Translations under genes and position numbers: made by a program
Shown: in pieces, positions 1 through 64,000 of the stretch
Position numbering within the stretch: position 1 is the first letter of the stretch
Layout of the letters: every line of letters starts with the position of its first letter
Notes under the pieces: generated by a model
Seen by the model: only the letters and a program-made list of their open reading frames with translations
Database searches by the model: none
What the model was told of the DNA's origin: nothing
DNA from: Saprospira sp. CCB-QB6
GTDB taxonomy: Bacteria; Bacteroidota; Bacteroidia; Chitinophagales; Saprospiraceae
Direction of reading: 5' to 3'
Assembly (NCBI RefSeq): GCF_028464065.1
Contig: NZ_CP116808.1
Coordinates: forward strand, 1,071,886-1,135,885
Length of the DNA: 64,000 nucleotides

Positions 1-531
1 TGATTTATCATTACCAACTGCTAGTTTATAAAGATATTCAATCAACTTTTGGAATAGTATCATATATTCCCCCAATAATGCTGCATTCAGACTATTCGAA
101 TTAGTTGAATCAGAAAAGGCTAAATGAATAACTGTTGACTCACTCTCTATAGACTCCTTAATCAGCTGGCTACCTTCTACTACCCAAGACTCTTCTTCTA
201 TAAAAAAACCTTCATCAGGTAAATATGATTCAGGTATCATATCCCAGCCATGTCTAGTAGCTGAAAAATTATGTAGGTTTTCTTCTTCGCAAATTACATC
301 ATACCACTCTTTAACTTCAGGTTTCTCAAAAATAATTCTTAAATCAAGTTCTCCTTGTAATAATTTTATATAACGTTCATTAGAAATTTTAATCCCTAGA
401 TATTTTATCTCAGGAGATTCTTCTATGATCATGCATATATACTTACTTTGAAAAAGATCTTTAGCAGTAAAGACCTGTGGAACATCATAGTATACAAGCA
501 CATCTAATATTTTCAAATACAGCAAGCTCAT
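1..531 (-). CDS. Hypothetical acidic protein, 5'-partial at the window edge; its ATG (531-529) overlaps the TGA stop of the upstream ORF (ATGA overlap).
   Basis: Hand translation of the minus strand gives an uninterrupted frame from the window start to 531 (MSLLYLKILDVLVYYDVPQVF...IEEESWVVEGSQLIKESIESE...). The region is AT-rich. The next in-frame stop is at 547-549. Confidence 0.45.
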   Translation of the reverse strand, partial: MSLLYLKILDVLVYYDVPQVFTAKDLFQSKYICMIIEESPEIKYLGIKISNERYIKLLQGELDLRIIFEKPEVKEWYDVICEEENLHNFSATRHGWDMIPESYLPDEGFFIEEESWVVEGSQLIKESIESESTVIHLAFSDSTNSNSLNAALLGEYMILFQKLIEYLYKLAVGNDKS

Positions 532-926
532 AATACTTTTGAAGATTCAATGTTAAAAAGAGTACTCATCCACCATGAGTGATGTTCTTTATATCTTCCA
601 GTTTGTTTAATTAAACCATCTTTTGGAAAAAGTTCTACACTAAATACTACCTTTTTTTTATGTGCAGGTAGTTTTTTAAGATTATCACATCTGAATTTCT
701 CACTAAAAACTGATAAAGAACAAGCTATACACTCTGTTGTATTGAATTTCTTATTAGGAAACAATTTTCGATGCGAGAAAAAATCTTTTTCCACTATCGA
801 ACTAGAATGACCTAGTCTATAAAAAGTTTTTCCATTAACAGCATTAGCATCAGGGGGCGGGCAATCTTCAGGTAATTTTTCTTTGTAACTCATTATCAAT
901 GCATTTAATTTATCAGTTAATTCCAA
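528..926 (-). CDS. Hypothetical protein, 132 aa, basic and Cys-containing.
   Basis: ORF from the track in AT-rich DNA. No recognisable domain. Translationally coupled to the downstream ORF. Confidence 0.5.
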   Translation of the reverse strand: MELTDKLNALIMSYKEKLPEDCPPPDANAVNGKTFYRLGHSSSIVEKDFFSHRKLFPNKKFNTTECIACSLSVFSEKFRCDNLKKLPAHKKKVVFSVELFPKDGLIKQTGRYKEHHSWWMSTLFNIESSKVL

Positions 927-995
927 AAATTACAACTTAGGACAATTACAACCAAATTTTTTTTCAAAAAACGAGTCTCCACAAAAGGATCCTCC

Positions 996-1535
996 CTAAA
1001 ACCTTTTACTTCCCCCATAACAAAGGCAATCTTCATACTCTGGATAGTCTTTTAGCTTAGGGTGCTTAAACTCCCCCAACTTTTGTAGGCCAATTTTTTT
1101 CATGACTTGCTCGGACTTTTGGTTGTCTAGGGTGCAAACGGCAATCAGCTGCTCTATTTCTAGCTCCTCAAAGGCAAATTCCAGGCATTTTTTGGCCCCT
1201 TCTGTCGCAAAGCCCTGCCCCCAGGCCGCTTTTTTCAAGCGCCAACCAATATCTACCGCAGGTGTGTAGACGCTCTCATAATCCTGATAGGCTAAGCCGA
1301 TGAAGCCTATAAACTCTCCGCTCTCTAAAATGTCCGTGGCAAAATAACAGTAGCCATATTTCTCCTGATGCGCCTGTAGCCGCCGCAGAAAGGCCGCCGT
1401 TTCTTCTTCTGTTAGCGGACTGGGAAAATGTGCCATGACCTCTATATCGGCATTCATTTTTGCAAATTCAGGCAGATCGGCAGCGGTCCAAGCACGAAAG
1501 CCCAAGCGGGCAGAGCGAAAAAGATAGTTTTTCAT
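996..1535 (-). CDS. GNAT family N-acetyltransferase (RimJ/RimL-like).
   Basis: 179 aa with a GNAT-like core (IGFIGL...WGQGFATEG) and the typical length. Confidence 0.8.
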   Translation of the reverse strand: MKNYLFRSARLGFRAWTAADLPEFAKMNADIEVMAHFPSPLTEEETAAFLRRLQAHQEKYGYCYFATDILESGEFIGFIGLAYQDYESVYTPAVDIGWRLKKAAWGQGFATEGAKKCLEFAFEELEIEQLIAVCTLDNQKSEQVMKKIGLQKLGEFKHPKLKDYPEYEDCLCYGGSKRF

Positions 1536-1580
1536 TTTGATTGTTTTTATTGGTCCAAGATAGGGTTTAAAATTTTGTGT

Positions 1581-1905
1581 CTGCGCCTTTCTTGCGGCCT
1601 AGGGACATATATCTCCTCATCTATTATCTCTGCGCCTAGGGACAAGCCCCTAGGCTAGCTTTTTTAGACAGCCCTCTAAAGAGGGCCTTTGGATAAGGAC
1701 CTGCTCTGCAATAACCCCTTAGCTAAACTTAGGTAAGCTAGTTGACAGAGATCAAGGCCTTTAGGCGATTTAGCAGGCGGCGAAGCCGCCGCAGGCCTAG
1801 CGATGTGCAGCAGTGCGGCGCAGCCGCAGACCAAGGCCGTCAGGCCGCAGGGCCGAGCGAATAGCGAGCTGCGAAACGTAGCGCCCGCCGAAGGCGGGAG
1901 GCCCC
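1581..1905. repeat. Composite GC-rich intergenic repeat: a family B fragment (gcctagggacaagcccctaggc) plus a family A core.
   Basis: Segment 1631-1720 is nearly identical to 40108-40195. The GC-rich core recurs at about 20 loci. Confidence 0.8.
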
Positions 1906-1969
1906 AAAAAACAAAAAAGGAGCAGTAAAAAATTACTACTCCTTTTGCTATGCTATTAGGCCCAAAACA

Positions 1970-2791
1970 TTAGATAAAGAGGTCGGGCATCAATTTTTGG
2001 CTGCTATCTACGGCATATTGGCTAAGATCCTGAACGCCTTCGAACATCAAGACTTCATCATCGAGGAAGAAGTTGCCCGTACATTCTGCGGCGGGGCGTT
2101 GCAAGATGAAATAAGCGGCATCGGCCACGATTTCGGGCGTGCGGCTTTGGCTGACCATAGCCTCTCCGCCCAAAAGATTGCGCACGGCAGCTGTGGCGAT
2201 GGTGGTTCTGGGCCAAAGAGCATTCACGGCAATTTTGTCATCCTTAAACTCTTCTGACATGCCCAAAACGCACATACTCATGCCGTATTTGGTCATGGTA
2301 TAGGCCACGTGATTCGCGAACCATTTGGGGTCCATATTCAAGGGTGGCGATAGGTTGAGAATATGGCCATTTGCTGATTTTTTGAGGTGGGGCAAGCAAG
2401 TTTTGCTGACCAAAAAGGTTCCTCTCACATTCACGGAGTGCATCAAGTCATAGCGTTTGAGGCTAGTGTGCTCCGTGGGCGTTAGGCTGATTGCGCTGGC
2501 GTTATTGATGAGGATATCGATGCCACCAAACTCGGCCACCGCCTTATCTACGGCTTCTTGGACCAGCTCCTCGCTGCGTACATCTAGATAAACGGCTAGG
2601 CCTTTTCCGCCAGCGGCCGTCATTTCTTCGGCGGCGGTATAAATGGTTCCCTCTAATTTGGGGTGGGGTTCTGTAGTTTTGGCTGCTACAACGATGTTGG
2701 CGCCTTCTTTGGCCAAGCGGAGGCCAATTGCTTTGCCGATTCCTCGGCTACCGCCTGTAATGAAGACGGTTTTATTCTTAAAATAACTCAT
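1970..2791 (-). CDS. SDR family oxidoreductase, HSDL2-like (hydroxysteroid dehydrogenase-like 2 N-terminal domain).
   Basis: TGGSRGIGKAIG Rossmann motif with strong colinearity to the HSDL2 SDR domain (AAKTTEPHPKLEGTIYTAAEE...NNASAISL...WPRTTIATAA). Start moved to the internal ATG (MSYFKNKTVFITGG) rather than the ORF-track start at 2884. Confidence 0.85.
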   Translation of the reverse strand: MSYFKNKTVFITGGSRGIGKAIGLRLAKEGANIVVAAKTTEPHPKLEGTIYTAAEEMTAAGGKGLAVYLDVRSEELVQEAVDKAVAEFGGIDILINNASAISLTPTEHTSLKRYDLMHSVNVRGTFLVSKTCLPHLKKSANGHILNLSPPLNMDPKWFANHVAYTMTKYGMSMCVLGMSEEFKDDKIAVNALWPRTTIATAAVRNLLGGEAMVSQSRTPEIVADAAYFILQRPAAECTGNFFLDDEVLMFEGVQDLSQYAVDSSQKLMPDLFI

Positions 2792-2892
2792 TCGAATTGA
2801 TTTATTGGTGTTGCTCTTGCTGAGCGGCTTGAATTTGACCATTTTTTGGCAGTTCACAAAATATTGATTGGCCTTTTTGCGCAAAGCAAAGC

Positions 2893-3624
2893 TTAGTCTT
2901 TGAGGATTCGGAACTTCATCCAGATATCTTCTTGAGGGCGGCTATATTGGTCTTTGGCTTGAGCGGCAATGCTATCAATGATGTTGAGGCCTTCATAGAC
3001 CCGCCCAAAGACCGTATAATTCATATCTAATTGGGGGCTGCCGCCTAAATATTTGTAACGTTCTCGGTTGGCGGGGCTATAAACCATATCAAATTTGCGC
3101 TCATTTTGGTCCAGTTGCTCCATCCGAACTTGGCTGCCTTGCACAATATAAAACTGGCTGGCCGAAGACTTTTTTTCGGGATTGAGCTCATCGCCTTGGC
3201 GAGCCGCAGCCAAAGCCCCTTTTATATGGGGATATTGCGGAAGGATTTCAGCCTTTAACAATTGGCCATTGCCGCCCCAGCCCAAACGTTGCCCTTTTTG
3301 GGCTTGTCTAGAACTGGGATCTCCCCCTTGAATCATAAAGCCTTCGATCACGCGATGGAAAAGCAGGCTATCGTAAAAATTTTGGCGAATCAACTGCAGC
3401 ATATTTTCTCTATGGCCGCTGGGCTCAAAATAGAGTTCGATCTTCATCTCGCCATAAGGCGTTTCTAGAGCCACTAGAGAAGAGAAAGGGTCAGGGGCTG
3501 GAATGAGCAAGCTGCTATCTATCGCAGCAACCTTAGGGCTAGAGCGGTCCTCAATCTCTAAAGGGCGATGGCAGGCACAAAAAAGCAAGAGGAGGAGGCT
3601 AAGCGGGTATAGTTTCTGTATCAT
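2893..3624 (-). CDS. Peptidyl-prolyl cis-trans isomerase, cyclophilin type, secreted/lipoprotein.
   Basis: FHRVIEGFMIQGGDP cyclophilin signature with an N-terminal signal peptide. Confidence 0.85.
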   Translation of the reverse strand: MIQKLYPLSLLLLLFCACHRPLEIEDRSSPKVAAIDSSLLIPAPDPFSSLVALETPYGEMKIELYFEPSGHRENMLQLIRQNFYDSLLFHRVIEGFMIQGGDPSSRQAQKGQRLGWGGNGQLLKAEILPQYPHIKGALAAARQGDELNPEKKSSASQFYIVQGSQVRMEQLDQNERKFDMVYSPANRERYKYLGGSPQLDMNYTVFGRVYEGLNIIDSIAAQAKDQYSRPQEDIWMKFRILKD

Positions 3625-3658
3625 TAACGGTATTTTGGCCCTAAAATACTAAAGGCAA

Positions 3659-4039
3659 ATGCAAAGCAAATTATTTCTATTTAGCTTTTTTCTATCTCTT
3701 CCGTTTTCGCTGCTGGCCCAGAGCATCCAGCTGGTGGATGGTCCGGCGCCCGAACAGCCCTATGCGGAATTAGTGGCTGAAAGCTGGGATGAGCAAGGCG
3801 CCAATTTTGAGATCTTGATTGAAAACAAAGGAAAGGCGATGCTACAAATTGATAGCATCGCCCTAAGTTGCGATTGTTTGACCTTGCGGCCCTATCATCA
3901 GATTCCTCTTCCTCAAGATGGCCGCCGCCGCTTTTTTATTCAGTATAAAGGTCCAAAAAAGCCTTTTGATTTGATGGCTATCATATATAGTAATGCGGAA
4001 AATCATCCCGCTTATTGGTTGCGCCTAAAACAGGATTAG
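3659..4039 (+). CDS. Hypothetical secreted protein (DUF1573-like size and architecture).
   Basis: Signal peptide ending ...LLAQ. 126 aa. Confidence 0.5.
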   Translation: MQSKLFLFSFFLSLPFSLLAQSIQLVDGPAPEQPYAELVAESWDEQGANFEILIENKGKAMLQIDSIALSCDCLTLRPYHQIPLPQDGRRRFFIQYKGPKKPFDLMAIIYSNAENHPAYWLRLKQD

Positions 4040-5187
4040 TCCAAAGCCTCTTTGGGATAAACCGAACGCTGAATTACCTTCTCATAGTAGGCCTCATATT
4101 GGGGCAAAATATTTTCCATAGAAAACTTTTTGGCATGTTCTAGAGCCGCTTTCTGAAATGCTTGGTGCAAGGCTTCATCTTTAAGCAATTTGAGCGCATT
4201 GGCCGCCATTTCATCCACCTCCCCTAGTTCTGAACAAAAGCCCGTCACGCCATGCAGATTCACCTCGGGCAAGCCCCCCACATTAGTCGAAATCACGGGC
4301 ACCTCACAGGCCATAGCTTCTAGGGCCGAAAGCCCAAAACTCTCACTAGCCGAAGGCATAATAAAGAGATCAGAAACGGCCAAAAGCTCTTCCACGGCAT
4401 CTTGTTTACCCAAAAAGCGAATGTCTGCACAAAGGCCCAACTCTCTACACAACTGCTCCAATTTTTGCCGCTCTGGACCATCCCCCACCAAAAGTAGTTT
4501 AGCAGGTAATTCGGCCCGAACCTGCGCAAAAATCTTGATCACATCTTCTACCCGCTTCACTTTGCGGAAATTCGAGATATGAATCAAAATCTTCTCGCCA
4601 TGTGGGGCAATAGCTTTGCGAAAATGCTCTTTATTCGAGCGTTTAAAGCGATCAAAGTCAATAAAATTATAGATGACTTCAATATCTTGTTCTATCTCAA
4701 AATTCGCATAGGTATCCTGCCGCAAACTATCCGATACCGCCGTTACCCCATCCGATTTATTGATCGCAAAACTCACCACAGGCGCATAAACAGGTTGTTT
4801 GCCCACCAGCGTAATATCAGTCCCATGCAAGGTAGTCACAGTCGGAATATAAATCCCTTCTTGCAGCAATATTTTCTTGGCCATATAAGCCACCGAAGCA
4901 TGCGGCACCGCATAATGCACATGCAAAACATCCAACTCATCATATTTGACCACATCCACTAACTTAGAGGCCAAAGCCGTCTCATAAGGCGGATAATCAA
5001 AAAGCGGATAATCAGCAAAGCGGACCTCATTATAGACGATATTCTCATGAAATCCATCTAAGCGAGCCGGCGGCGCATAAGTAATAAAATGAACTTTATG
5101 GCCTTTATCGGCTAGCCCCTTGCCCAATTCTGTGGCAACCACACCGCTACCTCCATAGGTAGGATAACAAACTATTCCTATTTTCAT
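4036..5187 (-). CDS. bshA: N-acetyl-alpha-D-glucosaminyl L-malate synthase (GT4), bacillithiol biosynthesis.
   Basis: Near-colinear with Bacillus BshA (MKIGIVCYPTYGGSGVVATELGK...HVHYAVPHA...ILIHISNFRKVKRV...LLLVGDGPE...). Confidence 0.8.
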   Translation of the reverse strand: MKIGIVCYPTYGGSGVVATELGKGLADKGHKVHFITYAPPARLDGFHENIVYNEVRFADYPLFDYPPYETALASKLVDVVKYDELDVLHVHYAVPHASVAYMAKKILLQEGIYIPTVTTLHGTDITLVGKQPVYAPVVSFAINKSDGVTAVSDSLRQDTYANFEIEQDIEVIYNFIDFDRFKRSNKEHFRKAIAPHGEKILIHISNFRKVKRVEDVIKIFAQVRAELPAKLLLVGDGPERQKLEQLCRELGLCADIRFLGKQDAVEELLAVSDLFIMPSASESFGLSALEAMACEVPVISTNVGGLPEVNLHGVTGFCSELGEVDEMAANALKLLKDEALHQAFQKAALEHAKKFSMENILPQYEAYYEKVIQRSVYPKEALD

Positions 5188-5295
5188 AATGTCGCTTCTG
5201 TTCTGTATGCTTTGGCCTCAAGATAAGACCCGACTTATAATAATCAAAAGCCCAAAAAGGTTTTTAAGTCTTGTTTAAGCCTAAGATTGTGCATT

Positions 5296-5460
5296 TTTTG
5301 GGGCCTCCGCTGCGGCTTCGCCTTGCGGCGCTACGTTCCGCAGCTCGCTGCTCGCTCGGCCCTGCGGCGGCTTTGCCGCCTGGGTCTGGCCTGACGGCCA
5401 CTGCTGCACATCGCTAGGCCAAGGCGGCTGCGCCGCCTAAACGCAACCCTTTGGTCCCGC
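5296..5460. repeat. Family A GC-rich repeat in reverse orientation.
   Basis: ggggcctccgctgcggcttcgccttgcggcgctacg...ggccctgcggcggctttgccgcc core. Confidence 0.8.
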
Positions 5461-5482
5461 TAGCTGTTTAAACCCCAAAAAT

Positions 5483-5656
5483 ATGAAGAAAGAGCAGAGA
5501 AAAAAGCCCTGGAAAAAAGAGCAGCTTCCCTCTAAAATTTGCATACATTGCGGCCGCCCCTTCAACTGGCGGAAGAAATGGGCCAACAACTGGGAATCTG
5601 TCAAATATTGCTCTAAAGCTTGTCGTCATGGAAAAACGCCTACAACTTCAGGATAG
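5483..5656 (+). CDS. DUF2256-type small zinc-ribbon-like protein, 57 aa, below the ORF-track cutoff.
   Basis: Hand translation gives MKKEQRKKPWKKEQLPSKICIHCGRPFNWRKKWANNWESVKYCSKACRHGKTPTTSG. This carries the characteristic CxxCxRPFxWRKKW...VKYCSxxCR motif. Confidence 0.6.
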   Translation: MKKEQRKKPWKKEQLPSKICIHCGRPFNWRKKWANNWESVKYCSKACRHGKTPTTSG

Positions 5657-6074
5657 AATCATTAGCCAACAATGGGGATTTTATATCCTGCTTTTACTTT
5701 TGCTTTTGGGCGGCAGCTACCTCAGCCGCTTACTCAAAATGGGGATTTTTGGCTGGGGACTTATTGCCTTTGGACTTTGGCAACTCAGCCGCTCCTTTCA
5801 ACTCCAATTAAGATTGGACCAAGAAGAAATTATCTTGGAACGGCAGATTTTTGGCCTAAATTTCAAACGCCGACAATGCACCTTCTCTCAGTTAGAGTGT
5901 TTGGACCATGGCTGCCGCCTTCTCTTTTATCAAAAGGGCCAAAAATGCCTAGAGCTAAGCTTTGAAGAAGAGGGCCTCCGCTGGACAGAAAAAGGCTATC
6001 AAAGTTTGTTGGCCCGCCCAAAAATAGGACAGGCGCTCTGGAGTAAAATTATGCTGCATTATGGCTTTCTCTAA
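5628..6074 (+). CDS. Hypothetical membrane protein (two TM helices plus a cytoplasmic domain).
   Basis: 148 aa ORF with a poly-Leu TM helix. Overlaps the preceding small gene by 29 nt; an internal Met at 5739 is an alternative start. Confidence 0.45.
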   Translation: MEKRLQLQDRIISQQWGFYILLLLLLLGGSYLSRLLKMGIFGWGLIAFGLWQLSRSFQLQLRLDQEEIILERQIFGLNFKRRQCTFSQLECLDHGCRLLFYQKGQKCLELSFEEEGLRWTEKGYQSLLARPKIGQALWSKIMLHYGFL

Positions 6075-6080
6075 AAATGG

Positions 6081-6195
6081 CCGAAGCGCAGAGCTTTCAT
6101 TTGGCCTAGCGATGCGGCGGGGTGGCCCGCAGGGCCGAGCGAGCAGCGAGCCCCAAAGCATAGCGCCGCAAGGCGAAGCCGCAGCGGAGGCCCCC
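6081..6195. repeat. Family A GC-rich repeat.
   Basis: ggcctagcgatgcggcggggtggcccgcagggccgagcgagcagcgagcc...gcaaggcgaagccgcagcggaggccc. Confidence 0.8.
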
Positions 6196-6354
6196 AAAAA
6201 TTAGTGCTGATATTGAAACTTAACATTTTCTTGAAACAGCATAAGCTATATTATAGCTAGGAAAAAGCGACCTTTGGCAGCAATTTAAGCCTTTAAGTTG
6301 GTTCTTCTTGGACCAAAAAAAGGATTTCATCGAATCAATTTACTTGCAGAACCT

Positions 6355-7842
6355 ATGGATATCAAAACCACTGCTGCCCCTTTTGAGGAGCATTTGAGCA
6401 AATGGCGCGAAAATGAAAAAACGGCTTTAGAACTTCAGCGTTTAGTTGGAGAACTTCGCTTTGATCGCTCCATTGAGATTGTCCTTTTCCGTCGAGATAT
6501 TTATGATAGTCGCCCCAGTCAAATTATTAACGACCACCTTTTTGCCAAAAACTACGTAAAGAAGCCGATTACAGCTCAGATGAGTTTGGCGATTACGGAG
6601 GCGATTGCCAAATTGGATCTAGCTCCGTCTAAGATTGACATTGGAAAATTGGCTACTCAATGGCTAAGTTTAGAGCAAAACGAAGGGCTAAGTCTAGAAG
6701 ATTTTGTAGCGGATCAGCTAAAAGATTTTGTAGGTCAGGCGGCTAAAGATGCTCAAAATGTTAGCCCTAAAGATGTGGTTGTTTACGGTTTTGGTCGCAT
6801 TGGTCGTTTGGCAGTTCGCATTCTTACTGAAATGATGGGGCGTGGAGAGCAGCTTCGTCTTCGTGCTATTGTATTGCGTCCTCGTAAAGGAGGTGATTTG
6901 GTAGCAGAATTGAACAAGCGTGCTTCTCTTTTGCGCAAAGATTCTGTGCATGGCAAATTGAGAGGAACCGTACAGGTTTTGCATGAGGAAAATCAGTTAA
7001 TTATCAATAGCTGTAAGGTACAGATTATCTATGCGGGACAGCCCGAAGATATTGACTACCGAGAGTATGGCATCAACGAGGCCCTAGTTATTGATAGTAC
7101 TGGAGCTTGGAAGGATCGTGAGGGCTTGAGCCGTCATCTTCGTCCTGGTGTTGATCGCGTTCTCTTTACTGCGCCTGCCAAAGGCATTAAAAATGTGGTT
7201 TACGGGATTAATCAAAACGATTTGGACCTTAATAGTGAGGAAGACAAAGTAGTTTGTGCGGCTTCTTGTACCACCAATGCCATTGCGCCTGTGCTCAAGG
7301 TCCTCAATGACAATTTTGGGATTGAAAAAGGCCATATGGAAACCATCCATGCTTATACGAGCTCTCAGAATTTGTTGGACAACTACCACAAAAAAGAGCG
7401 TCGTGGACGTGGAGCGGCAACCAATATGGTCATTACTTCTTCTGGAGCAAGTTCTGCCTTAAAAGAAGTATTGCCTGCTTTGACGGGTAAAATTACGGGT
7501 TCATCTGTACGCGTACCTATTCCCGATGGTTCTGTGGCGATTATGACCCTCAACTTAGACAAGGCCATCAGTCTAGATGAGCTCAATCAAGCGATGCGTC
7601 ATGCGTCTTTGCATGGTGATCTTTTTGAGCAAATTCAGTACTCTACCTCTAAAGAATTTGTTTCTGCGGATGTAATTGGTGCTCAAGCTTGTTCGGTTTA
7701 TGATGCTCCTGCCAGCAAAATTTCTGCAGATGGCAAAACCATTACCATTTATGTTTGGTATGATAACGAATATGGTTATACTCGCCAAGTGCTTCGTCTA
7801 GCCAAATATGTGAGCCAAGTACGTCGCTACCACTACTACTAG
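6355..7842 (+). CDS. gap: Glyceraldehyde-3-phosphate dehydrogenase with an N-terminal extension of about 140 aa.
   Basis: NAD-binding VVVYGFGRIGRLAVR and catalytic ASCTTNAIAP motifs. ATG at 6355 chosen over the upstream TTG at 6298 in the ORF track. Confidence 0.8.
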   Translation: MDIKTTAAPFEEHLSKWRENEKTALELQRLVGELRFDRSIEIVLFRRDIYDSRPSQIINDHLFAKNYVKKPITAQMSLAITEAIAKLDLAPSKIDIGKLATQWLSLEQNEGLSLEDFVADQLKDFVGQAAKDAQNVSPKDVVVYGFGRIGRLAVRILTEMMGRGEQLRLRAIVLRPRKGGDLVAELNKRASLLRKDSVHGKLRGTVQVLHEENQLIINSCKVQIIYAGQPEDIDYREYGINEALVIDSTGAWKDREGLSRHLRPGVDRVLFTAPAKGIKNVVYGINQNDLDLNSEEDKVVCAASCTTNAIAPVLKVLNDNFGIEKGHMETIHAYTSSQNLLDNYHKKERRGRGAATNMVITSSGASSALKEVLPALTGKITGSSVRVPIPDGSVAIMTLNLDKAISLDELNQAMRHASLHGDLFEQIQYSTSKEFVSADVIGAQACSVYDAPASKISADGKTITIYVWYDNEYGYTRQVLRLAKYVSQVRRYHYY

Positions 7843-7871
7843 GCCTAAATCTAGTAGGAAAGATATCTCAA

Positions 7872-7900
7872 GGACTGTCGAAATCGGCAGTCCTTTTTTT
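7872..7900 (+). terminator. Rho-independent terminator after gap.
   Basis: ggactg-tcgaaatcgg-cagtcc hairpin followed by TTTTTTT. Confidence 0.6.
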
Positions 7901-8025
7901 GTGCTTTAGAGCAAACTAACGTTGTAAATACTTGTAAATACAAGAACACTAAGCTAACTTAGTCATACATAACAAAACAAGCCAGATAAATACTCCCCAA
8001 TTATTCTTCATCTTAGTCCCCCAAA

Positions 8026-8511
8026 ATGATGTATCCTTATATTTTCTCTTGTTTTATCTGCCTTTGGAGTTTTCCGCTTTGGGCACAGTTGCAGCCTTTG
8101 CCTGAAGAAGGAGGGCAATTAGTTTTAGCGCATGATAGTATTTTTTATTTGGCTCCCCAAGGAAGTTATTACTATAGATCGGGTCAATTTTTCCTTTCGA
8201 ATAGTTCGATAGATAAAGGGCTCCAGTTGGAACAGCTAGCTTGGGGTGTCCAAGAGCGGTACATTTTGGCTTTGAGCCAAAATTTTCGGGCTGGCTACTG
8301 GGCCAAGGATTTGGACCAAAGCGAGGCCCTGCTCGAACAAAAAAAAGCCGAAAGCTGGCAGAGCTTTCGGCTTTTACTTCCTGCTTATGAGGATGCTTAT
8401 ATCTATAGTATATTAGAAAGGGGTAATCAGCTATACCTTTGTATATATATAGATGGGCTGCATTATCTGCAACTTATTGAGGTAGGGCTGCAGCCTCTTT
8501 CTCTAGAATAG
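8026..8511 (+). CDS. Hypothetical secreted protein.
   Basis: Signal peptide (...FPLWAQ). 3' end converges on and overlaps the FMO gene by 38 nt. Confidence 0.45.
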   Translation: MMYPYIFSCFICLWSFPLWAQLQPLPEEGGQLVLAHDSIFYLAPQGSYYYRSGQFFLSNSSIDKGLQLEQLAWGVQERYILALSQNFRAGYWAKDLDQSEALLEQKKAESWQSFRLLLPAYEDAYIYSILERGNQLYLCIYIDGLHYLQLIEVGLQPLSLE

Positions 8512-9811
8512 AGCGATAAGTACTGGTATCTACGCAGAAAGGCATATTATCTTGTTTAAGGTAGGTATAACCTGCGGTCATATCGGGATTTGGACCAGTC
8601 TTTTTCTTTTTAAACTCGAGCGCTTCAGGACAAGCTTGATTAAGTCCAGTAATAAAGTTTGCGACTAGTCGAGCTTGTTCTGCGCGACCTTCCCAGCCTA
8701 GCCCAACAGCTTCCACCATTCCCAGAACGAAGAGATTATCATATTCGGGATGAAACATATTGAGATAGAGTTCGGGGGCTCGGCCTTGCCAGTTTAGCTC
8801 TTTTTTATCAATAAACGGGTAATCTAGTTTGTAGCCAGTGGCTAGCATGAGCATATCATACTCTTCTTTTTGACCATCTTTAAAATAGACTATTTGTCCC
8901 TCAAACTTTTCGACATCGCCACGGATAGTAATATCGCCTTGGCCAATATGTTGTAAGATAAGGGTATTCATTACGGGCCGAGACTCATAAACCTTATGGT
9001 CTGGGGCTGGGAATCCAAAATTTTGGAGATCGCCAACTACCCACTTGAGAAGTTTTCCTCCAATCCATTGTTGTAAGGGGCGAGGCAGGCGCCATTTTCC
9101 TCCCAAGGTATCGGAGGGTTTACCCATAATATACTTGGGCACAAAATAGTAGCCTCTACGGACAGAGACATCTACTTTTGGTGAACGGTGAGCAGCATCC
9201 ACGGCAATATCGCAACCGCTATTTCCCGCTCCAATAATGAGTACTCGTTTATCTTCAAAAATGGCGGCATTCTTATATTGCGAAGAGTGCCAAATTTCGC
9301 CCGAGAACTCTCCTTTAAACTTAGGGTAGCTTGGCTGGGCCAACATTCCATTGGCGATAATGAGTCCCTTGTATAGATGTGTAGAGCTTTGGCCATTTTG
9401 CTCTACCGTAATTTCCCAGCTTTCTCCTTTTCTTTCGGTCTTAAGCACCTTTGTTTGAAAAGAGTAGTGCGGGTAGAGATCAAACTCCTTAGCATAAGCC
9501 TGAAAATAGCTATACATTTCTCGATGAGAAGGGTAATCGGGCCAGTGTTCGGGCATTGGGAAATCCTTAAACTCCGTTTGCTTTTTAGAAGAAATCAGGT
9601 GAGCAGACTCGTAGACAATACTATTGGGATTATTAATATTCCATAATCCGCCAACATCTACACCTAGCTCAAAGCCATCAAAAGGAATTCCTTGTTCCTT
9701 AAGTGCTTTGGCCGCAGAAATCCCCGAAGGGCCGGCACCAATGATAGCATATTTTTCTTCTGTTTGCTCGAGGGGCTTGGGGCCGTATACATTATTCTTG
9801 CGATTGGGCAC
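8474..9811 (-). CDS. Flavin-containing monooxygenase (class B, NAD(P)-binding).
   Basis: IIGAGPSGISAAKAL and a second GAGNSG dinucleotide motif. 445 aa. Confidence 0.8.
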   Translation of the reverse strand: MPNRKNNVYGPKPLEQTEEKYAIIGAGPSGISAAKALKEQGIPFDGFELGVDVGGLWNINNPNSIVYESAHLISSKKQTEFKDFPMPEHWPDYPSHREMYSYFQAYAKEFDLYPHYSFQTKVLKTERKGESWEITVEQNGQSSTHLYKGLIIANGMLAQPSYPKFKGEFSGEIWHSSQYKNAAIFEDKRVLIIGAGNSGCDIAVDAAHRSPKVDVSVRRGYYFVPKYIMGKPSDTLGGKWRLPRPLQQWIGGKLLKWVVGDLQNFGFPAPDHKVYESRPVMNTLILQHIGQGDITIRGDVEKFEGQIVYFKDGQKEEYDMLMLATGYKLDYPFIDKKELNWQGRAPELYLNMFHPEYDNLFVLGMVEAVGLGWEGRAEQARLVANFITGLNQACPEALEFKKKKTGPNPDMTAGYTYLKQDNMPFCVDTSTYRSILEKEAAALPQ

Positions 9812-10060
9812 AAATATATCGTTTTAGTGAAAGCGTAAAATGCTAGGCATCTGCGCTATAATAGACTTTCGGCCAATAGATAACGGTTTTCAAAAAAAAA
9901 TGAAAATTTCTGCTGTTAAAAAAATCTAAGGAATTGAAAAAATCGTAATAGAAAGCTTTTTGAAAAAAATCATGCCTTTTAGGTAACAAAACATTAAGAA
10001 TTGTCATCAAGGAAATAGCTATCTTTATGAGGCTATTTTTTTTACCTAAAACTTAATCTA

Positions 10061-11110
10061 ATGTATAGATTTTTATTTCTCCCTCTATTTTTGTTGTTCC
10101 TCTATCAACCTGCAGAGGCTCAATTGATGAATCGCCTAAAAAACAAGGCAAAAGCAGGTGTTGCAGGTGTGAAGGCCCAAACAGAACAAGCTGTAGACAT
10201 CAATAGTCTGCCAGCAGAAGAGCGTCGAGCACTGTATGAAAAAAAAGGCTATCAAGTTGTTGTTGGCTATCTACACTGGGCCACTGAGCAAGGTGAGCTG
10301 GCAGAAGAAGTGACTGGTGCAGCGAAAGCTATGCAACACCCTAGCGCAACTTATGCTGAATTAACATCTCCCTTAGAGGATCGTAAGCTCCTTCAATACT
10401 CAGAACTTCCTGAATCTAGTGATTGGGTGGAAGCTGGAGATAAACTTTATGCTATTGTTGGACTTAGTGGTATCATTAAAAATCCTGAAACGAACAAGGC
10501 TTTCCGTTACCAAGAACTAGATAAGGCCACTGTTCGCAAACTTCTTTTTGAAGACGAAAGCTGGATTCTTTACCTAAACCGTCCTGGTGCAGAAGTTATG
10601 GTTATTGCTGCTGGAGCAGCAACTGTAACCAAAGCTCAAAATCTTTTTGAGGCAGAAAGTTCTTTAGCCAAAGCTAAAGCCGTTGAAGCTAAAATCAATA
10701 TCCGCTTAGAAAAAGAGAAAGCCAAAGAACTAGAAGAGCTCAATGCTGCGGCTGCCAAAGTACAAGTGCCTAAAAAAGGGGCTATGGATAAAAACAGCAA
10801 CCTCCGCGCTTTGTCTAAAAAATACTTGACCGAGCTTTGTGAAAAAGACGGTACTCCCCTACTCTACTTTCACCTAGAGTCTAATGATTGGACCCCTTAC
10901 ATGAACCAACGAACATCTAAGCCTTTTTACCGTTGGTGTAAAGGTGCTTTTGTTCAGAAAAATAAAGACGGAAGTTGCATGCTTCATGGCTATACGCTCA
11001 AGCAGCGTTATGTGGGTGGAAAATACCATACAGAAATTGAGTTTGGTGGAGTGATCCAGGGCCAAGTGCCTTATGGTAGCTACATCAGCTGCGATAATAT
11101 TCCGAAATAA
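10061..11110 (+). CDS. Hypothetical secreted protein.
   Basis: Signal peptide (...PAEAQ). 349 aa with no recognisable domain. Confidence 0.55.
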   Translation: MYRFLFLPLFLLFLYQPAEAQLMNRLKNKAKAGVAGVKAQTEQAVDINSLPAEERRALYEKKGYQVVVGYLHWATEQGELAEEVTGAAKAMQHPSATYAELTSPLEDRKLLQYSELPESSDWVEAGDKLYAIVGLSGIIKNPETNKAFRYQELDKATVRKLLFEDESWILYLNRPGAEVMVIAAGAATVTKAQNLFEAESSLAKAKAVEAKINIRLEKEKAKELEELNAAAAKVQVPKKGAMDKNSNLRALSKKYLTELCEKDGTPLLYFHLESNDWTPYMNQRTSKPFYRWCKGAFVQKNKDGSCMLHGYTLKQRYVGGKYHTEIEFGGVIQGQVPYGSYISCDNIPK

Positions 11111-11133
11111 TCATTTTTCGGTTTGATGTAAAA

Positions 11134-11157
11134 GGGAGCTTAGGCTCCCTTTTTTTT
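11134..11157 (+). terminator. Rho-independent terminator.
   Basis: gggagc-tta-gctccc hairpin followed by a T8 run. Confidence 0.6.
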
Positions 11158-11174
11158 GGTCCAATTTTGCGTTT

Positions 11175-11333
11175 AGAGGAGCGAAGCGACTGGCCCAGCG
11201 CTGCGGAGGGGTGGCCGTAGGCCAGACCGAGCCAGCAAGCTGGCGAAGGGCCGAGCGAATAGTGAGCCCCGCAGCATAGCGGCGGCCGCCCTAGCCGAAG
11301 GCTAGCCGGCCGCGGGCCCCAAGGCATAAAAAA
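11175..11333. repeat. Family A GC-rich repeat.
   Basis: Shares the gccagaccgagccagcaagctggcgaagggccgagcgaatag core with other loci. Confidence 0.8.
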
Positions 11334-11393
11334 ATAACCAACCCTAATTATAGAATTGGTTATTATTATTTCTAGCGAAATAGGAAGTTTATC

Positions 11394-12647
11394 CTAAAGA
11401 CCAAAAGCCTTTTTGATATCTTCTACGCGGTCCAAACGCTCCCAAGTGAAAGTTTCCACTTCGCGTTTTTCCCAACCTTGAGGCGTCAATACTTCCACCT
11501 CTTTCATTTCTGAAGGGCGGCCCATGTGACCATAAGCAGCAGTTTCAGAATAGATAGGGTTGCGTAGGCCGAGGTTGCGGATTACGGCAGAAGGGCGAAG
11601 GTCGAACAAAGTAGAAAGCGTTTTAGCGATTTCCCCATCGTTCATATCTACTTTGGCCGTGCCATAAGTGTCTACAAAAAGACCTACGGGCTCCGCTACA
11701 CCAATAGCGTAAGCGACCTGAACGAGTGCTTGATCAGCAACACCAGCAGCCACCAAGTTTTTGGCGATATGGCGAGTTGCGTAAGCAGCAGAACGGTCTA
11801 CTTTTGAAGGATCTTTACCAGAGAAAGCGCCTCCACCATGAGCACCTTTTCCACCATAAGTATCTACAATGATCTTGCGGCCAGTCAAGCCAGCATCACC
11901 ATGAGGACCACCAATTACGAACTTCCCTGTGGGGTTGACGTGATAGATGATGTTGTCATCAAAAAGAGCTTGGATGCGCTCGGGCAAGCTAGCTTTTACG
12001 CGAGGAATCAAGGTTTCGATAACATCCTTTTGGATTTGATTGCGCATCGCTTTTTCTTCTGCAAAATCGTCATGCTGTGTAGACAAAACGATAGTGTTGA
12101 TGCGGATAGGCTGATGATCGTCATTGTACTCGATAGTTACCTGAGACTTGGCATCGGGACGGAGGTAAGTCATTTCTTTACCCGCCTTGCGAATAGCCGC
12201 CAACTCTCTCAACAAACGGTGAGAAAGATCTAGGGCCAAAGGCATGTAGTTATCGGTTTCGTTGGTAGCAAAACCGAACATCATTCCTTGGTCACCGGCG
12301 CCCTGCTCTTCTTCTTCACGGCCCACATCTACGCCCTGCGCGATATCGGCAGATTGTTCGTGGATTGCAGACATGATTCCGCAAGAGTTGTAATCAAATT
12401 GATATTCAGCCTTGGTATAACCGATTTTATGCAATGTTTTGCGAATCGCTTTTTGGATATCTACATAAGCTTCTGAGCGAACTTCACCGCCCACAACCAC
12501 CAAACCTGTGGTCACAAAGCTTTCACAGGCTACCTTAGAACTAGGATCATTGGCCAAAAAAGCATCTAGGATAGCATCTGAGATTTGGTCGGCTACTTTA
12601 TCGGGATGCCCCTCAGAGACCGACTCTGATGTGAACAAATATGGCAT
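11394..12647 (-). CDS. metK: S-adenosylmethionine synthetase.
   Basis: [24 protein letters not shown] and [19 protein letters not shown] motifs. Confidence 0.95.
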
Positions 12648-13114
12648 TATTTCTCGCTAATTTAAAGTTGTTCAAAAAATATGCAAAGGGCCAAATTGAT
12701 CTTTTGGGCGGCCTTCGCTTCATAAATGCAGCAAAGATATAAATTTCTACAAAGGAAGTTAAACCCACCCCTATTTTGCTAGAAAAAAAGCTGAGAGACA
12801 AGCGCCAAGCTATAAGGCGTCAAAGATTGGCTGAATCCTACCCAACTAGCAGCTAGACCTACTCAGCTAGCAGCCAGCCCTAACTTTTGCCCTTTTTCAT
12901 TTTGTTACATTATTTTCATTTTTAACAATTGGGGTCCAAAATCCTGTTTCTGCAGCAAAAAGGGGAAAGACAAAATTTTAAACAGCTTCTACAACTAAAT
13001 GCCCCGAAAATCACTTCCCCTTGATGAAAATTGCATAGAAAACGGCTGTAATTATGAATACCACATACAATTTGTGGCTTAAGCTGTAAAACACTATCAT
13101 TAGTTTCTTTTTTG

Positions 13115-13440
13115 GGGGCTGCCCCTCGCCTGCGGCTCGGGTCGGGCTGTGTCAGGGCTCGCTATTCGCTCGGCCCTTCGCCAGCAAGCTGGCTCGGTCT
13201 GGCCTACGGCCACCCTTTTCCATCCCTCAGCCGATGCAGGCCCTAGCCTGCATAAAAGCGGCAGGCTATCGCCTATTTAATATAAAGCGGGCTTTAGCCC
13301 GCTTTGGATTGGACCAATTTTGCCCAGACAGCCCGAGGGATTCCGCAAGGAATCCCGTAGAGGGGTGGGTGGGCGGGTCATCAGTACGGATGACGAGCGA
13401 AGCGAGGAATACCGCTTTGGGCCAACCAAAAGCAGAAAAG
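13115..13440. repeat. Family A repeat, long form. Begins with the terminal motif TTGGGGGCTGCCCC.
   Basis: Homologous over about 250 bp to 29240-29470 (ttggggctgcccc...gtcgggtcgggctgtg...cccttttccatccctcagcc...gcgggctttagcccgc...attggacc). Confidence 0.8.
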
Positions 13441-13462
13441 ACTGTTTAAGGAAAAAAACGCC

Positions 13463-13858
13463 ATGAAAAAAGTAGAAAAAACCGAGGCTGAATGGAGAGC
13501 CCTACTTCAGCCAGAAGAATACCGCATTTTGCGGCAGGCAGGAACCGAACGCCCTTTTACAGGAGCCTACTACCAAGAAGAACGCCCTGGCCAATATAGC
13601 TGCAAAGCCTGCAATTGGCCCCTTTTTGATGCCCAACAAAAATATCATTCGGGCTGTGGTTGGCCCAGCTTCTGGACCGAGCTAGCCAGCGCCAATATCA
13701 TCCAACGGCCCGATTATAGCCATGGTATGCAACGCATCGAGCTGCTTTGCCCGCAGTGCGAATCGCATTTGGGCCATATTTTTAATGATGGGCCAGCCCC
13801 CACGGGAGTTCGCTATTGTATCAATTCGGCTAGCCTGAACTTTAGCCCAAAAGAATAA
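13463..13858 (+). CDS. msrB: Peptide-methionine (R)-S-oxide reductase.
   Basis: CGWPSFW and HLGHIFNDGP SelR motifs with CxxC pairs. Confidence 0.9.
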   Translation: MKKVEKTEAEWRALLQPEEYRILRQAGTERPFTGAYYQEERPGQYSCKACNWPLFDAQQKYHSGCGWPSFWTELASANIIQRPDYSHGMQRIELLCPQCESHLGHIFNDGPAPTGVRYCINSASLNFSPKE

Positions 13859-13861
13859 GGT

Positions 13862-14022
13862 CCTTGGCGACCTACAGGCGGCAAAGCCGCCGCAGGCTGA
13901 GGGGCTGTAGCAGGGCCGCCCTAGGCGGCAGACCAAAGCGCTGAAAGCGCTGCAGGGCCGAGCGATCAGCGAGCTGCGCAATGGCCCGACCCGACCGAAG
14001 GGAGGGGCAGCCCCCAATCATT
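13862..14022. repeat. Family A repeat in reverse orientation, ending with ...GGGGCAGCCCCCAA.
   Basis: With 13115-13440 it brackets msrB with outward-facing terminal motifs. Confidence 0.8.
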
Positions 14023-14502
14023 TTATAACTTAATTTCGGCTAACAACTCCCATTCATTGGGCCGAGGAGCCGTATGCACCAGCTGCAGGCGGTCAAAATG
14101 CAGAGGAATGCTTTGGTCCTTGGCCTCCTCCTTAAAAATGGGCAAGGCTCCATATAAAAAACTGAGTTGAGGGACAAAAGGGTGCAGCTCCAGATGTTCA
14201 AAAAGCGTTTGGGCCTCTGCTCGAAGCTGGTCAATTTTGGAATTTGCTTGTTTATTGAGGAATAGACAGCGATAATGTGCCTCTAGCTCGCCACAGGGAT
14301 GAAAATCTAGCGAAATGGGCAAAATAGCCTCGGCCCAAGCGGCTAATTTTGGAGCTAGCTGCTCGGCGGGCTCCGACAAGCCCGACAAAAGCGTCAGGTG
14401 GGGACAAAAGCGCGGAGAATCATCTAGGCTATATAGGCCCGTAATGAGTTGGGCCAGTTCCTGATAAGCCTGATGATTGGGGATTAACCAAAGAGAAAGC
14501 AT
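14023..14502 (-). CDS. Hypothetical protein, possible 2H phosphoesterase (LigT-like) fold.
   Basis: Two H-x-T/S-x motifs (CPHLTLL, LVHTAP) at an appropriate spacing. Weak evidence. Confidence 0.35.
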   Translation of the reverse strand: MLSLWLIPNHQAYQELAQLITGLYSLDDSPRFCPHLTLLSGLSEPAEQLAPKLAAWAEAILPISLDFHPCGELEAHYRCLFLNKQANSKIDQLRAEAQTLFEHLELHPFVPQLSFLYGALPIFKEEAKDQSIPLHFDRLQLVHTAPRPNEWELLAEIKL

Positions 14503-14625
14503 AGCAAATAGAGATTAGGGAAAGGAAGATACAAACTTATTAGGGAATTTTGGGGCTAGCTTCGGTCCTTAAAGAGTTTTGTTTAAATTTGCGGCAATTT
14601 TGCACGCTCAAATACAGGGATTTAT

Positions 14626-15825
14626 ATGCTCAACATCATTTTATTTAGTACAGAGACCAGCCGTATGCGGCTACGCCCATTTAGTTATAGCCGTCCGATT
14701 GGGGCATTTCGTTTAGGTATAGATAGCTTAGCGGAAAAATGGCAAGCTTTGCTTGGCGGACAGGTTTCTCATTTTACGGCTCCTTATTTGGCCCAAAAAT
14801 ATCCCTGCCAAGTTGAGGAAGAAAACTTATTGATTCGGGCTACCATTCTTCCCTCTGCAGATTTGATTGCGGCCATTGGGCAGCTACAGGCGGGCGAAAG
14901 TCTAGCTGATGCTCAGGGGCAATCTATTGCATTACGGTTAGGTAGCTTAGCGGCCCAACAATATTTGGCTGGACAGTTATTAGAGCCCTTAGTTCAGCAA
15001 GAATACCGGGCGGACTTAGTCGAGTTAAAAGGCCCATGGGATCTCTTTCAGCTCAATGATTATCAGCTTCGGCAAGACTTTGAGCGCTTGAAGGGCGAAG
15101 GGAAAAAACTTTCGGCCAGCAATCGTTTGATTGGGCCAGAAGATCAGCTGTATATTCATCCAACGGCCTATGTAGAAGGCAGTATTTTGAATACACAAAC
15201 GGGACCTATATATATTGGTCCAGAGGCCCAAGTTTTAGAAGGTTGTATGTTACGTGGACCAATTGCTTTAAACGAGGGAGCTGCCTTAAAAATGGGCACA
15301 AAAGTTTATGGCGCGACAACTTTGGGTCCTCATGCTAAGATGGGTGGAGAAATCAGCAATGTCAATGTATTTGGCTACTCCAACAAGGGACATGATGGCT
15401 TTTTGGGCAATGCCGTTTTGGGGGAATGGTGCAATTTGGGGGCAGATACAAATAGCTCCAACCTCAAAAACAATTATGGCAAAGTAAAAGTATGGAACTA
15501 TGCCCAAGAACAATTTGAGCAAACTGATTTACAATTTTGTGGGCTGCTTATGGGCGATCATAGCAAAACAGGCATTAACAGCATGCTTAATACGGCCAGC
15601 ACAGTAGGCTTTTCGGCCAATCTTTATGGAGCTGATTTTCCAGAAAAATTTATTCCCTCCTTTGCTTGGGGAAGCAAAGGCAACTGGCAAACCTACAGCC
15701 TTGACAAAGCCATGCAAACCGCGGAGCGCATGATGCAGCGTAGAAACATTCCCTTTGATGCAAATGAAAGCCAGCTTTTTGAGCAGCTTTTTGTCCGAAC
15801 TCAAAATTATCGAAAATGGGAGTAG
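14626..15825 (+). CDS. Putative sugar-phosphate nucleotidyltransferase with a C-terminal left-handed beta-helix (Bacteroidota GlmU-like protein).
   Basis: N-terminal nucleotidyltransferase-like region (ILFSTETSRMRLRPFSYSRPIGAF) followed by hexapeptide-repeat-like segments. Confidence 0.5.
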   Translation: MLNIILFSTETSRMRLRPFSYSRPIGAFRLGIDSLAEKWQALLGGQVSHFTAPYLAQKYPCQVEEENLLIRATILPSADLIAAIGQLQAGESLADAQGQSIALRLGSLAAQQYLAGQLLEPLVQQEYRADLVELKGPWDLFQLNDYQLRQDFERLKGEGKKLSASNRLIGPEDQLYIHPTAYVEGSILNTQTGPIYIGPEAQVLEGCMLRGPIALNEGAALKMGTKVYGATTLGPHAKMGGEISNVNVFGYSNKGHDGFLGNAVLGEWCNLGADTNSSNLKNNYGKVKVWNYAQEQFEQTDLQFCGLLMGDHSKTGINSMLNTASTVGFSANLYGADFPEKFIPSFAWGSKGNWQTYSLDKAMQTAERMMQRRNIPFDANESQLFEQLFVRTQNYRKWE

Positions 15826-16484
15826 CTGTCACAAGAAAACCTAATTTACTTAAAAAATTAGCGAGCTACTTTTATAGTTTTCGGTTAGAGCAGGAAGAAA
15901 GTTCGATTAGTGGCCCTTTAGAGCTTCAGTATAGAGAAGGGCGATATATGTTGAGTACTGAGCATGCAATTTACTCTTACCAAGACCTTTACCACAACTT
16001 TCGGCTTGCATTTGACTATCTAGAACCTGAAAAAAAAGGACTAAAATCAGTACTTATTTTAGGTTTTGCCATGGGGAGTGTCTGTCAACTTTTAGAGAAT
16101 AGAGGGCTCAATGCCAACTACTTAGGCATTGAAATAGATCCTGTAATTATTAAGTGGACCAAGCAATATATTTTGCCTGAATTGGCGGCTAACATTAGCT
16201 TAAAACAGACTGATGCCATTGCATTTTTGCAAGAAAATGCAGACAAGTTTGAGCTAATACTCATAGACTTATTCATTGATAATCAAGCCCCTGAGCAGTT
16301 CAGAACAAAGGATTTTCTACTGAGTATACAGGAACATTTAGCTCCTAATGGACGTATAATATATAATAGTATGTCCGATCAAAAGGGCCATTCAGCATTT
16401 TTGGAACAATTTCAGCAAGTGTTTCCCAAAATGCATAGTCTTCAAATAGGGAAAAATCAACTCCTATTTAATTTGCCCAAATAA
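15816..16484 (+). CDS. Spermidine synthase-like class I SAM-dependent methyltransferase-fold protein.
   Basis: LILGFAMGSV...LGIEIDP...LILIDLF motif pattern typical of aminopropyltransferase/MTase folds. Confidence 0.5.
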   Translation: MGVAVTRKPNLLKKLASYFYSFRLEQEESSISGPLELQYREGRYMLSTEHAIYSYQDLYHNFRLAFDYLEPEKKGLKSVLILGFAMGSVCQLLENRGLNANYLGIEIDPVIIKWTKQYILPELAANISLKQTDAIAFLQENADKFELILIDLFIDNQAPEQFRTKDFLLSIQEHLAPNGRIIYNSMSDQKGHSAFLEQFQQVFPKMHSLQIGKNQLLFNLPK

Positions 16485-16775
16485 ATTGTCACAAACATTA
16501 GGTATTTTACCTAGCAACAGATTAAAAAATTATTAGGCTAGTTTAAGCCCTTTGCAATTAGGCTTTTATTGCTTATTTTTATTTATATTAAAATAAAATT
16601 TCGATAAAATCCAAAGACAGATAGGCTAACAAGGCAGAGATAAGCAAGCTGATAAGAATTAATTTTCCAAAACTGTTAATTTTCACGATATTCATTGGCT
16701 AAACAGGCCTCAAGTCATTCTAAACCAAAGCAAAAGCAAAGATAAAAACTAGATACACTTAATATTTTAGGGAAT

Positions 16776-17861
16776 ATGAAAGCACTGTACAACCACTCAC
16801 TTTTTAGCTTGTTGTTTATCTGTAGCCTGCTACTTTTAGGAAGCAATGCAGAGCTAAAGGCCAACGACAAGTTTTTTGATTACCTGCCAAAGTACCGTAA
16901 GTTCAATTCCAATTATCAGATTGATAAGATTGAATACAGGGAGAAGCGCACAGTAATTTACTTCCGCTTTGTTGTTGAAGAAGATAATAATGTCGCCTTT
17001 TACAGCGGCTCACACCCCAATGCTTGGTACCTCCGTACACCTCCACGTATGCGCGGTATTGAGGTCCAGTTCAAACTTATGGAAATCACTGATATCCGCG
17101 TCAATAACGAAGTTAAGGTTGATATTCTCAAAGATATTCCAGAAATCGAATACGAAATGAAGAGAGGTGATGTGGTCACCTGCGAAATGCACTTTGCTCG
17201 CATTCCTCATTATATCCGTATGCTAGACCTTATTGAAGGAGCTGATGGTGATATGGACAATGATCGTTTCAACTGTTTTGATATTCTTATAAAAACGGCT
17301 CAGAGCCCTCTGCTCGGAAAAGAAAACGAGGCCCAAAAGAACACCCAACGCTTTGAGTCTACCTTCACTTACCTACAACCTCAAACGACTAGTCAGCCAC
17401 TAGCCACCACAACAGAAGATAACACTCCAGAACCAAATAACGGCAGCAGCCACATGGCAGAGCCTATCGACTACCGTCCTCAAGCAATGACAGACTTAGC
17501 CGATATTCGTTGTAATAAAAGAGTGATTCTTCCATCTATTTCCTTTAAAGAAGATGATGTAAACTTTAATGGACGAGTTCGAGCGATGCAAGATATCAAA
17601 ACACTTCGCCAGTATCTCGAGAACTATCCCACAGCAATGATTCGCTTACACGGACATACAGATATTTTTGGAGATGACCTTCGCAACCTTCAACTCTCTA
17701 GAGAACGAGCAATGGCCGTTAAACTAGAACTAGTAAAAATGGGAATTGAACGAGATCGAATTGAAATCTTGTTCTATGGTGGTCGCCAACCACTACAAGG
17801 CCTAGAAGAGGGCGGTATTGAAAACCGACGCGTAGAAGCAGAAGCTATCTGTACAGAATAA
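16776..17861 (+). CDS. OmpA family protein (signal peptide plus C-terminal OmpA peptidoglycan-binding domain).
   Basis: C-terminal HGHTDIFGDDLRNLQLSRERAMAV...NRRVE motif. Confidence 0.75.
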   Translation: MKALYNHSLFSLLFICSLLLLGSNAELKANDKFFDYLPKYRKFNSNYQIDKIEYREKRTVIYFRFVVEEDNNVAFYSGSHPNAWYLRTPPRMRGIEVQFKLMEITDIRVNNEVKVDILKDIPEIEYEMKRGDVVTCEMHFARIPHYIRMLDLIEGADGDMDNDRFNCFDILIKTAQSPLLGKENEAQKNTQRFESTFTYLQPQTTSQPLATTTEDNTPEPNNGSSHMAEPIDYRPQAMTDLADIRCNKRVILPSISFKEDDVNFNGRVRAMQDIKTLRQYLENYPTAMIRLHGHTDIFGDDLRNLQLSRERAMAVKLELVKMGIERDRIEILFYGGRQPLQGLEEGGIENRRVEAEAICTE

Positions 17862-17882
17862 CCCCTTCTGCTAATCAACCCA

Positions 17883-17918
17883 AAGCAGCTATTCCAGTCT
17901 TGGAATAGCTGCTTTTTT
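17883..17918 (+). terminator. Rho-independent terminator.
   Basis: agcagctattcca-gtct-tggaatagctgct hairpin followed by TTTTTT. Confidence 0.65.
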
Positions 17919-18032
17919 GTTTTAGGGAAACCCCTAAAAACAAAAAGACTAGGGGAAACCCTAACAAAAACTAGCTCCTCTCTGAATATATTTGTGACAT
18001 AAGCAAATCCCTATTACTTCAACCCTTTTGTT

Positions 18033-18383
18033 ATGCAACCTACTCCCAAAAGAATTATATACTCTCTTTTTTGTTCCCTCCAAAGCTATATTAAACAGCT
18101 CCAAAAAGTTATACAATTACAAACCAAAGTCTATCTAATAGATAATCAATCTGAACATAGACTTACTATTGTTGGCTCCCAAAAAGGCAATACAGAAGAT
18201 GTATTTATTCCTCTAGGCCCCAATAAATGTATAGACCTTTCTCAGAGTAATCGATATTGTAAAACAACAATCAGCCAATATATTCACCTATTTATCAATG
18301 GCTGCTACACCAGAAAACGCATTCAATACATTCATGGACAAGCCACCCTTGTTATTAAAAATACTGATATTTCATCCTTTTAA
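18033..18383 (+). CDS. Hypothetical protein, 116 aa, in an AT-rich block.
   Basis: ORF only. 9-nt gap to the next ORF. Confidence 0.4.
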   Translation: MQPTPKRIIYSLFCSLQSYIKQLQKVIQLQTKVYLIDNQSEHRLTIVGSQKGNTEDVFIPLGPNKCIDLSQSNRYCKTTISQYIHLFINGCYTRKRIQYIHGQATLVIKNTDISSF

Positions 18384-18392
18384 TCGTTAATT

Positions 18393-19202
18393 ATGCAGAT
18401 AAAAGAATATATCCAAGCTTGGAACGATATCCGAAATAGCTCCAAAGGCTTTCAATTTTTACAAGCTGGCAGTGGATTATGTGTTAGTAAAGAGGAGTTT
18501 GAACAATGGAATAAGCAATCAACTTGTGTTCACCTCTATTTAGCCAATAAAAATAATGAACCCTGCTTCTACCTCATTGATGAATACCACGACCAAGCCC
18601 AAGAATATATCCTCGGCCAAACTATTTTTGAAAAAAAATACATTAAACCTAGTCTTCCACCACAACAGCCTCCCCTAAAACAACATAAACCGAACGAACT
18701 ACTCCAACTGATTCAAAAGCTCCTCCAAGTACTTGATGATGAACCCAACACCTCTACTAATAAACAAAAAGAGCTAATCAAAGCAAGCTTTAACCAAATC
18801 ATTGATCAATTGAAGACGCCTGAAGAATTTGCCCAGTTTCACCAAAACCTACGCAACCATGTAGATGCCGTTATTCCAGGCTTCCGATGGCTGATGTATG
18901 CCCCCCAATGGTTCGAAGAATTAGCACAGGCCGAACAAGTAGTCCAAGCTTTTGAAATCCCCTTCCAAGACTTCGAGTTTCTTTTTAATCAAGAGAATTG
19001 CCAAGAAGTCTTCCTCTTTTTTGCCCTCAAAAACACTCCCAACGACAACTACCGCAACGCCATCGATGTCTTTTTGGCCCAATACGACCCCAAAAAAGAT
19101 TCTAGCGAAGAAATTAACTTTGTCTTAGCCAATCGTACCGCAGATATTAGTACCCCCTGCCCCCCATATAGCGCAATAACTAATTTCCCCTTGCTTTCCT
19201 AA
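18393..19202 (+). CDS. Hypothetical protein, 269 aa, in an AT-rich block.
   Basis: ORF only, with no recognisable domain. Confidence 0.45.
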   Translation: MQIKEYIQAWNDIRNSSKGFQFLQAGSGLCVSKEEFEQWNKQSTCVHLYLANKNNEPCFYLIDEYHDQAQEYILGQTIFEKKYIKPSLPPQQPPLKQHKPNELLQLIQKLLQVLDDEPNTSTNKQKELIKASFNQIIDQLKTPEEFAQFHQNLRNHVDAVIPGFRWLMYAPQWFEELAQAEQVVQAFEIPFQDFEFLFNQENCQEVFLFFALKNTPNDNYRNAIDVFLAQYDPKKDSSEEINFVLANRTADISTPCPPYSAITNFPLLS

Positions 19203-19306
19203 ATCCCCAGAACTCTGTAATCCCTCCCCAAACTTTTCCCCCAGTCTATCTAACTACGTTTAGATTTTAAGTACATTAGCCCCAATCAAATTGGGGCTAT
19301 TTACTT

Positions 19307-19951
19307 ATGATGGAGTTTATACAGTTAGTCGGTCGACTAATCGCCATTTCGGCTATTCTAATTCTTAGCATCGGCTGCTTAGTTCAACTTTTCGGAAAGA
19401 GATACAATGAAAAAACCTGGCTCAGCATTTACCTACTAGCCCTGCTCAGCACAGAAGGCCTAGCCAGTTATATCGGCTTCTACCGACAGGAAAGCGTCTT
19501 CTTTATGTTTATCCTCTCTTTTTTTATTCACTTTTCTTTCCTCAATATATATTATAACCACTACCTATTTAAACGCCCCCCTATACAAATACTACTGACC
19601 GCAAGCCTCGGCCTCCTCCCCTTCCTCATCTTCAGCTTGCCAGCCCCCTACTATCAGCAACTAAGATATTATGACCGACTCCCCTACTCGATCGCCATTA
19701 TGCTGGCTAGCTTATTCTACTTCTACTTACTAGTCAGTGGACTAAAACCCAGCAAAAAATCTAGTATTCTTCTCAACGCCAGTATCCTCCTCTTTTTTAG
19801 CCTAGACGCCTTTCTGGCCCTCGCCACTAAATACCTAATTAGCGAAAGCCTTACTTTAGTCTCTGGCTTCTGGACGATCAGAGCTATCTGCCTTCAATTA
19901 TTCTATATCGCCTTAATTTATTACGGATGGGTACGCAGCAAGACGCCTTGA
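19307..19951 (+). CDS. Seven-TM membrane protein, putative sensor module for the adjacent kinase.
   Basis: Seven hydrophobic segments. Overlaps the kinase ORF by 25 nt in a different frame. Confidence 0.5.
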   Translation: MMEFIQLVGRLIAISAILILSIGCLVQLFGKRYNEKTWLSIYLLALLSTEGLASYIGFYRQESVFFMFILSFFIHFSFLNIYYNHYLFKRPPIQILLTASLGLLPFLIFSLPAPYYQQLRYYDRLPYSIAIMLASLFYFYLLVSGLKPSKKSSILLNASILLFFSLDAFLALATKYLISESLTLVSGFWTIRAICLQLFYIALIYYGWVRSKTP

Positions 19952-20673
19952 CCATTTTTATCCTCCTTGCCGTAGGAACCCTCCTCCTTGGCTTCCTCCT
20001 CTTTCTCTTTTTCTTCTTCCTCCGCATCCACCTCAAAAGAATTAAAGCCGCCGAAGAAGAAAAACACCGACTCGAAATTAACCACCAAAAAGCCCTCGCC
20101 TCCGCTACCGTAGAAATCCAAGAAAGAGAACGCGCCCGAATTGCCGAAGAATTACATGACGACCTTATCGCCCAACTCTACCGCATTAAGCTCTCTAACT
20201 TTAATCCCCAAATTAACCAAATGCTTAAAACAAGTATCCAAAAAGCTAGAGGCCTCTCTCACGACCTGAGCCCCCCCATGATCGATCAAGTGAATATGGA
20301 AACAATTTTCCTCGACTTTATCGAACCCTTTCGACAGAAATATAAAATTATATCTAACCTCAATGCCGGTAATAATAAGGAGCTTTCTAAAGAAGCAAAA
20401 CTCCAACTCTTCCGCATCTTTCAAGAACTTATTACCAATATTGATAAACACGCCAAGGCTAGCCGTATAGATATTTATTATCGCTACCGAAACAACTATT
20501 TGGTCCTCCTCATCCAAGATGATGGCCAAGGCTTTAGCCCAAATAAACAAGCTGGCCTCGGCCTAAAGAATATCGCTATGCGCAGCCAAATACTCAATGG
20601 CCAATTTAAGTTTAAACCCCATTATCCACACGGAACTACTTTTATTTTCCTCAACTATGAGCCAACTCACTAA
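19927..20673 (+). CDS. Sensor histidine kinase, NarL/DegS type (HisKA_3 plus HATPase_c), with one N-terminal TM helix.
   Basis: H-box EELHDDLIAQL. ATP-binding DDGQGF...GLGLKNIAMR region. Confidence 0.8.
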   Translation: MGTQQDALTIFILLAVGTLLLGFLLFLFFFFLRIHLKRIKAAEEEKHRLEINHQKALASATVEIQERERARIAEELHDDLIAQLYRIKLSNFNPQINQMLKTSIQKARGLSHDLSPPMIDQVNMETIFLDFIEPFRQKYKIISNLNAGNNKELSKEAKLQLFRIFQELITNIDKHAKASRIDIYYRYRNNYLVLLIQDDGQGFSPNKQAGLGLKNIAMRSQILNGQFKFKPHYPHGTTFIFLNYEPTH

Positions 20674-21352
20674 TATCAACATTGCAATTACCGATGACGA
20701 CTCTCTAGTGGTCCAACTACTCACCGAATATCTAGAAAAATTCTCTCCGCTTCCCTGCACCGTCAGCCTAACCGCCAATAGCGGCCAAGAATTTATCGAA
20801 AAAACAAAGCTCCCTAGCTTTCAAGAGGTTGATATTATCCTCCTCGATATGCGCATGAAAGATGGCGACGGCCTCTGGGTCCTCGAACAATTGAACAAAC
20901 AGCAGTTCACCGCAAAAATTATTGTCCTAACTTCTTACTATAAAACAGCTTACATTGGCCAAATGATGAGCCTAGGCGCCCACGCCTTCTTACCCAAAGA
21001 AATTGATAAGGAACAACTGGTCGAAATTATGGAGGAGGTCCACAAAAAAGGCCACTATTTTACCTCCGAACAAATGCAATCCCTACGCGCCCAAATTACA
21101 GCCAAATCACCCAAACTACAACTCGACCCCACTACAGCAATTAGCCCCCGAGAATTGGAGGTCCTCCAACTCATCGCTCAACAATATACCACCAAAGAAA
21201 TTGCCGAAAAACTCTGCCTAACGGTCAAAACCATTGAGGCCCATAAAAGCAATTTACTCTCTAAAACAGGCTCTAAAAATGCCGTTGGCCTTGTCGTCTA
21301 TGCCATAGAACAAGGCCTAATTAAACCTAGCGACTGTATTCGGATGAATTAA
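20657..21352 (+). CDS. Response regulator, LuxR/NarL family (REC plus HTH).
   Basis: REC motifs (ITDDDSLV, ILLDMRM). LuxR HTH (ISPRELEVLQLIAQQYTTKEIAEKLCLTVKTIEAHKSNLLSKTG). Start at the internal ATG overlaps the kinase stop. Confidence 0.85.
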   Translation: MSQLTNINIAITDDDSLVVQLLTEYLEKFSPLPCTVSLTANSGQEFIEKTKLPSFQEVDIILLDMRMKDGDGLWVLEQLNKQQFTAKIIVLTSYYKTAYIGQMMSLGAHAFLPKEIDKEQLVEIMEEVHKKGHYFTSEQMQSLRAQITAKSPKLQLDPTTAISPRELEVLQLIAQQYTTKEIAEKLCLTVKTIEAHKSNLLSKTGSKNAVGLVVYAIEQGLIKPSDCIRMN

Positions 21353-21394
21353 CCTTCCCAAGCATTATTTCTTTTTTCCCCTCTTGTTTTTATT

Positions 21395-21880
21395 TTGGGG
21401 CCCGCGGCCAAGCCAGGCAGAATGCCCGGCTTGGCCGCCGCTATGCTGCGCGGCTCGCTCATCGCTCGGCCCTTCGCTTTTTCGCTGCGCTCAAAAGCTC
21501 GGTCTGGCCTGCGGCCACCGCTGCGCAGCGCTGGGCCGCTCCACTTTTGTTTTCACTTAATTCTTTCTGCTTCGGCCTTTTGTCTGCCCCTTTTAAGCGG
21601 TAGGCCTCGCTTCGCTCGGCCTGCTTCAATATGTCCCCGCCCACCCACCCCTCTACAGGATTCCTTACGGAATCCCTCGGGCTGGCTGGCCACTTGCTAC
21701 AATTTTCCCCAGACCAATTAGGCGGCGAAGCCGCCTCTGGCCCCAAGGGCCAGAACGGCCTAGCGATGCGGCGGGGTGGCCCGAAGGGCCAGACCCAGGC
21801 GGCAAAGCCGCCGCAGGGCCGAGCAGAACTGCGAGCCCCAAAGCGTAGCGCCGCAAGGCGAAGCCGCAGCGGAGGCCCCT
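21395..21880. repeat. Two family A repeats in inverted arrangement (forward 21395-21720, reverse 21721-21880).
   Basis: ggggcccgcggcc...gctcggtctggcctgcggccaccgctgcgcagcgctgggcc, and then its reverse complement. Confidence 0.8.
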
Positions 21881-21930
21881 CATCCTCCCTCAATAAAATA
21901 GCCTAGAACTAAAAAGGACTATCCCAAGCA

Positions 21931-23061
21931 CTAAGGCCGAACATAAGCCGCCAAAGCCTGCAACAAAGCCGAAATATCCTCTACATCCATATCTGCCCGT
22001 AGGCAAATGCGCAGGCGTTCTTGTCCCCTAGCCACCGTAGGATATCGGATTGGGCGCAGGTCAAAGCCCGCCCCCATCAAATGCGCAGAAAGGGCCATGA
22101 CCTCTGCATTTCCAGGCCAAAAAATAGCCTGAATCGGCCCCTGATTAGCCGTCAGATAATCGGATAGAGATAGTTTTTCTCTTAATGCTAAGTAATGCTC
22201 TAGCCGCTGCCTAAGTTCGGCTCGCAAGCGCGCTCCCTCCTGCTCCAAATAGCGATAAACCAAGGACAAATGCCCAATTTGGGGCAGAGACATGGCCGTG
22301 CTATAAATCAAGGGACGTGCAAAATTGATTAGATAATTACGCAGACTTGGGCTGCCCAAAATCACAGCCCCATGCGCGCCAATCGCCTTGCCAAAAGTAT
22401 GCAGACGAGCAAAAATGCGCTGACTCAAACCTAAGTCCTGAACCAAACCGCCCCCATTAGGACCAAAACAAGCCGTTGCATGCGCCTCATCTACCAAAAG
22501 GGCCGCCTCATAACGCTCGGCTAAATCGACAAGAGCCAACAAAGGCGCCTGATCGCCATCCATAGAATAAAGCGATTCGACCCAAATGTAGCGCAATCCA
22601 GCTCGATCTTGGGCCAACTGCCGCTCCAAGTCCTTTATATCATTATGGGCAAAGGCAAAAGCTTCCCCCTTGGCCAACTTCAGGGCATCATGCAGACTCG
22701 CATGGGCCAAGGCATCATAATATAAGGTATCGCCCCGCTGCAAAAGCGCTGAGACCAGGCCCAAATTGCCCAAATAGCCTGTATTGAAAAGCAAAGCCGT
22801 TTCTGCTTCATGAAATTGGGCCAGCTGCTGCTCCAACTCCTCCATAGCGGGGTGATGGCCAGAAAGCAAACGAGAGCCCGTGGCTCCCATTTGCTCATAT
22901 TTTTCTTGCCCCAAAGCAGCTAATAGCTGAGGATTCTTGGCCAGCCCCAAATAATCATTCGAGCTAAAGCTAATTAGGTCTGGCTGATAACGCAAGCTGC
23001 GCTGCATCCCCCGCTTAGCATAGGCGGCAAGGCGTTCTTGCAGCCGTTCTTCATGCTTCAT
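21931..23061 (-). CDS. bioF: Alpha-oxoamine synthase, 8-amino-7-oxononanoate synthase-like (PLP-dependent class I/II aminotransferase fold).
   Basis: 376 aa with a PLP-lysine region HTFGKAIGAHGAVILG and a BioF/Kbl-like layout. Assignment to bioF rather than a paralog is uncertain. Confidence 0.6.
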   Translation of the reverse strand: MKHEERLQERLAAYAKRGMQRSLRYQPDLISFSSNDYLGLAKNPQLLAALGQEKYEQMGATGSRLLSGHHPAMEELEQQLAQFHEAETALLFNTGYLGNLGLVSALLQRGDTLYYDALAHASLHDALKLAKGEAFAFAHNDIKDLERQLAQDRAGLRYIWVESLYSMDGDQAPLLALVDLAERYEAALLVDEAHATACFGPNGGGLVQDLGLSQRIFARLHTFGKAIGAHGAVILGSPSLRNYLINFARPLIYSTAMSLPQIGHLSLVYRYLEQEGARLRAELRQRLEHYLALREKLSLSDYLTANQGPIQAIFWPGNAEVMALSAHLMGAGFDLRPIRYPTVARGQERLRICLRADMDVEDISALLQALAAYVRP

Positions 23062-23064
23062 GAC

Positions 23065-25362
23065 TTACTCAATTCTGGCCACAGTATTTACCGCATCCAA
23101 GTTTTTAATCGACATAATGATTTGCTTGAGCTGGTCCTTATTCTGTACCATCAAACTAATTCGGCCCTCAAAATGACCCTCAAGGCCCTCCATAGAAAAC
23201 GAGCGCATATTCACGCCCAACTCATTGGTAATAATATTGGACAACTGCTGCACTACGCCCATATCATCCATACCTGTAATCAAGAGATCGGCTACAAAAG
23301 AGGTTTCCCCAGACTCTATCCATTCCGCCTTTTTAATCCGATAGCCATAAGTAGCCTGCATATGCTCGGCATTGGGACAGGTCGTCCGATGAATCTTTAA
23401 GCCATGTTTAGAGGTCACATAAGCAAAGATATCATCTCCCATTACTGGATTGCAACAGGTCGCCAAGGAATAAGTATAGTTGCTCGCATCTTCGCCATCA
23501 ACAACCAATTTGGGCTTCTTAAACTGTTTGCGACTAGCCAAGGGGCGTAATCTCGGGCCCTTGGGCTTTTCCATCTGTGCAATCTCCTCTTTGGGCGTAT
23601 CTGCTAACTCTGGAAATAATTTTCCTTGCTCTTGCCGCAAGAGCTTAATCTCATTTAGATTGTACTGCCCCTGATAAATCCCATAATAAAGGGCTGGCCG
23701 ATTTTCTAAGCCATAGTACTTGACTAGAACATCTATATTCTCGTCGGCATCTAGCTTGAGGGTTTTGAGTTTTCGCTCTAGGGTTTCTTTCCCCAAAGCC
23801 CCCAGCTTCATGCGCTCCTCTCGAAGCGCTTGACGGATCTTATGCCTTGCCCGTCCAGTTTCTACCATCTTCAACCAACCCTCTGTTGGCTTTTGATTGG
23901 GACTTGTTACTACTCTCAACTGATCTCCATTTCGGAGGCGATAGCTAAGCGGAACAATCTTTTCGGCCACCTTGACCGCCTTACAATGGTAGCCCACTTC
24001 AGAGTGAATATCAAAAGCAAAATCTAGAGCCGTGGCCCCTTTCGGGAAAAAGCGAAGATCTCCCTTAGGCGTAAACACATAAACCTCCTCGGCAAAAAGA
24101 TTTGATTTGAAGCTGTTCAAAAACTCAATAGCATTGGTTTCTGGATTCTCCAGCATTTCTCTTGCTTTGGTTAGCCAACGCTCAAAAGTACTGCTTTGAC
24201 TAGACTTAACCCCCTTGTATTTCCAGTGTGCCGCAAAACCCATTTCAGCAATCTCATCCATCCGCTCAGAGCGAATCTGCACTTCGACAAAGCGCCCTTT
24301 GGGCCCCATAACCGTCGTATGCAAAGATTCATAGCCATTAGTCTTTGGCATAGATACCCAATCCTTTAGGCGCTCGGGCACAGGGGTATAATAATCTGTA
24401 ATGATGGAATAAACATTCCAACAAGCCGCCTTTTCTCGCTCAATGGGCAAATCTAAAACAATCCGAATAGCGAAGAAGTCATAAATTTCCTCAAAGGCTA
24501 ATTGCTTCTTCTTCAGCTTGTTGTTAATAGACGAAATGGACTTGGCCCGACCAAAGATGCGGGCCTTATAGCCTGCGGCTTCTACAGCCTTGCGCACAGG
24601 AGCAATAAAATCTTCGATATAGGCCTCTCGCTCGTCCTTAGTTTCTTGAAGTTTCTTGACAATATCTTGGTACTCTTCGGGCTCAATGATCTTCATGACC
24701 AAATCCTCCATTTCCGTTTTAATAGAATAGAATCCCAGACGGTGGGCCAAAGGAGCATAGATATAAGAGGTTTCTGAAGCAATTTTTAATTGCTTATGAT
24801 GAGGCATAGAGCCCAGCGTCCGCATATTATGTAGACGATCCGCCATCTTAATGAGCACGACCCGCACATCCTTGGCAATAGTCAACAGGATTTTTTTAAA
24901 GTTTTCGGCCTGTGGGCTACTCATCTTGTCGCCCTGTACATTATTGGCATTGGCAATACCCGAAAACTTGGTCAAGCCATCTACAATAGAGCTGACCTTT
25001 TGCCCAAACAAAAAGCGAATTTGAGCCAAAGTTACCTCCGTATCTTCAACCACATCATGCATAAGGGCCGCCTTAATTGAGCGAGGCGCCAAGCCCAACT
25101 CATCGGCACAAATACGAGCCACCTCTATCGGATGCAAAATGTAGGGTTCGCCCGACTTTCGTCTCTGCCCAGCATGCGCCCGAAAAGCTAAGGTAAATGC
25201 TAAGCGCATTTCTCTTTCTTCCTCTGGGGGATAATCCATTCGCAGGCTGCCAAGCAAATGCTCAAAAGCTGCATAAACTTCTTTTTCTTCCTCTGCATTG
25301 AGGTCAGCGGTGGGATCTGGCAAATTTAATGGCGCCAGCTTTTCTTCTATATAGTCTACCAT
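23065..25362 (-). CDS. relA: Bifunctional (p)ppGpp synthetase/hydrolase of the RelA/SpoT family.
   Basis: HD domain (RKSGEPYILHPIEVARI), synthetase domain, TGS and C-terminal ACT regions. 765 aa. Confidence 0.9.
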   Translation of the reverse strand: MVDYIEEKLAPLNLPDPTADLNAEEEKEVYAAFEHLLGSLRMDYPPEEEREMRLAFTLAFRAHAGQRRKSGEPYILHPIEVARICADELGLAPRSIKAALMHDVVEDTEVTLAQIRFLFGQKVSSIVDGLTKFSGIANANNVQGDKMSSPQAENFKKILLTIAKDVRVVLIKMADRLHNMRTLGSMPHHKQLKIASETSYIYAPLAHRLGFYSIKTEMEDLVMKIIEPEEYQDIVKKLQETKDEREAYIEDFIAPVRKAVEAAGYKARIFGRAKSISSINNKLKKKQLAFEEIYDFFAIRIVLDLPIEREKAACWNVYSIITDYYTPVPERLKDWVSMPKTNGYESLHTTVMGPKGRFVEVQIRSERMDEIAEMGFAAHWKYKGVKSSQSSTFERWLTKAREMLENPETNAIEFLNSFKSNLFAEEVYVFTPKGDLRFFPKGATALDFAFDIHSEVGYHCKAVKVAEKIVPLSYRLRNGDQLRVVTSPNQKPTEGWLKMVETGRARHKIRQALREERMKLGALGKETLERKLKTLKLDADENIDVLVKYYGLENRPALYYGIYQGQYNLNEIKLLRQEQGKLFPELADTPKEEIAQMEKPKGPRLRPLASRKQFKKPKLVVDGEDASNYTYSLATCCNPVMGDDIFAYVTSKHGLKIHRTTCPNAEHMQATYGYRIKKAEWIESGETSFVADLLITGMDDMGVVQQLSNIITNELGVNMRSFSMEGLEGHFEGRISLMVQNKDQLKQIIMSIKNLDAVNTVARIE

Positions 25363-25681
25363 AGTTTTATCCTTTTTTTGAGCCAGCCTGCTTATCCATA
25401 AATTTGGCGCTAGGCCGCCACTTTATTTTTTGCTTTGCCCTACAAACAAAAAATGTTTATCCCAAAGACAAGAGCGCCCCTCTTCTAACTTCTAAGCGCA
25501 GAGGACAGCAGCAGCAAAAAAGAAATTTAGAGAGAAGCCCTTGCTTTTCCAAACTTTTTTAAGCTATTGTCCAAGGATCAAAGAATTTAAACGCCTTCCA
25601 CAGGCTTAGTCCCCCCCTTTTAGCCCACCTTAAGCTATCAGCAAGCATCAAGTTAGCTTTTGTAAGGAACTCTAGACTTGA

Positions 25682-26073
25682 ATTTAGCTCTGACCCCAAG
25701 CCAGAGGCGTCTGTATCGTTACATTTAGCTCTGGCCCCAGGCCAGAGGCATCTGTATCCTTACATTTAGCTCTGGCCCCAGGCCAGAGGCATCTGTATCC
25801 TTACATTTAGCTCTGGCCCCAAGCCGGAGGCATCTGTATCGTTACATTTAGCTCTGGCCCCAAGCCGGAGGCATCTGTATCGTTACATTTAGCTCTGGCC
25901 CCAAGCCGGAGGCATCTGTATCGTTACATTTAGCTCTGGCCCCAGGCCAGAGGCATCTGTATCCTTACATTTAGCTCTGGCCCCAGGCCAGAGGCATCTG
26001 TATCCTTACATTTAGCTCTGGCCCCAGGCCAGAGGCATCTGTATCCTTACATTTAGCTCTGGCCTCAAGCTAA
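25682..26073. repeat. Tandem array of a 41-bp unit, about 9.5 copies (atttagctctggccccaggccagaggcatctgtatccttac).
   Basis: Read directly from the sequence. Two variant types in blocks (A,A / B,B,B / A,A,A) with a divergent first unit and a truncated last unit. Confidence 0.9.
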
Positions 26074-26266
26074 AAGAGAGTTTTAAGCAGACACTACAAA
26101 TAGATACAACCTACTTTATCAACATCATTAAAAACAGCATTAAAATATCTACGTAAACAGCAACTATTAAAAAGTTATAGTTTTTCCACCAAAAGTCTTG
26201 ACATTATAAATGTGTATACGTATATTTATAACGTAACTCCTTTTCATCACCTCAAGTTTTTATACT

Positions 26267-27250
26267 ATGATAGAAATTACAGGCTGGATTAAGACGGAAA
26301 ACTTCGTCTATACCATCACCAAAGACAACAAAAAGAAGATGTACCTTTTAGCTAAGGATCATGTTCACAAATTGACCGAAAAAGCCGCTTCGGATCCTGT
26401 CATTCAAGACATCCTCAACTTTATTCTGCCCGCTTATGATGACTTTCTTCTTCAGTACCGCAAGAATACCATCGATCAAAGAGGCTACCATCAAAAAACA
26501 GCAGCATTTGAAGCCCTAATTGCACAATTGTCCAGCGTTGAAATTCGCCGTTGGGATATTGAAATCCAAATGACTTATGATGTCATCACTAGCGATTACA
26601 ACCGACTCCTCCCCGATGGCAGAAAGCCCTTCCAAAAAGGGACCTACGATATGCGCATCGAGGCGGTCATGACTTTGGGCGACCTCTTGAGCAATGACCC
26701 TCAACTTCAGGGACTAGGCGCAACAGTCCTCGCTTTTGGCCAGCAACTAGAAGACCTCCGCAGCCAACAACAAGGCGTAGAAGGCAATACCGATGATAAT
26801 GTGGACGACTTGGAAAGCAAGCGCGAAGAACTCGCCATTGTGCTCTATGGCGCCTTTGCTCGCCTTTTGGCCCATTACTACCGTAACCCAAAACGGGTAG
26901 ACAACTTCTATGAGCTCAAGTATTTCCGCAGAAGCAAGAACAACAATACAGAGCAAGAAGAGGAAGACGATAATTACAGCCATTTTGAAGTCGAACTCAG
27001 CCCAGGCAGCAACCAAACCCAACTAGAAGGCCTCCTCCTCGGTGGCGAACGAATTCGATTGCAACATATCCGTGGCGCAGCAGTCCTCTACTACTTTTTG
27101 GCCCAAGCTAATGATAGCCCCGACCAACAGTATGAACTACTGCCCAATCAAATGATTGAAATTAACGTCCCTCTAGGACAACGCCTCATTGTTTTGGATA
27201 ATCCCAGCAATCAGAATGCAGTCATAGAGCTTGAACTACTCCCTAACTAG
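26267..27250 (+). CDS. Hypothetical protein, 327 aa.
   Basis: ORF with its own AT-rich upstream region and downstream terminator. No recognisable domain. Confidence 0.5.
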   Translation: MIEITGWIKTENFVYTITKDNKKKMYLLAKDHVHKLTEKAASDPVIQDILNFILPAYDDFLLQYRKNTIDQRGYHQKTAAFEALIAQLSSVEIRRWDIEIQMTYDVITSDYNRLLPDGRKPFQKGTYDMRIEAVMTLGDLLSNDPQLQGLGATVLAFGQQLEDLRSQQQGVEGNTDDNVDDLESKREELAIVLYGAFARLLAHYYRNPKRVDNFYELKYFRRSKNNNTEQEEEDDNYSHFEVELSPGSNQTQLEGLLLGGERIRLQHIRGAAVLYYFLAQANDSPDQQYELLPNQMIEINVPLGQRLIVLDNPSNQNAVIELELLPN

Positions 27251-27266
27251 CCCCCAATGAAAAAAA

Positions 27267-27294
27267 GGAATCTCCTGTAGGAGATTCCTTTTTC
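27267..27294 (+). terminator. Rho-independent terminator.
   Basis: aggaatctcc-tgt-aggagattcct hairpin followed by TTTTT. Confidence 0.65.
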
Positions 27295-27320
27295 TTTGCC
27301 CGATCAACAGGCTTCTGATC

Positions 27321-27364
27321 GCCCCAAAAAACAAAGCGGCCTAGGAGAAATTCTCCTAGGCCGC
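27321..27364 (-). terminator. Rho-independent terminator for sppA (minus strand).
   Basis: Perfect palindrome gcggcctaggaga-aat-tctcctaggccgc with an A-run on the plus strand, which is a T-run on the minus strand. Confidence 0.65.
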
Positions 27365-27386
27365 TCGTTTTGGCAGCGCCTACGGC

Positions 27387-29201
27387 TTAATCTACCTTCA
27401 ATTCAAAAGGCAAACGCATTTGTGGCCCTTGCATGCTGCGCAAGTCTTTTACCTGCTGCATCCAGATTAAAAGCTCTGGATCAAGTCCCTCAAGCATTTG
27501 GTTTTTCTGCCATTCGCCAGGAGAAAACTCAACTTTTTTACCTCCAGTCAAACCTTCCATCAACTCCTCTTCAAAGCTTTTGATTTTGGGATAATGTACC
27601 TCATCATAGCTTTCGCCCAAATTGGCCAAGCTCGCGGCTTCCTTAACAGCAGCATCCAAGCCCGCTAGGCTATCGACCAATCCAATCTCCAAGGCAGCAG
27701 TGCCCAACCATACACGGCCCTGTGCAATACTGTCTACATCTGCGCGCTTGAGGCCACGGCCCTCGCTCACACGGTTTTTGAACAAGTCGTAAATCTCCTC
27801 AATTGATTGCGTAATGATGGCCCCCTCCTCTTCATTGAAGGCGTAATATTGCCCCATATCACGACTCATGATCGAGAATTTACCCGTTTTTACGGTATCC
27901 ATCGTCAAGCCCAATTTCTCTTCATAAAGCTCACGCATATTCGGAATCATCCCGAATACCCCAATAGACCCCGTAATGGTATTGCTTTCGGCAAAGATTT
28001 TATCCGAGTTGGAGGCAATATAATAACCGCCCGAAGCTGCTACGTCTCCCATAGAGGTCACTACCTTAATGCCCTGCTCTTTAGCCAACTCGATTTCTCT
28101 CCAGATCACCTCAGAGGCAAAGGCAGACCCCCCACCAGAGTTTACACGCAAAACGATGGCTTTCACCTTATCATCCTCACGGATTTCGCGGATGGTACGG
28201 GCATAATACTCGCCACCAATGCTTCCGCGCTCCCCTTCGCCATCAACAATGCTTCCCTCAGCAAAGATCACAGCTACCTTATCGGCATTAGCCGAGCGCT
28301 TCCGCAAGTTCTTCTTTTGCACATCATAGTAGCCAGAAAGGCCTACAAACTTTAATTTAGCCTCTTTATCATCCTGAATGCCCACTAATTCACGCAATTC
28401 CTTAATGACTTCATCCTTATACTTCAAGCCATCTACCAAACCATATTGTAGGGCCGCATCCGCATTGCGGATCTTAGCCTGATTGGCCAATTGATATAGA
28501 CTATCAGCAGAGATCCCACGGCTCTCGCCAATTACCTCCAAATACTGCTTATAAGCTCCAGACAGGTACTCCCGCACTTGTTTGCGGTTGGCTTCGCTCA
28601 TATCCGTTCTGCGGAAAGGCTCCGTAGCACTCTTAAATTTACCTGCATAATAGATCTGTGCTTTTACCCCCAGCTTATCCATTAGGCCCTTATAATACAT
28701 GATTTGTCCACCAAAGCCCATGAAATCAATACCGCCCATAGGGTGCACATACAATTTGTCTGCGGCAGAAGCCAGATAGTAAGTAGACTGTGAATAGTTA
28801 TCGGCATAACCCAACACAAACTTACCCGAAGCCTGAAAATCAGCTAGGGCTTCACGGACCTTCTTCATGCTAGCAAAACCACCTGGGCTGCTTTTGGGAG
28901 AAAGGTAAATCCCCTTGATATTTGGGTCCTCCTTCGCCATGGCAATCAACTGCAAAAGATCGGCTAGACCTACATTCTCGGCAAAGAGGCTTTCCAAATC
29001 AGTCGCCCCGTTTTTATTGATATTATTGCTCAATTCGGGAACAGCCGCCCCAAAATCCAACTTCAAAATGCTATTTTCCTCTACCTCTGGATCACCAGGC
29101 TGGCTCATTAAGACAATAGCCATCACAATAGCTCCCAAACCAAAAAGACCGACAATGGTCCCGAAGCAGGAAGCAAAAAACTCACGGATAAAATTCTTCA
29201 T
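27387..29201 (-). CDS. sppA: Signal peptide peptidase SppA, 67K type (protease IV, S49).
   Basis: 604 aa. N-terminal TM helix. Duplicated S49 domains. Confidence 0.85.
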   Translation of the reverse strand: MKNFIREFFASCFGTIVGLFGLGAIVMAIVLMSQPGDPEVEENSILKLDFGAAVPELSNNINKNGATDLESLFAENVGLADLLQLIAMAKEDPNIKGIYLSPKSSPGGFASMKKVREALADFQASGKFVLGYADNYSQSTYYLASAADKLYVHPMGGIDFMGFGGQIMYYKGLMDKLGVKAQIYYAGKFKSATEPFRRTDMSEANRKQVREYLSGAYKQYLEVIGESRGISADSLYQLANQAKIRNADAALQYGLVDGLKYKDEVIKELRELVGIQDDKEAKLKFVGLSGYYDVQKKNLRKRSANADKVAVIFAEGSIVDGEGERGSIGGEYYARTIREIREDDKVKAIVLRVNSGGGSAFASEVIWREIELAKEQGIKVVTSMGDVAASGGYYIASNSDKIFAESNTITGSIGVFGMIPNMRELYEEKLGLTMDTVKTGKFSIMSRDMGQYYAFNEEEGAIITQSIEEIYDLFKNRVSEGRGLKRADVDSIAQGRVWLGTAALEIGLVDSLAGLDAAVKEAASLANLGESYDEVHYPKIKSFEEELMEGLTGGKKVEFSPGEWQKNQMLEGLDPELLIWMQQVKDLRSMQGPQMRLPFELKVD

Positions 29202-29239
29202 AGATGATTGATTTATTAGATACTTTTCTTTGCTAATGA

Positions 29240-29470
29240 TTTGGGGCTGCCCCTCCCTGCGGTCGGGTCGGGCTGTGCCAGGGCTCGCTATTCGCTCGGC
29301 CCTGCGCGGGCTGCGCCCGCTGGGTCTGGCCTATCGACCACCCTTTTCCATCCCTCAGCCTCTGCGGCTAAAGCCGCAGCAAGTGGCATAGCGCTTCGCG
29401 CTATTCGCTTAAATAGCGGGCTAAAGCCCGCTATGAAGGCGGCCAAGCCGCCTAATTGGACCAAGATAGT
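29240..29470. repeat. Family A repeat, long form, starting with TTGGGGCTGCCCC.
   Basis: Homologous to 13115-13440. Confidence 0.8.
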
Positions 29471-29569
29471 CCTCTGCCTAAATCAGTTAGAGAAAATAGC
29501 TAAAGTTTTTGGGACAAAAAAAGGGCTGCCCCTAAAAGTCGACAGCCCCACAGATATTTCGGACAAAAC

Positions 29570-30346
29570 CTACTTCCCTTTAAAATTGGGCGCACGTTTC
29601 TCCAAGAAGGCCGAAGCCCCTTCCTTAAAATCTTCCGTATTTACCGCATTGGCAAACTCAATTACTTCTTTGCCAAAGCCAGTCTTGCTAAAGTGGCTGT
29701 TTACACATTCAATCACTTTTTGGATAGCAATAGGCGCTTTAGTCGAAATCTTCTCCAATAGGGCCTTAGCTTTGGCCACTTCCTCGCCTGCGGGCACTAC
29801 ATAATTAAGCAAGCCCAAACGATAAGCTTCTTCCGCCTTAATCATGTCGCCAGTCATAAGCAATTCTACGGCTTTCGTTTTACCCAAGTATTGGATCAAG
29901 CGTTGTGTTCCACCATAACCAGGAATAATCCCTAGGTTTACTTCGGGTTGGCCAAAGCGAGCCGTTTCGCTAGCCACGCGAAGATGACAAGCCATAGCTA
30001 GCTCGCAACCACCGCCCAAGGCAAAACCATTTACGGCAGCTACCACAGGCAGCTTAAACTCTTCAATCAAAAAGAAAATATCTTGGCCATGCTGGGCCAT
30101 CTCCAAACCTTCCTGAGCATCAAGGCCAGTAAACTCGCTAATATCGGCACCAGCAACAAAAGACTTGGGGCCCGCTCCAGTAAGAACCACCCCTTTAAGG
30201 CCTTCTACGGCTAGGGCATCTTGGCCAAAGAACTGCTTGAGCTCCTTCAAGGTCTGTTGATTGAGCGCATTGAGGGCTTTGGGCCGATTGATAGTCAAAG
30301 TAATAATGCCGTTTTCTTCAACGGCCAAAAGATTCTGATAAGTCAT
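29570..30346 (-). CDS. Enoyl-CoA hydratase/isomerase (crotonase) family.
   Basis: 258 aa (ITLTINRPKALNAL..., GGGCELAMACH). Confidence 0.85.
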   Translation of the reverse strand: MTYQNLLAVEENGIITLTINRPKALNALNQQTLKELKQFFGQDALAVEGLKGVVLTGAGPKSFVAGADISEFTGLDAQEGLEMAQHGQDIFFLIEEFKLPVVAAVNGFALGGGCELAMACHLRVASETARFGQPEVNLGIIPGYGGTQRLIQYLGKTKAVELLMTGDMIKAEEAYRLGLLNYVVPAGEEVAKAKALLEKISTKAPIAIQKVIECVNSHFSKTGFGKEVIEFANAVNTEDFKEGASAFLEKRAPNFKGK

Positions 30347-30374
30347 AATGATATCTGATTGATCAAATGGATAT

Positions 30375-30542
30375 TTTTCGATTTACTGCGTCTAGAGGCG
30401 AGCGCAGCGAGCCGGCCTAGCGATGGTAGGCAGTGCGGCGCAGCCGCAGACCTAGGCGCTGCAAGCGCCGCAGGGCCGAGCGAATAGCGAGCTGCTGAAC
30501 GTAGCGCCGCAAGGCGAAGCCGCAGCGGAGGCCCCAAACAGA
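30375..30542. repeat. Family A GC-rich repeat.
   Basis: gcggcgcagccgcagacc...cagggccgagcgaatagcgagctgc...gcaaggcgaagccgcagcggaggcccc. Confidence 0.8.
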
Positions 30543-30545
30543 AAG

Positions 30546-32951
30546 CTATCGCTTTCTTTGCCAGAACAGCAAGCCCCCAAAGATAAGAAAGCCGAGCAAA
30601 CTGCCCAAAAGAGCGGGCTGCCAATAAGGGGGCGAAAATTGCAGCTCGAGCTGATGTTGGCCCGCCGGCAGGGGAATGGCCATGAACCCTAGTTGGGCCC
30701 GATAAATCGGCTGCGCCTCTCCATTGACCAAAAGTTGCCAATTGGGATCAAAAGGAATGGAGAGGAAGAGGGCTGCGGGCTGCTCTAAGGCTATTTCGCC
30801 TTGGAGATGCTTTTGGCCCAGCTTACTCCAGCTAACGACTTTGCGGCTTCGGTTGGCCACATCTTGTCCCAGCTCATTTGGGCCATAGGCCTGAGGGTTA
30901 AGATGGTTCAAGGGGTTATCCTTCAGGGCGGCAAAAGCCGCTAGATCCTCTTGGGCCAGCACCAAAGTTTTGAGCAAAGCCATCTGTTTTTGAATGGCCT
31001 GATTATCATTGGGGAGCGCCTCCCATTGCTTTTCGGCGCATTTGCTATCGTAAGTGAAGCCTAGCGGGAGATACATGCTATTTTTCCAAATCTTGACGGG
31101 CCCCACACTATCTTGCAAAACATAGAAGAAAGGATTGACCGGCTCCTTGGCCAACCAATACTTACTGCTGGCCAAAACCTGCAACAAAGGCCGCTGGCGA
31201 ATACCGGGGGCCCAGCGGGTTTGGTTTTCGTCCTTGGGATCAATCACTGCTGTTTTGGCCAAAAAGCGGATATAATTCTTTTGGTTGAAAGAGTGATAAG
31301 AAGAGGAGCCCTTGAAGTTTTGGACCTTGGCATCATTGAGGCCATTGTGCATAGCGGGGCTAGAGCTATACATCTTCTCTATGCGGTAAAAGCCTTTGTC
31401 TTGGGCTTCAATTTTGGCCAAAGCGGCCATGCTCTCATCTTGGTAGCCTATGTTTTGGGACCATTCTTCTTTGCTGACTATTTGGCGGTCGCTGCTATAC
31501 ACCTGCTTAGCCGAGAAAATCAGCTCGCCCAAAAAGAGGAGGGCCAGAAAACCAAAGGCCTGCAAGCGATATTTTTCAATGGCTAGGGCCGCAATGGCTA
31601 GAGCAGCCCCCAGCAAAAAGATAAAGAGCAGATTTTGCAAACTCTGATCTACCTGCACCTCTTTGGCCGATAGAAAAGGGACATATAACAAGGCCGCCCA
31701 AAAGACAAAGCTAAAAATGAGCAGTCCGATATTGGGTTTGGCCCCTTGCAAAAGCTTAGAGAGTCCCTTTAGGGCCAGAAGTAGCAGGCCTGTGGCCACA
31801 AAAAGCGAGTAAATGCGGTAATAATTACCTGCGTACAGCCAAATGCTATATCGGAAAAAGGGCACAAAAAGCGGGAGCAAGAGTAAAATCAAGGCGGCCA
31901 AGCTTAGGTAGCGTTGCTTGCCCTTTTGAAAAAACAGGGCTTGGGGCAAGAGCAAGAGCAGCGGGAGGGCGATATAGAGGCTTGGAGCCTCTAGGTAATT
32001 ATTCCAGCCCTTATAGGCCAGTACATTTTGACCATTGGGCAATTGCTCGTAGGCTGCGCCAAAGAAAAAGTTGGGAGAAAAGAGTCGGCCGAGGATGGTC
32101 AGGGCTTCTGCCTTTTGGGTACTGCCGAGGCCTTCCTGCATCAATTGGGCAAAAAAGGCGGATTCTCCGCCGACTCGAGGGCTATTGAGAATTTGGTCAA
32201 TGGTACTAATCAAGAGGACCGAGCTCATGAGTAGGCCAGCAGCTCCCCAGATCATTAGCCCAAGATAGAGTTGGATAATGGCTTTTTTATCTTTTTGGTC
32301 TAGCTCCAAGAGGCGGAAAATGCTATAAACGCCTACAAAAAGGCCAATAATATAGAGATCCACAGGCATATTGAGGGCCAAAAAAAAGACCGAGAGGCCG
32401 AAAGTCTCTCCTTTTTGTTTGGCGAGCAAGCGCTCGAAGCCCCAGAGGCAAAGCGCCATAAAAACGGCTTGGGTGCTGAAGACATACCAGCCTGCGCCAA
32501 TGAGCAGAAAGCCAGAGAAAGCGAAAGCTAATCCCCCCGCCATTTGGGCCAGGGGCGCCAACTGTCTATAGCCTAAAAAGCGAAAGAAAAAGAAAGCGGC
32601 CAGAAAAAGCTTGAGCGCTTCCATCCAAGCGATGCCATAGGCCAGCTGTTTTGGACCGAGGAGATAGAGGGGCCATTGGAAGGGGTCGCCTAGGCTAAGG
32701 GGGAGAATATTTTGTCCCATCCCTTGTTGGAAAGACCAAGTAGGGAGTCCCTCTTTTTGGAGGTAATCGGCAACATGATGGAGTTGGGGGTAAAATACAT
32801 TGAGGGTATCGCTCCCAATATCTTTAAAAAGAAAAAGGTCTGGACCAAAGAGAAAAGCGCTAAAGGCCAAGAGTAAAAGGACTGAAGTCAGGCCCAAAAA
32901 GATATAAGTCTTATAGGGCAGCCATTTTTGGGGAATAAGCGAAGAGGACAT
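30546..32951 (-). CDS. Large polytopic membrane protein, YfhO-like (putative GT-C-type glycosyltransferase).
   Basis: 801 aa with more than 12 TM segments followed by a large C-terminal extracytoplasmic domain. Family call is based on architecture only. Confidence 0.4.
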   Translation of the reverse strand: MSSSLIPQKWLPYKTYIFLGLTSVLLLLAFSAFLFGPDLFLFKDIGSDTLNVFYPQLHHVADYLQKEGLPTWSFQQGMGQNILPLSLGDPFQWPLYLLGPKQLAYGIAWMEALKLFLAAFFFFRFLGYRQLAPLAQMAGGLAFAFSGFLLIGAGWYVFSTQAVFMALCLWGFERLLAKQKGETFGLSVFFLALNMPVDLYIIGLFVGVYSIFRLLELDQKDKKAIIQLYLGLMIWGAAGLLMSSVLLISTIDQILNSPRVGGESAFFAQLMQEGLGSTQKAEALTILGRLFSPNFFFGAAYEQLPNGQNVLAYKGWNNYLEAPSLYIALPLLLLLPQALFFQKGKQRYLSLAALILLLLPLFVPFFRYSIWLYAGNYYRIYSLFVATGLLLLALKGLSKLLQGAKPNIGLLIFSFVFWAALLYVPFLSAKEVQVDQSLQNLLFIFLLGAALAIAALAIEKYRLQAFGFLALLFLGELIFSAKQVYSSDRQIVSKEEWSQNIGYQDESMAALAKIEAQDKGFYRIEKMYSSSPAMHNGLNDAKVQNFKGSSSYHSFNQKNYIRFLAKTAVIDPKDENQTRWAPGIRQRPLLQVLASSKYWLAKEPVNPFFYVLQDSVGPVKIWKNSMYLPLGFTYDSKCAEKQWEALPNDNQAIQKQMALLKTLVLAQEDLAAFAALKDNPLNHLNPQAYGPNELGQDVANRSRKVVSWSKLGQKHLQGEIALEQPAALFLSIPFDPNWQLLVNGEAQPIYRAQLGFMAIPLPAGQHQLELQFSPPYWQPALLGSLLGFLIFGGLLFWQRKR

Positions 32952-33066
32952 AAGGCAAATAATTAAGGAAGTGATCTATTTAAGGGACTTCCGTTTAACT
33001 AAATTTGACTAAAAAAGGCTCTTCTCAGCTAAGAGAAGAGCCTATAGAAAAGATTGCTTGTTATAA

Positions 33067-33534
33067 CTAGTTAGAGCGTTTGTTGGCCAAATAGCTTACT
33101 CGGCGGAAGTTGGCTCTACGCAGCTCTGTTTTTACATCGGTGATGAGTCCCATTTTCACTTCCCCATCAATTTTCATGGCACAAGTCATTTCGTTGTGGC
33201 GTTCGGGGTTAATAGCCGAACGTTCTACATTGACAAATTGCATGATATCATCAGGAGTAGCAAAAGCATCGTTGAGTTGGATCTTAGGAGCTGAACCAAA
33301 CTGAGCTTGATAAATGGGTGAAGGAGGACCGATGAAGATGTGGCTCACCATAGATTTTTTCTCCAGCTTTTCCAATTCGGTAGCTTGGGGAATTCTCACC
33401 CGCACTTTTACATCCGCATCACGCATTTTGGTTACTACCATAAAGAAGCAGAGCAACATAAAAACGATATCGGGTAAAGAGGCAGTGGTGATACCGGGGG
33501 CATCCTTCTTTTTATTCTTCTTAAATTTAGACAT
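33067..33534 (-). CDS. exbD: Biopolymer transport protein ExbD/TolR.
   Basis: Single N-terminal TM (LPDIVFMLLCFFMVV) and a size of about 150 aa. Confidence 0.75.
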   Translation of the reverse strand: MSKFKKNKKKDAPGITTASLPDIVFMLLCFFMVVTKMRDADVKVRVRIPQATELEKLEKKSMVSHIFIGPPSPIYQAQFGSAPKIQLNDAFATPDDIMQFVNVERSAINPERHNEMTCAMKIDGEVKMGLITDVKTELRRANFRRVSYLANKRSN

Positions 33535-33552
33535 GGTCTAGTGGTTTAAGAT

Positions 33553-34086
33553 TTAATCAAATCGAGTGGGCTCCGCTTCAGAGAGGAATTTTGGATAATC
33601 CTCACGGATAGCCATACGGTCCTCTTTTTCTAGAGTTTTGTATGGGCGGCCAAAGCGGCGCTGGGCTTCTGACTCCCAAATGGCGTTATAGGCAGCTTCT
33701 AGTTCGTTGTAGACTCCTAGGTAGGTAGTATAATCAGTTCCATCATCATTTTGCAGCGAAATCACTGCTGCTCTGGGGTTATCTGACATACTAGGGTCAG
33801 AGCCATTATTAGTGATAAAACGAATTGCTTTTTCCTTAAGGCTTTCTACAGGAAAGCCAGGCTCTCCTTCTACAGCAAGCTGATTAGCCCCATTGATCAC
33901 CACCTCTAAAACGTTACGAGAGTTTTTATCCTGTGGGTCCACGGGTTCATCTACCCATTGGGGGAGAGTCACCTGTAGTCCAGAATCCGTTTGAATAGTC
34001 GTAGTAACGAGGAAGAAAACCAAAAGCAGGAAGGCGATATCGGCCATAGAGCCTGCGTTGATTTCTGGGATTTGTCTTTCAGCCAT
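33553..34086 (-). CDS. exbD: Biopolymer transport protein ExbD/TolR, second copy.
   Basis: [19 protein letters not shown] followed by a periplasmic domain. Confidence 0.75.
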
Positions 34087-34104
34087 AATTCTTGATTTCT
34101 ATGA

Positions 34105-34587
34105 TTATGATTTAATGGTGTCCCAAACTGCAGAGAAGACCCAGGCAGCAATACTGAGGAAGATCATGACCACAGCAAAGAGGAGAAGGCCATCGACAAA
34201 AGCGACATCGGCTCCTTCTAGGTGGTGGTTATGGTTTCCTTGAAAGACGACCAATTCTTCGGCAGTGGGAGTAGTGCCCATTGCTTTAGTGACAAAGAAA
34301 ACAACCAACATTGCTCCGGCGATAGCTAGGAACTTGATTGATTCTTTGATATTGAAGGCCATATAAAGAATAGGGCCTACAATAGCTACAAGAGTACAAA
34401 TAGCAATGAGTAGATAAGTAATATTTAGCGCAGGGTTGAAGATTCCTGAAGCATAAAGCGTAGGCTTATCTGCTTGCTCTGGAAAACCTCCAACAATGGC
34501 GAAGATAGAGATGAGAGACAATAAGGCACCTAAAGAGAAGCTAATTGTCACCCCATGTTTCTTCAAAAACTGATATGCACCGTTCAT
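34105..34587 (-). CDS. Hypothetical membrane protein inside the exb cluster.
   Basis: 160 aa with four hydrophobic segments. Confidence 0.45.
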   Translation of the reverse strand: MNGAYQFLKKHGVTISFSLGALLSLISIFAIVGGFPEQADKPTLYASGIFNPALNITYLLIAICTLVAIVGPILYMAFNIKESIKFLAIAGAMLVVFFVTKAMGTTPTAEELVVFQGNHNHHLEGADVAFVDGLLLFAVVMIFLSIAAWVFSAVWDTIKS

Positions 34588-34627
34588 AAGGCATTTCTGA
34601 TTTTTGGATGTGAATGGAGAAAATCAA

Positions 34628-35491
34628 TTAGGCTTTTTTGCCTTTATTGTTGTGACCGTTATCTAGAAGGATGTCAATCATAGAGATTGTAGCATCTTCC
34701 ATTTTGTTAGATAGAGAGTCTACTTTGTTGGTAATCAAGTTGTAGAAAATCTGAAGGATAATCGCTGTGATTAGACCAAATACAGTAGTCAAAAGGGCTA
34801 CTTTAATACCACCCGCTACATCAGAAGGACGGATATCACCAGCGGCTTCGATCGCATCAAAGGCTGAGATCATACCGATTACCGTACCCATAAAGCCCAA
34901 CATGGGAGCCAAGGCGATAAATAGCGCCAACCAAACCAAACCTTTTTCCAAAAGGCCCATTTGTACGCTACCGTTAGATACGATGGCTTTTTCTACAGCA
35001 TCCAAACCACCGCCTACGCGGCGGAGGCCTTCTCCAAGTACTTCTGCAGTGGGGCCAGGTGTAGCTTTGCAAAGCTCATGAGCACCTGCAATATCATTGG
35101 CGCGAACATGCTCCTCAATTTTGGTCAACAACTTTTTGGTGTTGATGGTCGCCAAGCTAAGGGTGATGATACGCTCAATAGCTACAGCCAAACCAAGGAT
35201 CAAACAAACCAATACGAAGGTCATGAATTCCCAACCTCCATCAATATAGTATTTCTTAATTTGCTGGTAGAATGTTACTTTCTCAGTTTCAGCATCTACA
35301 GTTTCTACATCAGCGCCAGTTTCTTCTTCGGGGGCAGCTTCAGGAGTAGCAGCAGGATCAGTTTCTGCTTCAGGATCTACTTGTGCAGTAGAGTCGCCAT
35401 TATCAGCGGGAGGATCTTGGGCGTAAAGTGCCGTGGTAGAAATCGTTGCTCCCAAAACAAGCACAAGCAACAAAGCAAACAATCTTTTCAT
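34628..35491 (-). CDS. exbB: MotA/TolQ/ExbB proton-channel protein with an acidic low-complexity N-terminal extension.
   Basis: C-terminal MotA_ExbB core (MLGFMGTVIGMISAF). Signal peptide followed by an acidic, Asp/Glu/Pro-rich stretch. Confidence 0.75.
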   Translation of the reverse strand: MKRLFALLLVLVLGATISTTALYAQDPPADNGDSTAQVDPEAETDPAATPEAAPEEETGADVETVDAETEKVTFYQQIKKYYIDGGWEFMTFVLVCLILGLAVAIERIITLSLATINTKKLLTKIEEHVRANDIAGAHELCKATPGPTAEVLGEGLRRVGGGLDAVEKAIVSNGSVQMGLLEKGLVWLALFIALAPMLGFMGTVIGMISAFDAIEAAGDIRPSDVAGGIKVALLTTVFGLITAIILQIFYNLITNKVDSLSNKMEDATISMIDILLDNGHNNKGKKA

Positions 35492-35636
35492 AATAGATGT
35501 GCGATTTAACAGTTTTTCGGAAAATTACTTTTCGTCTTTGCCAAGAAGTAATTAAATGCTTCTTAGAAAGCAGCTGTAAAGTTAAAGTGTAGTTGAAAAT
35601 TTGAGCGCCCAAATAACTTTAGGCGCTCGAAAATTA

Positions 35637-35724
<88 letters not shown>

Positions 35725-35932
35725 TGTTACTTCCTACTGCCCTCGGGGCTTTCGGAACCGCACAAAATTTGTAAAATAAAGTTATAAAACAAAATTTTTT
35801 TTAGGCCTAAATTAACAAGGCCCTTTTTTTAGCTTCTGTTTTGCTTTATTTCCCTCATTTTCAGCAGCCGCCTAATTTCCTCTTATCCTTGACCTTTTGG
35901 GCCAATATTTGTTTTCTAGACGCCTCTTTTTC

Positions 35933-35962
35933 AAAAAGGGGTGTGCGCACTCCCTTTTTTTT
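35933..35962. terminator. Bidirectional terminator-like hairpin (A-run, ggggtgtgcgcactccc, T-run), probably terminating hppD transcripts.
   Basis: Seen directly in the sequence. Confidence 0.45.
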
Positions 35963-35984
35963 CTAATAAATTTGACCTTAAGTG

Positions 35985-36172
35985 AATTTGGAGCAGGTCC
36001 TAAAGGGCCAAAGGCCCAACGGCTGAGGGATGGAAAAGGGGGCGGCGAAGCCGCAGACCAAGCAAAAATGCGCAGCATTTTTTGCGAAGGGCCGAGCGAA
36101 CAGCGAGCCCTGACACAGCCCGACCCGAGCGTAGCGAGGGGCAGCCCCAAATTAAAAACGACCTGCTCCAAA
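35985..36172. repeat. Family A repeat in reverse orientation, ending GAGGGGCAGCCCCAAA.
   Basis: Contains gctgagggatggaaaaggg, the reverse complement of the cccttttccatccctcagc segment. Confidence 0.8.
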
Positions 36173-36179
36173 TATCCCC

Positions 36180-37274
36180 TTAAAGGGTTCCTCTTAGCTC
36201 TTGCTCGCGCTCAATGGCTTCAAACAAGGCCTTGAAGTTTCCTTTGCCAAAAGATTGAGCCCCACAACGCTGAATGATTTCATAAAAAACGGTGGGACGA
36301 TCCTGTACCGGCTTAGTGAAAATCTGCAACAAATACCCATCTTCATCGCGGTCGATTAAAATATTGAGTTTCTTCAACTCTTCCAAATCTTCCTCAATTT
36401 CGCCTACGCGATCCAAAACCGTATCATAGTAGTTATCGGGCACATAAAGGAAGTCTACCCCATTGGCTCTCAACTGACTAACAGTCTCGATGATATTTTC
36501 TGTGGCTACGGCAATATGCTGCACGCCGCCCCCCTGATAAAAATCAATGTACTCCTCAATCTGCGACTTTTTGCGACCTTCTGCGGGCTCATTAATCGGA
36601 AATTTCACATAGCCATTGCCATTAGAAACTACCTTGCTCATCAAGGCGGTGTACTCTGTAGAAATATCATTGTCATCAAAGGTGATGAGCAGGTTGAATC
36701 CCATCACTTTCTGATAGTATTCTACCCATTTATTCATCTCGCCCCAACCTACATTGCCCACGCAATGGTCAACATATTTTAGGCCGACAGACTGCACTTT
36801 CATAGGACTTTCCTTAGCAATATAACCCGGCATAAATGCCCCCTTATAGTTTTTGCGCTCTACAAAGGTATGAATGGTTTCGCCATAGGTATAAATCCCC
36901 GCTAACTTCACTTCCCCATGCTCATCGGTCAAGGTTTTTGGCGCAAAAGCCGATTTGGCCCCTCTTTCTACCGCTACTTGATAAGCATTTTCTGCATCAT
37001 CTACCCAAAGCGCCAAGGTTTTTACCCCATCGCCATGCTTTTTCACATGCTCCGCTACAGGATGATCGGGCACTAGGGCCGAAGTCAAAAGCAAACGAAT
37101 TTTACCCTGCTCCAATACATAGGTGCAAAGCTCTTTATCGCCAGTTTCTAACCCTCTATAAGCCACCAACTTGTAGCCAAAGGCCGTCTGATAATAGTGG
37201 GCCGATTGCTTGGCATTTCCCACATAAAACTCCACATGATCGGTCCCCAATAGGGGCATTGCATCTTGGTTCAT
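36180..37274 (-). CDS. hppD: 4-hydroxyphenylpyruvate dioxygenase.
   Basis: 364 aa with a duplicated VOC fold (HVEFYVGNAKQSAHYY..., GVQHIAVAT...). Confidence 0.9.
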   Translation of the reverse strand: MNQDAMPLLGTDHVEFYVGNAKQSAHYYQTAFGYKLVAYRGLETGDKELCTYVLEQGKIRLLLTSALVPDHPVAEHVKKHGDGVKTLALWVDDAENAYQVAVERGAKSAFAPKTLTDEHGEVKLAGIYTYGETIHTFVERKNYKGAFMPGYIAKESPMKVQSVGLKYVDHCVGNVGWGEMNKWVEYYQKVMGFNLLITFDDNDISTEYTALMSKVVSNGNGYVKFPINEPAEGRKKSQIEEYIDFYQGGGVQHIAVATENIIETVSQLRANGVDFLYVPDNYYDTVLDRVGEIEEDLEELKKLNILIDRDEDGYLLQIFTKPVQDRPTVFYEIIQRCGAQSFGKGNFKALFEAIEREQELRGTL

Positions 37275-37351
37275 GTTACTGTTTTTTTAACGTATTTAGA
37301 TGATCTTGCTGTTCTGCGCCTAAACTTAAGCAATTTTTAGCTCTTTTTATT

Positions 37352-37565
37352 GCTTTTTGGGGCTGCCCCTTCCGCCGGGTTGAAACCCAGCGCAAAGCGG
37401 CATCGCTTTGCGAGCTTATACAAAATGAGGGTTAAAACCCTCATGAATTATCGGTCGGGTCGGGCTGTGTCGCAGCTCGCTGTTCGCTCGGCCCTTCGGC
37501 GCTTGCAGCGCCTCGGTCTGGCCTTCGGCCACTGCTGTCCATCCCTCAGCCAGATTTAATTGCGC
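37352..37565. repeat. Family A repeat with embedded family C hairpins (gggttgaaaccc, gagggttaaaaccctc).
   Basis: Inverted homologue of 43335-43420. Confidence 0.8.
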
Positions 37566-37737
37566 TGCTTTGGCCATCCTTTGCTATGATTTTTTGGCTA
37601 GGCCAGCTATTTTTTAAGGGCATAACCTTCGATATGGCCGAGAAAAATAGGGCCGACTAGCGGGAAATTGCTGCAAACTATAAAAGTGAGTGCGTTTAAA
37701 TCTGGCTATTGCCTGCGGCCCTCCGGGCCTGTAGGAC

Positions 37738-39393
37738 CTAAAAATCTTGCCTCCGCTCTAGCATATTCCAACGCAAGCCTAAGCGGCCCCAAACTGCCTG
37801 CGGGCTTTCTGTTAGGCCAGTTATCTTTTCTTGGCGGAAAGATAGCCCCAGATCTACATATAAATTATGATAGAGCTGATAGCTGCCCAATAAATCCAAA
37901 TACAATAAATGAGTGGCCAGCCCCTGCCCTATTCGGTTGCCATATTCCTGCTCTCTCGTAATATAAGAGAGGTGGATGTTGCTGCCCCAGTTACTCCCGC
38001 TGCTATCCTGTCCATAAAAGGCATAAGTGCATTGGGCCCTAAGCTGTAGCTTGGGCATCGGCTGATAGCGAATAATGGCCAAAAACTCTCTAAAGTTGGC
38101 CCCTAAGGGATGGGCCAAGGGCTGATTATAATGGGTATAACTAGCTGAACTATCTCTAAAGGTATAGGTATAGGGACGGACCGTATTGAACTCCAATTGC
38201 AGATCTAAATGATTGATATTGGCCACATTTCGGTATTTGAGGCCCAATTGTAGACCCTGCTTGTTGGCCCACCAGCCCCCATTGGCCGCAGAAGGCGAAC
38301 GGAACACCTCCGAAAAGGCAAACTCATCAATCACAACTTGCCCATAAAAGGCAAAACGCCGCAGAAAATCCCAACGGAAGTTGAGCCCCAGCATGGCATT
38401 ATCTGGGCTGCCCAAACCCTGCTCTACCGCCCGATAGAAAATAATTGGATTAAGATATTGCAACTCAAAACCTTGCTCTCGACCAAAAACGATGGCCTCA
38501 AATAAGCCAATTTGTAGGGTTTTACTCAGCTTGAGGTCCAGATAATGCGCCGCCAAATACTTTTTGGGATAGAGCCCATTGGCCACTGGTGCATGATCCT
38601 GCGTCAATTCCGCAAAGATATTGCGATAGTGGAAGCGCCAAATCCGAGTATCTAGTTGTAAGTAAAAGTAGTTGTTCGAGAAATCAGACAATAATAAGGA
38701 GCGGTGCCCATCGCCAATGAAATGGCGCCCATGGCCCAAACGGGCAGAGATATAAGGCATAAGCTGAAAGCCAATATGTCCCTGGGCCAATAGATAGTCT
38801 ACTCCATCTTCTGGCGCATCCGTCAACTGGCTATCATATACCTTATAAAAGCCCGCCCCGGGCACTGCCCCAAATTCGCTAATCCGGTTTTGGATATGAG
38901 CGGGATAAGCCGCCTGGTTTTCGGTTAGGGTCGTCGAGAAGAACAGCCGCTTGGCAATATCTCCCTCCAAATGCAGGCCTCTGCGGTTGAGGAAGAGCAG
39001 GTTTTGGGTTCCATCTTCTAGGCGCTCGCCTCCAGCTTGCAAATGCAATAAGGGATTGACCGAAAAATAGAAGTCGCCCGCTTGCAAGGCATATAGATTG
39101 GCCTTCTGCTGATAGAAATGCGACCAAAACCCCTGGGGCGCAGGGGCCAAGCTATCCCAAAGGGCATTATCAGCCAGAAGATAGCTAGAATCTGCACTTT
39201 GGGCGACCAACTTACGCAGATCGCTGCGCAAAAAGGGCCGCAGACTCGTATGTGCGCCCTCTACTGCTGGTTGAAGCGTCTGCTCTCGGTCCAAATAATC
39301 ATCTGAAGGGCCTTGCAATGGGCTATATTGGCTAGTCTGCGCCCAAAGATTAGCCGAAAGCAAAAGGGGAAAGAGATAAATCAGCTGTTTCAT
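37738..39393 (-). CDS. Hypothetical outer-membrane/secreted protein, probably a beta-barrel.
   Basis: Signal peptide (LLSANLWAQ). 551 aa rich in aromatic/Gly alternation. Confidence 0.45.
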   Translation of the reverse strand: MKQLIYLFPLLLSANLWAQTSQYSPLQGPSDDYLDREQTLQPAVEGAHTSLRPFLRSDLRKLVAQSADSSYLLADNALWDSLAPAPQGFWSHFYQQKANLYALQAGDFYFSVNPLLHLQAGGERLEDGTQNLLFLNRRGLHLEGDIAKRLFFSTTLTENQAAYPAHIQNRISEFGAVPGAGFYKVYDSQLTDAPEDGVDYLLAQGHIGFQLMPYISARLGHGRHFIGDGHRSLLLSDFSNNYFYLQLDTRIWRFHYRNIFAELTQDHAPVANGLYPKKYLAAHYLDLKLSKTLQIGLFEAIVFGREQGFELQYLNPIIFYRAVEQGLGSPDNAMLGLNFRWDFLRRFAFYGQVVIDEFAFSEVFRSPSAANGGWWANKQGLQLGLKYRNVANINHLDLQLEFNTVRPYTYTFRDSSASYTHYNQPLAHPLGANFREFLAIIRYQPMPKLQLRAQCTYAFYGQDSSGSNWGSNIHLSYITREQEYGNRIGQGLATHLLYLDLLGSYQLYHNLYVDLGLSFRQEKITGLTESPQAVWGRLGLRWNMLERRQDF

Positions 39394-39402
39394 GAAAACG
39401 AA

Positions 39403-40023
39403 TTAGAGCGTAAAGATGGCCCGCAGGCTAAACATATAGGGATTGAAATAAGTATCCTTGCGGATGTTCATCGGAGCCCGCTGCCAACGAGCATTGATGC
39501 CCCAGTTTTTGGTGATATAAAAGGTCAGATCGGCCATTAGCATGACATAATCCTTGCGGAACTTATCAATTACGGCAGGATCATCTTGCCCATTGATTTC
39601 TACCGTGGCATTGAGGATGCGATTATAGGAAAGTCCCGCCCCAAAGTGCATGCGGTGGTAGCTGTCCTTCCCATCTGTAGAGACCTCCCAATCTTTGAGA
39701 AAGATGAGGACTGGCACCTCTATATTATTAAGATGTAGGTAGAAGTTGCGGGGCGCCCCCTGAAGAGAAGGCGACTGGCTGCCTTGCTGAGAAAAAAGAA
39801 TCTCTACGCCTAGGTCCCAAATAGGCGCCAAACGGGCCGTTCCCCTAGCCCCAATGTTTAGGCCGGGCTTGGTATAGCCTGCAGCCTCATCCCCATCTAT
39901 TTGGGCCATATTGATCCCCGCTATAATACTAGCCGAAAAGCGATTCTGATAATCTGAAGATTGCGCCTGAAGCTGTAGCGCTCCAATCCATAAGGCAAGA
40001 AAGCATAAGATATTAAGTCGCAT
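39403..40023 (-). CDS. Outer-membrane beta-barrel protein (PorT/OmpA-like barrel family).
   Basis: Signal peptide. 206 aa. C-terminal ...LRAIFTL aromatic terminus typical of OMPs. 9-nt gap to the upstream gene. Confidence 0.45.
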   Translation of the reverse strand: MRLNILCFLALWIGALQLQAQSSDYQNRFSASIIAGINMAQIDGDEAAGYTKPGLNIGARGTARLAPIWDLGVEILFSQQGSQSPSLQGAPRNFYLHLNNIEVPVLIFLKDWEVSTDGKDSYHRMHFGAGLSYNRILNATVEINGQDDPAVIDKFRKDYVMLMADLTFYITKNWGINARWQRAPMNIRKDTYFNPYMFSLRAIFTL

Positions 40024-40084
40024 AATACATTTTATTTAATGTGAAGGGCTCAAAATACTGCGCTTTTAGGGGATTGGAAAGGCG

Positions 40085-40915
40085 GGGGCTGTTTTTTATT
40101 GATGGTTTTGCCTTCTCTGCGCCTAGGGACAAGCCCCTAGGCTAGCTTTTCAGACAGCCCTCTAAAGAGGGCCTTTGGATAAGGACCTTCTCTGCAATAA
40201 CTACTTAGTACGGTAATGTACATCAACCTTTGAGGCCCTTTAAGGCGGACTCCATTTGATTAGCCTAGGGGCTTGTCCCTAGGCCATTATTGGCCTTTTA
40301 TAATAACTGTAGGTTAAAACCTACAGCCAGATGGTATTGCTGCGCAATGATGTATGAATGAGGGTTAAAACCCTCATAAAATTAAACAGCCCAAATTTTA
40401 TTCAGATACACAAAATCCTGACAGTCTCTTACCCGACTTTACAAATGCTATTTCACAAATCCCGAATAGCTTTCCCTTTGAATTGTTTGGGGTTTGGCTC
40501 CGAAATCACGCTATTATATATACCTGTGGGTTGAAACCCACAGCAACAAAAGAGGCCATACTAAACGCAATAAAATGGGCTGAAGGTTAAAACCTTCAGC
40601 CCATAGCTAGAAAAGGATTGATTAACTAAGTGAGAAAGATAAAAGGCCAAAAGATTTCAATCCATGCGGGTTTCAACCCGCATTCCATAAAAAATATTGC
40701 GGAGCAATACCTTGCTTGCTGTAGGTTTCAACCTACAGTAAACGGCCTAGCGATGTGGAGGGGTGGCCGAAGGCCAGACCAAGGCGGCGCAGCCGCCGCA
40801 GGGCCGAGCGACCCGACCAACGGGAGCCGACGCAGCGAAGCAAGTAATAGCGAGCCCCGCAACGTAGCGCCGCAAGGCGAAGCCGCAGCGGAGGCCCCAA
40901 AATATCTCAATAAAC
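40085..40915. repeat. Repeat hotspot adjacent to tRNA-Pro containing nested family A, B and C elements.
   Basis: Family B MITE at 40118-40288 with 25-bp inverted ends (gcctagggacaagcccctaggc). Family C two-hairpin modules at 40310-40390, 40500-40620 and 40660-40740. Family A GC-rich copy at 40740-40910. Confidence 0.85.
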
Positions 40916-40920
40916 ACAAA

Positions 40921-40955
40921 AAAAAAGCTGAATAACTGTAAAGTTATTCAGCTTT
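40921..40955. terminator. Bidirectional terminator hairpin just 3' of tRNA-Pro.
   Basis: aaaaaa-gctgaataact-gtaa-agttattcagc-tttt. Confidence 0.6.
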
Positions 40956-41031
40956 TGGTCGGGATGACTGGACTTGAACCAGCGACCACTCGCCCCCCAG
41001 ACGAGTACTCTACCAACTGAGCTACATCCCG
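40956..41031 (-). tRNA. tRNA-Pro (anticodon GGG), CCA encoded.
   Basis: Reverse complement reads CGGGATG-TA-GCTC...-CTCGT-CUGGGGG-GCGAG...TTCAAGT...CATCCCG-A-CCA. Anticodon loop has U33-GGG-G37. Confidence 0.85.
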
Positions 41032-41061
41032 ATTCGCTAGTAGCGTTGTTGTTTGTGGTCA

Positions 41062-41092
41062 CAAATATAGGGCGATATTTTTAAGATCCAAA
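41062..41092 (-). promoter_or_regulatory. Bacteroidota-type sigma-A promoter for tRNA-Pro (-33 TTTG, 19-nt spacer, -7 TATATTTG).
   Basis: Reverse complement reads tttg-gatcttaaaaatatcgccc-tatatttg. Nearly identical architecture upstream of tRNA-Phe. Confidence 0.55.
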
Positions 41093-41111
41093 CTTCTAGC
41101 GATTATTTTTC

Positions 41112-42290
41112 CTAATTCCCTCCAAATACATCACGGAGACGGTCTAAAAAGCCCTTTCTACCGCCTTTTTCTTTAGCATTGGGGATGAAATTTTTGCTGT
41201 CGCGCATTTTTTCTAAGGCGCGGCGTTCTTCTGAAGAGATATTTTGAGGCACCCAAACTTTGACGTGAATGAGTTGGTCGCCTTGGCCATAGCCTCTTAG
41301 AGAAGGGAGGCCCTTACCTCTTAGGCGGAACACCTTGCCGCCTTCGGTTCCGGCGGGTAGGGTAACTTTCACCTTACCGGTTAGGGTGGGCACTTCGACA
41401 GCGGTACCTAGTACTAGGTCGGCAAAATTGACATCTAGTTCATAGTGAATATTGTTGCCATCGCGGGCAAAGAGCTCATGTTCCTTTTCTTGGATATTGA
41501 TGAGTAGATCGCCTGCGGGGCCACCGTTCATGCCAGAATTCCCTTTGCCGCTCATAGAAAGTTGCATTCCTTCTGATACGCCAGCGGGGATTTCGAGTTC
41601 TAGGGTTTCTTCGCCATAGGTACGGCCTTCGCCTTTACAGCTTGTACATTTGCTGGTAATGCTTTTTCCAGAGCCGTTACATTGGGGGCAAGCGACCGTG
41701 GTTTGCATTTGGCCCAAGAAGGTATTTTGCACCTTGCGGACATATCCGCTACCATTACAGCCGCTACAAGTCTTGATTGAGCTGCTATCTTTGGCCCCAG
41801 AGCCGCCACAGCTTTGGCAATTTACATATTTCTTGACCTTAATCTTCTTTTTGGCTCCCTTAGCAATTTCTTCTAGGGTCAGGCCAACGCGAATACGGAG
41901 ATTAGAGCCTTTTTGGCCACCGGCTGCTCTGCGGCCGCGGCCGCCTTGCTGTTGGCCAAAGAAGTCGAAACCTCCTCCGCCGCCACCACCAAAGATGTCG
42001 CTAAATTGAGAGAAAATATCCTCCATAGAGAAGCCCCCTGCACCACCTGGTCCAGCTCCTTGATTAACGCCAGCATGACCGTAGCGGTCGTAAGCTGCAC
42101 GTTTTTGGTCATCATTGAGCACCTCATAGGCTTCTGCTGCTTCCTTAAATTTTTCTTCTGCCTCGGGGTTATCGGGATTGCGGTCAGGGTGGTATTTCAT
42201 AGCCACCTTGCGGTAGGCTTTTTTGAGTTGCGCCTTATCCACATTCCGATCTACGCCCAACACTTCATAATAATCTCTTTTCTGCGCCAT
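41112..42290 (-). CDS. dnaJ: Molecular chaperone DnaJ.
   Basis: J domain (YYEVLGV...KYHPDRNP), G/F-rich region and four CxxCxGxG zinc-finger repeats. Confidence 0.95.
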
Positions 42291-42308
42291 GACTCTTTAT
42301 CTTCTTTT

Positions 42309-42863
42309 TTATTGGCCCACTACAACCTTGGCGTAGCGGATGATTTTTTCATTCAAAATGTATCCTTTTTCCACCGTATCAATCACTTTGCCCTTGAGCT
42401 CTTCTGTGGGAGCGGGCACTTTAGTGAGGGCTTCGTGGAAATCGGGATCAAAGGCTTGGCCAGTAGATTCCATTTCTTCCAATCCTTTTTGGGCCAAGGC
42501 TTTTTTCATTTTTTCATAGATGAGCATAATGCCATCGTCTAGGTCTTGGCCTGCTTTTACGGCCCGATCAAAATCGTCGAGTACAGGCAAGAGCGACTTG
42601 ATGGTATCGGCTGCGGCAGTTTGGATGAGCTGCAATTTTTCTCTGGCGTTGCGTTTTCTGAAGTTGTCGAATTCGGCATAAATACGCAGGTATTTATCCT
42701 TCATTTCGGCTAATTCTTGGGCCAGTTTTTCTTTTTCATCTTTGGGGGCTGCGGTTTCCTTTACAGTCTCCTCTTGAGTTTGTGCATCTGCTTGCAACTG
42801 TTCTTCTTGCTGCTGTTGCTCCTCCTGAGGATCTAGTTGTTCCTCCTGCTTCTTTTCTTCCAT
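42309..42863 (-). CDS. grpE: Nucleotide exchange factor GrpE.
   Basis: 184 aa with an acidic N-terminus and a GrpE core (YLRIYAEFDNFRKR...). Confidence 0.9.
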   Translation of the reverse strand: MEEKKQEEQLDPQEEQQQQEEQLQADAQTQEETVKETAAPKDEKEKLAQELAEMKDKYLRIYAEFDNFRKRNAREKLQLIQTAAADTIKSLLPVLDDFDRAVKAGQDLDDGIMLIYEKMKKALAQKGLEEMESTGQAFDPDFHEALTKVPAPTEELKGKVIDTVEKGYILNEKIIRYAKVVVGQ

Positions 42864-42950
42864 GATAGTATATAATATATAGTAAGACGGTTTTTAAACG
42901 ATTTCACTTTGGCCCTTTTCAAGTTTTTTGCCAGCCGCAAGATAAAGACA

Positions 42951-43000
42951 TCTTGTCAGTTTTTTCTTGCTTTTTGGCAGTTTGTCAGTTTAGTCTGACA
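42951..43000. promoter_or_regulatory. Candidate operator: CTTGTCAG twice plus an inverted CTGACA upstream of grpE-dnaJ.
   Basis: Motif seen in the sequence. The same 8-mer plus an inverted half-site lies upstream of dnaK. Confidence 0.3.
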
Positions 43001-43061
43001 GGCTAAGGCGGGGCGATTATTTTTTTATTGATTTTTTGGGGCGTTACTCCTTACAGTCGTC

Positions 43062-43440
43062 GAACTGCGGCTTGTAGCCTTGTTGTCGTTCCGCAGCTCG
43101 CTATTACTTGCTTCGCTGCGTCGGCTCCCGTTGGTCGGGTCGCTCGGCCCTTCGCCAGCTAAGCTGGCTCGGTCTGGCCTGCGGGCCACTGCTGCACATC
43201 GCTAGGCCATGAAGGAGCGAAGCGACGCGGCTGAGGGATGGAGAGGGTGGCCCACAGGGCCAGACCGAGCAAAAATGCGCAGCATTTTTTGCGAAGGGCC
43301 GAGCGAGCAGCGAGCCCGGAACAGCCCGACCCGCCCGATAATTCATGAGGGTTTTAACCCTCATTTTGTAGAGCTTCGCAAAGCGATACCGCTTTGCGCT
43401 GGCGTTCAAGCTGGCGGAAGGGGCAGCCCCAAATCATTAT
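43062..43440. repeat. Family A repeats with a family C hairpin module, ending GGGGCAGCCCCAAA.
   Basis: Homologous to 37352-37565 in inverted orientation. Confidence 0.8.
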
Positions 43441-43487
43441 TAAAAAGGCAAAAAAAAACCTCCAAGCCAAAAGCTTGAAGGTTGAAG

Positions 43488-43560
43488 TGGTTTCGGGCGG
43501 ACTCGAACCGCCGACACACGGATTTTCAGTCCGATGCTCTACCAGCTGAGCTACGAAACC
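43488..43560 (-). tRNA. tRNA-Phe (anticodon GAA).
   Basis: Reverse complement reads GGTTTCG-TA-GCTCAGCTGGTAGAGC-A-TCGGA-CUGAAAA-TCCGT-GTGTC-GGCGGTTCGAGTCCGCC-CGAAACC-A. Confidence 0.85.
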
Positions 43561-43581
43561 CGCTGTTTTGTTTTGCGTGGC

Positions 43582-43613
43582 ACAAATATAAGGCAGTTTT
43601 TTAAAATTCCAAA
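43582..43613 (-). promoter_or_regulatory. Bacteroidota-type sigma-A promoter for tRNA-Phe (TTTG, 19 nt, TATATTTG).
   Basis: Reverse complement reads tttg-gaattttaaaaaactgcct-tatatttg. Confidence 0.55.
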
Positions 43614-43764
43614 GCTTTGCTAAAAAAAAGTGATTTTTTATTCTGTGTGGTTCTTCGGACTTAAAGTTTTTTAAAAATTTAAGAATAGCGGGCCCTTTTA
43701 TTAAATTTGCCCGATTGCTTTTTTGCCCAAAAATGTTTGGTCTCATCCTTAGAATTTAAAATCT

Positions 43765-44982
43765 ATGTATTTAAAAAGATGGAGTGTATTGGCCCTGCTC
43801 CTTTGTTTTGGCCTTTTGACGAATAGCTGCGATAATGAAGTAGATGTGGTTGGGGACTGGAAAGAGGTGCCTGTTGTTTATGGGGTGATTAACCCGCTAC
43901 CTCTTTTTGAGCCGATGGAGCCGCATTATATTCGCATTGAGAAGGCCTTTTTGGATCCTCGCACCGATGCTTTTCAGATTGCGCAACGGCCAGACTCCCT
44001 ATATTATGGTCCTTTTGATTTGGAGGTCATTCTTTTTCAGCAAAGCTTACAGGGTTCGCAGGTTATTAGTACTGCTTTAGATACTTTAGAGCGTGTTAGT
44101 GCGGTAGATGAAGGATTTGGAGACCGGGAAGAGGGCATTTTTGCGGCTAGTCCCAACTATATATATAAGAGTGATGCGGTTGTACCTGTGGGGGCATACT
44201 TGATGTTAAAAGTAAAAAATTTGAGTTCGGGAAAAGAGTATGACATCTATACAAAAGCTATTCAAGCTGGTGATCTCGACCTTACGGGTCAGACTTTTCG
44301 CAACTTTAGAGTTAACACGCCATCTACCTCTTTAGGGGTAAAGTGGGTCAATTATGATCAAGGTTCTCAGGATTGGATTTTCAGAGACATCAATTTTAAT
44401 TGGGCAACACCAACTGATGCTGCTGTTTACGATTTATCTTTAGATATCCACTATTATGAATTTGAGGTAGATGAAAGTCAAACTGGAGAGCCTGAGATAG
44501 CGGGTACTCGTGTACTCAAAACATTAACTTGGACCCCCTTCCGCTCTATTATGGCTTCTGGTTCTTCTGAGCCCAAGGGGCTTTGCAGTGCTTGTCCAGC
44601 CACCTATGAGCGTTTTGTAGAAGGTGATGGAAGTGTAGCGCAAGAGATTAATGGCGAAAACTTCTTCCGTTATTTGGCCAGTAATCTATCTAGCACAACA
44701 GACAATAACATTCGTCGTTGTTTTAGCCACTTTGATGTTCAGGTAGATGCTGCGGGGGTTGATTTGGCTAACTATCTAAAAGCCAATGCGGCGAATCAGA
44801 CTTTAGTGGGTGGACTATTTCCCGCAGAGCCCTATACTAATGTACCTGATGGTTATGGTATTTTTACTACAAAGATGTTTACCAATAAAAAAGGCTATGA
44901 TTTAGATGATGAGGTTTTGGAGTATCTTAAATTTGGGGAGATTACTCGTGATCTAGGATTTAGAGATTACAGTTGTAACTAA
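43765..44982 (+). CDS. Hypothetical lipoprotein.
   Basis: Signal peptide with an LTNSC lipobox-like cysteine. 405 aa. Confidence 0.5.
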   Translation: MYLKRWSVLALLLCFGLLTNSCDNEVDVVGDWKEVPVVYGVINPLPLFEPMEPHYIRIEKAFLDPRTDAFQIAQRPDSLYYGPFDLEVILFQQSLQGSQVISTALDTLERVSAVDEGFGDREEGIFAASPNYIYKSDAVVPVGAYLMLKVKNLSSGKEYDIYTKAIQAGDLDLTGQTFRNFRVNTPSTSLGVKWVNYDQGSQDWIFRDINFNWATPTDAAVYDLSLDIHYYEFEVDESQTGEPEIAGTRVLKTLTWTPFRSIMASGSSEPKGLCSACPATYERFVEGDGSVAQEINGENFFRYLASNLSSTTDNNIRRCFSHFDVQVDAAGVDLANYLKANAANQTLVGGLFPAEPYTNVPDGYGIFTTKMFTNKKGYDLDDEVLEYLKFGEITRDLGFRDYSCN

Positions 44983-44990
44983 AAATATAA

Positions 44991-45017
44991 AGGCCCTCTT
45001 GTTAGGGCCTTTTTTTA
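44991..45017 (+). terminator. Rho-independent terminator.
   Basis: aggccct-cttgtt-agggcct hairpin followed by a T7 run. Confidence 0.65.
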
Positions 45018-45064
45018 TGTCCTCAAACAACTCGATTCACTAAGCCTTCAGCTAGCTTCTTTAA

Positions 45065-45110
45065 CTGACAATAAAAACAGAGAAAACTGTAAAAATGGCA
45101 GCTTGTCAGG
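45065..45110. promoter_or_regulatory. Candidate operator upstream of dnaK: CTGACA, 31 nt, then CTTGTCAG.
   Basis: Same motif as the grpE upstream region. Confidence 0.3.
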
Positions 45111-45262
45111 CTGAAAATGACATCTAAACAGCCGATTTGGCAAAAAAAAGGGCAAAAAAGAAAAAAAATTGTGTTGGTACAAGCCTTGATCTTAGGGCAG
45201 TGTCGCTCAATGAGGCGAACAATAATTGACTATCAAACTAACAAATTCAATATCTACAAGTT

Positions 45263-47170
45263 ATGGGTAAGATTATAGGAATCGACTTAGGAACTACCAA
45301 CTCCTGCGTATCTGTAATGGAAGGAAACGAACCTGTAGTGATTACCAACGAAGAGGGTAAGCGCACTACGCCTTCTGTTATTGGTTTTTTGGATAATGGC
45401 GAACGCAAAATCGGAGATCCCGCTAAGCGTCAAGCTATTACCAACCCACACAAAACAATCATGTCTATCAAACGCTTTATGGGCTTGCGTTATAGCGAGG
45501 CTGGCGATGATGTGAACCAGGTCCCCTACGAAATTTTGAAAGGGGCCAATGATACTATTCGCGTAAAAATTGACGATCGTGAATATAGCCCACAAGAAAT
45601 TTCGGCCATGACGCTGCAAAAAATGAAGCGCATTGCAGAAGAGTATTTGGGCCAAGAAGTGACTGAAGCTGTAGTTACTGTACCTGCTTACTTTAACGAC
45701 TCTCAGCGTCAAGCCACTAAAGAAGCTGGCGAAATTGCCGGCCTTAAAGTTCGTCGTATCATCAACGAACCTACTGCTGCAGCACTTGCTTACGGTATGG
45801 ACAAAGCTGATGAAGATGTAACTATCGCTGTTTATGACCTTGGTGGAGGAACTTTTGACGTTTCTATCCTTGAATTGGGCGGTGGTGTTTTCGAAGTAAA
45901 ATCAACTAATGGTGATACTCACCTTGGTGGTGACGACTTTGACCGCGTGATTATGGACTGGCTCATTAGCGAGTTTAAAGATCAAGAAGGTATTGACCTT
46001 AGCAAAAATGCAGAGGCCATCCAACGTCTAAAAGAAGCTTCAGAAAAAGCTAAAATTGAGCTTTCTGGTGGTTCTTCTACAGACATTAACCTTCCTTATA
46101 TCTCTTTCAATGAAAGTGGCGCTAAGCACTTGGTTCGCCAATTGAGCCGCTCTAAATTTGAGCAACTCATTAGCAACTTGGTACAGCGTACCCTTACTCC
46201 TTGCCAAAAAGCATTGGATGATGCGGGTCTTTCTATCAGCGATATTGATGAGATTATCCTAGTGGGTGGTTCTACTCGTATTCCTGCTATTCAGGAAGCT
46301 GTAGAAAAATTCTTTAACAAGAAACCCAATAAGAGTGTAAACCCTGATGAAGTAGTTGCCGTAGGTGCTGCTATCCAAGGTGGTGTATTGACTGGTGAAG
46401 TGAAAGATGTTCTTCTCCTAGACGTTACTCCCCTTTCTTTGGGTATCGAAACTTATGGCGGCGTATTCACTCGCCTAGTAGAAGCCAACACGACTATTCC
46501 TAAACGTGCCTCTCAGGTATTCTCTACGGCTCAAGACAATCAGCCTTCTGTAGAGATCCACGTTTTGCAAGGAGAGCGCCCTATGGCTAATCAAAACCGC
46601 ACAATCGGTCGCTTCCAACTAGAGGGTATCCCCGCTATGCGCAAAGGCGAACCTCAAATTGAAGTAGTTTTTGACATTGACTCTAACGGTATCCTTAGCG
46701 TTTCTGCTAAAGAAAAAACTACCGGAAAAGAACAGAAGATCCGTATCGAGGCTTCTACTGGTCTTTCTCAAGAAGAAATTGATAAAATGAAGCAAGAAGC
46801 TGAGGCAAATGCCGAAGCTGACCGCCAAGCTCGCGAAAAAGTAGATAAGCTTAATGAGGCTGACTCTATCATCTACCAAACTGAACGTCAGATGACGGAG
46901 TATGGCGATAAATTGCCCGAAAACCTCAAAGGCGATATCGAAAAAGCAGTAACCGAACTAAAAGCTGCTCACCAAGCACAAGATCTAGATGCTATCAACA
47001 AAGGTATCGAGGCTGTAAATAACGCTTGGGCTGCTGCTAGCCAGCAAATGGGTGGACAACCTGGCGCTGGAGGCCCCGAAGCTGGTCCCCAAGGTCCCGC
47101 TAACGAAGGCCAAACCGGTGGCGATGATGTAACCGACGTAGAATTTGAAGAAGTAGATAACAACAAATAA
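45263..47170 (+). CDS. dnaK: Molecular chaperone DnaK (Hsp70).
   Basis: [19 protein letters not shown] and the full-length 635-aa Hsp70 architecture. Confidence 0.97.
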
Positions 47171-47197
47171 TCTTCTTCTCAAAAGACGCTAATACTG

Positions 47198-47229
47198 GCG
47201 AGTCAACAATTGTTGACTCGCCTTTTTTT
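47198..47229 (+). terminator. Rho-independent terminator after dnaK.
   Basis: gcgagtcaacaa-ttgttgactcgc hairpin followed by a T7 run. Confidence 0.7.
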
Positions 47230-47341
47230 ATCTCTAACAAGAACGGCCCAAGCAAGCCTAAAAAATTAGCGCAATGCTGTTTTTAAATCAGTTCTTCCCC
47301 GCATTTCTATTCTTTATTATCTTTGAGCCAAAATCTAACTT

Positions 47342-47992
47342 ATGGCGACATCCCCCCGGCTCCGCTACTTTCTGCTTATACCTATGCTGCTTTATTTTCT
47401 TTTCCTTTTTTGGTTCCATTGGATTCAACCCAAAACAGCTAGCAAAGCTGAACAAATTGCAGCCAATAATGAGGCTATTGCCGCCTACGTAGATCGCTTC
47501 CACCCCCTCGCCATTGCCGAAATGCAAAGAATGGGCGTGCCCGCTAGCATTACCCTCGCCCAAGGAATCCTAGAATCTCGTTACGGTAAAAGTGAACTGG
47601 CCCAACAAGCCAATAACCACTTTGGAATGAAATGCGGCGGCAACTGGGAGGGCGATAGCTACTCCAAATTTACCGGAGAATGGAATAATGAAGCCCAATC
47701 TTACCGACAATTGGCCTGCTTCCGCGTCTTCGAATCCGCCGAAGCCTCTTTCCGTGCCCATTCCGATTTCCTCCGCTACCGCAAATACTACCAAAAACTC
47801 TTTCTCCTCCCCTCTGGCGATTATAAAGCCTGGGCCAAAGGCCTACAAGCCGCTGGCTATGCCACCGACCCCAAATATCCCGATAAACTCATTTCTCTGA
47901 TCGAACGATTTAAACTCGACCAATACGATCAACTCCTGCTCCGCCCAGAATCCCCCTGGGTCGTAGCTCCAGATACCCTTTCTTTCGACTAA
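47342..47992 (+). CDS. Glucosaminidase-domain protein (GH73 / mannosyl-glycoprotein endo-beta-N-acetylglucosaminidase-like).
   Basis: ITLAQGILESRYGKSELAQQANNHFGMKC motif. N-terminal TM/signal. Confidence 0.75.
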   Translation: MATSPRLRYFLLIPMLLYFLFLFWFHWIQPKTASKAEQIAANNEAIAAYVDRFHPLAIAEMQRMGVPASITLAQGILESRYGKSELAQQANNHFGMKCGGNWEGDSYSKFTGEWNNEAQSYRQLACFRVFESAEASFRAHSDFLRYRKYYQKLFLLPSGDYKAWAKGLQAAGYATDPKYPDKLISLIERFKLDQYDQLLLRPESPWVVAPDTLSFD

Positions 47993-48004
47993 TCTCTCCT
48001 CTCT

Positions 48005-49699
48005 ATGCGCCTGCTCTATATCTTTGCCCTTAGCCTACTCCTCGCTTGCCAAAATGAAGCCCCCAAAGCCGAACTCCTCATTTTTAATGGCCCCATCTAT
48101 ACCCTAGATAATAGCCAAGCTCAGGTCGAAGCCCTAGCCGTAGCCAATGGAAAAATTATCGCCCTCGGAAATTGGACAGATATCCAAAAATACCAAAGCC
48201 CAAATACCGAACTGCTTGACCTCAATGGAAAAACCCTGATTCCCGCCTTTATTGAAAGCCATGCCCATATTCTGGGCCTCGGACAATTTAAACGAGAACT
48301 GGACCTTAGCCAAGTCAAAAGCTATGAGGAACTCATCAAAATAGTCCAAGAACAAGCCCAACATACTCCCAAAGGAGAATGGATCATCGGCCGTGCCTGG
48401 CACCAAAGTAAATGGGACTCCCTCCCCTTTTCTATCAAAGGCTACCAAACGCATGATGCCCTCAGCCAAGCTGTCCCCGATCATCCCGTTTTGCTGATGC
48501 ACGCTAGCGCCCACGCCCTAATGGCTAACGAAAAAGCTATGCAGTTAGCTGGCCTCAGCCCCGAAACCCAAATGAATGAAGAAGGCGAAATTATCCGCTT
48601 TCCCAATGGCCGCCCCACAGGCATTTTTACCGAAAATGCCATGTCTATTATTAAAGAGGCCCTTCCCCCAGCCGACGAAAATAGCCGCTACCAAGACCTA
48701 CAAGCCGGTATCCAAGAAGCCCTCAGCTATGGCATCGGCAGCCTACAAGATGCAGGCTCCGATTCTGCCGCTATCGCACTTTACCGAAAAGCCCTGGCCC
48801 AAAATGAACTCCCCCTCCGCCTTTGGGTCATGCTGGCCTATAATAATTATGCCGCCGATGTCCAAGGCCAAGAAGACCCTTTCCTGGAAAAATGGCTGCA
48901 AAAAGGCCCCGAAAAAGGCGACTTTCTCAGCATCGGAGGCATTAAACTCTATGCCGACGGCGCCCTAGGCTCTAGAGGCGCCTGGATGCTCGAAGAGTAT
49001 AGCGACCGCGCCGGCCATTTTGGCCACCCTACCCTCCCCCTAAAAACAATTGAAGAAATTGCCGAAAAAGCCCTGCTGGCCGACTTCCAACTCTGTACCC
49101 ACGCTATCGGCGATCGCGCCAACCAAGAACTACTCAATATCTATGAACGAGTCCTAAAAACACATCCCCAAGCCGCCAAAGACCACCGCTTCCGAATTGA
49201 ACACGCCCAACATATTGCCCCCCAAGATATTCCCCGATTTGCCAAACTAGACGTTATTGCCTCCATCCAAGGCATCCACTTTTCTTCCGACCGCCCCTGG
49301 GCCCAAAGCCGCCTCGGCCGCCTGCGCATCGCTATGGGCGCCTACCGCTGGAAACAATTGCTGGCCTCTGGCGCTAAACTAATTAACGGCACCGATGCCC
49401 CCGTGGAATCTATCAATCCCATCGCCTGCTTTTATAGCCTCGTCAGCCGCCAAGCCAATGATGGCCAAATCTATGAAGCCGACCAAAAACTTAGCCGCCT
49501 ACAAGCCCTAAAAGCCTATACCCTAGATGCCGCCTATGGCGCCTTTCAAGAAAAAGAAAAAGGCAGCCTAGAACTCGGAAAGTTTGCCGATTTTGCCATC
49601 CTCTCCCAAGATATTATGCAGGTCCCCCTCCAAGATATTCCACAAACTAAGGTCCTCCAAACTATTGTAAATGGCAAAACAGTCTATTTGAGGAAGTAG
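48005..49699 (+). CDS. Amidohydrolase family protein (Amidohydro_3-like), lipoprotein.
   Basis: FIESHAHILGLG metal-binding motif. Lipoprotein-type signal (LLLACQNE). 564 aa. Confidence 0.75.
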   Translation: MRLLYIFALSLLLACQNEAPKAELLIFNGPIYTLDNSQAQVEALAVANGKIIALGNWTDIQKYQSPNTELLDLNGKTLIPAFIESHAHILGLGQFKRELDLSQVKSYEELIKIVQEQAQHTPKGEWIIGRAWHQSKWDSLPFSIKGYQTHDALSQAVPDHPVLLMHASAHALMANEKAMQLAGLSPETQMNEEGEIIRFPNGRPTGIFTENAMSIIKEALPPADENSRYQDLQAGIQEALSYGIGSLQDAGSDSAAIALYRKALAQNELPLRLWVMLAYNNYAADVQGQEDPFLEKWLQKGPEKGDFLSIGGIKLYADGALGSRGAWMLEEYSDRAGHFGHPTLPLKTIEEIAEKALLADFQLCTHAIGDRANQELLNIYERVLKTHPQAAKDHRFRIEHAQHIAPQDIPRFAKLDVIASIQGIHFSSDRPWAQSRLGRLRIAMGAYRWKQLLASGAKLINGTDAPVESINPIACFYSLVSRQANDGQIYEADQKLSRLQALKAYTLDAAYGAFQEKEKGSLELGKFADFAILSQDIMQVPLQDIPQTKVLQTIVNGKTVYLRK

Positions 49700-49700
49700 T

Positions 49701-49832
49701 ATTTGGGGCCTCCGCTGCGGCTTCGCCTTGCGGCGCTACGTTCCGCAGCTCGCTATTCGCTCGGCCCTGCGCCGCCAAAGGCAGCTGGGTCTGGCCTGAC
49801 GGCCACTGCTGCACATCGCTAGGCCGCTCATC
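49701..49832. repeat. Family A GC-rich repeat.
   Basis: ggggcctccgctgcggcttcgccttgcggcgctacgttccgcagctcgctattcgctcggccc... Confidence 0.8.
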
Positions 49833-49959
49833 CATTTTTTTCTATTAACTTTTTTCTTCGGCAGTTTGGCTTTCGTTTTTTATTCCCCATAATTTTCATA
49901 GGAACCCAAGGGCCTTGGCTATAGAATCATCGTCATCCCCTCCTTCGAGGGGATTTTTT

Positions 49960-50060
49960 TTTGAACCTGTGGGTTGAAACCCACAGCAACAAAAGAGGCC
50001 ATACTAAACGCAATAAAAATGAGCCGATGGTTGAAACCATCGGCCCATATCATTTATAGC
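49960..50060. repeat. Family C two-hairpin module (gtgggttgaaacccac ... gccgatggttgaaaccatcggc).
   Basis: Homologous to 40510-40615. The second stem differs by compensatory changes. Confidence 0.8.
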
Positions 50061-50334
50061 AAACAAGGGCTTTAGCTCGCCAGTTTGCACAGCCCTACAA
50101 CCATGGGCTTCAGCCCATGGCCCTAAACAACTTCTTGCTGTTGAAGAACAAGCCGCTAAGCAATGATTGGCTAAATCGCCCCCAATTGTTAGGGAGTTGT
50201 TAAAAATAAAAATAATGTAACAAAATCAAAAAGGGCAAAAGTTATGTTCCAGACATAACTGGCTATGTCTGGGAGCTAACTAGCTAGGTAAAAAATATAA
50301 CCGGCTGATACTGTTCAGAATTTTGTGTATCCGA

Positions 50335-50440
50335 ATAAAATTTTGGCCTTTAAATTTTATGAGGGTTTTAACCCTCATTCATACATCATTGCGCAGCAAT
50401 ACCACATATGGCTGTAGGTTTTAACCTACAGTTATTATAA
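50335..50440. repeat. Family C two-hairpin module (gagggttttaaccctc ... gtaggttttaacctac), inverted copy of 40310-40390.
   Basis: Reverse complement matches 40310-40390 almost base for base. Confidence 0.85.
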
Positions 50441-50514
50441 AAGGCTAATCATCGCCTAGGGCCAAGGGCGCACACAAAATTTTAAATAGTCCCACCTACA
50501 AATAAAAAAGCCCA

Positions 50515-50635
50515 TCCATCCCAAGGGATTCCGTAAGGAATCCCGTAGAGGGGTGGGTGGGCGGGTTATATTGCGAATGAGGAGCGCAGCGACGAATACC
50601 GCTTTTTGGCCTCCTCAAGAGCAGGAAATTAGGCT
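50515..50635. repeat. Family A GC-rich repeat fragment.
   Basis: cccgtagaggggtgggtgggcggg...gagcgcagcgacgaataccgc, the same segment as at 13370-13420. Confidence 0.7.
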
Positions 50636-51810
50636 AATTTTTGGACGGCAGTACTTTCATCCCCATAGTTTTGGCCAGGAGCTACGGTGAGTAGATTAAC
50701 GCCAGGTTTTTTGCCAGGGGCAAAGCTACCCAACTCCTCTTCAAAGCCCAGGGCTTCGGCACCATTTAGCGTGGCCCATTGCAAGAGCGTCTCAAAAGGG
50801 ACATAAGATTGGTAGCGGCGGATAGTCTTGATTTCGTCTAGGATAGAAAGGGCCCAATTAGAGGTGAGGCTATCGGTACCTAGGCAAACTTTGGCGCCTT
50901 TTTTCAAAAACGCTTGATAATTGGGGAGGCGATTTTCGATATAGAGATTGGCATTGGGGCAACTGGCCCAATAGACTGCCTTGCCCCAGCTCTTGGCGAA
51001 AGCAATATCTTGTTCAGAAGTGAGGGTGTTATGAACAAAGAGCGTTTTTTGTTCTGGGTCCATTTGCGAGAGGGCGTAATGGATGGCTGTTCTTCCGCTG
51101 GGTTGGAACTGGTCCAAAGAGAAGCCAAATTGGCCATAAAAATCGACAAAGCCGCCTGTTCCCTTGAGGAAGAGTTCTTGTTCTGGAGGCGTCTCTTGGT
51201 TATGAATGCTTACCGTATGGGCTTCTCCTTGATTGGCGGCATTGATGCGTTCGAACAATTGGGGAGAAACGGAATAAGGTGCGTGTGGCACCATGACTTT
51301 TCTGCTGCCTTCCGCTAGGGGAAGTGCGTCATAGACGGCCTTGTATTTTTCAAATTCGGTTTCGGCATTGGCGGCTTGTAGGAAGTCGAAACATTCTACA
51401 AAGCTATAATAGCGCAGGCGGCCTTTGGCCTTTTGGGCAAAGGTATCGGGAACATTAGTAATATCGCCTACGGCCACAATACCATTAGCGATCATTTGGT
51501 CCTCGGCCCAAGCGATAGCATCGGCAATAATTTCTTCGGGGGCATTGCGTCTAGAAACCACCTGTTTAATAAAGTCGATTAGGCCAGTGCCTGTTTCCAC
51601 TTTTCCGAGCATATGAGAAAGCTCTAGGTGGCAGTGTGCATTGATAAAGCCGGGGACCAAAATCCCCTTATGGATTTCGATTTCTTCTTGGGGGTAATCT
51701 GTACGTTGGCCTATTTCTAGGATGCGGCCCTCTTCATCAAGGACCAAAACGCCCTCTTTGATGGGGGCATCGCTAATGGGATAGATATAATCGGCGCTTA
51801 TTTTTCTCAT
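50629..51810 (-). CDS. Amidohydrolase family protein (deaminase/chlorohydrolase-like subgroup).
   Basis: [15 protein letters not shown] metal-ligand motif. Start trimmed to the internal ATG ([11 protein letters not shown]) because the first 79 codons of the ORF-track model lie inside a GC-rich repeat. Confidence 0.7.
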
Positions 51811-51860
51811 GGTATATGTCTTTAATTTAGGGGCCAAAAATAGAAAAAACTGTTGATTTA

Positions 51861-52042
51861 TCTTTAGAAATCTCTGAGACAGGCGGCGAAGCCGCCGCAT
51901 AGGAGCGCAGCGACTGGCTGAGGGATGCGCAGCAGTGGCGCAGAGCGCCAGACCCAGCCGCCTAAGGCGGCGCAGGGCCGAGCGAACAGCGAGCTGCGAG
52001 ACAGCCCGACCCGCCCACAGGGCGGGGCAGCCCCAAAATAGC
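51861..52042. repeat. Family A repeat ending GGGGCAGCCCCAAAA.
   Basis: Located inside a minus-strand operon between mvaD and the amidohydrolase gene. Confidence 0.8.
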
Positions 52043-52083
52043 GGCATAAAAAAAGCCTCCTAGAGGAAGCTTTTAGTTGGTGG

Positions 52084-53127
52084 TTAGACCAGCGTTAATT
52101 TTTCGGGTCCACAGCCTAATTCGTCGGCTAAGTAGCCGCCCTTTTCGCAGAGGGGGAGTAATTCCTCTTCAAGGAAGGGTTGGACCTTTGGCAGGATCGA
52201 TTTGGGGTAGAGCAGGTGTAGATTGGGGCCTGCGTCTAGGGTAAAATAGAGGGGGAGTTTTGTTTGTTGGCGCCAGTCGCGAATCTTTTCGATCAGGGCG
52301 AGGCTATTCGGTTGCATCAGTAGGTAAGAAGGGCGAGAAGTCATCATGAGGGCGTGTAGCATCAGGGCTTCTTCCTCGGCAATTTGGCCGAAGGTTTCCC
52401 AATCGCCAGATTGGAGGGCGGGTAAAAGTTTGCCTAGATTTTCCTCGGCTAGTTGGTAGCGAAGGGGGGCGAAGGGGTTGCCTTCCATGAGTTTGTGACC
52501 AGCGGTACTAGAGACAGATTTCTCGGCACGGCTCACAAGTAGGATAGTATCTTGGACCGTCTTAAAATCATCGTGTAGGAAGTTGGCACAGGGGCTTGCC
52601 CAGAGGTTAGCGCTATCTTTTAGCTGGCTAGATTCGCCCCAAGAGGCAGCCATAGGGTAGAGGGATCGGCAGGCGGAGCCAGAGCCTAGGCGGGCAAAAT
52701 AGCTAGCCTTCTGCCAAAACTCGGCTTGATCGGATTGGGGACCAAGGTTTAGTTCGGCGGCCATATCGCAGAGGCAGAGGGCTAAGGCGCTCATGCTAGA
52801 AGCGGAGGAGGCAATGCCGGCAGAATGGGGAAAAGAGTTCTTAGAATCTAGTTCGAGGCTATATTCATCGAGAAAAGGGAGCTCATCGAGGATACTTTCT
52901 AGGAAACCCTGGATACGTTGGGCAAAAGCTGGTTTTTCTTGACCTTCAAACAAAAAGCGCAATTGGATACCGCCTTTTGTTTTGGGGCTATAGCGGAGGC
53001 TGGTTTGGCTATAGGCTTCAGAAAGTGTAAAGCTGAGGGAAGCGTTTTTGGGAAGTTGGCGACCATACTTCCCCCAATACTTAATGATGGCGATATTGGA
53101 GGGGCTTTTCCAGCAAATTTGATTCAT
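52084..53127 (-). CDS. mvaD: Diphosphomevalonate decarboxylase (GHMP kinase superfamily).
   Basis: N-terminal SNIAIIKYWGK motif characteristic of MVD. 347 aa. Confidence 0.8.
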   Translation of the reverse strand: MNQICWKSPSNIAIIKYWGKYGRQLPKNASLSFTLSEAYSQTSLRYSPKTKGGIQLRFLFEGQEKPAFAQRIQGFLESILDELPFLDEYSLELDSKNSFPHSAGIASSASSMSALALCLCDMAAELNLGPQSDQAEFWQKASYFARLGSGSACRSLYPMAASWGESSQLKDSANLWASPCANFLHDDFKTVQDTILLVSRAEKSVSSTAGHKLMEGNPFAPLRYQLAEENLGKLLPALQSGDWETFGQIAEEEALMLHALMMTSRPSYLLMQPNSLALIEKIRDWRQQTKLPLYFTLDAGPNLHLLYPKSILPKVQPFLEEELLPLCEKGGYLADELGCGPEKLTLV

Positions 53128-53134
53128 GATAGAA

Positions 53135-54637
53135 TTATTTTGATGTTGATTCTGGGGCCTCTATAAAGCTTTGGGGCTCTAGAAAACCAAATTGATAATA
53201 TCTGAAATAGAGAGATTGCAGGCCGATAAACAGGCGACCATCTTGAAGAGGGTAGCTCAATTCGGGGCAGAGCAATTCGTCCTTGAATTCGTAAGATAGT
53301 AACTGTTTTTCTTTTAGCTGTCCTTGGGCATCAATTTGGGCCAGATAGGCCCCTGACTCTCGGCCGTAGAGGCCTCTATTGAAGAGCAAATAGATCTTTC
53401 CAGCTTTCTCCCAAAGATAGGGACGTAAAAAGGTAGCCTTAGACTTAGGAAAAGAGTTGTGTTTGAGAATACTTTGTTCCCAAAGTAACTCTCCAGCTTC
53501 AGAGAAGCAGAGCACAAAAATATTATGGCTTTTGAAGTTGTGGATGCCGTAGGGTCGTTGTTCGGCCAGTAGGATAAGGCGGCCATCGGCCAGTTGGCGG
53601 AAGCTAATACAGTTATAATTGCGTAATTCTGTTTTTTCTTTGATTTTGCTAGCTTTTCGGTGGAGCAACTGACCTTTTAAAGCCTTAGAAAAGGCCTGTT
53701 TCTTTTTGGCCAAAACCTGGCTGCGTTCCGCATTGATTTTGATGAGAAAATAGCCGCCTTGTTTATAGTATTTCTTTTGAGAGTAAAAGCCCGTCCAGTA
53801 AATATTTCCTTCTGCATCAAAGAGAAGGTCCATTTCATTGTAGAAAAAATCGCCCAATTTGGGACTAAAGCGGACAAATTCTTGAGGTTTTTGGCCTACA
53901 AAAAAGACTACGGGATCTGCGGTCACTTTTTTAAGCTGATAAGAGCGTTTTTCTCGAAACTGATCACTGAGAATAGCCACCACTCCTTCGTTGCTGATTT
54001 TAAGTTTTTGAATGGCGATCACTCTTTTTCCACTTTGGTTGGGAGAAAGATCCAGTTTGCGTTCCCAAAGCAGATTTAAATCCATATCCAATACTCTAAG
54101 GCGAATGCTATTGGTTAGTCCTCGGATATCTTCAATGTCGCCTTCTTCTTCATAGTCATAGAGCAATAATTTACTGCCATCAGGAGAAAGAACAAAATTT
54201 CCCCGATAGAGACGCTCTTTCATATCAAAGGGAGGAATTAGGGTAATGCTATCTGGAGTCAATTGAAAACTATCGGGTACAATCTCCTTAGCATAAAGAC
54301 TCACCTCCTCATAGCGTTTGAGTACTTTATTATCTATATAATAAGAATAGAGTAAGTAGTTTTTGCCATGAATGTGCATAGCGCCTCCATATTTTCGCTT
54401 TTTATCGCTCGATATATAACGCCCTTTTAACTTGAGCTGACCATCGTAAATTTCGGTTTCGGCCTTATCGAATTGCTTATTAAAACGCAAGATTTGAAAG
54501 CGATCTTCCTCATATTCTAAGAGCGCATAGGTTTTATAACCGCCTAGTCGCTCTTGGCGATCGCCCAAAAACAGACCTTGTGCACCCAAAAATAAAGGGA
54601 AAAAACTGATCAATAATAGAAGTATAATTTTATGCAT
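53135..54637 (-). CDS. Hypothetical secreted protein.
   Basis: Signal peptide. 500 aa. 7-nt gap to mvaD. Confidence 0.5.
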   Translation of the reverse strand: MHKIILLLLISFFPLFLGAQGLFLGDRQERLGGYKTYALLEYEEDRFQILRFNKQFDKAETEIYDGQLKLKGRYISSDKKRKYGGAMHIHGKNYLLYSYYIDNKVLKRYEEVSLYAKEIVPDSFQLTPDSITLIPPFDMKERLYRGNFVLSPDGSKLLLYDYEEEGDIEDIRGLTNSIRLRVLDMDLNLLWERKLDLSPNQSGKRVIAIQKLKISNEGVVAILSDQFREKRSYQLKKVTADPVVFFVGQKPQEFVRFSPKLGDFFYNEMDLLFDAEGNIYWTGFYSQKKYYKQGGYFLIKINAERSQVLAKKKQAFSKALKGQLLHRKASKIKEKTELRNYNCISFRQLADGRLILLAEQRPYGIHNFKSHNIFVLCFSEAGELLWEQSILKHNSFPKSKATFLRPYLWEKAGKIYLLFNRGLYGRESGAYLAQIDAQGQLKEKQLLSYEFKDELLCPELSYPLQDGRLFIGLQSLYFRYYQFGFLEPQSFIEAPESTSK

Positions 54638-54785
54638 GTATAGATGGTTTGATGTAAAATTACAGACTAAAAAATTAGGTCCAAATGAAATAGATGAAAC
54701 TTAAAGCTAAGTTGACGGTTTAAATTTATTTCTTATATAACTCCACAGTCCTTTTTATCTAAAACCAAAACGCTATTTTCGATTC

Positions 54786-55091
54786 ATGATCTCATTAATT
54801 TTACTCCTAATTATTCTACGCTATTACTGGAGATTAGCAAAAAAAATAGACCAAAACCCTTATTTATGGGCATTTTTAGCTTTTTCTATTTATGCTATTC
54901 TAGCTTCTGGCCTCATGTTTCTATTTGTCTATTTACTAGAAGTAGACCTAAATGTCAGCACTAAATCAGAAACGAGTATTAAGCTGATCGCTTCTTTGCT
55001 CGCTTTAATCTGGACTTACTTGATGGCCCCTCTTCTACTAAAAAAGAAAGTATCAACTACAAAAGACGACATCTTAGATGCTGGCCTTTAA
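54786..55091 (+). CDS. Small membrane protein, paralog 1 of 5, with C-terminal DDILDAGL.
   Basis: 101 aa with three TM helices. Carries an N-P-x-x-W motif after TM1. Confidence 0.55.
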   Translation: MISLILLLIILRYYWRLAKKIDQNPYLWAFLAFSIYAILASGLMFLFVYLLEVDLNVSTKSETSIKLIASLLALIWTYLMAPLLLKKKVSTTKDDILDAGL

Positions 55092-55100
55092 ATTATCATT

Positions 55101-55424
55101 ATGATCATACTCACTATTATCCTTGCGGGCGCCCTAGCCATTGGCAAATGGTATTGGGATAGCGCCGCCGAGCAATCCCTGCCCAAACTCAAATGGCTCC
55201 TCATTGGTATGGGCCTATTTATTGGCAGCTATATCTTAATTGGAATAGTTGTCTCCCTAGTTTTTGAGTTCGTTTTTGGCGATTTGGCCATTGGTATACA
55301 TGAAATTGGCAAAATTCTTATTACCGCCTCTTTTGCTATTAGTGTCTGCAAATGGGGCAACAAACGCTGGCTAGAAAATTATAGCCCTCCCCAAAAATCA
55401 GATATCTTAGACGCGGATATCTAA
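55101..55424 (+). CDS. Small membrane protein, paralog 2 of 5, with C-terminal SDILDADI.
   Basis: 107 aa with three TM helices. 9-nt gap from paralog 1. Confidence 0.55.
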   Translation: MIILTIILAGALAIGKWYWDSAAEQSLPKLKWLLIGMGLFIGSYILIGIVVSLVFEFVFGDLAIGIHEIGKILITASFAISVCKWGNKRWLENYSPPQKSDILDADI

Positions 55425-55435
55425 ACCATTTTTCT

Positions 55436-55747
55436 ATGCAGTTGACTATTTACTTACTCCTGTTCTTTTTTTTTCTGGCCTTAGTCCTTTACGGACATTA
55501 CCGCCTCAAAGCTCAAGCTGCTAGACTAAATCCAGAAGTATGGGGCCTAGCTGGCCCCATTCTTTTCTTTGGGCTTAGCCATTATCTCAGCCGGCTCACT
55601 ATTGCCCTTAGCGAGAGCATCAGTAATGAAAATTTATTTCTGGCCCTCAGTCTGGCAGGCAGCCTCATTAGCTTTGCAGCCATTTTCTTTATGGCCCCTT
55701 ACCTAATTTCTACGGTCCAAACAACAGCAGAACATGAACGCGATTAG
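55436..55747 (+). CDS. Small membrane protein, paralog 3 of 5, without the C-terminal motif.
   Basis: 103 aa. Carries the NPEVWG motif. Confidence 0.55.
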   Translation: MQLTIYLLLFFFFLALVLYGHYRLKAQAARLNPEVWGLAGPILFFGLSHYLSRLTIALSESISNENLFLALSLAGSLISFAAIFFMAPYLISTVQTTAEHERD

Positions 55748-56084
55748 CCCCCATCTCCTCACTTATATCCTCAGCCTGCTCAGCCTATTTTATTATGCTT
55801 CTCTTGCCCGTAAACACAGCAAGAATACCTTGCTATGGGCGGCTTTTGGCTTTCTTTTTCAGACGGGCCTCTCTATCCTTTTCATCCTATTCAGTAAGGT
55901 ATTTTTTGGCCTATTCAAAATCCTTTCTTGGCCCATCAATGATTATTGGGCGATTGGCCTACTCCTTCTCCCCCTAATCGCCTGCGTCCTTAGCCTTAAG
56001 CTAACCCCTTCTTTTGTTGCTCCCCAAGCAAAAAGACCCGCTCCTTCCTCCTCCAATTCAGATATTCTAGATGCGGATATTTAG
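55734..56084 (+). CDS. Small membrane protein, paralog 4 of 5, with C-terminal SDILDADI.
   Basis: 116 aa. Overlaps paralog 3 by 14 nt. Confidence 0.55.
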   Translation: MNAISPHLLTYILSLLSLFYYASLARKHSKNTLLWAAFGFLFQTGLSILFILFSKVFFGLFKILSWPINDYWAIGLLLLPLIACVLSLKLTPSFVAPQAKRPAPSSSNSDILDADI

Positions 56085-56087
56085 GGG

Positions 56088-56262
56088 CCCGCGGCCGCCC
56101 TTTATAGGGGGCAGCCGCCGCTATGCTGCGCAGCTCGCTGTTCGCTCGGCCCTGCGCCGCCTTAGGCGGCTGGGTCTGGCGCTCTGCGCCACTGCTGCGC
56201 AGCGCTGGGCCATTTGGCCCAGCGGGCCAAGGGGGCTTCGCCCCCTACATCCCTAAACCTAT
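56088..56262. repeat. Family A repeat inserted between paralogs 4 and 5.
   Basis: ggggcccgcggccgccc...gctcgctgttcgctcggccctgcgccgcc...ctgcgcagcgctgggcc. Confidence 0.8.
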
Positions 56263-56276
56263 CATAAAACACGCCC

Positions 56277-56660
56277 ATGACAACCTACTACATCTATCAT
56301 AGTACTCTTTTTCTTACGCTTGGCCTCAACTTTTATCTCTACAGAAAGAAAGCCATTCGCCACAATAAAAATCCACTAACTTGGGGCCTTATTGGTCTTC
56401 CTATCTACTACTTCTGCGAAGAGCTCTTTGTTCTGCTAGCTGATCTACTATATCGCACGATTAGATTAGGCTACTTCTTTTACCTAGAGCAGTTTTCAAT
56501 AGAGGGGACCGTAGAGGAAGCAGAACTATTTGGATCCATTTTACTCTATTTTTGCCTAGCCCTTAGCTTCCTTTCCGCCTTATGGCTAAGTTTGCGCATA
56601 GGAGAATTCCTTATCCGCCCTAGTAAAAATCAGCCTAATGCCGACAATCAACAGCCCTAG
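56277..56660 (+). CDS. Small membrane protein, paralog 5 of 5, without the C-terminal motif.
   Basis: 127 aa. Carries the NKNPLTWG motif. Confidence 0.5.
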   Translation: MTTYYIYHSTLFLTLGLNFYLYRKKAIRHNKNPLTWGLIGLPIYYFCEELFVLLADLLYRTIRLGYFFYLEQFSIEGTVEEAELFGSILLYFCLALSFLSALWLSLRIGEFLIRPSKNQPNADNQQP

Positions 56661-57795
56661 GCCATCTGCCGCTATCGTGTTGGTCCTTGCGCTTTTTGGC
56701 CTAAGTTTGGGCCTTTTTTGGTTTCTGCAATATCAAACCGATACCAATAGCTACATCCAAGCAGTAGAAATTATTTTGGGCCAAAAAGATATTGGCCTAG
56801 ATAGCTCGCACCGCCTCGCCAAATTTTACCCCTTCTACCCTATTGCCCTTTGGGCCAAATTAGGCTTGCCCATTTATTGGGGAATCCTGGGGCAGCAATG
56901 GCTCTGCTATTTTCTTTCGGCCTTGGCCCTCTATAAAATTGCAAAATTACTCTATCCCCAGCAAGCCTGGGCCCCTATCCTACTACTTAGCACTAGCCTG
57001 ATGGCCCCTCCCTACGCTATTTTCTCTACCGTCTGCATGACTGATGGCAGCGGCTGGGCCATGCAGCTTTGGGCCAGCTATTGGGCGTTGAGGCTAATCC
57101 AAAAAGCAAGACCTAATTATAGCACCGCCTTTTGGCTGGGCTGTTTTATGGGAGTCGGTATTCTAGTCAAAGAATCTATCCTGATGGCGGGTTTACTTTG
57201 GGCCTTGCTCCTCCTCTTTAAAACCAATTTGCTCTGGACCCAAAAATTACGTCTCTACCTAGCTACTGGCAGCGGTTTTCTGCTGCTATTTCTCACTGGC
57301 TCCGCTTGGGCCGAATGGCAATTTGGAAAATCACTTTTTAGTTGGTGGCGCTTTGCGCATACCGACCCTATTGAATATACAATTCCAATCATTGGCTATT
57401 TCCAGCAATTGGCCAGAACCTTAGATCTCTTATTTTTCCCTTTCGCTTTTGTCCTACTCAGTTACTTTAAAAAACAATTTCAGTATTGGGAATGGGCCAT
57501 TTTAACTACCGTCGGCCTAGCTTATTTGCTTTTCCCTTTTGCTTGGCCCTACTATATGGACCGCATCCTGATGATGTGCAGCCTCCCTCTTCTATTCTTA
57601 TATCCTCGACTTTTGCAGTATTTCTCAGGACGAAGTAGTTTTGCCCTACTCTTTCTAGCAGGCAGCAGCAGCCTGTTTATCTGCTACCGCATTTATAAAT
57701 ATGCAGAAAGCGGTTGGTTGCTCTGGGGCTATCTTCTTTTTGCTGCACTCCTATCTATTTTGCTCTTTCCTAAGGTCCGTAACAAACTCCCATAA
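56638..57795 (+). CDS. Polytopic membrane protein, about 10 TM helices, possibly a GT-C-type glycosyltransferase.
   Basis: 385 aa. Overlaps paralog 5 by 23 nt. Family call is speculative. Confidence 0.45.
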   Translation: MPTINSPRPSAAIVLVLALFGLSLGLFWFLQYQTDTNSYIQAVEIILGQKDIGLDSSHRLAKFYPFYPIALWAKLGLPIYWGILGQQWLCYFLSALALYKIAKLLYPQQAWAPILLLSTSLMAPPYAIFSTVCMTDGSGWAMQLWASYWALRLIQKARPNYSTAFWLGCFMGVGILVKESILMAGLLWALLLLFKTNLLWTQKLRLYLATGSGFLLLFLTGSAWAEWQFGKSLFSWWRFAHTDPIEYTIPIIGYFQQLARTLDLLFFPFAFVLLSYFKKQFQYWEWAILTTVGLAYLLFPFAWPYYMDRILMMCSLPLLFLYPRLLQYFSGRSSFALLFLAGSSSLFICYRIYKYAESGWLLWGYLLFAALLSILLFPKVRNKLP

Positions 57796-58748
57796 GCAAA
57801 AGCCGACTTTAATTTTTGCTCCACTGGCCGTATCCGCATTTCTTCCATCGGAAAACGCTGTATATGCTGGCTCAATTGCATTTCTTCCTTAATCCCCGCC
57901 CCACCAAAACTAAGGTCCAAATTGGCCCGCTCAAAAAAGGCCAACTCTACTTCATGGTCTGTAAAGGGAAAAGCAAAGGCCCGAATAGGCTGCGGCAACC
58001 AAGCCGCCAACTGCTGCTGATTTTTCTCTGTCTGAACCAATTGCTCTTCTAAAGAGAGCTTTTTGTATAAAGGATGATTCCAACTATGCCCGCCTATGCT
58101 AAAGCCCATAGTTTGCAAGGCTTTCAGCTCTTCTAGCTTTAAATAAGGCTGTTGTTGGACCAAAAAATTATCTACTGAACAGCCCACACGCTCCGCCCAA
58201 ACCAAAAGCTCATCCTCCTGAGCATAGCCCGCAGAAAAAAGTAAGTCCGCATCTTTTTGGCCCAACTCTTTTCGCTCTTCCAAATGGCTATAAATCAGGG
58301 CCGCCAAATGCCTAAACATCAAACGCTTGTTATCGATAAAAGCCCCATTGATAAAAAAAGTAGCTGGAATCCCTAAGCGCAACAAAATAGGCGCAATGAT
58401 ATGATAACAACTACTCAAGCCATCATCAAAACTCAAATGAAAAAATGGCTTTCGAGCTGGGCGCCCCGCTTCAACCCAAGCCAGTACCTCCCCTAAATCA
58501 ATGGGCTCAAAATGAGCCAAAATCAACTTTAACTCCACCTCAAACTGCTGAGGCGAAATCAAGGGATAAAGGGGCGAAATATGTGGCTGCGGCTCCGCTT
58601 CTACCGCATGATAAAAGGGAAAAAACGCTTCTACCTTTGCTTTTTCTTGCCAAAAAGAAAGGGAAAAGGCCTGAGCCAATTGGTCCAGACCTTTTTTCAT
58701 ATTATTCTTCATCCAAGGACCTAAGCCTTGTCTTTGGGCATAGTACAT
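57729..58748 (-). CDS. Polysaccharide deacetylase (NodB homology domain).
   Basis: HLSFDDGLSSCYHII...GIPATFFING motifs. Confidence 0.75.
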   Translation of the reverse strand: MYYAQRQGLGPWMKNNMKKGLDQLAQAFSLSFWQEKAKVEAFFPFYHAVEAEPQPHISPLYPLISPQQFEVELKLILAHFEPIDLGEVLAWVEAGRPARKPFFHLSFDDGLSSCYHIIAPILLRLGIPATFFINGAFIDNKRLMFRHLAALIYSHLEERKELGQKDADLLFSAGYAQEDELLVWAERVGCSVDNFLVQQQPYLKLEELKALQTMGFSIGGHSWNHPLYKKLSLEEQLVQTEKNQQQLAAWLPQPIRAFAFPFTDHEVELAFFERANLDLSFGGAGIKEEMQLSQHIQRFPMEEMRIRPVEQKLKSAFAYGSLLRTLGKSKIDRSAAKRR

Positions 58749-59071
58749 TGGCCATTAAATATTGCTCCTTGTTCAATCTGCAATCGCTCACAATCTATAT
58801 CTCCCGTCAACTGAGCCGAAGCCTGCAAATACACCAACGACTTGGCCTTTACATTCCCCTTGCTCTCCCCTTCCGAAATGAGCTCCTTACAGTTAATTTG
58901 GCCCATCACCTTACTTTTGGGCGCCATTACCAAACGGCCACCACATCTTAGCTCGCCATGCAATTCCCCCTCCAATCGGATATTAGAATTGGTTTCCAAA
59001 CTCCCCTCGATAATCGTACCCTGCGCCAAAATACAAACCTCTTTGGCCGCAATTGCTTTCTTTTCTTCCAT
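58721..59071 (-). CDS. Bactofilin family cytoskeletal protein.
   Basis: 116 aa with a beta-helical repeat pattern (G.I.G.L...G.L.G...V.G.I) of the DUF583 type. Confidence 0.6.
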   Translation of the reverse strand: MEEKKAIAAKEVCILAQGTIIEGSLETNSNIRLEGELHGELRCGGRLVMAPKSKVMGQINCKELISEGESKGNVKAKSLVYLQASAQLTGDIDCERLQIEQGAIFNGQCTMPKDKA

Positions 59072-59139
59072 AAAATTGTTTCTAATTAGGCCTTCAAGAT
59101 AATAACTTCTACTTAATAGGCCAAGTTTTTTCTTTTTTT

Positions 59140-59292
59140 GGGGCTGCCCCGCCCTTCGGTCGGGTCGGGCTCTCCGCAGCTCGCAGGTCTGCTCGGCCCT
59201 GCGCGGGCTTTGCCCGCTGGGTCTGCCGCCTTCGGCGGCCCTGCTCCCATCCCTCAGCCTGCGGCCCTTCGGGCCTGCAAAACGCAGTTGGA
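59140..59292. repeat. Family A repeat starting TTGGGGCTGCCCC.
   Basis: Located within a minus-strand operon between djlA and bactofilin. Confidence 0.8.
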
Positions 59293-59293
59293 C

Positions 59294-60049
59294 CTATTTC
59301 AAGCCTCGCTTTTCACAGATCGTATCATAAGCCTCTTGCAAACGCTTAAACTTAGACTCCCCCACTTTCTGAAACGCTTCCCCCAAACTCGCCAAACTAT
59401 CTGGATGATATTTCTTGACCATCTTCCGATAAGCCGCCTTTAACTGAGCATCTGAAGCCGATGGCGGCAACTCTAAAATCTTATAATGACTATCCATCTC
59501 ATCATAAAACATCGCTTTGATTGAGACAAAGTCACTATGTGGCAAATCCAACTCTAAACTAATCCGCTTAATAGTATCTACCTCCACCTGATCGATACTA
59601 TAATCTGCATTGGCAATACCAAAAAGGAAATAAAGCATCTGCAGGCGGGTTTCATAATTGCTACTCAAATAAATTTGTCGACAAATTTTAGAGAGCTCCC
59701 AATCTTGCTCCAAAGCAGCACTAAGGATTCCCATATACTCCTGCAAGTTATCTTGCCCAAACTGCTCTACCAAAAACTTCTGAATATAACTCAACTCCAA
59801 ATCTTCTACCTCTCCATCGGACTTAACAACAGCAGCAGCCAAAATTAGGGAACTGAGGATAAAGTTCGTACTATCATTCGGTTGAGGTAATTGTTTCTTG
59901 CGTCTTTTTGGCGCCCCCCCTCCTTTTTGGAGAAACATATCTATAAAAAAGCCAATTCCAAGGCCCAATAAAATACCTATTGGAAAATAAAGCAATCCGC
60001 CTAACAGCAGCCCCAAAAGCTTCCCAATATGTTGTTTCAGTAAATTCAT
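59294..60049 (-). CDS. djlA: DjlA-like membrane co-chaperone (N-terminal TM helix, TerB-like middle domain, C-terminal J domain).
   Basis: C-terminal J domain (YKILELPPSASDAQLKAAYRKMVKKYHPD) with a Gly/Leu-rich N-terminal TM. Confidence 0.6.
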   Translation of the reverse strand: MNLLKQHIGKLLGLLLGGLLYFPIGILLGLGIGFFIDMFLQKGGGAPKRRKKQLPQPNDSTNFILSSLILAAAVVKSDGEVEDLELSYIQKFLVEQFGQDNLQEYMGILSAALEQDWELSKICRQIYLSSNYETRLQMLYFLFGIANADYSIDQVEVDTIKRISLELDLPHSDFVSIKAMFYDEMDSHYKILELPPSASDAQLKAAYRKMVKKYHPDSLASLGEAFQKVGESKFKRLQEAYDTICEKRGLK

Positions 60050-60056
60050 CTACGCA

Positions 60057-61088
60057 TTATTTTTTACCCAAGGGCCAGCTTTGCTGTAACCACTCACTAC
60101 TTTTTTGCCACCATTCTAGCATAGGGTGGTTATTCTCTTCTGTTGTTGACAACTGCTCTAAAATTGGATCCTCAGCTTTAGGCGTTTGTTTTTCACTCAA
60201 AATGGCTAAAAATCGAGCAATTTTATCAATAGCTTGTTGGGCTTCGGGCACATAAGCCCAGGCAAACTGCCAAACATGCGGCATACCCTCCCAGAGGTCC
60301 ACCCAAATTTTGGCCCCAGCTGCGGCGGCTTTTTCGCCTAGGCGGCGGCTATCATCTAAGAGAATTTCGGCAGTACCTACCTGCACCAAAATAGGGGCTG
60401 TATCCTTCCAATCGCCAAACAAAGGCGAAACCAAAGGCGAATTGGGAGCCAACTCTCCATAATAAGATTTGGCCCAATCCCCAGCATGTTCAGCCAATAG
60501 GATTGGGTCATTTTTTTGGCAACTTTCTAAGCTTTCGCCAGACAAGGTCAAATCGGTCCAAGGAGAGAGCACCACCGCCCCCAAAGGTTGGGGCAAATGG
60601 ATCTCTTTAAGTTTTAGGAGTAAACTGAGGGCCAAACCACCTCCAGCAGAATCGCCCATCACAAAAATGGATTGAGGAGAATAGCCTTGGTCCAATAAAT
60701 AGCGGTAAGCCGAAAGCGCGTCATTTAATCCAGCTGGAAAAGGATGTTCCGGCGCCAAGCGATAATTTACACTTAGGGCGGGAATGCCTGACTGATCTAC
60801 AATTTTGCCCACCAAAGCCCGATGTGCCCTAGCCGATCCCAACACAAAGCCCCCGCCATGTAGGTATAAAATTATCTTGGGGCTATTATTCTCTTTTGGG
60901 CGACAAAACTCTGCCGAGCAGTTGGGCAGTTCTATTTCCTCATAATTGAGCTCTTTTGGAGCCGACAAGCGGGCCAAGGCTTTATCGTGTTCTTTTCTCA
61001 TTCGCTCAATATCATCTAAATAATTGAGGCTCACTTGGCGCATGGCGCGCATAGCGTATTTGACAAAGGTCGATTGTATACTTGGCAT
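60057..61088 (-). CDS. Alpha/beta hydrolase, HSL-family esterase/lipase.
   Basis: HGGGF oxyanion motif and GDSAGG nucleophile elbow. Confidence 0.8.
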   Translation of the reverse strand: MPSIQSTFVKYAMRAMRQVSLNYLDDIERMRKEHDKALARLSAPKELNYEEIELPNCSAEFCRPKENNSPKIILYLHGGGFVLGSARAHRALVGKIVDQSGIPALSVNYRLAPEHPFPAGLNDALSAYRYLLDQGYSPQSIFVMGDSAGGGLALSLLLKLKEIHLPQPLGAVVLSPWTDLTLSGESLESCQKNDPILLAEHAGDWAKSYYGELAPNSPLVSPLFGDWKDTAPILVQVGTAEILLDDSRRLGEKAAAAGAKIWVDLWEGMPHVWQFAWAYVPEAQQAIDKIARFLAILSEKQTPKAEDPILEQLSTTEENNHPMLEWWQKSSEWLQQSWPLGKK

Positions 61089-61127
61089 AGTTCTGACTTA
61101 ATTAAACGCGTGATGACCAAAGAAAAG

Positions 61128-61268
61128 GGGGCGCAAATGGCCCAGCGCTGCGCAGCGGTGGCCGCAGGCCAGACCCAGCGGGCAAAGCCCGCGCAGGGCC
61201 GAGCAGACCTGCGAGCCGCGAAGCATAGCGGCGGCCAAGCTAGCCTTTGGCTAGCTGGCCGCGGGCCC
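61128..61268. repeat. Family A GC-rich repeat.
   Basis: gcgctgcgcagcggtggccgcaggccagacccagcgggcaaagcccgcgcagggccgagcagacc. Confidence 0.8.
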
Positions 61269-61546
61269 CTAAAGAACAAAATAAGGAGCTGCTTTAAGCC
61301 TTTGGAAACAGAAAAATAACAAAGATAAAGGAGGAGCAGCTAAAAAATCAGTTATTTTACTTTTTAGGGAATCGTTTCGTTCCCGAACGCATTAAAAAAC
61401 GCCTAAAAGGGGCAAATTTATTAGTCTGCTGCTGCCAAAAGGTCATTTTTAAATGAGTTCCTCGTATTTTCAGCCTCAACTCCTAATTTAACTGAAGAAC
61501 TTACTGGGCAGTGCGGCCAGAGGTTTAATTTAATCTAAGATATCTT

Positions 61547-63553
61547 ATGCCAAAATTATTGAAACTTACCATGATGGTCCTATTTCTTTTGCCGCTTAGT
61601 TTGGGGGCTCAAGATACTGATGGGCTATACAATGTAAACATGAAATTTTATCATTTGGACCTTGATATAGACATTGACAATCCTAAAATCAAGGGCAAGG
61701 TCTATATGGAATTTGTAGCGGTTAAAGACCAGGTAGAAACGCTTTATTTGGACCTTGGCGAGGGGATGGAAATAACAAAAATCGATGGTGCGGCCTCTTT
61801 TGAACGAGAAGGGGAGGAAGTCTTGGTTAAGCTATCGAGCCGTCCGTTGCGCAAAGAAGAAAGAGGTAAAATCACGGTGCATTATGAGGGTGTTCCAGAA
61901 AATGAGCAGGTTAATGTCGATGGAGAAACCGTAACCAAAGGGTTACTAGTCAAAAACCGTGGAAAGGATAAATTTCAGAGTCGCTTAGTTGCCTTAGCGG
62001 CTTATCCTCAGGCGGGTTATCGTTGGTTTCCCTGCCGCAGAGGTATTGGGGACAAGGTAGATTCTGTTTATGTAGATGTGAGCATCCCCGTTCGTTTTAG
62101 TACGGCTATGGTACAAGAAAAAGAGCGAAAAATTCCCTATACAGCCATATCTAATGGTGTTTTGGAAGGGACAGAAATTATCGAAGATGGCAAAAAGCGC
62201 AAATTTAAATGGCGTCACCGTCATCGTATTGCGCCCCACCACTTGACCATTGCTATTTCTAATTTTGCCAAAATGGAAGTGGAGTACAAAGCCAAAGGCT
62301 ATAGCTTCCCGATCAACTTTTATATCTTTCCAGAGCATTTGGAAGAAGCCAATGCAACGATCAATCGCTCTAAGGAAATCATGGCTTGTTTGAGCCGCAC
62401 TTTTGGCCCCTACCCCTATAAAGATGAAGGCTTTAGCGTCATTGAATTGGGCTTGCCTTTAGGTCTAGATGGTATGCCCACCCAAACAGCAGTTTTGGTA
62501 GAAGACCTCAAGAGCTTTCATATGTACCAAGTGGTGCACCAAGCAGCCAATATGTGGTTTGGCAACCATATTTCGCCAGAAGCTTGGCAGGATGCCTGGA
62601 TCACGGAAGCCCTAGCCACCTATGCCGAAGCCACCTGGCAAGAGTATAAGCGTGGACTAAACGTTTACCAAATTATTTTGGACCAAAAGGAATACTACGA
62701 AGGCGGAAAACTCTATTTGGATAATATCAATGAGTACTCTCAAGAACGCCTCTCTAAAAAGGGCATGTATGTAATTCACATGCTTCGCGGCATTATGGGC
62801 GACGAATATTTTTACGAAACCCTCAAGGGAATTACCGAACTCAAAAGAGGCAAAAGCACCTATTTGAGTACCGAGCGCTTTAGAGAAATTTGCGAATATT
62901 ACGCTAGTGAAAATGAGCCCAAAGACTTCAAATACTTCTTTGATCAATGGGTATTTGGCGAATATTACCCCACCTATAAAGTAGAGTATGAAAAAAGCCG
63001 CAACGGCATCAATCTACGCATCCTACAAGAAAAAGTAGAAGGCCAAGAACAATTCTTTGAAATGCCCGCCCGCCTTCGCTTTACCCTAGAAGATGGCAGC
63101 ACAGTAGAAAAGGTCGTGCAACTCAAGGCCCAAGCCGATCAAAGTATAGAAGTCGAGCTAGAGCAAAACTTTAATAAACTCGAATTCGATCCCTTCAACT
63201 GGATTTTTAAAGACCTACAATATACCCGAGAGATTCTCTCTAGCCGCAGCCCCATCGAAAACATGAGCATTACGACTAGCCAAGGCCGTCGAAAAATTGC
63301 CCTTAGCTTCGATAGCCCCAAAAAACAAAATATCGAAATCCAACTCATCCAAAAAGCCAATGGAGTCGATATCCTAGAAGATAAGATACTTCAAAGCCAA
63401 GAGCTGAAAAAAATCAAGGGCCAAAAAGAACTGAGCTTCAAATTGCCCGTTCCGCCCAAAAGCCGAGGCGTTTTCGAACTCAAAATTATCGGAAAATCAG
63501 ATGTCTTTTCTAAGGTCATCCGCGTCACTCAGCTAGAAGAACGCTTTAAATAA
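61547..63553 (+). CDS. Secreted M1-peptidase-family homologue with a degenerate zinc site.
   Basis: Region HQAANMWFGNH...WITEALATYAE aligns to the M1 HEXXH-x18-E motif (HELAHQWFGN...WLNEGFATY). The catalytic Glu and second His are replaced (HQAAN). Confidence 0.55.
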   Translation: MPKLLKLTMMVLFLLPLSLGAQDTDGLYNVNMKFYHLDLDIDIDNPKIKGKVYMEFVAVKDQVETLYLDLGEGMEITKIDGAASFEREGEEVLVKLSSRPLRKEERGKITVHYEGVPENEQVNVDGETVTKGLLVKNRGKDKFQSRLVALAAYPQAGYRWFPCRRGIGDKVDSVYVDVSIPVRFSTAMVQEKERKIPYTAISNGVLEGTEIIEDGKKRKFKWRHRHRIAPHHLTIAISNFAKMEVEYKAKGYSFPINFYIFPEHLEEANATINRSKEIMACLSRTFGPYPYKDEGFSVIELGLPLGLDGMPTQTAVLVEDLKSFHMYQVVHQAANMWFGNHISPEAWQDAWITEALATYAEATWQEYKRGLNVYQIILDQKEYYEGGKLYLDNINEYSQERLSKKGMYVIHMLRGIMGDEYFYETLKGITELKRGKSTYLSTERFREICEYYASENEPKDFKYFFDQWVFGEYYPTYKVEYEKSRNGINLRILQEKVEGQEQFFEMPARLRFTLEDGSTVEKVVQLKAQADQSIEVELEQNFNKLEFDPFNWIFKDLQYTREILSSRSPIENMSITTSQGRRKIALSFDSPKKQNIEIQLIQKANGVDILEDKILQSQELKKIKGQKELSFKLPVPPKSRGVFELKIIGKSDVFSKVIRVTQLEERFK

Positions 63554-63607
63554 AAAAGCACTTTTGCAATACATTCATAAGGCTAGTCCATTTTTGGGCT
63601 AGCCTTT

Positions 63608-63742
63608 TTTTGGGGCCTGCCGCCTTCGGCGGCCGGGCCCCTACAAGGCTCGCAGGCCTGCTCGGCCCTGCGCGGGCTTCGCCCGCTGGGTCTGGCCTGC
63701 GGCCACCTTTTTGGGCCCCTAGGCCTGCGGCCCTTCGGGCCT
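63608..63742. repeat. Family A GC-rich repeat.
   Basis: gggcctgccgccttcggcggcc...ctcggccctgcgcgggcttcgcccgctgggtctggcctgcggccacc. Confidence 0.8.
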
Positions 63743-63868
63743 GTAGTGTCCTGAAATTCATATTCAGAATAATTTCAAATCAGAACTTAAAATAAGAAAA
63801 AGCACAATTCAACTAATAAAATTTTAAATTAGAGGGCAAACCAATTCTTCATTACAACCTTACAATGT

Positions 63869-64000
63869 ATGCGTATACTTTATGCTTTTGCCGCTGCCTT
63901 GCTGCTCTCTAGTTTTGGGCTTCAGGCCCAAACAGGAGCAGGAGACTGGCTAGAACTCAAGTCAGGCAGAGAATTTATTGCTGCTGATCTCAGTAGTTTT
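63869..64000 (+). CDS. Secreted hypothetical protein, 3'-partial at the window end.
   Basis: Hand translation gives MRILYAFAAALLLSSFGLQAQTGAGDWLELKSG..., a signal peptide with the AQ cleavage motif. Confidence 0.4.
   Translation, partial: MRILYAFAAALLLSSFGLQAQTGAGDWLELKSGREFIAADLSSF

Follow-up and report, generated by a model that had tools for sequence, protein, structure and literature searches.

A GC-Rich, Structured Extragenic Repeat Family in Saprospira and Other Saprospirales

Comparison with Described Repeat Families

REPs are palindromes preserved via complementary mutations, BIMEs consist of REPs in alternating orientation, and enzymes of the IS200/IS605 type neither require inverted ends nor make duplications (PMC2817692). 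The REP/BIME/REPIN repeats of E. coli, Pseudomonas and Stenotrophomonas, with the IS200-like Y1 protein RAYT, have the lifestyle closest to that of family A, the repeats analyzed here in the window (the whole 64-kb stretch of DNA, from a Saprospira lineage, Bacteroidota). Like them, family A is extragenic, numbers hundreds to thousands of copies on both strands, lacks long inverted ends and target duplications, keeps its structure by complementary changes, is patchy among related genera and forms inverted doublets within a gap as well as mosaic clusters with small hairpins; as in BIMEs, its units alternate in orientation (PMC2817692). However, family A is built in a far more complex way. REPs are single imperfect palindromes headed by GT(A/G)G, whereas family A has five helices, a three-way junction, an unpaired core and a G.U pair. 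Alternation in family A is not limited to a cluster; it spans kilobases and crosses genes. REPs are mobilized by RAYT; no RAYT gene for family A was found in ~1 Mb of loci around the copies. We found no published description of family A.

BOX, RUP, ERIC/IRU, Correia/NEMIS and the Rickettsia RPE, known from Gram-positive and other bacteria, are structured repeats of modular build. Their terminal inverted repeats form long imperfect hairpins, and they are often co-transcribed with neighboring genes; Correia elements also produce a TA duplication. Set against their general descriptions, family A is likewise ~100–200 nt long, highly structured, intergenic, modular and non-coding, but its ends pair over 5 bp only, its body is branched with covarying stems and a conserved loop, and its G+C content exceeds the genome average by 25 points. 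PATEs are IS200/IS605-derived, carry omega-RNA scaffolds and lack inverted ends and duplications. As generally described, they share with family A a one-sided conserved flank and a structured RNA-like body; unlike them, family A shows no replication strand bias and no linked tnpA/tnpB, is far more numerous and occupies fixed orthologous sites. In the attC sites of integrons, single-strand structure is conserved over sequence, with variable stems and terminal structures. Family A, also located between genes, resembles them in favoring structure over sequence in one strand and in these variable parts, but it lacks R''/R' core sites (RYYYAAC/GTTRRRY) and, instead of forming same-orientation cassette arrays beside an integrase, flanks housekeeping genes genome-wide.

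Family A in the Window

With filters off, a search of the whole window with covariance model (CM) R1 identified 21 copies of one repeat family, with scores of 63.6–129.8 bits; the best remaining match had 12.9 bits. The initial annotation had described a GC-rich structured repeat family, and each of its 14 example intervals contained at least one copy. Seven further copies were found (1778–1917, 13879–14027, 37416–37567, 40728–40910, 43026–43224, 43213–43373 and the second copy in 21395–21880). G+C content was indeed far higher than in genes: 70.7% in the elements against 45.4% in coding DNA of the window, with individual repeat intervals ranging from 0.59 to 0.75. Family A made up 18% of the intergenic DNA and 4% of the window. 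The claim that nearly every intergenic gap carries an element was overstated, since a copy was present in 18 of the 35 gaps of at least 100 nt (crude gene calls). The copies are listed below by the limits of the element core (GGGG...GGCC), with the limits of the CM R1 match in brackets. The bactofilin and TerB/DnaJ (DjlA-like) gene names were taken from Pfam matches at the orthologous locus L130 rather than from a domain scan of window ORFs.

1790..1901, minus: family-A copy (CM 1778–1917, 114.5 bits)
5300..5420, plus: copy in the divergent gap between bshA and the 5628 ORF (CM 5288–5436, 122.5 bits); orthologous copies in Lewin, DSM 2844 and WHT
6099..6190, minus: short form without P4a and P5, antisense to both adjoining genes (CM 6087–6206, 93.7 bits); orthologues are long forms
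11188..11316, minus: copy downstream of metK (CM 11176–11332, 107.5 bits); orthologues in three genomes
13114..13232, plus: copy with satellite hairpins and a family-C module beyond it, up to ~13440 (CM 13102–13248, 111.6 bits)
13891..14011, minus: copy with its T-run abutting the stop codon of ORF 14023–14502 (CM 13879–14027, 88.7 bits)
21397..21537, plus: left half of a tail-to-tail pair (CM 21385–21553, 110 bits)
21753..21875, minus: right half of this pair, downstream of a BioF/Kbl-family acyltransferase gene (CM 21741–21891, 107.2 bits)
29243..29360, plus: copy whose 5' end and the sppA start codon are 34 nt apart, antisense to both adjoining genes (CM 29231–29376, 103.8 bits); orthologue in L048
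30410..30531, minus: copy (CM 30398–30547, 114.2 bits); orthologue in L048
36017..36144, minus: copy (CM 36005–36160, 99.3 bits)
37359..37551, plus: copy with a ~75-nt nested insert (GGGTTAAAACCC hairpin family) within P2 (CM 37416–37567, 87.1 bits); 5' end 37359 from repeats D19 and I1 and the sequence
40740..40894, minus: copy whose core loop carries a 35-nt insert (CM 40728–40910, 110.5 bits)
43038..43208, plus: copy with the same 35-nt core insert as 40740..40894 and an aberrant 5' module (CM 43026–43224, 75.3 bits); repeat I3
43225..43430, minus: copy with the same nested P2 insert as 37359..37551 (CM 43213–43373, 71.6 bits); inverted repeat I1
49705..49825, plus: copy with the top score in the window (CM 49693–49841, 129.8 bits)
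51912..52030, minus: copy between mvaD and an amidohydrolase gene (CM 51900–52046, 102 bits); Pfam, orthologues in L130 and L132
56084..56211, plus: copy (CM 56072–56227, 119.3 bits); orthologues found
59140..59259, plus: copy between the bactofilin and TerB/DnaJ (DjlA-like) genes (CM 59128–59275, 63.6 bits); orthologues, Pfam
61135..61265, minus: copy (CM 61123–61281, 112.6 bits); orthologues found
63612..63725, plus: copy downstream of a peptidase M1 gene (CM 63600–63741, 89.4 bits); orthologues found

The copies at 51900–52046 and 59128–59275 confirmed the reported presence of elements inside operons.

Fold and Anatomy

Copies were 105–190 nt long, without coding capacity of their own, and had sharp ends: GGGG directly following TTT at the 5' end and GGCC at the 3' end. 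A T-rich flank was conserved at the former end only, while the opposite end was sharp without a flank consensus. The element is closed by the covarying 5-bp helix P1 (GGCCU/AGGCC), the only terminal pairing; long terminal inverted repeats were absent from family A. P1 encloses the variable hairpin P2 and the long interrupted helix P3, which runs to a three-way junction with an invariant unpaired core, CUCGCUAUUCGCUC. Helix P4 contains a near-invariant G.U pair, present in 139 of 142 S. grandis copies, and bears an optional hairpin P4a; P5 is an additional hairpin. Three Saprospirales families share an unchanged core and G.U pair. The element tolerates chimerism, nested inserts and, in a short form, the loss of two helices.

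This branched fold is supported by covariation. In other genera 92.1% of the cells were paired, versus 69% after shuffling and 35–51% with a slid partner, and changes on both sides occurred at 28 of 32 pairs; the corresponding values within S. grandis were 94.0%, 75% and 31–53%. RNAalifold independently found P1, the base of P2 and P3. No match to Rfam was obtained in 2.5 kb searched at E up to 10. The sequence modules quoted earlier proved to be genuine parts of the family: gcggcttcgccttgcggcgc is a variant of hairpin P2, ggccgagcgaatagcgagc the invariant core in reverse complement, ggtctggcctgcggccac the 3' strand of P4 with hairpin P5, TTTGGGGCTGCCCC one of at least three 5'-end variants and cccttttccatccctcagcc one 3'-end variant.

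The indications of which strand matters point in opposite ways. G.U to A.C ratios of 98:50 and 175:74 favor the TTTGGGG strand, whereas the hairpin triloops on this strand have the form C-TNC-G (179) and rarely C-GNA-G (6), the latter, their complementary form, being the class of very stable DNA mini-hairpins.

Distribution and Orientation

In S. grandis, copies occurred throughout the 4.4-Mb chromosome and also on the 55-kb plasmid, with ~3.3 per 10 kb. At least 49 separate 8-kb blocks, from 56 kb to 4.39 Mb of the DSM 2844 scaffold, were matched; 144 copies were counted in fifty 8-kb blocks from various parts of the DSM 2844 scaffolds, and loci not picked for holding one had 2.8–3.8 copies per 10 kb. 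The family is thus interspersed, and its confinement to the region of the window is refuted. Extrapolation gives ~1,400 copies in this Saprospira genome, in about half of the gaps between genes. The 55-kb Lewin plasmid had 21 copies in its first 50 kb, the density of the chromosome; it also carries pur and paa operons. Family A was present in Phaeodactylibacter and in MAGs of Lewinellaceae and Saprospiraceae as well, and zero copies were detected in 42 kb from two Aureispira genomes and in 14 kb of a related MAG. These data are best read as an old, Saprospirales-wide structured extragenic repeat with a patchy distribution.

Relative to the replichore, strands were balanced (72 plus, 69 minus), also in nearly every 8-kb block. 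Unexpectedly, successive copies switched strand in 126 of 144 adjacent pairs, 18 being same-strand (p = 1.9e-21); among pairs separated by 700 nt or more, the counts were 95 alternating versus 18 same-strand (p = 4e-14). Two copies sharing a gap were tail-to-tail in 19 of 20 cases, in agreement with the inverted pairs and both orientations described before. Single copies in tandem gaps of Saprospira showed no preference with respect to transcription (30 sense, 32 antisense), while in other genera the 5' end faced gene 3' ends 57 times and gene starts 30 times, a roughly twofold difference. Complementarity between neighboring copies was no higher than between random pairs. Some copies were located just past gene ends or adjoined terminator hairpins.

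Fixed Sites and Replacement of Copies

At all 12 comparable window sites, other Saprospira lineages (82–93% DNA identity) had a copy in the same position, and no empty site or insertion polymorphism was found among them; therefore, recent transposition is not supported. Target-site duplications were absent at any offset tested. In ~1 Mb of loci, neither a transposase or reverse transcriptase nor any other ORF family recurred near the copies, and no TnpA or TnpB gene was found near any copy. Thus, the initial interpretation held for an interspersed structured non-coding family, but not for an active or recently active mobile element. Its other suggestion, a selected structural or regulatory role, is consistent with the long retention at fixed sites and the non-random alternation.

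Between DSM 2844 and WHT, element identity was bimodal: 92–97% at three sites and 60–86% at three others. Flanks at these sites were 85–98% identical, except for the right flank of site A (48%, also with an indel), and those of the three low-identity sites were mostly 92–98% identical. Unreplaced copies were conserved as much as their flanks or more. Orthologous copies differed by swaps of whole hairpins, with 60 pair-keeping double changes and 1 pair-breaking, and one orthologue was chimeric, its 5' half being of type 1 and its 3' half of type 2. Recent change is the replacement of copies at fixed sites; such overwriting by other variants points to recombination among copies.

Possible Origin and Role

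Tentatively, we favor the explanation that family A consists of old structured repeats of a REP/BIME-like kind, now largely fixed and homogenized by recombination. It would have spread through the intergenic DNA of a Saprospira ancestor after the Aureispira split, probably via a single-stranded intermediate whose fold was recognized in trans by a putative HUH/Y1 (RAYT-like) enzyme; this route would fit the lack of long inverted ends and target duplications. The copies of the sampled lineages would now be immobile and kept at fixed sites, where recombination (gene conversion) among copies may homogenize and reshuffle them. Alternation may reflect selection during saturating colonization against same-strand neighbors, which would be deletion-prone direct repeats around needed genes; it would be reinforced if the T-run end favored T/A-rich DNA close to genes. 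Copies sit between same-strand operon genes, so very stable mRNA structures would be expected, and the host may use them, e.g., as exonuclease barriers or insulators.

This explanation has its difficulties. With no empty site or insertion polymorphism seen, past mobility is suggested only by the patchy, dispersed occurrence of family A, its presence on the plasmid and its nested inserts. To our knowledge, the fold far exceeds the needs of any known REP; with its invariant unpaired core and conserved G.U pair, it resembles a functional RNA or a site for specific protein binding. Two copies taken at random are only ~71% identical, so that recombination between neighbors may be too rare to enforce ~90% alternation. 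Host selection would explain equally well or better why all 12 sites are retained and why unreplaced copies match or exceed the identity of their flanks.

A structural element selected by the host, acting between genes as a folded RNA or a protein-bound DNA site, is a rather unlikely alternative. Transcript-end protection, cistron insulation and chromosome organization are possible uses, and the alternating polarity would be part of the function, e.g., an orientation-dependent block of a translocating machine. Besides the retention and conservation just mentioned, across 82–93% DNA identity, this agrees with the core and G.U pair invariant in three families, the undiminished density on a plasmid with pur and paa operons, the 57 versus 30 orientation bias in other genera and the alternation itself, which random single insertions cannot produce. 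However, the 30 sense and 32 antisense single copies in Saprospira tandem gaps, the empty half of the gaps and the tolerated nested inserts, chimeras and short form without two helices speak against it; absence from the sampled Aureispira loci means that family A is no core requirement, and the lack of extra complementarity between neighbors argues against selected long-range pairing.

It is improbable that family A is a PATE, i.e., a non-autonomous IS200/IS605-type derivative whose fold serves as an omega-RNA-like guide scaffold for a TnpB/IscB-type nuclease encoded elsewhere. The ends without long inversion or target duplication, the T-rich flank conserved on one side, as for insertion 3' of a short target motif, the sharp other end without flank consensus, and a pronounced, strand-specific fold whose size is about right would suit it, but strand use is unbiased by replichore, TnpA/TnpB genes were absent near copies in ~1 Mb of loci, Rfam gave no match (2.5 kb, E up to 10), and the stems vary freely, in contrast to the defined hairpins read by known TnpA enzymes. 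No PATE that we know of occupies fixed, conserved sites in numbers like the 1,400 copies extrapolated here. Multiplied independent small-RNA genes or intrinsic terminators are a very improbable explanation: the defined GGGG and GGCC ends and closing helix recall a stable RNA, and some copies directly follow gene ends or adjoin terminator hairpins, yet no promoter-like motif was conserved in the 40 nt upstream, the flank consensus does not fit the Bacteroidetes -7 box (TAnnTTTG), and a stringent terminator lay within 70 nt of few copies (15 of 149 upstream, 12 of 149 downstream). Because the T-run lies ahead of the structure instead of behind it, a hairpin plus U-run is found on neither strand. 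A still active classical MITE, the cut-and-paste derivative of a DDE insertion sequence, could account for small, numerous, intergenic copies, also on a plasmid and with nested inserts, but it is scarcely credible and largely refuted: terminal inverted repeats do not exceed a 5-bp helix whose sequence covaries instead of being conserved, and target-site duplications at any offset, polymorphism at the 12 sites and a related transposase near copies were all absent.

Effects on Gene Calls

As had been pointed out, the elements create spurious ORFs, which in the window run across them, for example, at 21395–21721, 21459–21893, 29241–29804, 35897–36235 and 59138–59443. In ORF 50629–52047 (472 aa), the amidohydrolase domain match starts only at residue 129.

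Identification of Family A

The window had a GC content of 45.6% and encoded BshA, an alternative GlmU, SppA, RelA/SpoT, and MetK among its proteins. In alignments, it was 82–93% identical to three other Saprospira (S. grandis) genomes, DSM 2844, Lewin, and WHT, and thus belongs to a fourth lineage of Saprospira (Bacteroidota, Saprospirales). Repeat finding in the window revealed many overlapping direct and inverted repeat families in the intervals proposed to carry GC-rich elements. Eighteen copies, oriented on the motif GCTCGC-N5-8-CTCGGCCC, formed a single family—family A—with modules in a common order.

An nhmmer profile identified 21 family-A copies in the window. The same 21 were recovered by covariance model R1 (built from alignment A1, comprising 60 copies from several genera) with filters off, scoring 63.6–129.8 bits, while the remainder scored at most 12.9 bits; the structured GC-rich repeat family claimed in the initial annotation is thus real. 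Family-A copies had a GC content of 70.7% versus 45.4% for coding DNA. Of the 35 gaps that were 100 nt or longer, 18 carried a copy, and the family accounted for 18% of the intergenic DNA and for 4% of the whole window; the statement that nearly every gap carries a copy was thus too strong.

Borders and Secondary Structure

At the 5′ border, TTT/GGGG (the slash marks the border), T made up 91–94% at positions −3 to −1 and decreased to background by about −10, with an uninterrupted T-run of 3–9 nt. The 3′ border, ending in GGCC, was sharp: downstream consensus was absent, and C was avoided at +1. Unrelated small GC hairpins or A-run/hairpin/T-run terminators often followed next. The unit was 105–190 nt in size and contained five helices, supported by mutual information, RNAalifold, and pair counting.

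Elements of the family-A fold
P1, GGCCU/AGGCC: closing helix of the element
P2: variable hairpin
P3: long, interrupted helix enclosing the core, P4, and P5
Core, CUCGCUAUUCGCUC: unpaired, invariant stretch inside P3
P4, GGCC/GGGU: helix with an optional variable hairpin, P4a
P5: hairpin inside P3

The sequence of P1 covaried (GGCCU/AGGCC, GGCUG/CAGCC, and GGCCC/GGGCC). Covariance analysis, proposed earlier as a check for conserved structure, supported the fold: 94.0% of cells were paired in 144 S. grandis copies, versus 75% in shuffled and 31–53% in slid controls, and 92.1% in the other genera, versus 69% and 35–51%, respectively. Changes on both sides were found in 23–28 of 32 pairs in the other-genera and S. 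grandis sets, the count for the other genera being 28. One G.U pair of P4 was kept in 139 of 142 S. grandis copies.

The ratio of G.U to A.C was about 2:1, which favours the TTTGGGG strand as the folded one. Triloops argue against this reading: C-TNC-G was found 179 times on the TTTGGGG strand versus 6 times for C-GNA-G (118 versus 3 in the other genera). Loops of the C-GNA-G class form very stable DNA mini-hairpins, and it is thus the complementary strand that bears this class. For DNA this rich in GC, energies of single-sequence folding were barely better than those of shuffles on either strand (z from −0.1 to −3.1). Folding energies were thus uninformative, and covariation was needed.

Distribution

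A 19-base core pattern, searched against 596 Gb of sequence, matched at least 120 stretches. Among the matches listed, 49 blocks lay on the main scaffold of DSM 2844, between 56 kb and 4.39 Mb, and a further block lay on a 56-kb scaffold of this strain. Others were in Phaeodactylibacter luteus, two Lewinellaceae MAGs, and many Saprospiraceae MAGs. Copies were thus present throughout the 4.4-Mb scaffold, and confinement of the family to the region of the window was refuted by this genome-wide check. The pattern also matched one Saccharibacteria MAG and one Acidobacterium MAG, neither of which holds a copy according to the covariance model; we estimate that chance alone would yield about four matches in 596 Gb, with which these two are consistent.

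In the fifty DSM 2844 blocks, counted across both scaffolds, the covariance model identified 144 copies; in other genera it identified 105. Density was 2.8–3.8 copies per 10 kb in loci fetched via a protein, not via the repeat, and about 3.3 copies per 10 kb overall, which extrapolates to roughly 1,400 copies per 4.3-Mb genome. If this extrapolation holds, one repeat makes up about 4–5% of the genome of a free-living bacterium. With an extrapolated count above 1,000 paralogues in each genome, and with several genera represented, the family would constitute a large natural data set on structure kept under recombination shuffling.

No copies were found in 42 kb around metK of two Aureispira genomes or in a 14-kb contig of a related MAG, and the core pattern had no match in viral contigs. 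In the plasmid collection, matches were restricted to two Saprospira plasmids; the best of them overlapped no annotated feature. The Lewin plasmid contained 21 copies in the first 50 kb of its 55 kb, a region with pur, gua, and paa genes.

The 55-kb Saprospira plasmid NC_016936.1 (locus L134) encodes pur genes, guaA, guaB, and pyrimidine and phenylacetate-degradation genes alongside ParA and replication-initiation genes; it therefore looks like a chromid. Its repeat density equals that of the chromosome. One good copy (63.5 bits) was found in a MAG labelled Flavobacteriales with 39% GC (L020 6456–6563), reflecting either mis-binning or spread outside Saprospirales.

Site Conservation and Sequence Replacement

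Orthologous DNA was fetched via MetK and a GT39-like protein. All 12 window sites lying in the overlaps were occupied at the equivalent position in every covering genome, which gives no support to the suggestion that the element was recently active. At site J, a copy and a Phenol_MetA_deg gene were present in three S. grandis genomes (L121 14421–15768, and loci L122 of DSM 2844 and L125 of WHT); both were missing from the window (7843–8242).

Orthologous copies often differed by entire modules: P2, P4a, P5, inner P3, or the core-loop variant. One Lewin copy was a chimera of two subtypes. Between DSM 2844 and WHT, which are about 93% identical overall, three elements were 92–97% identical and three only 60–86%; their flanks were 85–98% identical, save for one 48% flank, at site A, which also had an indel. 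We read these differences as suggesting recurrent conversion or replacement by other copies. Such replacement would exaggerate how strongly local hairpins covary; even so, pairing persists in the long-range helices P1 and P3. Across orthologues, 60 double changes kept pairing and one broke it, while 42 single changes made or broke pairs.

In DSM 2844 and WHT, a Fic-domain gene of 502 aa separates metK from a family-A copy (L122 8327–9835 and L125 8327–9835); this gene is missing from the window (12648–13102) and from Lewin. In the window, copies also formed two nested inverted pairs, each sharing a rare variant:
37334–37468 and 43321–43455: outer pair, with a common 75-nt P2 insert
40767–40864 and 43087–43184: inner pair, with a common 35-nt core-loop insert
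They enclose genes for a Wzi-like protein, a beta-barrel OMP, tRNA-Pro, dnaJ, and grpE, and could be an inversion substrate or a trace of local conversion.

Strand Alternation

Neighbouring copies alternated in strand on the kilobase scale, which is a new observation. Alternation was found in 17 of 20 adjacent pairs in the window, 81 of 94 in the DSM 2844 blocks, 7 of 7 in Phaeodactylibacter, and 15 of 18 in MAG co367_12. On the plasmid, 19 of 20 adjacent pairs alternated, the + − + − order running through pur and paa operons encoded entirely on the plus strand. With duplicated orthologous loci left out, alternating and same-strand pairs numbered 126:18 (p = 1.9e-21); the excess persisted for pairs at least 700 nt apart (95 alternating versus 18, i.e., 95/113; p = 4e-14). 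Within one gap, 19 of 20 copy pairs were inverted. Tail-to-tail intervals, with 3′ ends facing, were shorter than head-to-head ones (median of 1,159 nt versus 2,319 nt, p = 0.0004), and no head-to-head interval was below 1 kb.

Neighbours were not inverted duplicates or selected complementary partners, their identity (0.711) being equal to that of random pairs (0.708), and where two neighbours lay on the same strand, a search with filters off revealed no degenerate copy between them. Loss of the site J copy explains one of the same-strand pairs of the window. Any single insertion into an alternating chain creates one same-strand adjacency; random single insertions, therefore, cannot yield the pattern. 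The alternation is a testable puzzle that bears on how dense repeats and genome stability can coexist.

Gene Neighbourhood and Annotation

When 784 ORFs were compared all against all by BLAST and 128 neighbours were scanned with Pfam, housekeeping families alone emerged. REP/BIME-RAYT systems are marked by a rayt (PF01797) gene with an inverted repeat copy on each side. In the sampled loci, which total about 1 Mb, neither a transposase—the cognate enzyme sought for a mobile element—nor any other recurrent ORF family was found beside family-A copies. In Saprospira, there was no orientation bias relative to transcription: of the single copies in tandem gaps, 30 were sense and 32 were antisense. 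In the other genera, the 5′ end faced the 3′ end of a gene in about two cases for every one in which it faced a gene start.

Repeats created ORFs, as had been suspected, or lengthened them:
21395–21721, 21459–21893, 29241–29804, 30343–30741, 35897–36235, 59138–59443: repeat-made or repeat-lengthened ORFs
50629–52047: amidohydrolase ORF running upstream through the copy at 51912–52030, with a Pfam match only from residue 129
On a DSM 2844 scaffold, a run of N (assembly gap, L035 2311–2410) interrupts a copy, so the repeats also interfere with assembly. Annotators should thus expect spurious ORFs, lengthened real ones, and assembly gaps inside copies, of which DSM 2844 has at least one.

Comparison with Known Classes and Interpretation

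REPs are defined as single short imperfect palindromes with a GT(A/G)G head (PMC2817692). Family A resembles REP/BIME-RAYT systems in being extragenic, in its high copy number, in pairing kept by complementary changes, and in the alternating orientation of its units, but differs in its unit of 105–190 nt with five helices in place of a single short palindrome. GTAG was confined to one subtype, where it lies on the reverse strand (CGCTACG); other subtypes have CGCTATG instead. In BIMEs, alternation is confined to within clusters (PMC2817692), in contrast to the kilobase scale of family A. The family thus has a REP/BIME-like lifestyle and fails the structural definition of REPs.

The terminal inverted repeats expected of a DDE-type MITE were limited to the 5-bp closing helix, whose sequence covaries. 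The target-site-duplication check proposed in the initial annotation was negative: flank matches did not exceed permuted controls for single copies, with fixed or free offsets, or for tail-to-tail pairs. The T preference at −3 to −1 (91–94%) and the lack of 3′ consensus are compatible with, and not specific for, PATEs of IS200/IS605 elements. Strand bias of such PATEs follows the direction of replication; family A showed no replichore bias, with 72 plus and 69 minus copies on the 4.4-Mb scaffold, balanced in nearly every 8-kb block along it. An intrinsic terminator is inconsistent with a T-run located 5′ of the structure rather than 3′, and the A-run/hairpin/T-run terminators adjoining some copies are separate features. 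Location of 5′ ends directly after terminators had few examples in the window, and it was discarded as a general rule because only 15 of 149 copies passed a stringent test. As for promoters, the TTTG junction is unlike the Bacteroidetes −7 box, and upstream consensus is absent. Integron attC sites were rejected because the R″/R′ core motifs were missing from the consensus and because copies alternate among housekeeping genes instead of forming same-orientation cassette arrays. Rfam at gathering thresholds detected only three tRNAs in the whole window, and at E up to 10 neither of the two copies in 49600–52100 was matched. Literature searches, including the core sequence as text, revealed no description of family A. 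Family A thus falls clearly outside the MITE, terminator, attC, and Rfam classes, and its lack of strand bias sets it apart from PATEs. The repeat, with its complex covariation-supported fold, is missing from Rfam and the searchable literature.

We favour an old structured repeat family, now largely immobile. We infer its mode of spread and the cause of alternation: a folded single strand would originally have been moved by a trans-acting enzyme, copies would then have been retained and shuffled by recombination, and selection against neighbours that form direct repeats may have filtered their orientation. A host function competes seriously with this reading. In its specific form, which we consider rather unlikely, family A would be a new host-maintained class and not a decayed transposon: a branched RNA or ssDNA module with an invariant core, held at fixed intergenic sites over long periods and strictly alternating since its function is direction-dependent. 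It would then act, for example, as a polar block to machinery that translocates along DNA or RNA, or as a new RNA–protein or catalytic module processing polycistronic transcripts. A partner enzyme or binding protein, if found, might reveal a new Bacteroidota system that mobilises folded single strands or reads them.

Other Repeats in the Window

Upstream of relA/spoT, the divergent gap contains a tandem array with a 41-nt unit (25682–26070; 9.5 copies, 96% match), with weaker copies extending to about 25600–26150; since its period cannot be divided by three, the array is non-coding. A second repeat family consists of perfect palindromes of 20–30 nt with the constant centre GGTT-N-AAACC and stems varying with compensation (CTGTAGG/CCTACAG, CTGTGGG/CCCACAG, and ATGAGGG/CCCTCAT).

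Positions of the palindrome family
37425–37444
40307–40326
40358–40377
40524–40543
40575–40604
40664–40683
40719–40738
43345–43364
49967–49986
50023–50044
50359–50378
50412–50431

Several of these palindromes carry the GT(A/G)G head of true REPs (PMC2817692) and may therefore be the RAYT-type REPs of this genome. Two family-A copies have one such unit nested in their P2. A third repeat, GC-rich and about 100 nt long, GGGATTCCGYAAGGAATCCC-GTAGAGGGGTGGGTGGGCGGG...GAGCGAAGCGAGGAATACCGCTT, adjoins family-A copies.

Positions of the third GC-rich repeat
13337–13440
21590–21692, reverse strand
50525–50650

Two further, longer unique-looking repeats, located in the large gaps at 40.0–40.9 kb and 49.7–51.0 kb, were 92–94% identical between their copies (1661–1722/40147–40208, and 40272–40421/50315–50466, inverted). 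Both gaps are mosaics of several repeat families.

What the first reader, a model, noticed from the sequence alone, without database searches (positions are those of the whole stretch)
40300..40740. REP-like two-hairpin modules (family C) built on a GGTT-NN-AACC core whose stems covary between copies.
Short hairpins recur at 37415-37450, 40310-40390, 40500-40620, 40660-40740, 43335-43400, 49960-50060 and 50335-50440. The hairpins are gagggttaaaaccctc, gtgggttgaaacccac, gaaggttaaaaccttc, gcgggtttcaacccgc, gtaggtttcaacctac and gatggttgaaaccatc. The central GGTT..AACC core is constant while the flanking stem bases differ between copies and always remain perfectly complementary. They come in pairs separated by a conserved linker (gcgcagcaatacc / gcggagcaatacc). 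They occur in both orientations: 50335-50440 is the reverse complement of 40310-40390. The copy at 49960-50060 differs from the copy at 40510-40615 mainly by compensatory substitutions in the second stem (ggctgaagg/ccttcagcc versus gccgatgg/ccatcggc). This is the signature of REP/BIME-type elements recognised as DNA hairpins by a tyrosine transposase. It is also the signature of structured RNA.
Basis: seen in the sequence. Interest (0 to 1): 0.75.

Follow-up and report, generated by a model that had tools for sequence, protein, structure and literature searches.

The report
REP-like hairpin doublets in Saprospira
The recurring GGTT..AACC hairpins are real, high-copy, strictly intergenic repeats of Saprospira genomes, and in relatives they flank a single-copy tyrosine (HUH/Y1) transposase gene, so they are most likely small mobile DNA hairpin elements of the REP kind, in a phylum where this kind had not been described in the papers I could search.

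Summary
GGTTNNAACC occurs 13 times in the window against 0.9 expected, always intergenic. Twelve of the 13 sit in perfect 20-30 nt palindromes. They form seven two-hairpin modules.

The same family is abundant in Saprospira grandis and in a marine metagenome: 263 cores in 606 kb, and none of 176 tested lies in a long ORF. Stems covary strongly: 88.9% of cells pair against 73.5% in shuffles (0/500). The loop is always R-A on one strand. 95 of 103 adjacent hairpin pairs have the same polarity.

One module (M4, about 37372-37448) is a precise 76-nt presence/absence difference against a 93-94% identical ortholog.

In S. grandis WH, a 132-aa Y1 transposase (Pfam Y1_Tnp; found at one place) is flanked on both sides by these modules in inverted orientation. 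A 58%-identical homolog in a metagenome contig shows the same arrangement.

The REP/tyrosine-transposase reading is therefore supported. A structured-RNA reading is not: there is no orientation bias relative to genes and no Rfam match.

It differs from classic REP/BIME/REPIN systems in two ways. The doublets are head-to-tail, and the transposase scores as IS200-type rather than RAYT. I rate it a new variant of a known kind. The transposase was not found in the window itself, and no biochemistry exists.

The parts
40307..40386 (+). Module M1 (type I). Hairpin 1 is CTGTAGGTTAAAACCTACAG at 40307-40326. The middle mini-hairpin ATTGC-TGC-GCAAT is at 40336-40348. Hairpin 2 is ATGAGGGTTAAAACCCTCAT at 40358-40377. 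The 3' tail is AAAATTAAA.
   Evidence: DNA fold -16.8 kcal/mol, z -6.8
40524..40604 (+). Module M3 (type II). Hairpin 1 is CTGTGGGTTGAAACCCACAG at 40524-40543. The linker is CAACAAAAGAGGCCATACTAAACGCAATAAA. Hairpin 2 is the long ATGGGCTGAAGGTTAAAACCTTCAGCCCAT at 40575-40604 (14 bp stem).
   Evidence: z -7.0
40655..40738 (-). Module M2 (type I, reverse orientation). Hairpin 2 is ATGCGGGTT..AACCCGCAT at 40664-40683. The mini-hairpin ATTGC-GGA-GCAAT is at 40696-40708. Hairpin 1 is CTGTAGGTT..AACCTACAG at 40719-40738. It abuts the 3' end of a GC-rich repeat (40738-40901).
37372..37448 (+). Module M4, inserted in the 5' end of a GC-rich repeat. Hairpin 1 is CGCCGGGTTGAAACCCAGCG at 37373-37392 (one mismatch). 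The middle hairpin CGCAAAGCG-GCAT-CGCTTTGCG is at 37391-37412. Hairpin 2 is ATGAGGGTTAAAACCCTCAT at 37425-37444. The tail is GAATTA. The module is absent from the orthologous site in L102.
   Evidence: 76-nt indel against a 93-94% identical ortholog; 32-nt plain form against 108-nt filled form
43339..43419 (-). Module M4', an inverted copy of M4 in another GC-rich repeat. Hairpin 2 is at 43345-43364 and the middle hairpin at 43377-43398. Hairpin 1 is degenerate (CCAGCTTGAACGCCAG).
   Evidence: (I1: 37334-37468 against 43321-43455, 86%)
49967..50048 (+). Module M3' (type II). Hairpin 1 is CTGTGGGTTGAAACCCACAG at 49967-49986. Hairpin 2 is ATGAGCCGATGGTTGAAACCATCGGCCCAT at 50019-50048 (one A.C mismatch). 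The repeat continues to about 50130, including the sister hairpin CCATGGGCTTCAGCCCATGG at 50101-50120.
   Evidence: D18; ortholog L001 has CTGTAGG..CCTACAG at the same site
50350..50431 (-). Module M1' (type I), an inverted copy of M1. Hairpin 2 is at 50359-50378, the mini-hairpin at 50388-50400 and hairpin 1 at 50412-50431. It is part of the inverted repeat 50315-50466.
   Evidence: I3/I4

Best explanation
These are REP-like DNA hairpin elements of the Saprospira lineage.

Anatomy:
- The unit is a 20-30 nt palindrome of the form [variable paired stem]-GGTT-(A/G)A-AACC-[variable paired stem].
- Two such hairpins with the same polarity form a 75-85 nt module.
- The first hairpin usually carries GTAG (ctGTAGgtt...).
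- One of three linker types separates the two hairpins. One linker type holds a third small hairpin.

Proposed mechanism (inferred):
- The modules are non-autonomous elements handled as folded single-stranded DNA by a small Y1/HUH transposase of the IS200/IS605 family.
- In S. grandis that gene was found at one place, flanked by two modules in inverted orientation. This is the 'REPtron' layout.
- The enzyme would read the invariant core, the loop and the G-C pair at stem position 3. It would require the rest of the stem only to pair, which explains the covariation.
- Excision and insertion would be precise and leave no target duplication.

Shown here: the repeat family, its covariation, its strand-specific loop, its extragenic location, one precise indel at an orthologous site, and the physical association with an intact, conserved Y1 transposase gene.

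Inferred only: that this enzyme binds, cuts and moves the modules, and that the window's own genome encodes it.
For: Enrichment: 13 against 0.9 expected in the window. 46 separate 8-kb blocks spread over the 4.4-Mb S. grandis DSM 2844 scaffold. 263 cores in 606 kb of Saprospira-like DNA, 262 of them with loop GA/AA or its complement TC/TT.

Location: 0 of 176 cores lie inside ORFs of 150 aa or more, although 67% of the sequence is in such ORFs.

Covariation on 79 distinct hairpins:
- 88.9% of cells pair, against 73.5% in shuffles (0/500) and 31-48% in slid controls.
- 122 cells have changes on both sides, against 46 in shuffles (0/500).
- Stem positions 1, 2, 4 and 5 each use three or more Watson-Crick pair types, while position 3 is nearly invariant G-C.
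- The orthologous copy in L001 (94% identical flanks) has A-T where the window has G-C at 49967-49986.
- The linker mini-hairpin also shows a compensatory variant: ATTGC/GCAAT against ATCGC/GCGAT.

Polarity: 95 of 103 adjacent hairpin pairs are direct.

Mobility:
- M4 is a 76-nt indel against ortholog L102.
- The host GC-rich repeat has a 32-nt 5' end in 27 copies and exactly 108 nt in 5 copies from three genomes.
- No target duplication is visible.

Transposase:
- L108:4209-4616 encodes a 135-aa protein. Pfam Y1_Tnp E=1.2e-25. NCBIfam transpos_IS200 69.3 bits against a cut-off of 55.
- Its HUH motif and catalytic Tyr align to ISHp608 TnpA.
- It has modules on both sides.
- Its 58%-identical homolog P0002, named 'IS200/IS605 family transposase [Saprospira grandis]', sits at one place in chromosome CP110854.1. 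A module ends 42 nt before the ATG, and an inverted module starts 18 nt after the stop. Four further contigs show the same layout.
- The gene is under purifying selection. It has 0-2 differences among five samples, all at third codon positions, while the neighbourhood is 94-97% identical. L108 against L124 differs at 6/5/18 sites by codon position.

Literature: group-3 REPs are short perfect palindromes in which loop positions are essential and GTAG tolerates changes. Recognition is strand-specific on folded ssDNA (PMC8266576). GTAG REP families show sub-families with complementary stem changes and TY loops (PMC3733652).
Against: - No Y1 transposase gene is present in the window or in the 46 DSM 2844 loci. 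The rest of the window's genome could not be searched.
- The transposase scores below the RAYT model cut-off (37.4 against 80 bits). It might be an ordinary IS200 whose neighbours happen to be repeats.
- Single-copy status rests on an exact-sequence look-up.
- The two tnpA loci have opposite arrangements: hairpin 2 is proximal in L119 and hairpin 1 is proximal in L108.
- The five M4-bearing copies share identical junctions. They could descend from one insertion that then spread with the GC-rich repeat.
- Covariation is mostly between a limited number of sub-families, roughly 10 stem classes. Hairpin-templated repair could also produce it without selection.
- There is no clear replication-strand bias.
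- No biochemical or transcript data exist.
Confidence: 0.7

Rival explanations
1. The modules are miniature derivatives (PATE/MITE-like) of an active, ordinary IS200/IS605 insertion sequence, not the cargo of a domesticated single-copy RAYT-like enzyme. Hairpin 1 would be the left-end hairpin and hairpin 2 the right-end hairpin, both on the same strand.
For: - The transposase passes the IS200 equivalog model and fails the RAYT model. It is 132-135 aa, like IS200 TnpA.
- The two hairpins of a module have the same polarity, as IS200/IS605 ends do.
- The indel is precise and shows no duplication.
Against: - The exact protein was found at only one place in the complete S. grandis WH chromosome.
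- The gene is flanked by whole modules in inverted orientation, not by one left hairpin and one right hairpin.
- The gene is more conserved than its surroundings across samples. That is behaviour typical of domesticated RAYTs (PMC5581495).
Confidence: 0.15
2. The hairpins act at the RNA level, as cis-acting stabilisers, terminators or small RNAs. On this view the covariation reflects selection on RNA structure.
For: - The predicted folds are strong (z -5 to -8), the stems covary and the loop is conserved.
- Many REPs are thought to act as RNA (PMC3733652).
- Mismatches are mostly A.C/A.A on the RA-loop strand, which is G.T/T.T on the other strand.
Against: - Between co-directional genes there is no orientation preference: 19 co-oriented against 29 anti-oriented.
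- Copies occur in both orientations within one intergenic region, and both strands fold equally.
- No Rfam family matches.
- Only 1 of the 6 hairpins in 40000-41100 has a T-tract.
- Copies differ in presence between close relatives.
- This reading does not explain the flanking of a transposase gene.
Confidence: 0.08
3. The modules have no mobility of their own. They are sub-modules of the larger GC-rich mosaic repeats and spread only by recombination or gene conversion among those repeats. On this view the link to tnpA is incidental.
For: - Modules are nearly always embedded among other recurring modules.
- The five M4 copies share identical junctions within the GC-rich repeat.
- Synteny breaks and an apparent 10-kb inversion coincide with repeat clusters.
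Against: - The same hairpin 1 is combined with three unrelated linkers and many different flanks.
- The ortholog of the GC-rich repeat at 37.4 kb is otherwise nearly identical and lacks exactly the module.
- Two divergent tnpA genes at different loci are both bracketed by modules. That is unlikely by chance if only a few percent of intergenic regions carry a module.
Confidence: 0.07

Closest known systems
GTAG-tagged REPs with perfect short palindromes (group-3 REP/TnpA_REP systems of Pseudomonas, Stenotrophomonas 'SMAG' and Marinomonas; PMC3733652, PMC8266576)
   Same: - Short (about 20 nt) perfect palindromes, extragenic and present in hundreds of copies.
- GTAG/CTAC at the foot of the stem in hairpin 1, with GTGG and GCAG variants.
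- A 2-nt loop that reads TY on the complementary strand.
- Sub-families with complementary stem changes.
- Dimers 20-100 bp apart.
- A Y1/HUH gene found at a single place, flanked by inverted copies (REPtron layout).
   Different: - Dimers here are head-to-tail: 95 of 103 pairs. HT dimers are rare or absent in described families.
- Hairpin 2 lacks GTAG.
- The linkers are conserved, and one holds a third hairpin.
- The enzyme does not reach the RAYT model cut-off.
- The host is a member of Bacteroidota, for which the 2013 survey reported only CGTC repeats.
REPINs with RAYTs (Bertels and Rainey; PMC3116915, PMC5581495)
   Same: The replicating unit is a doublet of REP hairpins. The copy number is high. 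The transposase is found at one place and is conserved. PMC5581495 already notes a RAYT-like 'IS200 group 3' without duplicates and with abundant flanking 16-mers.
   Different: REPINs are inverted doublets that fold into one long hairpin. These modules are direct doublets that fold into two or three separate hairpins.
IS200/IS605 insertion sequences and their palindrome-associated miniature derivatives (PATEs); model IS608
   Same: - The Y1 transposase has HUH and Tyr motifs that align to ISHp608 TnpA and passes the NCBIfam IS200 model.
- Both hairpins of a module lie on the same strand.
- The indel is precise and shows no target duplication.
   Different: - The gene was found at one place only.
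- It is flanked by inverted whole modules rather than by one left and one right end.
- No tnpB is present.
- No conserved target tetranucleotide could be defined.
E. coli BIMEs
   Same: Mosaic intergenic clusters of REP hairpins with conserved linker motifs, located between genes.
   Different: BIMEs alternate REP and inverted REP. E. coli REPs are longer and have an obligatory bulge.

Membership tests
REP (repetitive extragenic palindromes) | Short (20-50 nt) palindrome able to form a stem-loop | tested here: met
   Perfect 9-14 bp stems with a 2-nt centre. DNA folds give z -5 to -8 on both strands.
REP (repetitive extragenic palindromes) | High copy number dispersed over the genome | tested here: met
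   46 8-kb blocks spread over the 4.4-Mb S. grandis DSM 2844 scaffold. 164 cores in those 368 kb. 263 cores in 606 kb overall. Whole-genome totals could not be counted.
REP (repetitive extragenic palindromes) | Extragenic location | tested here: met
   0 of 176 cores lie in ORFs of 150 aa or more, although 67% of the sequence is in such ORFs.
REP (repetitive extragenic palindromes) | Conserved GTAG (or CGTC) tetranucleotide at one end | tested here: inconclusive
   Hairpin 1 is mostly ctGTAGgtt, with GTGG and GCAG variants. Hairpin 2 has GAGG, GGAG or CGAT instead.
REP (repetitive extragenic palindromes) | Sub-families with complementary (compensatory) stem changes | tested here: met
   6 of 10 pairs have changes on both sides. 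122 such cells against 46 in shuffles (0/500).
BIME / REPIN organisation | Two REPs in inverted orientation (REP and iREP) | tested here: not met
   95 of 103 adjacent hairpin pairs have the same loop polarity and 8 are inverted.
REPtron (tnpA_REP flanked by its REPs) | Y1/HUH transposase gene bracketed by inverted copies of the genome's abundant repeat | tested here: met
   L119 (S. grandis WH, CP110854.1): module(+) 9882-9958, tnpA 10001-10399, module(-) 10418-10491. L108: module(-), tnpA, module(+). Not testable for the window's own genome.
RAYT / TnpA_REP protein family | Sequence membership (NCBIfam REP_Tyr_transpos NF047646 at or above its cut-off) | tested here: not met
   37.4 bits against a cut-off of 80, tested on the L108 protein. 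The IS200 equivalog NF033573 scores 69.3 against a cut-off of 55.
RAYT / TnpA_REP protein family | Single copy per genome, conserved like a host gene | tested here: inconclusive
   The exact protein is found at one place in the complete chromosome. Only third-position differences occur among five samples. Diverged paralogs could not be excluded.
IS200/IS605 Y1 transposase | Y1_Tnp fold with HUH motif and catalytic tyrosine | tested here: met
   PF01797 E=1.2e-25. HIH and the Y in KYIRYQ align to the HUH motif and to the tyrosine of QYIENQ in ISHp608 TnpA 2a6m; that this tyrosine is the catalytic Y127 is from my own knowledge of IS608.
IS200/IS605 insertion sequence | Multiple copies of the whole tnpA-containing unit | tested here: not met
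   One place in CP110854.1. None in 432 kb of DSM 2844 loci plus the window.
MITE of a DDE transposon | Terminal inverted repeats and target-site duplication | tested here: not met
   The module ends are not inverted repeats of each other beyond the shared core. No duplication is seen at the M4 indel.
Known structured RNA families (Rfam 15) | Match to a covariance model | tested here: not met
   Only tRNAs reach the gathering score. Permissive hits over 37200-50700 are chance-level.
Intrinsic terminator | GC-rich hairpin followed by a T-tract, oriented with the upstream gene | tested here: not met
   Only 1 of 6 family hairpins in 40000-41100 is terminator-like. There is no orientation bias.

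The most novel reading that the evidence does not exclude
Saprospira carries an independently domesticated IS200-clade Y1 transposase. It would sit outside the recognised RAYT family and maintain a new kind of REP system. In this system the mobile unit is a head-to-tail doublet or triplet of hairpins, recognised through an invariant GG(T/C)T-RA-A(A/G)CC core plus loop with free stems. These units would build the genome's mosaic intergenic repeat landscape and drive rearrangements such as the 10-kb inversion between M1 and M1'.
Probability: 0.4. Interest if true: 0.55.

Novelty: new variant of a known kind. Interest (0 to 1): 0.5.

Why it matters
REP/RAYT systems are best known from Proteobacteria. 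Their mode of spread is still unresolved. A Bacteroidota example would add a natural comparison for two questions: how Y1 transposases recognise folded DNA, and how often such enzymes have been domesticated.

This example has three useful properties:
- a very small IS200-like enzyme;
- perfectly palindromic hairpins whose orientation is marked only by a 2-nt loop;
- head-to-tail doublets.

The clear split into invariant positions (core, loop, G-C at stem position 3) and freely covarying positions gives direct, testable predictions for binding and cleavage assays.

The repeats also mark sites of strain-to-strain rearrangement in Saprospira. That matters for assembly and comparative genomics of this group.

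Tried and rejected
- A regex for the RAYT C-terminal motif found RAYT-like ORFs only in unrelated Dojkabacteria (L037) and Cytophagales (L079) contigs. Their repeats resemble the search pattern only superficially: in L037 the GGTTTGAACC lies inside a longer stem.
- phmmer with that RAYT, and later with the Saprospira TnpAs, found nothing in the window or the DSM 2844 loci.
- Orientation relative to flanking genes showed no bias.
- Orientation relative to genome position or local GC skew showed at most a weak trend. That trend is confounded by two hairpins per module and by the draft scaffold.
- I looked for hairpin 1 and hairpin 2 far apart with an ORF between them, as in an autonomous element. 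None was found in the DSM 2844 loci.
- I tested whether the recurrent 'type I(+) ... type III(-)' composites are internal-deletion derivatives of the tnpA unit. Only the conserved module tails are shared, so this is not supported.
- Rfam searches at gathering and permissive thresholds gave no relevant match.
- The terminator scan was negative for 5 of 6 hairpins.
- Literature searches found no description of Saprospira repeats.
- The exact nucleotide boundaries and target sequence of M4 could not be fixed to better than about 1-2 nt.
Full report

Yes. GGTTNNAACC occurs 13 times in the 64-kb window against 0.90 expected from shuffles (largest shuffle value 4). All 13 lie between 37378 and 50426.

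Twelve of the 13 are the centre of a perfect palindrome with a 9-14 bp stem and a 2-nt centre. The copy at 37373-37392 has one mismatch.

All lie in four intergenic regions among housekeeping genes:
- 4-hydroxyphenylpyruvate dioxygenase-like;
- two outer-membrane proteins;
- tRNA-Pro;
- dnaJ, grpE;
- tRNA-Phe;
- an unannotated 405-aa ORF (43765-44982, no Pfam match);
- dnaK;
- a glucosaminidase;
- two amidohydrolases.

**2. Anatomy**

The hairpins come as two-hairpin modules of 75-85 nt. The window holds seven:

| Module | Coordinates | Strand |
|---|---|---|
| M4 | about 37372-37448 | + |
| M1 | 40307-40386 | + |
| M3 | 40524-40604 | + |
| M2 | 40655-40738 | - |
| M4' | 43339-43419 | - |
| M3' | 49967-50048 | + |
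| M1' | 50350-50431 | - |

Hairpin 1 is CTGT(A/G)GGTT-RA-AACC(T/C)ACAG, so it carries GTAG/CTAC in the stem. Hairpin 2 starts ATG and ends CAT, with a variable insert: ATGAGGGTT, ATGCGGGTT, or the long ATG(A/G)GC(C/T)GA(T/A)GGTT.

When hairpin 1 is written first, the loop of both hairpins reads AA or GA.

The linkers fall into three types:
- Type I holds a third small hairpin, ATTGC-NNN-GCAAT. A compensatory variant ATCGC/GCGAT exists.
- Type II is CAACAAAAGAGGCCATACTAAACGCAATAAAA.
- Type III is CCAATTAACGAATGCATTTTTGTGTTCA. It is absent from the window.

Each type has a short conserved 3' tail.

Folded as single-stranded DNA, each module gives two or three separate hairpins. The z-scores are -5 to -8 and equally good on either strand.

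**3. Copies elsewhere**

I scanned one genome per species (GTDB) with a pattern that fixed only one arm of hairpin 1 and the two cores. It returned 97 stretches. Forty-six were 8-kb blocks spread over the 4.4-Mb scaffold of Saprospira grandis DSM 2844.

A stricter pattern on metagenomes returned 20 contigs, nearly all from one sample (Ga0193958). That sample contains a 93-94% identical relative of the window.

The window is therefore from a Saprospira. Its dnaK region is also 94% identical to an ENA metagenome contig.

Counts in this material:
- In the DSM 2844 blocks plus the window there are 177 cores. All but one have loop AA/GA or the complement.
- In all 606 kb of Saprospira-like DNA there are 263 cores.
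- None of 176 lies inside an ORF of 150 aa or more, although such ORFs cover 67% of the sequence.
- Adjacent hairpins have the same polarity in 95 of 103 pairs.

**4. Covariation**

I aligned 79 distinct 22-nt hairpins and counted pairs for the 10-bp helix:

| Measure | Observed | Control |
|---|---|---|
| Cells forming a standard pair | 88.9% | 73.5% in shuffles (0/500 reach it); 31-48% when the partner is slid |
| Cells changed on both sides | 122 | 46 in shuffles (0/500) |
| Covariation score | 0.35 | 0.10 in shuffles |

Stem positions 1, 2, 4 and 5 (counted outward from the core) each use three or more Watson-Crick pair types. Position 3 is almost always G-C, and the GGTT/AACC core never varies within this set.

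Part of one arm was fixed by my search patterns. Hairpin 2 and the many unselected copies were not.

Most of the variation is between about ten stem classes, so the number of independent compensatory events is modest. Two cases are nevertheless clean:
- M3 against M3' in the window, where the upstream 54 nt are identical and the second stem has two double changes.
- The orthologous copy in L001, which has A-T where the window has G-C at 49967-49986.

Intermediates also exist: A.A in GCCGAAGG..CCATCGGC and C.A in ccgaa/ttcag.

A sister class, GGCT-(GA/AA/TC/TT)-AGCC, has the same loop repertoire. There are 135 copies, and four lie in the window at 13285, 29361, 29414 and 50101. So even the 'constant' core can change T-A to C-G.

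**5. Evidence for mobility**

L102 is the ortholog of window 36516-40099 at 93-94% identity. It carries the same GC-rich repeat at 37.4 kb, including that repeat's copy-specific inner hairpin. It lacks exactly the 76 nt of module M4.

Across all sequences, the 5' end of this GC-rich repeat is 32 nt in 27 copies. It is exactly 108 nt in the five copies that carry an M4-type module. Those five come from three genomes, and two are in the window. One copy (L077) keeps only the module's tail, GAATTATCGG.

No target duplication is visible.

Intergenic repeat content differs strongly between relatives, and synteny breaks coincide with modules.

**6. The transposase**

A motif screen for HUH...Y ORFs found a candidate in metagenome contig L108, from the same sample as L102. 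It is a 135-aa ORF at 4209-4616.

Its sequence features:
- Pfam Y1_Tnp, E=1.2e-25.
- It passes NCBIfam's IS200/IS605 transposase model, 69.3 bits against a cut-off of 55.
- It fails the RAYT model, 37.4 bits against a cut-off of 80.
- Its HUH motif and tyrosine align to ISHp608 TnpA.

It is bracketed by family modules. A module(-) ends 54 nt before the ATG. A collapsed module and then a full module(+) follow the stop.

A database search with the L108 protein gave two hits. One is a 91% relative. The other is a 58%-identical protein named 'IS200/IS605 family transposase [Saprospira grandis]'.

The latter is encoded at one place in the complete S. grandis WH chromosome, CP110854.1. There a module(+) ends 42 nt before the ATG, and an inverted type III module starts 18 nt after the stop. 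Four further contigs from other samples show the same layout.

The gene is more conserved than its surroundings. It has 0-2 differences among five samples, all at third codon positions, within a region that is 94-97% identical. For L108 against L124, the differences fall 6/5/18 by codon position.

No such gene lies in the window or in the 46 DSM 2844 blocks.

**7. Interpretation**

The layout matches a REPtron: a Y1 gene found at one place, between inverted copies of the genome's abundant extragenic palindrome.

The hairpins match what is known of group-3 REPs. Those are short and perfect. Their loop positions are essential, GTAG tolerates changes, and recognition is strand-specific on folded single-stranded DNA (PMC8266576).

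They also match the GTAG REP superfamily, which has 2-nt TY loops and sub-families with complementary stem changes (PMC3733652).

The most likely mechanism is that the Y1 enzyme binds the folded hairpin. It would read the core, the loop and the G-C at position 3, and need the other stem positions only to pair. It would then cut and rejoin single-stranded DNA, so that modules excise and insert precisely. These steps are inferred, not shown.

**8. Differences from known systems**

- The doublets are head-to-tail, not inverted as in BIMEs and REPINs. HT dimers are rare in described families (PMC3733652).
- Hairpin 2 lacks GTAG.
- By sequence the enzyme is IS200-like rather than RAYT. A RAYT-like, non-duplicating 'IS200 group 3' has been noted before (PMC5581495).
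- The host is a member of Bacteroidota. The 2013 survey listed only CGTC repeats for that phylum.
- No paper in the searchable library describes Saprospira repeats.

**9. Rivals**

- **RNA function.** This is not supported. There is no orientation bias, no Rfam match and rarely a T-tract.
- **Ordinary active IS200 with miniature derivatives.** This remains possible. Against it are the single location, the conservation of the gene and the inverted flanking modules.
- **Spread only as part of the larger GC-rich mosaic.** This explains the shared junctions of the M4 copies. It does not explain the orthologous indel, or the bracketing of two divergent transposase genes.

**10. Verdict**

It is a new variant of a known kind, a REP-like system. 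Interest is moderate.

The main gaps are threefold. The transposase has not been shown in the window's own genome. No whole-genome census was possible. No biochemical evidence exists.

Noticed in passing
window 5297-5420, 13134-13238, 29237-29366, 37345-37557, 40738-40901, 43085-43330, 49702-49825, 51913-52037, 56110-56182, 59137-59229, 63626-63731 and others: A GC-rich repeat of about 170-190 nt (TTGGGGCTGCCCC ... GGTCGGGTCGGGCT ... GCTCGCTNTTCGCTCGGCCC ... GGTCTGGCC ... CATCGCTAGGCC) occurs in both orientations throughout the window. It has copy-specific internal GC hairpins. Family-C modules often abut its 3' end or sit in its 5' end.
   Followed up: partly
window 40272-40421 and 50315-50466; L102:3349-4336: Relative L102 joins the ortholog of window 40099 to the reverse complement of window about 50270-49939. 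The window therefore carries a roughly 10-kb inversion relative to L102. Its endpoints fall at the inverted repeat pair that contains M1 and M1'. L102 has no M1 copy at its junction.
   Followed up: partly
window 13285-13304, 29361-29380, 29414-29433, 50101-50120: A sister hairpin class has core GGCT-NN-AGCC instead of GGTT-NN-AACC, with the same loops (GA/AA/TC/TT). There are 135 copies in 606 kb of Saprospira-like DNA. It often forms part of the extended type II repeat.
   Followed up: partly
window 25600-26152: A tandem array of about 10 copies of a 41-nt unit. Each unit contains the hairpin CTCTGGCC-CCA-GGCCAGAG.
   Followed up: no
window 40114-40208 and 1627-1722; hairpins at 40121-40142 and 40263-40284: Another repeat family is built on GCCTAGGGACAAGCCCCTAGGC. 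An inverted pair lies just upstream of M1, and a 94-100% identical copy lies at 1.6 kb.
   Followed up: no
L077 (reverse strand, position 3446 of the reverse complement): One GC-rich repeat copy in S. grandis DSM 2844 reads CCCC-GAATTATCGG-GCGGGTCGGG. It keeps only the 3' tail of an M4-type module. This could be an excision or deletion footprint.
   Followed up: partly
L119:7805-10772 against L075 and L027: The tnpA region of S. grandis WH lies between segments that are about 300 kb apart in the DSM 2844 scaffold (97% and 95% identical). The synteny ends fall at modules.
   Followed up: partly
L008, L013, L016, L025, L036, L069, L088 (Bacteroides sp. MAGs); L005, L012, L020, L028, L045, L048, L065, L080 (Tannerellaceae MAG): Other Bacteroidota carry multi-copy inverted doublets, CCTCTGTGGGTTTYAACCCCAGG ... 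CCTGGGGTTRAAACCCACAGAGG. These are REPIN-like and share the GGGTT-RA-AACCC hairpin core. No Y1 gene was found in those loci.
   Followed up: partly
L037:4626-5400; L079: A RAYT-like ORF in a Dojkabacteria MAG (weak match to E. coli TnpA_REP 4er8) is flanked by tandem CTGTTGGTTTGAACC repeats and by GTTTGAAC...GTTCAAAC hairpins. A partial RAYT-like ORF lies in a Cytophagales MAG that also has 21-nt CCGTGGGTTCAAACCCAT tandem repeats.
   Followed up: partly
L060, L061, L067, L019 (Hormoscilla cyanobacterial MAGs): Direct doublets of GTGGGTTAAAACCCAC hairpins about 45 nt apart. This is an apparently separate family with the same hairpin core.
   Followed up: no
L102:3380-3690; window 50240-50272: A 41-nt unit (agttatgttccagacatagctagttatg...) is present about once in the window. 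In the relative L102 it is expanded to an array of about 8 copies.
   Followed up: no

What the first reader, a model, noticed from the sequence alone, without database searches (positions are those of the whole stretch)
40085..41092. Repeat hotspot beside tRNA-Pro, including a family B MITE with 25-bp terminal inverted repeats.
The 830 bp between the OMP operon and tRNA-Pro contain no genes but hold nested copies of all three repeat families. One is a MITE-like element (40118-40288) bounded by inverted copies of gcctagggacaagcccctaggcta. Its internal segment (ctctgcgcctagggacaagcccctaggctagc...ggataaggacc) recurs at 1631-1720. tRNA-proximal regions are classic integration hotspots. The nesting indicates repeated independent insertions.
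Basis: seen in the sequence. Interest (0 to 1): 0.5.

Follow-up and report, generated by a model that had tools for sequence, protein, structure and literature searches.

The report
Decayed IS256-type MITE in repeat patchwork
The gene-free stretch beside tRNA-Pro in this Saprospira genome is a strain-variable patchwork of genus-specific repeats, and the supposed small transposon in it is the hairpin-rich core of a larger, about 270-bp non-coding transposon with IS256-type ends: real and apparently undescribed, but ordinary biology.

Summary
A perfect 24-nt inverted repeat lies at 40121-40144 / 40261-40284, its left half recurs at about 1627-1722, the region has no credible gene, and all three repeat kinds are present.

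The window is Saprospira (OMP identical to Saprospira sp. CCB-QB6). The sampled S. grandis DSM 2844 loci hold about 30 complete and 37 partial copies of family B. Their flanks are conserved too, so the 24-nt arms are internal hairpins, not termini.

The mobile unit is a 262-277-nt composite with outer 22-nt inverted repeats (GAGACTGTTTAAAATTTTGTGT). At the hisS locus DSM 2844 carries it with a perfect 8-bp duplication, while strains Lewin and WH-T have the empty site. The same terminal sequence, with an 8-bp duplication in one of four copies, bounds 1.3-kb IS256-family insertion sequences in metagenomes.

The window copy is old: degenerate left end, no duplication, and an inherited nested hairpin pair. 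The tRNA-Pro/OMP interval differs in all six genomes compared, including restriction-modification and GmrSD/HEPN islands. No cognate transposase was found in Saprospira DNA.

Verdict: an undescribed member of a known kind, moderate-low interest. The one-sided link to 21/42-nt minisatellites is unexplained.

The parts
40024..40955 (.). Intergenic interval between the OMP_b-brl gene and tRNA-Pro. It has no credible gene and is made almost entirely of repeat modules.
   Evidence: The interval differs in all six genomes compared.
40085..40120 (+). Module M1': a degenerate left outer inverted repeat (40085-40106, GGGGCTGTTTTTTATTGATGGT, 13/22 to the family consensus GAGACTGTTTAAAATTTTGTGT) plus a 14-nt linker. 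This OMP-proximal arm is conserved in all six genomes.
   Evidence: invariant block CCTAGGCGCAGRRAAGG...AAAAAACAGCCCCCGCC.
40121..40284 (+). Family B, the palindromic core of the composite element. It has two terminal hairpins (arms 40121-40144 and 40261-40284, each CCTAGGG-6 nt-CCCTAGG), two inner hairpins (GCCCTCT/AGAGGGC type) and a variable centre. It contains four CCTAGG sites.
   Evidence: (84% mean and 92% best identity to the DSM 2844 copies).
40285..40296 (+). Conserved right linker (ccattattggcc, family consensus CGACTATTGGCC), the start of module M2.
40297..40385 (+). Hairpin-pair element (family C) nested in M2: hairpins at 40307-40326 and 40359-40376 with a small ATTGC-NNN-GCAAT hairpin between. 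It replaces 18 nt of the DSM 2844 M2 consensus. The copy at 50300-50495 and L001 carry the same nested pair.
40386..40428 (+). Distal part of M2 with the right outer inverted repeat (40408-40428, ACACAAAATCCTGA-CAGTCTC, 1-nt deletion). This is the end of the composite MITE-like unit 40085-40428. No 8-bp duplication flanks it (GAAAGGCG vs TTACCCGA).
40429..40478 (+). Remnant of one unit of the 42-nt minisatellite family (…tttacaaatgctatttcacaaatcccgaatagc…) that follows the M2 end in many copies.
40524..40604 (+). Second hairpin-pair element (family C). Positions 40522-40575 are 100% identical to 49965-50018.
   Evidence: family D20.
40664..40739 (-). Third hairpin-pair element (family C). It sits at the same position in S. 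grandis WH-T.
40740..40905 (+). GC-rich family A element, here with a 34-nt internal insertion. It is present at this position in all strains that keep the tRNA-Pro side.
40913..40956 (-). Intrinsic terminator of tRNA-Pro (15-bp stem plus a T run on the minus strand).
   Evidence: (I5).
40956..41031 (-). tRNA-Pro (anticodon GGG).
40076..40099 (+). Single copy of the 23-nt sequence (reverse complement of ATAAAAAACAGCCCCCGCCTTTC) that flanks, as a direct repeat, a 2-kb GmrSD_N + HEPN island in S. grandis WH-T and adjoins the same island in DSM 2844. It is the empty site here.
1557..1722 (+). Partial copy: outer inverted repeat, a truncated hairpin, one full hairpin and the left half of B, followed by a family A element.
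50300..50495 (-). Copy of the composite element without B: M1 - single CCTAGG - M2, with the same nested hairpin pair.

Best explanation
The interval is an intergenic dump of Saprospira-specific repeats. 'Family B' is the foldback core of a non-autonomous DNA transposon (MITE).

Structure of the element (shown):
- It is about 270 nt long.
- Its true ends are outer 22-nt inverted repeats, GAGACTGTTTAAAATTTTGTGT ... ACACAAAATCCTGAACAGTCYC.

How it moves:
- The ends are of the IS256-family type (shown).
- An IS256-family (Mutator-type DDE) transposase supplied in trans binds the two ends, excises or copies the element and inserts it with an 8-bp target duplication (inferred).

The copy in the window (40085-40428) is an old, immobile relic:
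- The left end is degenerate and the right end has a 1-nt deletion.
- There is no duplication.
- It carries a hairpin-pair repeat acquired before it was last copied.

Shorter relatives are most simply internal deletions between the four direct CCTAGG copies of the palindromic core (inferred). These relatives keep one hairpin, or only a single CCTAGG as at 50300-50495 and at the OMP locus of strains WH-T and DSM 2844.

The locus varies between strains for two reasons: mobile DNA lands there (MITEs, a restriction-modification island at the tRNA 3' end, a GmrSD/HEPN island), and the many dispersed repeat copies recombine.
For: 1. Multicopy and lineage-specific. The hairpin 20-mer matches 60 stretches of S. 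grandis DSM 2844 and only one other genome. The sampled DSM 2844 loci plus the window give 31 complete and 37 partial copies. Mean pairwise identity is 85%.

2. Flanks of B are conserved in every copy. About 20 loci share the architecture IR - 15 nt - B - 50 nt - IR, total 262-277 nt.

3. Target-site duplication at the outer repeats.
- L014 has CTATTCGG on both sides (8/8), L031 has 7/8 and L049 has 6/8.
- 96 shifted controls gave none at 7/8 or better.

4. Filled versus empty site.
- The 272-nt element at L014:3409-3680 (DSM 2844) is absent from the orthologous hisS / Por_Secre_tail locus of strains Lewin and WH-T.
- Those strains keep a single xCGAATAG.
- Flanks are 97.7% and 93.3% identical to Lewin.

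5. IS256-type ends.
- The degenerate 22-nt end pattern, scanned in metagenomes, hits the termini of 1.3-kb elements.
- Their only ORF (400-411 aa) is PF00872 Transposase_mut, E = 1e-101 to 1e-106.
- Close homologues are named 'IS256 family transposase' by NCBI.
- Flanking sequence diverges exactly at the G of GAGACTG, the same terminus the MITE duplication defines.
- The L131 copy has a perfect 8-bp duplication, AACAAAAG.
- An 8-bp duplication for an IS256-family member (ISPaes3) is also tabulated in PMC3281130.

6. No coding capacity and no Rfam family.

7. No orientation bias toward neighbouring genes.

8. All the deletion forms predicted from the four CCTAGG repeats are seen.
- One hairpin in either loop orientation: L052 and L025, 120 nt.
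- A single CCTAGG: window 50300-50495.
-.

9. Short IR-IR MITEs with the same ends exist elsewhere (L078 88 nt, L112 82 nt, L098 69 nt), as shown.
Against: - The window copy has no target duplication, and its left end matches the consensus at only 13/22 positions. Its status as a MITE copy therefore rests on family resemblance.
- Only 3 of 24 repeat pairs show a recognisable duplication.
- tblastn found no IS256-family transposase in the 630 kb of Saprospira DNA held, and none among multicopy ORFs. The IS copies with matching ends are gammaproteobacterial, so the cognate enzyme in Saprospira is unproven.
- B also occurs joined to family A without the M2-side end (about 10 copies in RHS regions). 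B is therefore not strictly tied to the transposable unit.
- At the tRNA-Pro/OMP locus the strains differ by more than a simple insertion. The sequence left of the shared CCTAGG is M1 in three genomes and B plus M2 in three.
- The direction of change for B-less forms (deletion versus B insertion) is inferred, not shown.
Confidence: 0.7

Rival explanations
1. Family B is an independent MITE. Its 24-nt arms are its termini. It targets CTAG within CCTAGG (as IS630-, IS5- or IS481-type elements do) and duplicates TA, CTAG or CCTAGG. It once inserted into a small IS256-type MITE and was then carried along.
For: - B-less copies have exactly one CCTAGG where B-containing copies have CCTAGG...CCTAGG. 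This is seen at window 50300-50495, and at the OMP locus of WH-T, DSM 2844 and L003.
- Minimal IR-IR MITEs without any B exist (L078).
- The arms are perfect.
- CTAG-targeting families are known from established knowledge (recalled, not tested).
Against: - Every one of the 31 complete copies has the same 12-nt linkers outside the arms, and no copy sits in unique DNA.
- The palindromic CCTAGG cannot be told apart from an extension of the inverted repeat.
- One-hairpin forms in both orientations need deletion anyway.
- No IS with these arms was found.
Confidence: 0.15
2. The modules are REP/BIME-like structural elements kept by selection, acting as terminators, mRNA stabilisers, insulators or protein-binding sites. 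They would spread by a hairpin-specific (RAYT-like) enzyme or by gene conversion, not by DDE transposition.
For: - The elements are strictly intergenic and rich in hairpins.
- The small GGTTRAAACC hairpins show compensatory stem changes.
- Family A is extremely abundant and modular, with covarying stems.
Against: - For the B composite there is an 8-bp duplication and a clean filled/empty site.
- Its ends match those of a DDE transposon.
- It shows no orientation bias to genes.
- No RAYT gene was looked for or seen.
Confidence: 0.08
3. There is no transposition at this locus at all. The arrangement arose only by homologous or illegitimate recombination and segmental duplication among pre-existing dispersed repeats.
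For: - The six genomes share an exact junction at CCTAGG with different partners on one side.
- The window copy has no duplication.
- About 10 B copies were clearly amplified as parts of larger RHS-associated segments.
Against: - This cannot explain the family as a whole (L014 insertion).
- L001, a near-identical strain, has an extra copy whose terminus abuts the loop of a hairpin that is intact in the window. That looks like a fresh insertion.
Confidence: 0.07

Closest known systems
IS256-family insertion sequences (Mutator-type DDE transposase, Pfam PF00872; e.g. IS256, ISPaes3)
   Same: - The terminal 22 nt (GRGACTGTTYARRATTTTGTGT) are shared.
- The exact terminus is the same (G of GAGACTG).
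- Both make an 8-bp target duplication.
- Sources; PMC3281130.
   Different: - The Saprospira element is about 270 nt and non-coding.
- It has a 162-nt foldback core unrelated to the IS interior.
- The matching IS copies come from Gammaproteobacteria.
- None was found in Saprospira DNA.
Bacterial MITEs such as Correia/NEMIS (Neisseria), RUP (Streptococcus pneumoniae) and ERIC/IRU (from general knowledge, not tested here)
   Same: - They are small, non-coding, multicopy and intergenic.
- They have inverted-repeat ends and fold as long hairpins.
- They are polymorphic between strains.
   Different: - This one has two nested levels of inverted repeats.
- Its core carries four CCTAGG sites.
- It is associated on one side with 21/42-nt minisatellites.
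- There is no sequence similarity to those families, and Rfam finds nothing.
REP/BIME mosaics of enterobacteria and pseudomonads (from general knowledge)
   Same: The interval is a mosaic of short hairpin modules in both orientations. The stems of the small GGTTRAAACC hairpins covary.
   Different: The B composite has DDE-type ends and an 8-bp duplication. No RAYT link has been shown.
tRNA-associated genomic islands
   Same: In DSM 2844 a restriction-modification island abuts a 16-nt duplicate of the tRNA-Pro 3' end at this locus.
   Different: The window has an intact tRNA-Pro with no island. The repeats in the window lie beyond the tRNA terminator and are not integrase products.

Membership tests
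MITE (non-autonomous DNA transposon) | Small (<500 bp) and without coding capacity | tested here: met
   Composite is 262-277 nt. ORFs in the interval have no Pfam match.
MITE (non-autonomous DNA transposon) | Terminal inverted repeats at the boundary of the inserted DNA | tested here: met
The outer 22-nt repeats coincide with the filled/empty boundary at L014.
MITE (non-autonomous DNA transposon) | Target-site duplication | tested here: met
   Family: 8/8 at L014, 7/8 at L031, 6/8 at L049, and none at 7/8 or better in 96 controls. The window copy itself has none (GAAAGGCG vs TTACCCGA).
MITE (non-autonomous DNA transposon) | Many copies, with presence/absence polymorphism between strains | tested here: met
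IS256-family derivative | Ends match those of IS elements that encode a PF00872 transposase | tested here: met
IS256-family derivative | 8-9-bp duplication | tested here: met
   PMC3281130.
IS256-family derivative | Cognate transposase present in the same genome | tested here: inconclusive
   No tblastn hit in 630 kb of Saprospira DNA (about 12% of DSM 2844 plus the window and a few loci of other strains). Whole genomes could not be scanned.
IS1595 family / IS1016 group (considered because of the 8-bp duplication and GGGgCTG-like ends) | Ends bound a DDE_Tnp_IS1595 transposase | tested here: not met
   All ORFs found between these ends are PF00872, not IS1595-type. The 8-bp duplication alone is shared (PMC8101967).
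CTAG-targeting MITE (IS630, IS5 or IS481 type) for B alone | B bounded by its 24-nt arms inserted at CTAG in otherwise unrelated DNA, with a TA, CTAG or NCTAGN duplication | tested here: inconclusive
   A single CCTAGG at B-less copies is compatible. However, no copy lies in unique DNA, and a palindromic site cannot be told apart from the repeat.
REP/RAYT system | Hairpins flanking or associated with a Y1 (RAYT) transposase gene | not tested
   No RAYT search was possible without whole genomes. Only hairpin covariation was measured.
Any Rfam RNA family | Covariance-model match at the gathering score | tested here: not met
   Only tRNAs pass. There is nothing credible at E<=5 in 39900-41200.

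The most novel reading that the evidence does not exclude
The IS256-type MITE and the 21/42-nt-period minisatellites of Saprospira are functionally coupled. Either the transposase is guided to these arrays in a fixed orientation, or the M2 end seeds or drives their expansion.

The basis is that about 20 of 25 copies have an array 10-30 nt outside the M2 end and none has one outside the M1 end.

That would be an unusual, polar link between a bacterial transposon and VNTR formation or targeting.
Probability: 0.2. Interest if true: 0.5.

Novelty: new member of a known kind. Interest (0 to 1): 0.3.

Why it matters
- Annotation. It gives a correct annotation for a large class of unannotated Saprospira intergenic DNA. 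MITE, minisatellite, hairpin-pair and GC-rich families together fill most intergenic space in this window.
- Spurious genes. It explains short gene calls that are probably spurious. A 74-aa gene is called across family A in strain Lewin.
- Strain typing. It identifies strain-typing markers and recombination substrates in a predatory marine bacterium.
- Method. A perfect inverted repeat need not be a transposon terminus. Boundaries must be set by filled/empty sites.
- Limits. None of this changes understanding of transposition.

Tried and rejected
- IS1595/IS1016 as the source family (my recall of 'GGGgctg' ends and 7-9-bp duplications). Rejected: the ORFs bounded by these ends are PF00872 / IS256 family.
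- A full-length IS with B's 24-nt arms. The small scaffold L016 ending in a B hairpin encodes an RHS-type toxin fragment, not a transposase. Multicopy ORFs near B are RHS toxins and immunity proteins. No repeat pair 0.5-3.5 kb apart in Saprospira loci encloses a transposase-sized ORF.
- Array units as copies of the terminal repeat (possible transposase-binding arrays). Rejected: local alignment scores are no better than shuffles for 16 array types.
- A regulatory role suggested by position upstream of the OMP gene. There is no orientation bias of 25 copies toward the 5' or 3' ends of genes.
- A plasmid source. The 301-nt L014 stretch containing the 272-nt MITE (L014:3395-3695) has no match in 72,556 plasmids.
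- Literature. No paper in the library links Saprospira to MITEs or IS256. The Aureispira ixotrophy preprint shows only that IS elements are active in the family.
- The exact DnaJ and CCB-QB6 HisS proteins were not on record, so the source genome's own contig could not be fetched.

Full report
**What is in the window.**
- All genes around the finding lie on the minus strand: grpE (42309-42863), dnaJ (41112-42290), tRNA-Pro(GGG) (40956-41031), and then an OMP_b-brl gene (39403-40023) followed by a Wzi-like gene.
- The 932 bp between tRNA-Pro and the OMP start codon (40024-40955) contain only short ORFs with no Pfam match. No Rfam family other than the tRNA matches.
Arms 40121-40144 and 40261-40284 are 24 nt and 100% complementary. 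The core 22-mer occurs three times in the window against zero expected.
- The left half recurs at about 1627-1722. The element folds as a long hairpin (z = -5.7).
- Each arm is itself a hairpin, CCTAGGG-ACAAGC-CCCTAGG, so only the loop and the two outer bases on each side give the arms an orientation.
- The interval also holds a GC-rich family A copy (40740-40905), three pairs of small GGTTRAAACC hairpins (40307/40359, 40524/40580, 40664/40719) and the tRNA terminator (40913-40956), as shown.

**Organism and copy number.**
- The OMP protein is identical to WCL82315.1 of Saprospira sp. CCB-QB6. It is 91% identical to that of S. grandis WH-T.
- An exact scan for the 20-nt hairpin in one genome per species (185,579 species) hit 60 stretches of S. 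grandis DSM 2844 and a single stretch elsewhere.
- In those stretches plus the window I count 31 complete B elements (160-166 nt, one of 265) and 37 solitary hairpins or halves.
- Complete copies are 85% identical on average. The window copy is 84% identical to the others on average and 92% at best. Conservation is in the ends; the central 40 nt vary.

**The 24-nt arms are not the termini.**
- In every copy the sequence outside the arms is conserved as well. On one side lies gagactgtttaaaattttgtgtttctcctttttgctg (M1). On the other lies cgactattggccaaatcctaacaagctaaaggcccaaattttattctaatacacaaaatcctgaacagtccc (M2).
- M1 and M2 end in an outer inverted repeat, GAGACTGTTTAAAATTTTGTGT / ACACAAAATCCTGAACAGTCCC.
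- About 20 DSM 2844 loci have the architecture IR - 15 nt - B - 50 nt - IR, 262-277 nt in all.
- About ten further B copies have a different right partner (cgatgaatggcaggcgg..., running into family A) and a common left flank next to RHS toxin/immunity cassettes. These were amplified as parts of larger duplicated segments.

**Evidence that the composite is the transposable unit.**
- I took the ends as four bases plus CTGTTT... and compared the 8-mers immediately outside them.
  - They match 8/8 at L014 (CTATTCGG), 7/8 at L031 and 6/8 at L049.
  - Ninety-six shifted controls gave none at 7/8 or better.
  - Most copies (21 of 24) have no recognisable duplication.
- I fetched the locus orthologous to L014 (hisS - Por_Secre_tail gene) from strains Lewin and WH-T.
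  - The 272-nt element (L014:3409-3680) is absent from both.
  - Both keep a single xCGAATAG.
  - The flanks are 97.7% and 93.3% identical to Lewin.
- This is a clean filled/empty pair with an 8-bp duplication.
- The site lies in a 42-nt minisatellite. Its copy number and sequence differ among all three strains, and it exists without the element.

**Which transposase.**
- A scan of metagenome contigs with the degenerate 22-nt end (GRGACTGTTYARRATTTTGTGT) returned more than 120 stretches.
- Most are the termini of a 1.3-kb element. Many contigs break about 100 nt inside it.
- Four complete copies (L079, L131, L176, L195) carry a single 400-411-aa ORF that matches PF00872 Transposase_mut at E = 1e-101 to 1e-106.
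- Close homologues are named IS256 family transposase, in Gammaproteobacteria.
- Flanking DNA diverges exactly at the G of GAGACTG, the terminus that the MITE duplication defines.
- The L131 copy has a perfect 8-bp duplication. An 8-bp duplication for an IS256-family member is also tabulated in PMC3281130.
- Short IR-IR derivatives with these ends occur in other organisms and in a Saprospira-like contig (L078, 88 nt), as shown.
- The ends and the duplication length are therefore those of the IS256 family.
- I did not find a PF00872 gene in the 630 kb of Saprospira DNA available to me. The cognate enzyme in Saprospira is inferred, not shown.

**What B is within the element.**
- B contains four direct copies of CCTAGG, two per hairpin.
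- All the products expected from deletion between them are seen.
  - 120-nt elements with one hairpin in either loop orientation: L052 and L025.
  - Elements with a single CCTAGG: window 50300-50495.
  - The M1-CCTAGG-inverted-M1 palindrome at the OMP locus of WH-T, DSM 2844 and L003.
  - These rest.
- Palindrome-stimulated deletion between short direct repeats is established knowledge. I infer it here.
- The reverse event, B inserting at CCTAGG as a MITE of its own, cannot be excluded. No B copy lies in unique DNA, and the palindromic site cannot serve as evidence of a duplication.

**The copy in the window.**
- It spans 40085-40428.
  - A left end that matches the consensus at 13/22 positions.
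  - B.
  - M2 interrupted at 40297-40385 by a hairpin pair that replaces 18 nt of the DSM 2844 consensus.
  - A right end with a 1-nt deletion.
- No 8-bp duplication flanks it.
- The same nested hairpin pair is present in the B-less copy at 50300-50495 and in contig L001. The nesting therefore predates the copying of the element and is not an independent event at this locus.
- A single degenerate unit of the 42-nt minisatellite follows (40429-40478).

**The hotspot.** I compared six genomes.
- Shared blocks. The four genomes sampled on the tRNA side (window, Lewin, WH-T, DSM 2844) share the tRNA terminator plus family A. All six share the block CCTAGGCGCAGRRAAGG...AAAAAACAGCCCCCGCCTTYC on the OMP side.
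- Everything between these blocks differs:
  - Window: the decayed MITE plus two more hairpin pairs.
  - L001 (OMP protein identical, 97% DNA identity): an extra MITE copy whose terminus abuts the loop of a hairpin that is intact in the window.
  - Lewin: half of B.
  - WH-T, DSM 2844 and L003: no B.
- WH-T and DSM 2844 also carry a 2-kb GmrSD_N + HEPN island. In WH-T it is flanked by a 23-nt direct repeat; one copy of that repeat is seen beside the island in DSM 2844. The window has a single copy of the repeat (40076-40099).
- DSM 2844 also has a BsuBI/PstI-type restriction-modification island abutting a 16-nt duplicate of the tRNA-Pro 3' end.

**Function.**
- Twenty-five copies show no preference for facing 5' or 3' gene ends. 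All are intergenic.
- I see no evidence of a host function. The window copy lies 54 nt from the OMP start codon. However, the OMP-proximal 75 nt are retained even where the GmrSD island separates M1' from the gene, so the promoter is probably downstream of the element.

**Unexplained.**
- In about 20 of 25 copies a tandem array with period 21, 22, 42, 43 or 84 nt starts 10-30 nt outside the M2 end and never outside the M1 end.
- Some arrays are followed by a conserved 60-nt module and may belong to a longer composite repeat.
- The 42-nt type pre-exists at empty sites.
- Array units are not similar to the terminal repeat.

**Verdict.** It is wrong on the element's boundaries and on independent nesting. 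This is an undescribed member of a known kind, an IS256-type MITE with an unusual foldback core, and of modest interest.

Noticed in passing
window, 21 copies (e.g. 1794-1900, 5329-5420, 30414-30540, 40740-40905, 49734-49825): The GC-rich family A (about 110-165 nt) occurs about once per 3 kb: 21 copies in the window and 158 in about 565 kb of other loci. That implies more than 1000 copies per genome. It has conserved single-stranded blocks (GGCCTAGCGATG, CAGACC, GCAGGGCCGAGCGA..AGCGAGC, AGGCCCCAAA) separated by hairpins whose stems differ between copies but stay complementary, often with GNA/GAA-type triloops. There is no Rfam match.
   Followed up: partly
window 37378/37430, 40312/40363, 40529/40585, 40669/40724, 49972/50029, 50364/50417, 43350: Small hairpins NNNNNGGTTRAAACCNNNNN come in pairs 51-57 nt apart. 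There are 108 hairpins in 580 kb of Saprospira DNA. Stem positions 2-5 are 88-94% Watson-Crick paired, with several alternative pairs, which is REP-like covariation. The pair at 40522-40575 is 100% identical to 49965-50018.
   Followed up: partly
L008-L064 (DSM 2844), window 12837-12882 and 25682-26070: There are many non-coding minisatellites with periods of 21, 22, 41-43 or 84 nt (about 2 or 4 helical turns), with different unit sequences at different loci. About 20 of them start 10-30 nt outside the M2-side end of the MITE and none lies on the M1 side. At the hisS locus the array differs in copy number and sequence among three strains.
   Followed up: partly
L065:3936-5926 (WH-T), L067:3004-4874 (DSM 2844); empty site at window 40076-40099: A 2-kb GmrSD_N + HEPN (RiboL-PSP / MAE_28990) island sits upstream of the OMP gene in two S. 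grandis strains. In WH-T it is flanked by the direct repeat ATAAAAAAYAGCCCCCGCCTTYC, which overlaps the MITE-like arm M1'.
   Followed up: partly
L067:1-2456 (DSM 2844): A restriction-modification island (BsuBI/PstI endonuclease, N6_Mtase/Eco57I) ends at a 16-nt duplicate of the tRNA-Pro 3' end (CCAGTCATCCCGACCA). ARAGORN finds no intact tRNA-Pro within 5 kb.
   Followed up: partly
L010:43-2634, L027:3074-7987: CRISPR arrays (36-nt repeat GTTTCAATGCTGCTTCGCCTGCAATGGGTTTAGTAT, period about 70) begin about 40 nt from a family B copy in DSM 2844.
   Followed up: no
L004, L007, L010, L017, L027, L028, L033, L042-L044, L056, L016: About ten B copies lie beside RHS/YD-repeat toxin genes that have variable C-termini and small immunity-like ORFs. 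They share the left flank cccaagaaaaagttgagggactaat. A 2.2-kb scaffold (L016) ends in a B hairpin.
   Followed up: partly
L076-L195 (JGI metagenomes Ga0126326-34, Ga0136654 and others): A single IS256-family IS (ends GAGACTGTTCAGAATTTTGTGT) is so abundant in some metagenomes that dozens of contigs break about 100 nt inside it. Close homologues of the transposase are annotated in Sedimenticola and Thiohalomonas.
   Followed up: partly
L070:4483-4707 (Lewin): A 74-aa gene is called across the family A repeat next to tRNA-Pro, probably a spurious annotation caused by the GC-rich repeat. In the window, the ORF at 40630-40935 that overlaps the family A copy at this locus has no Pfam match.
   Followed up: partly
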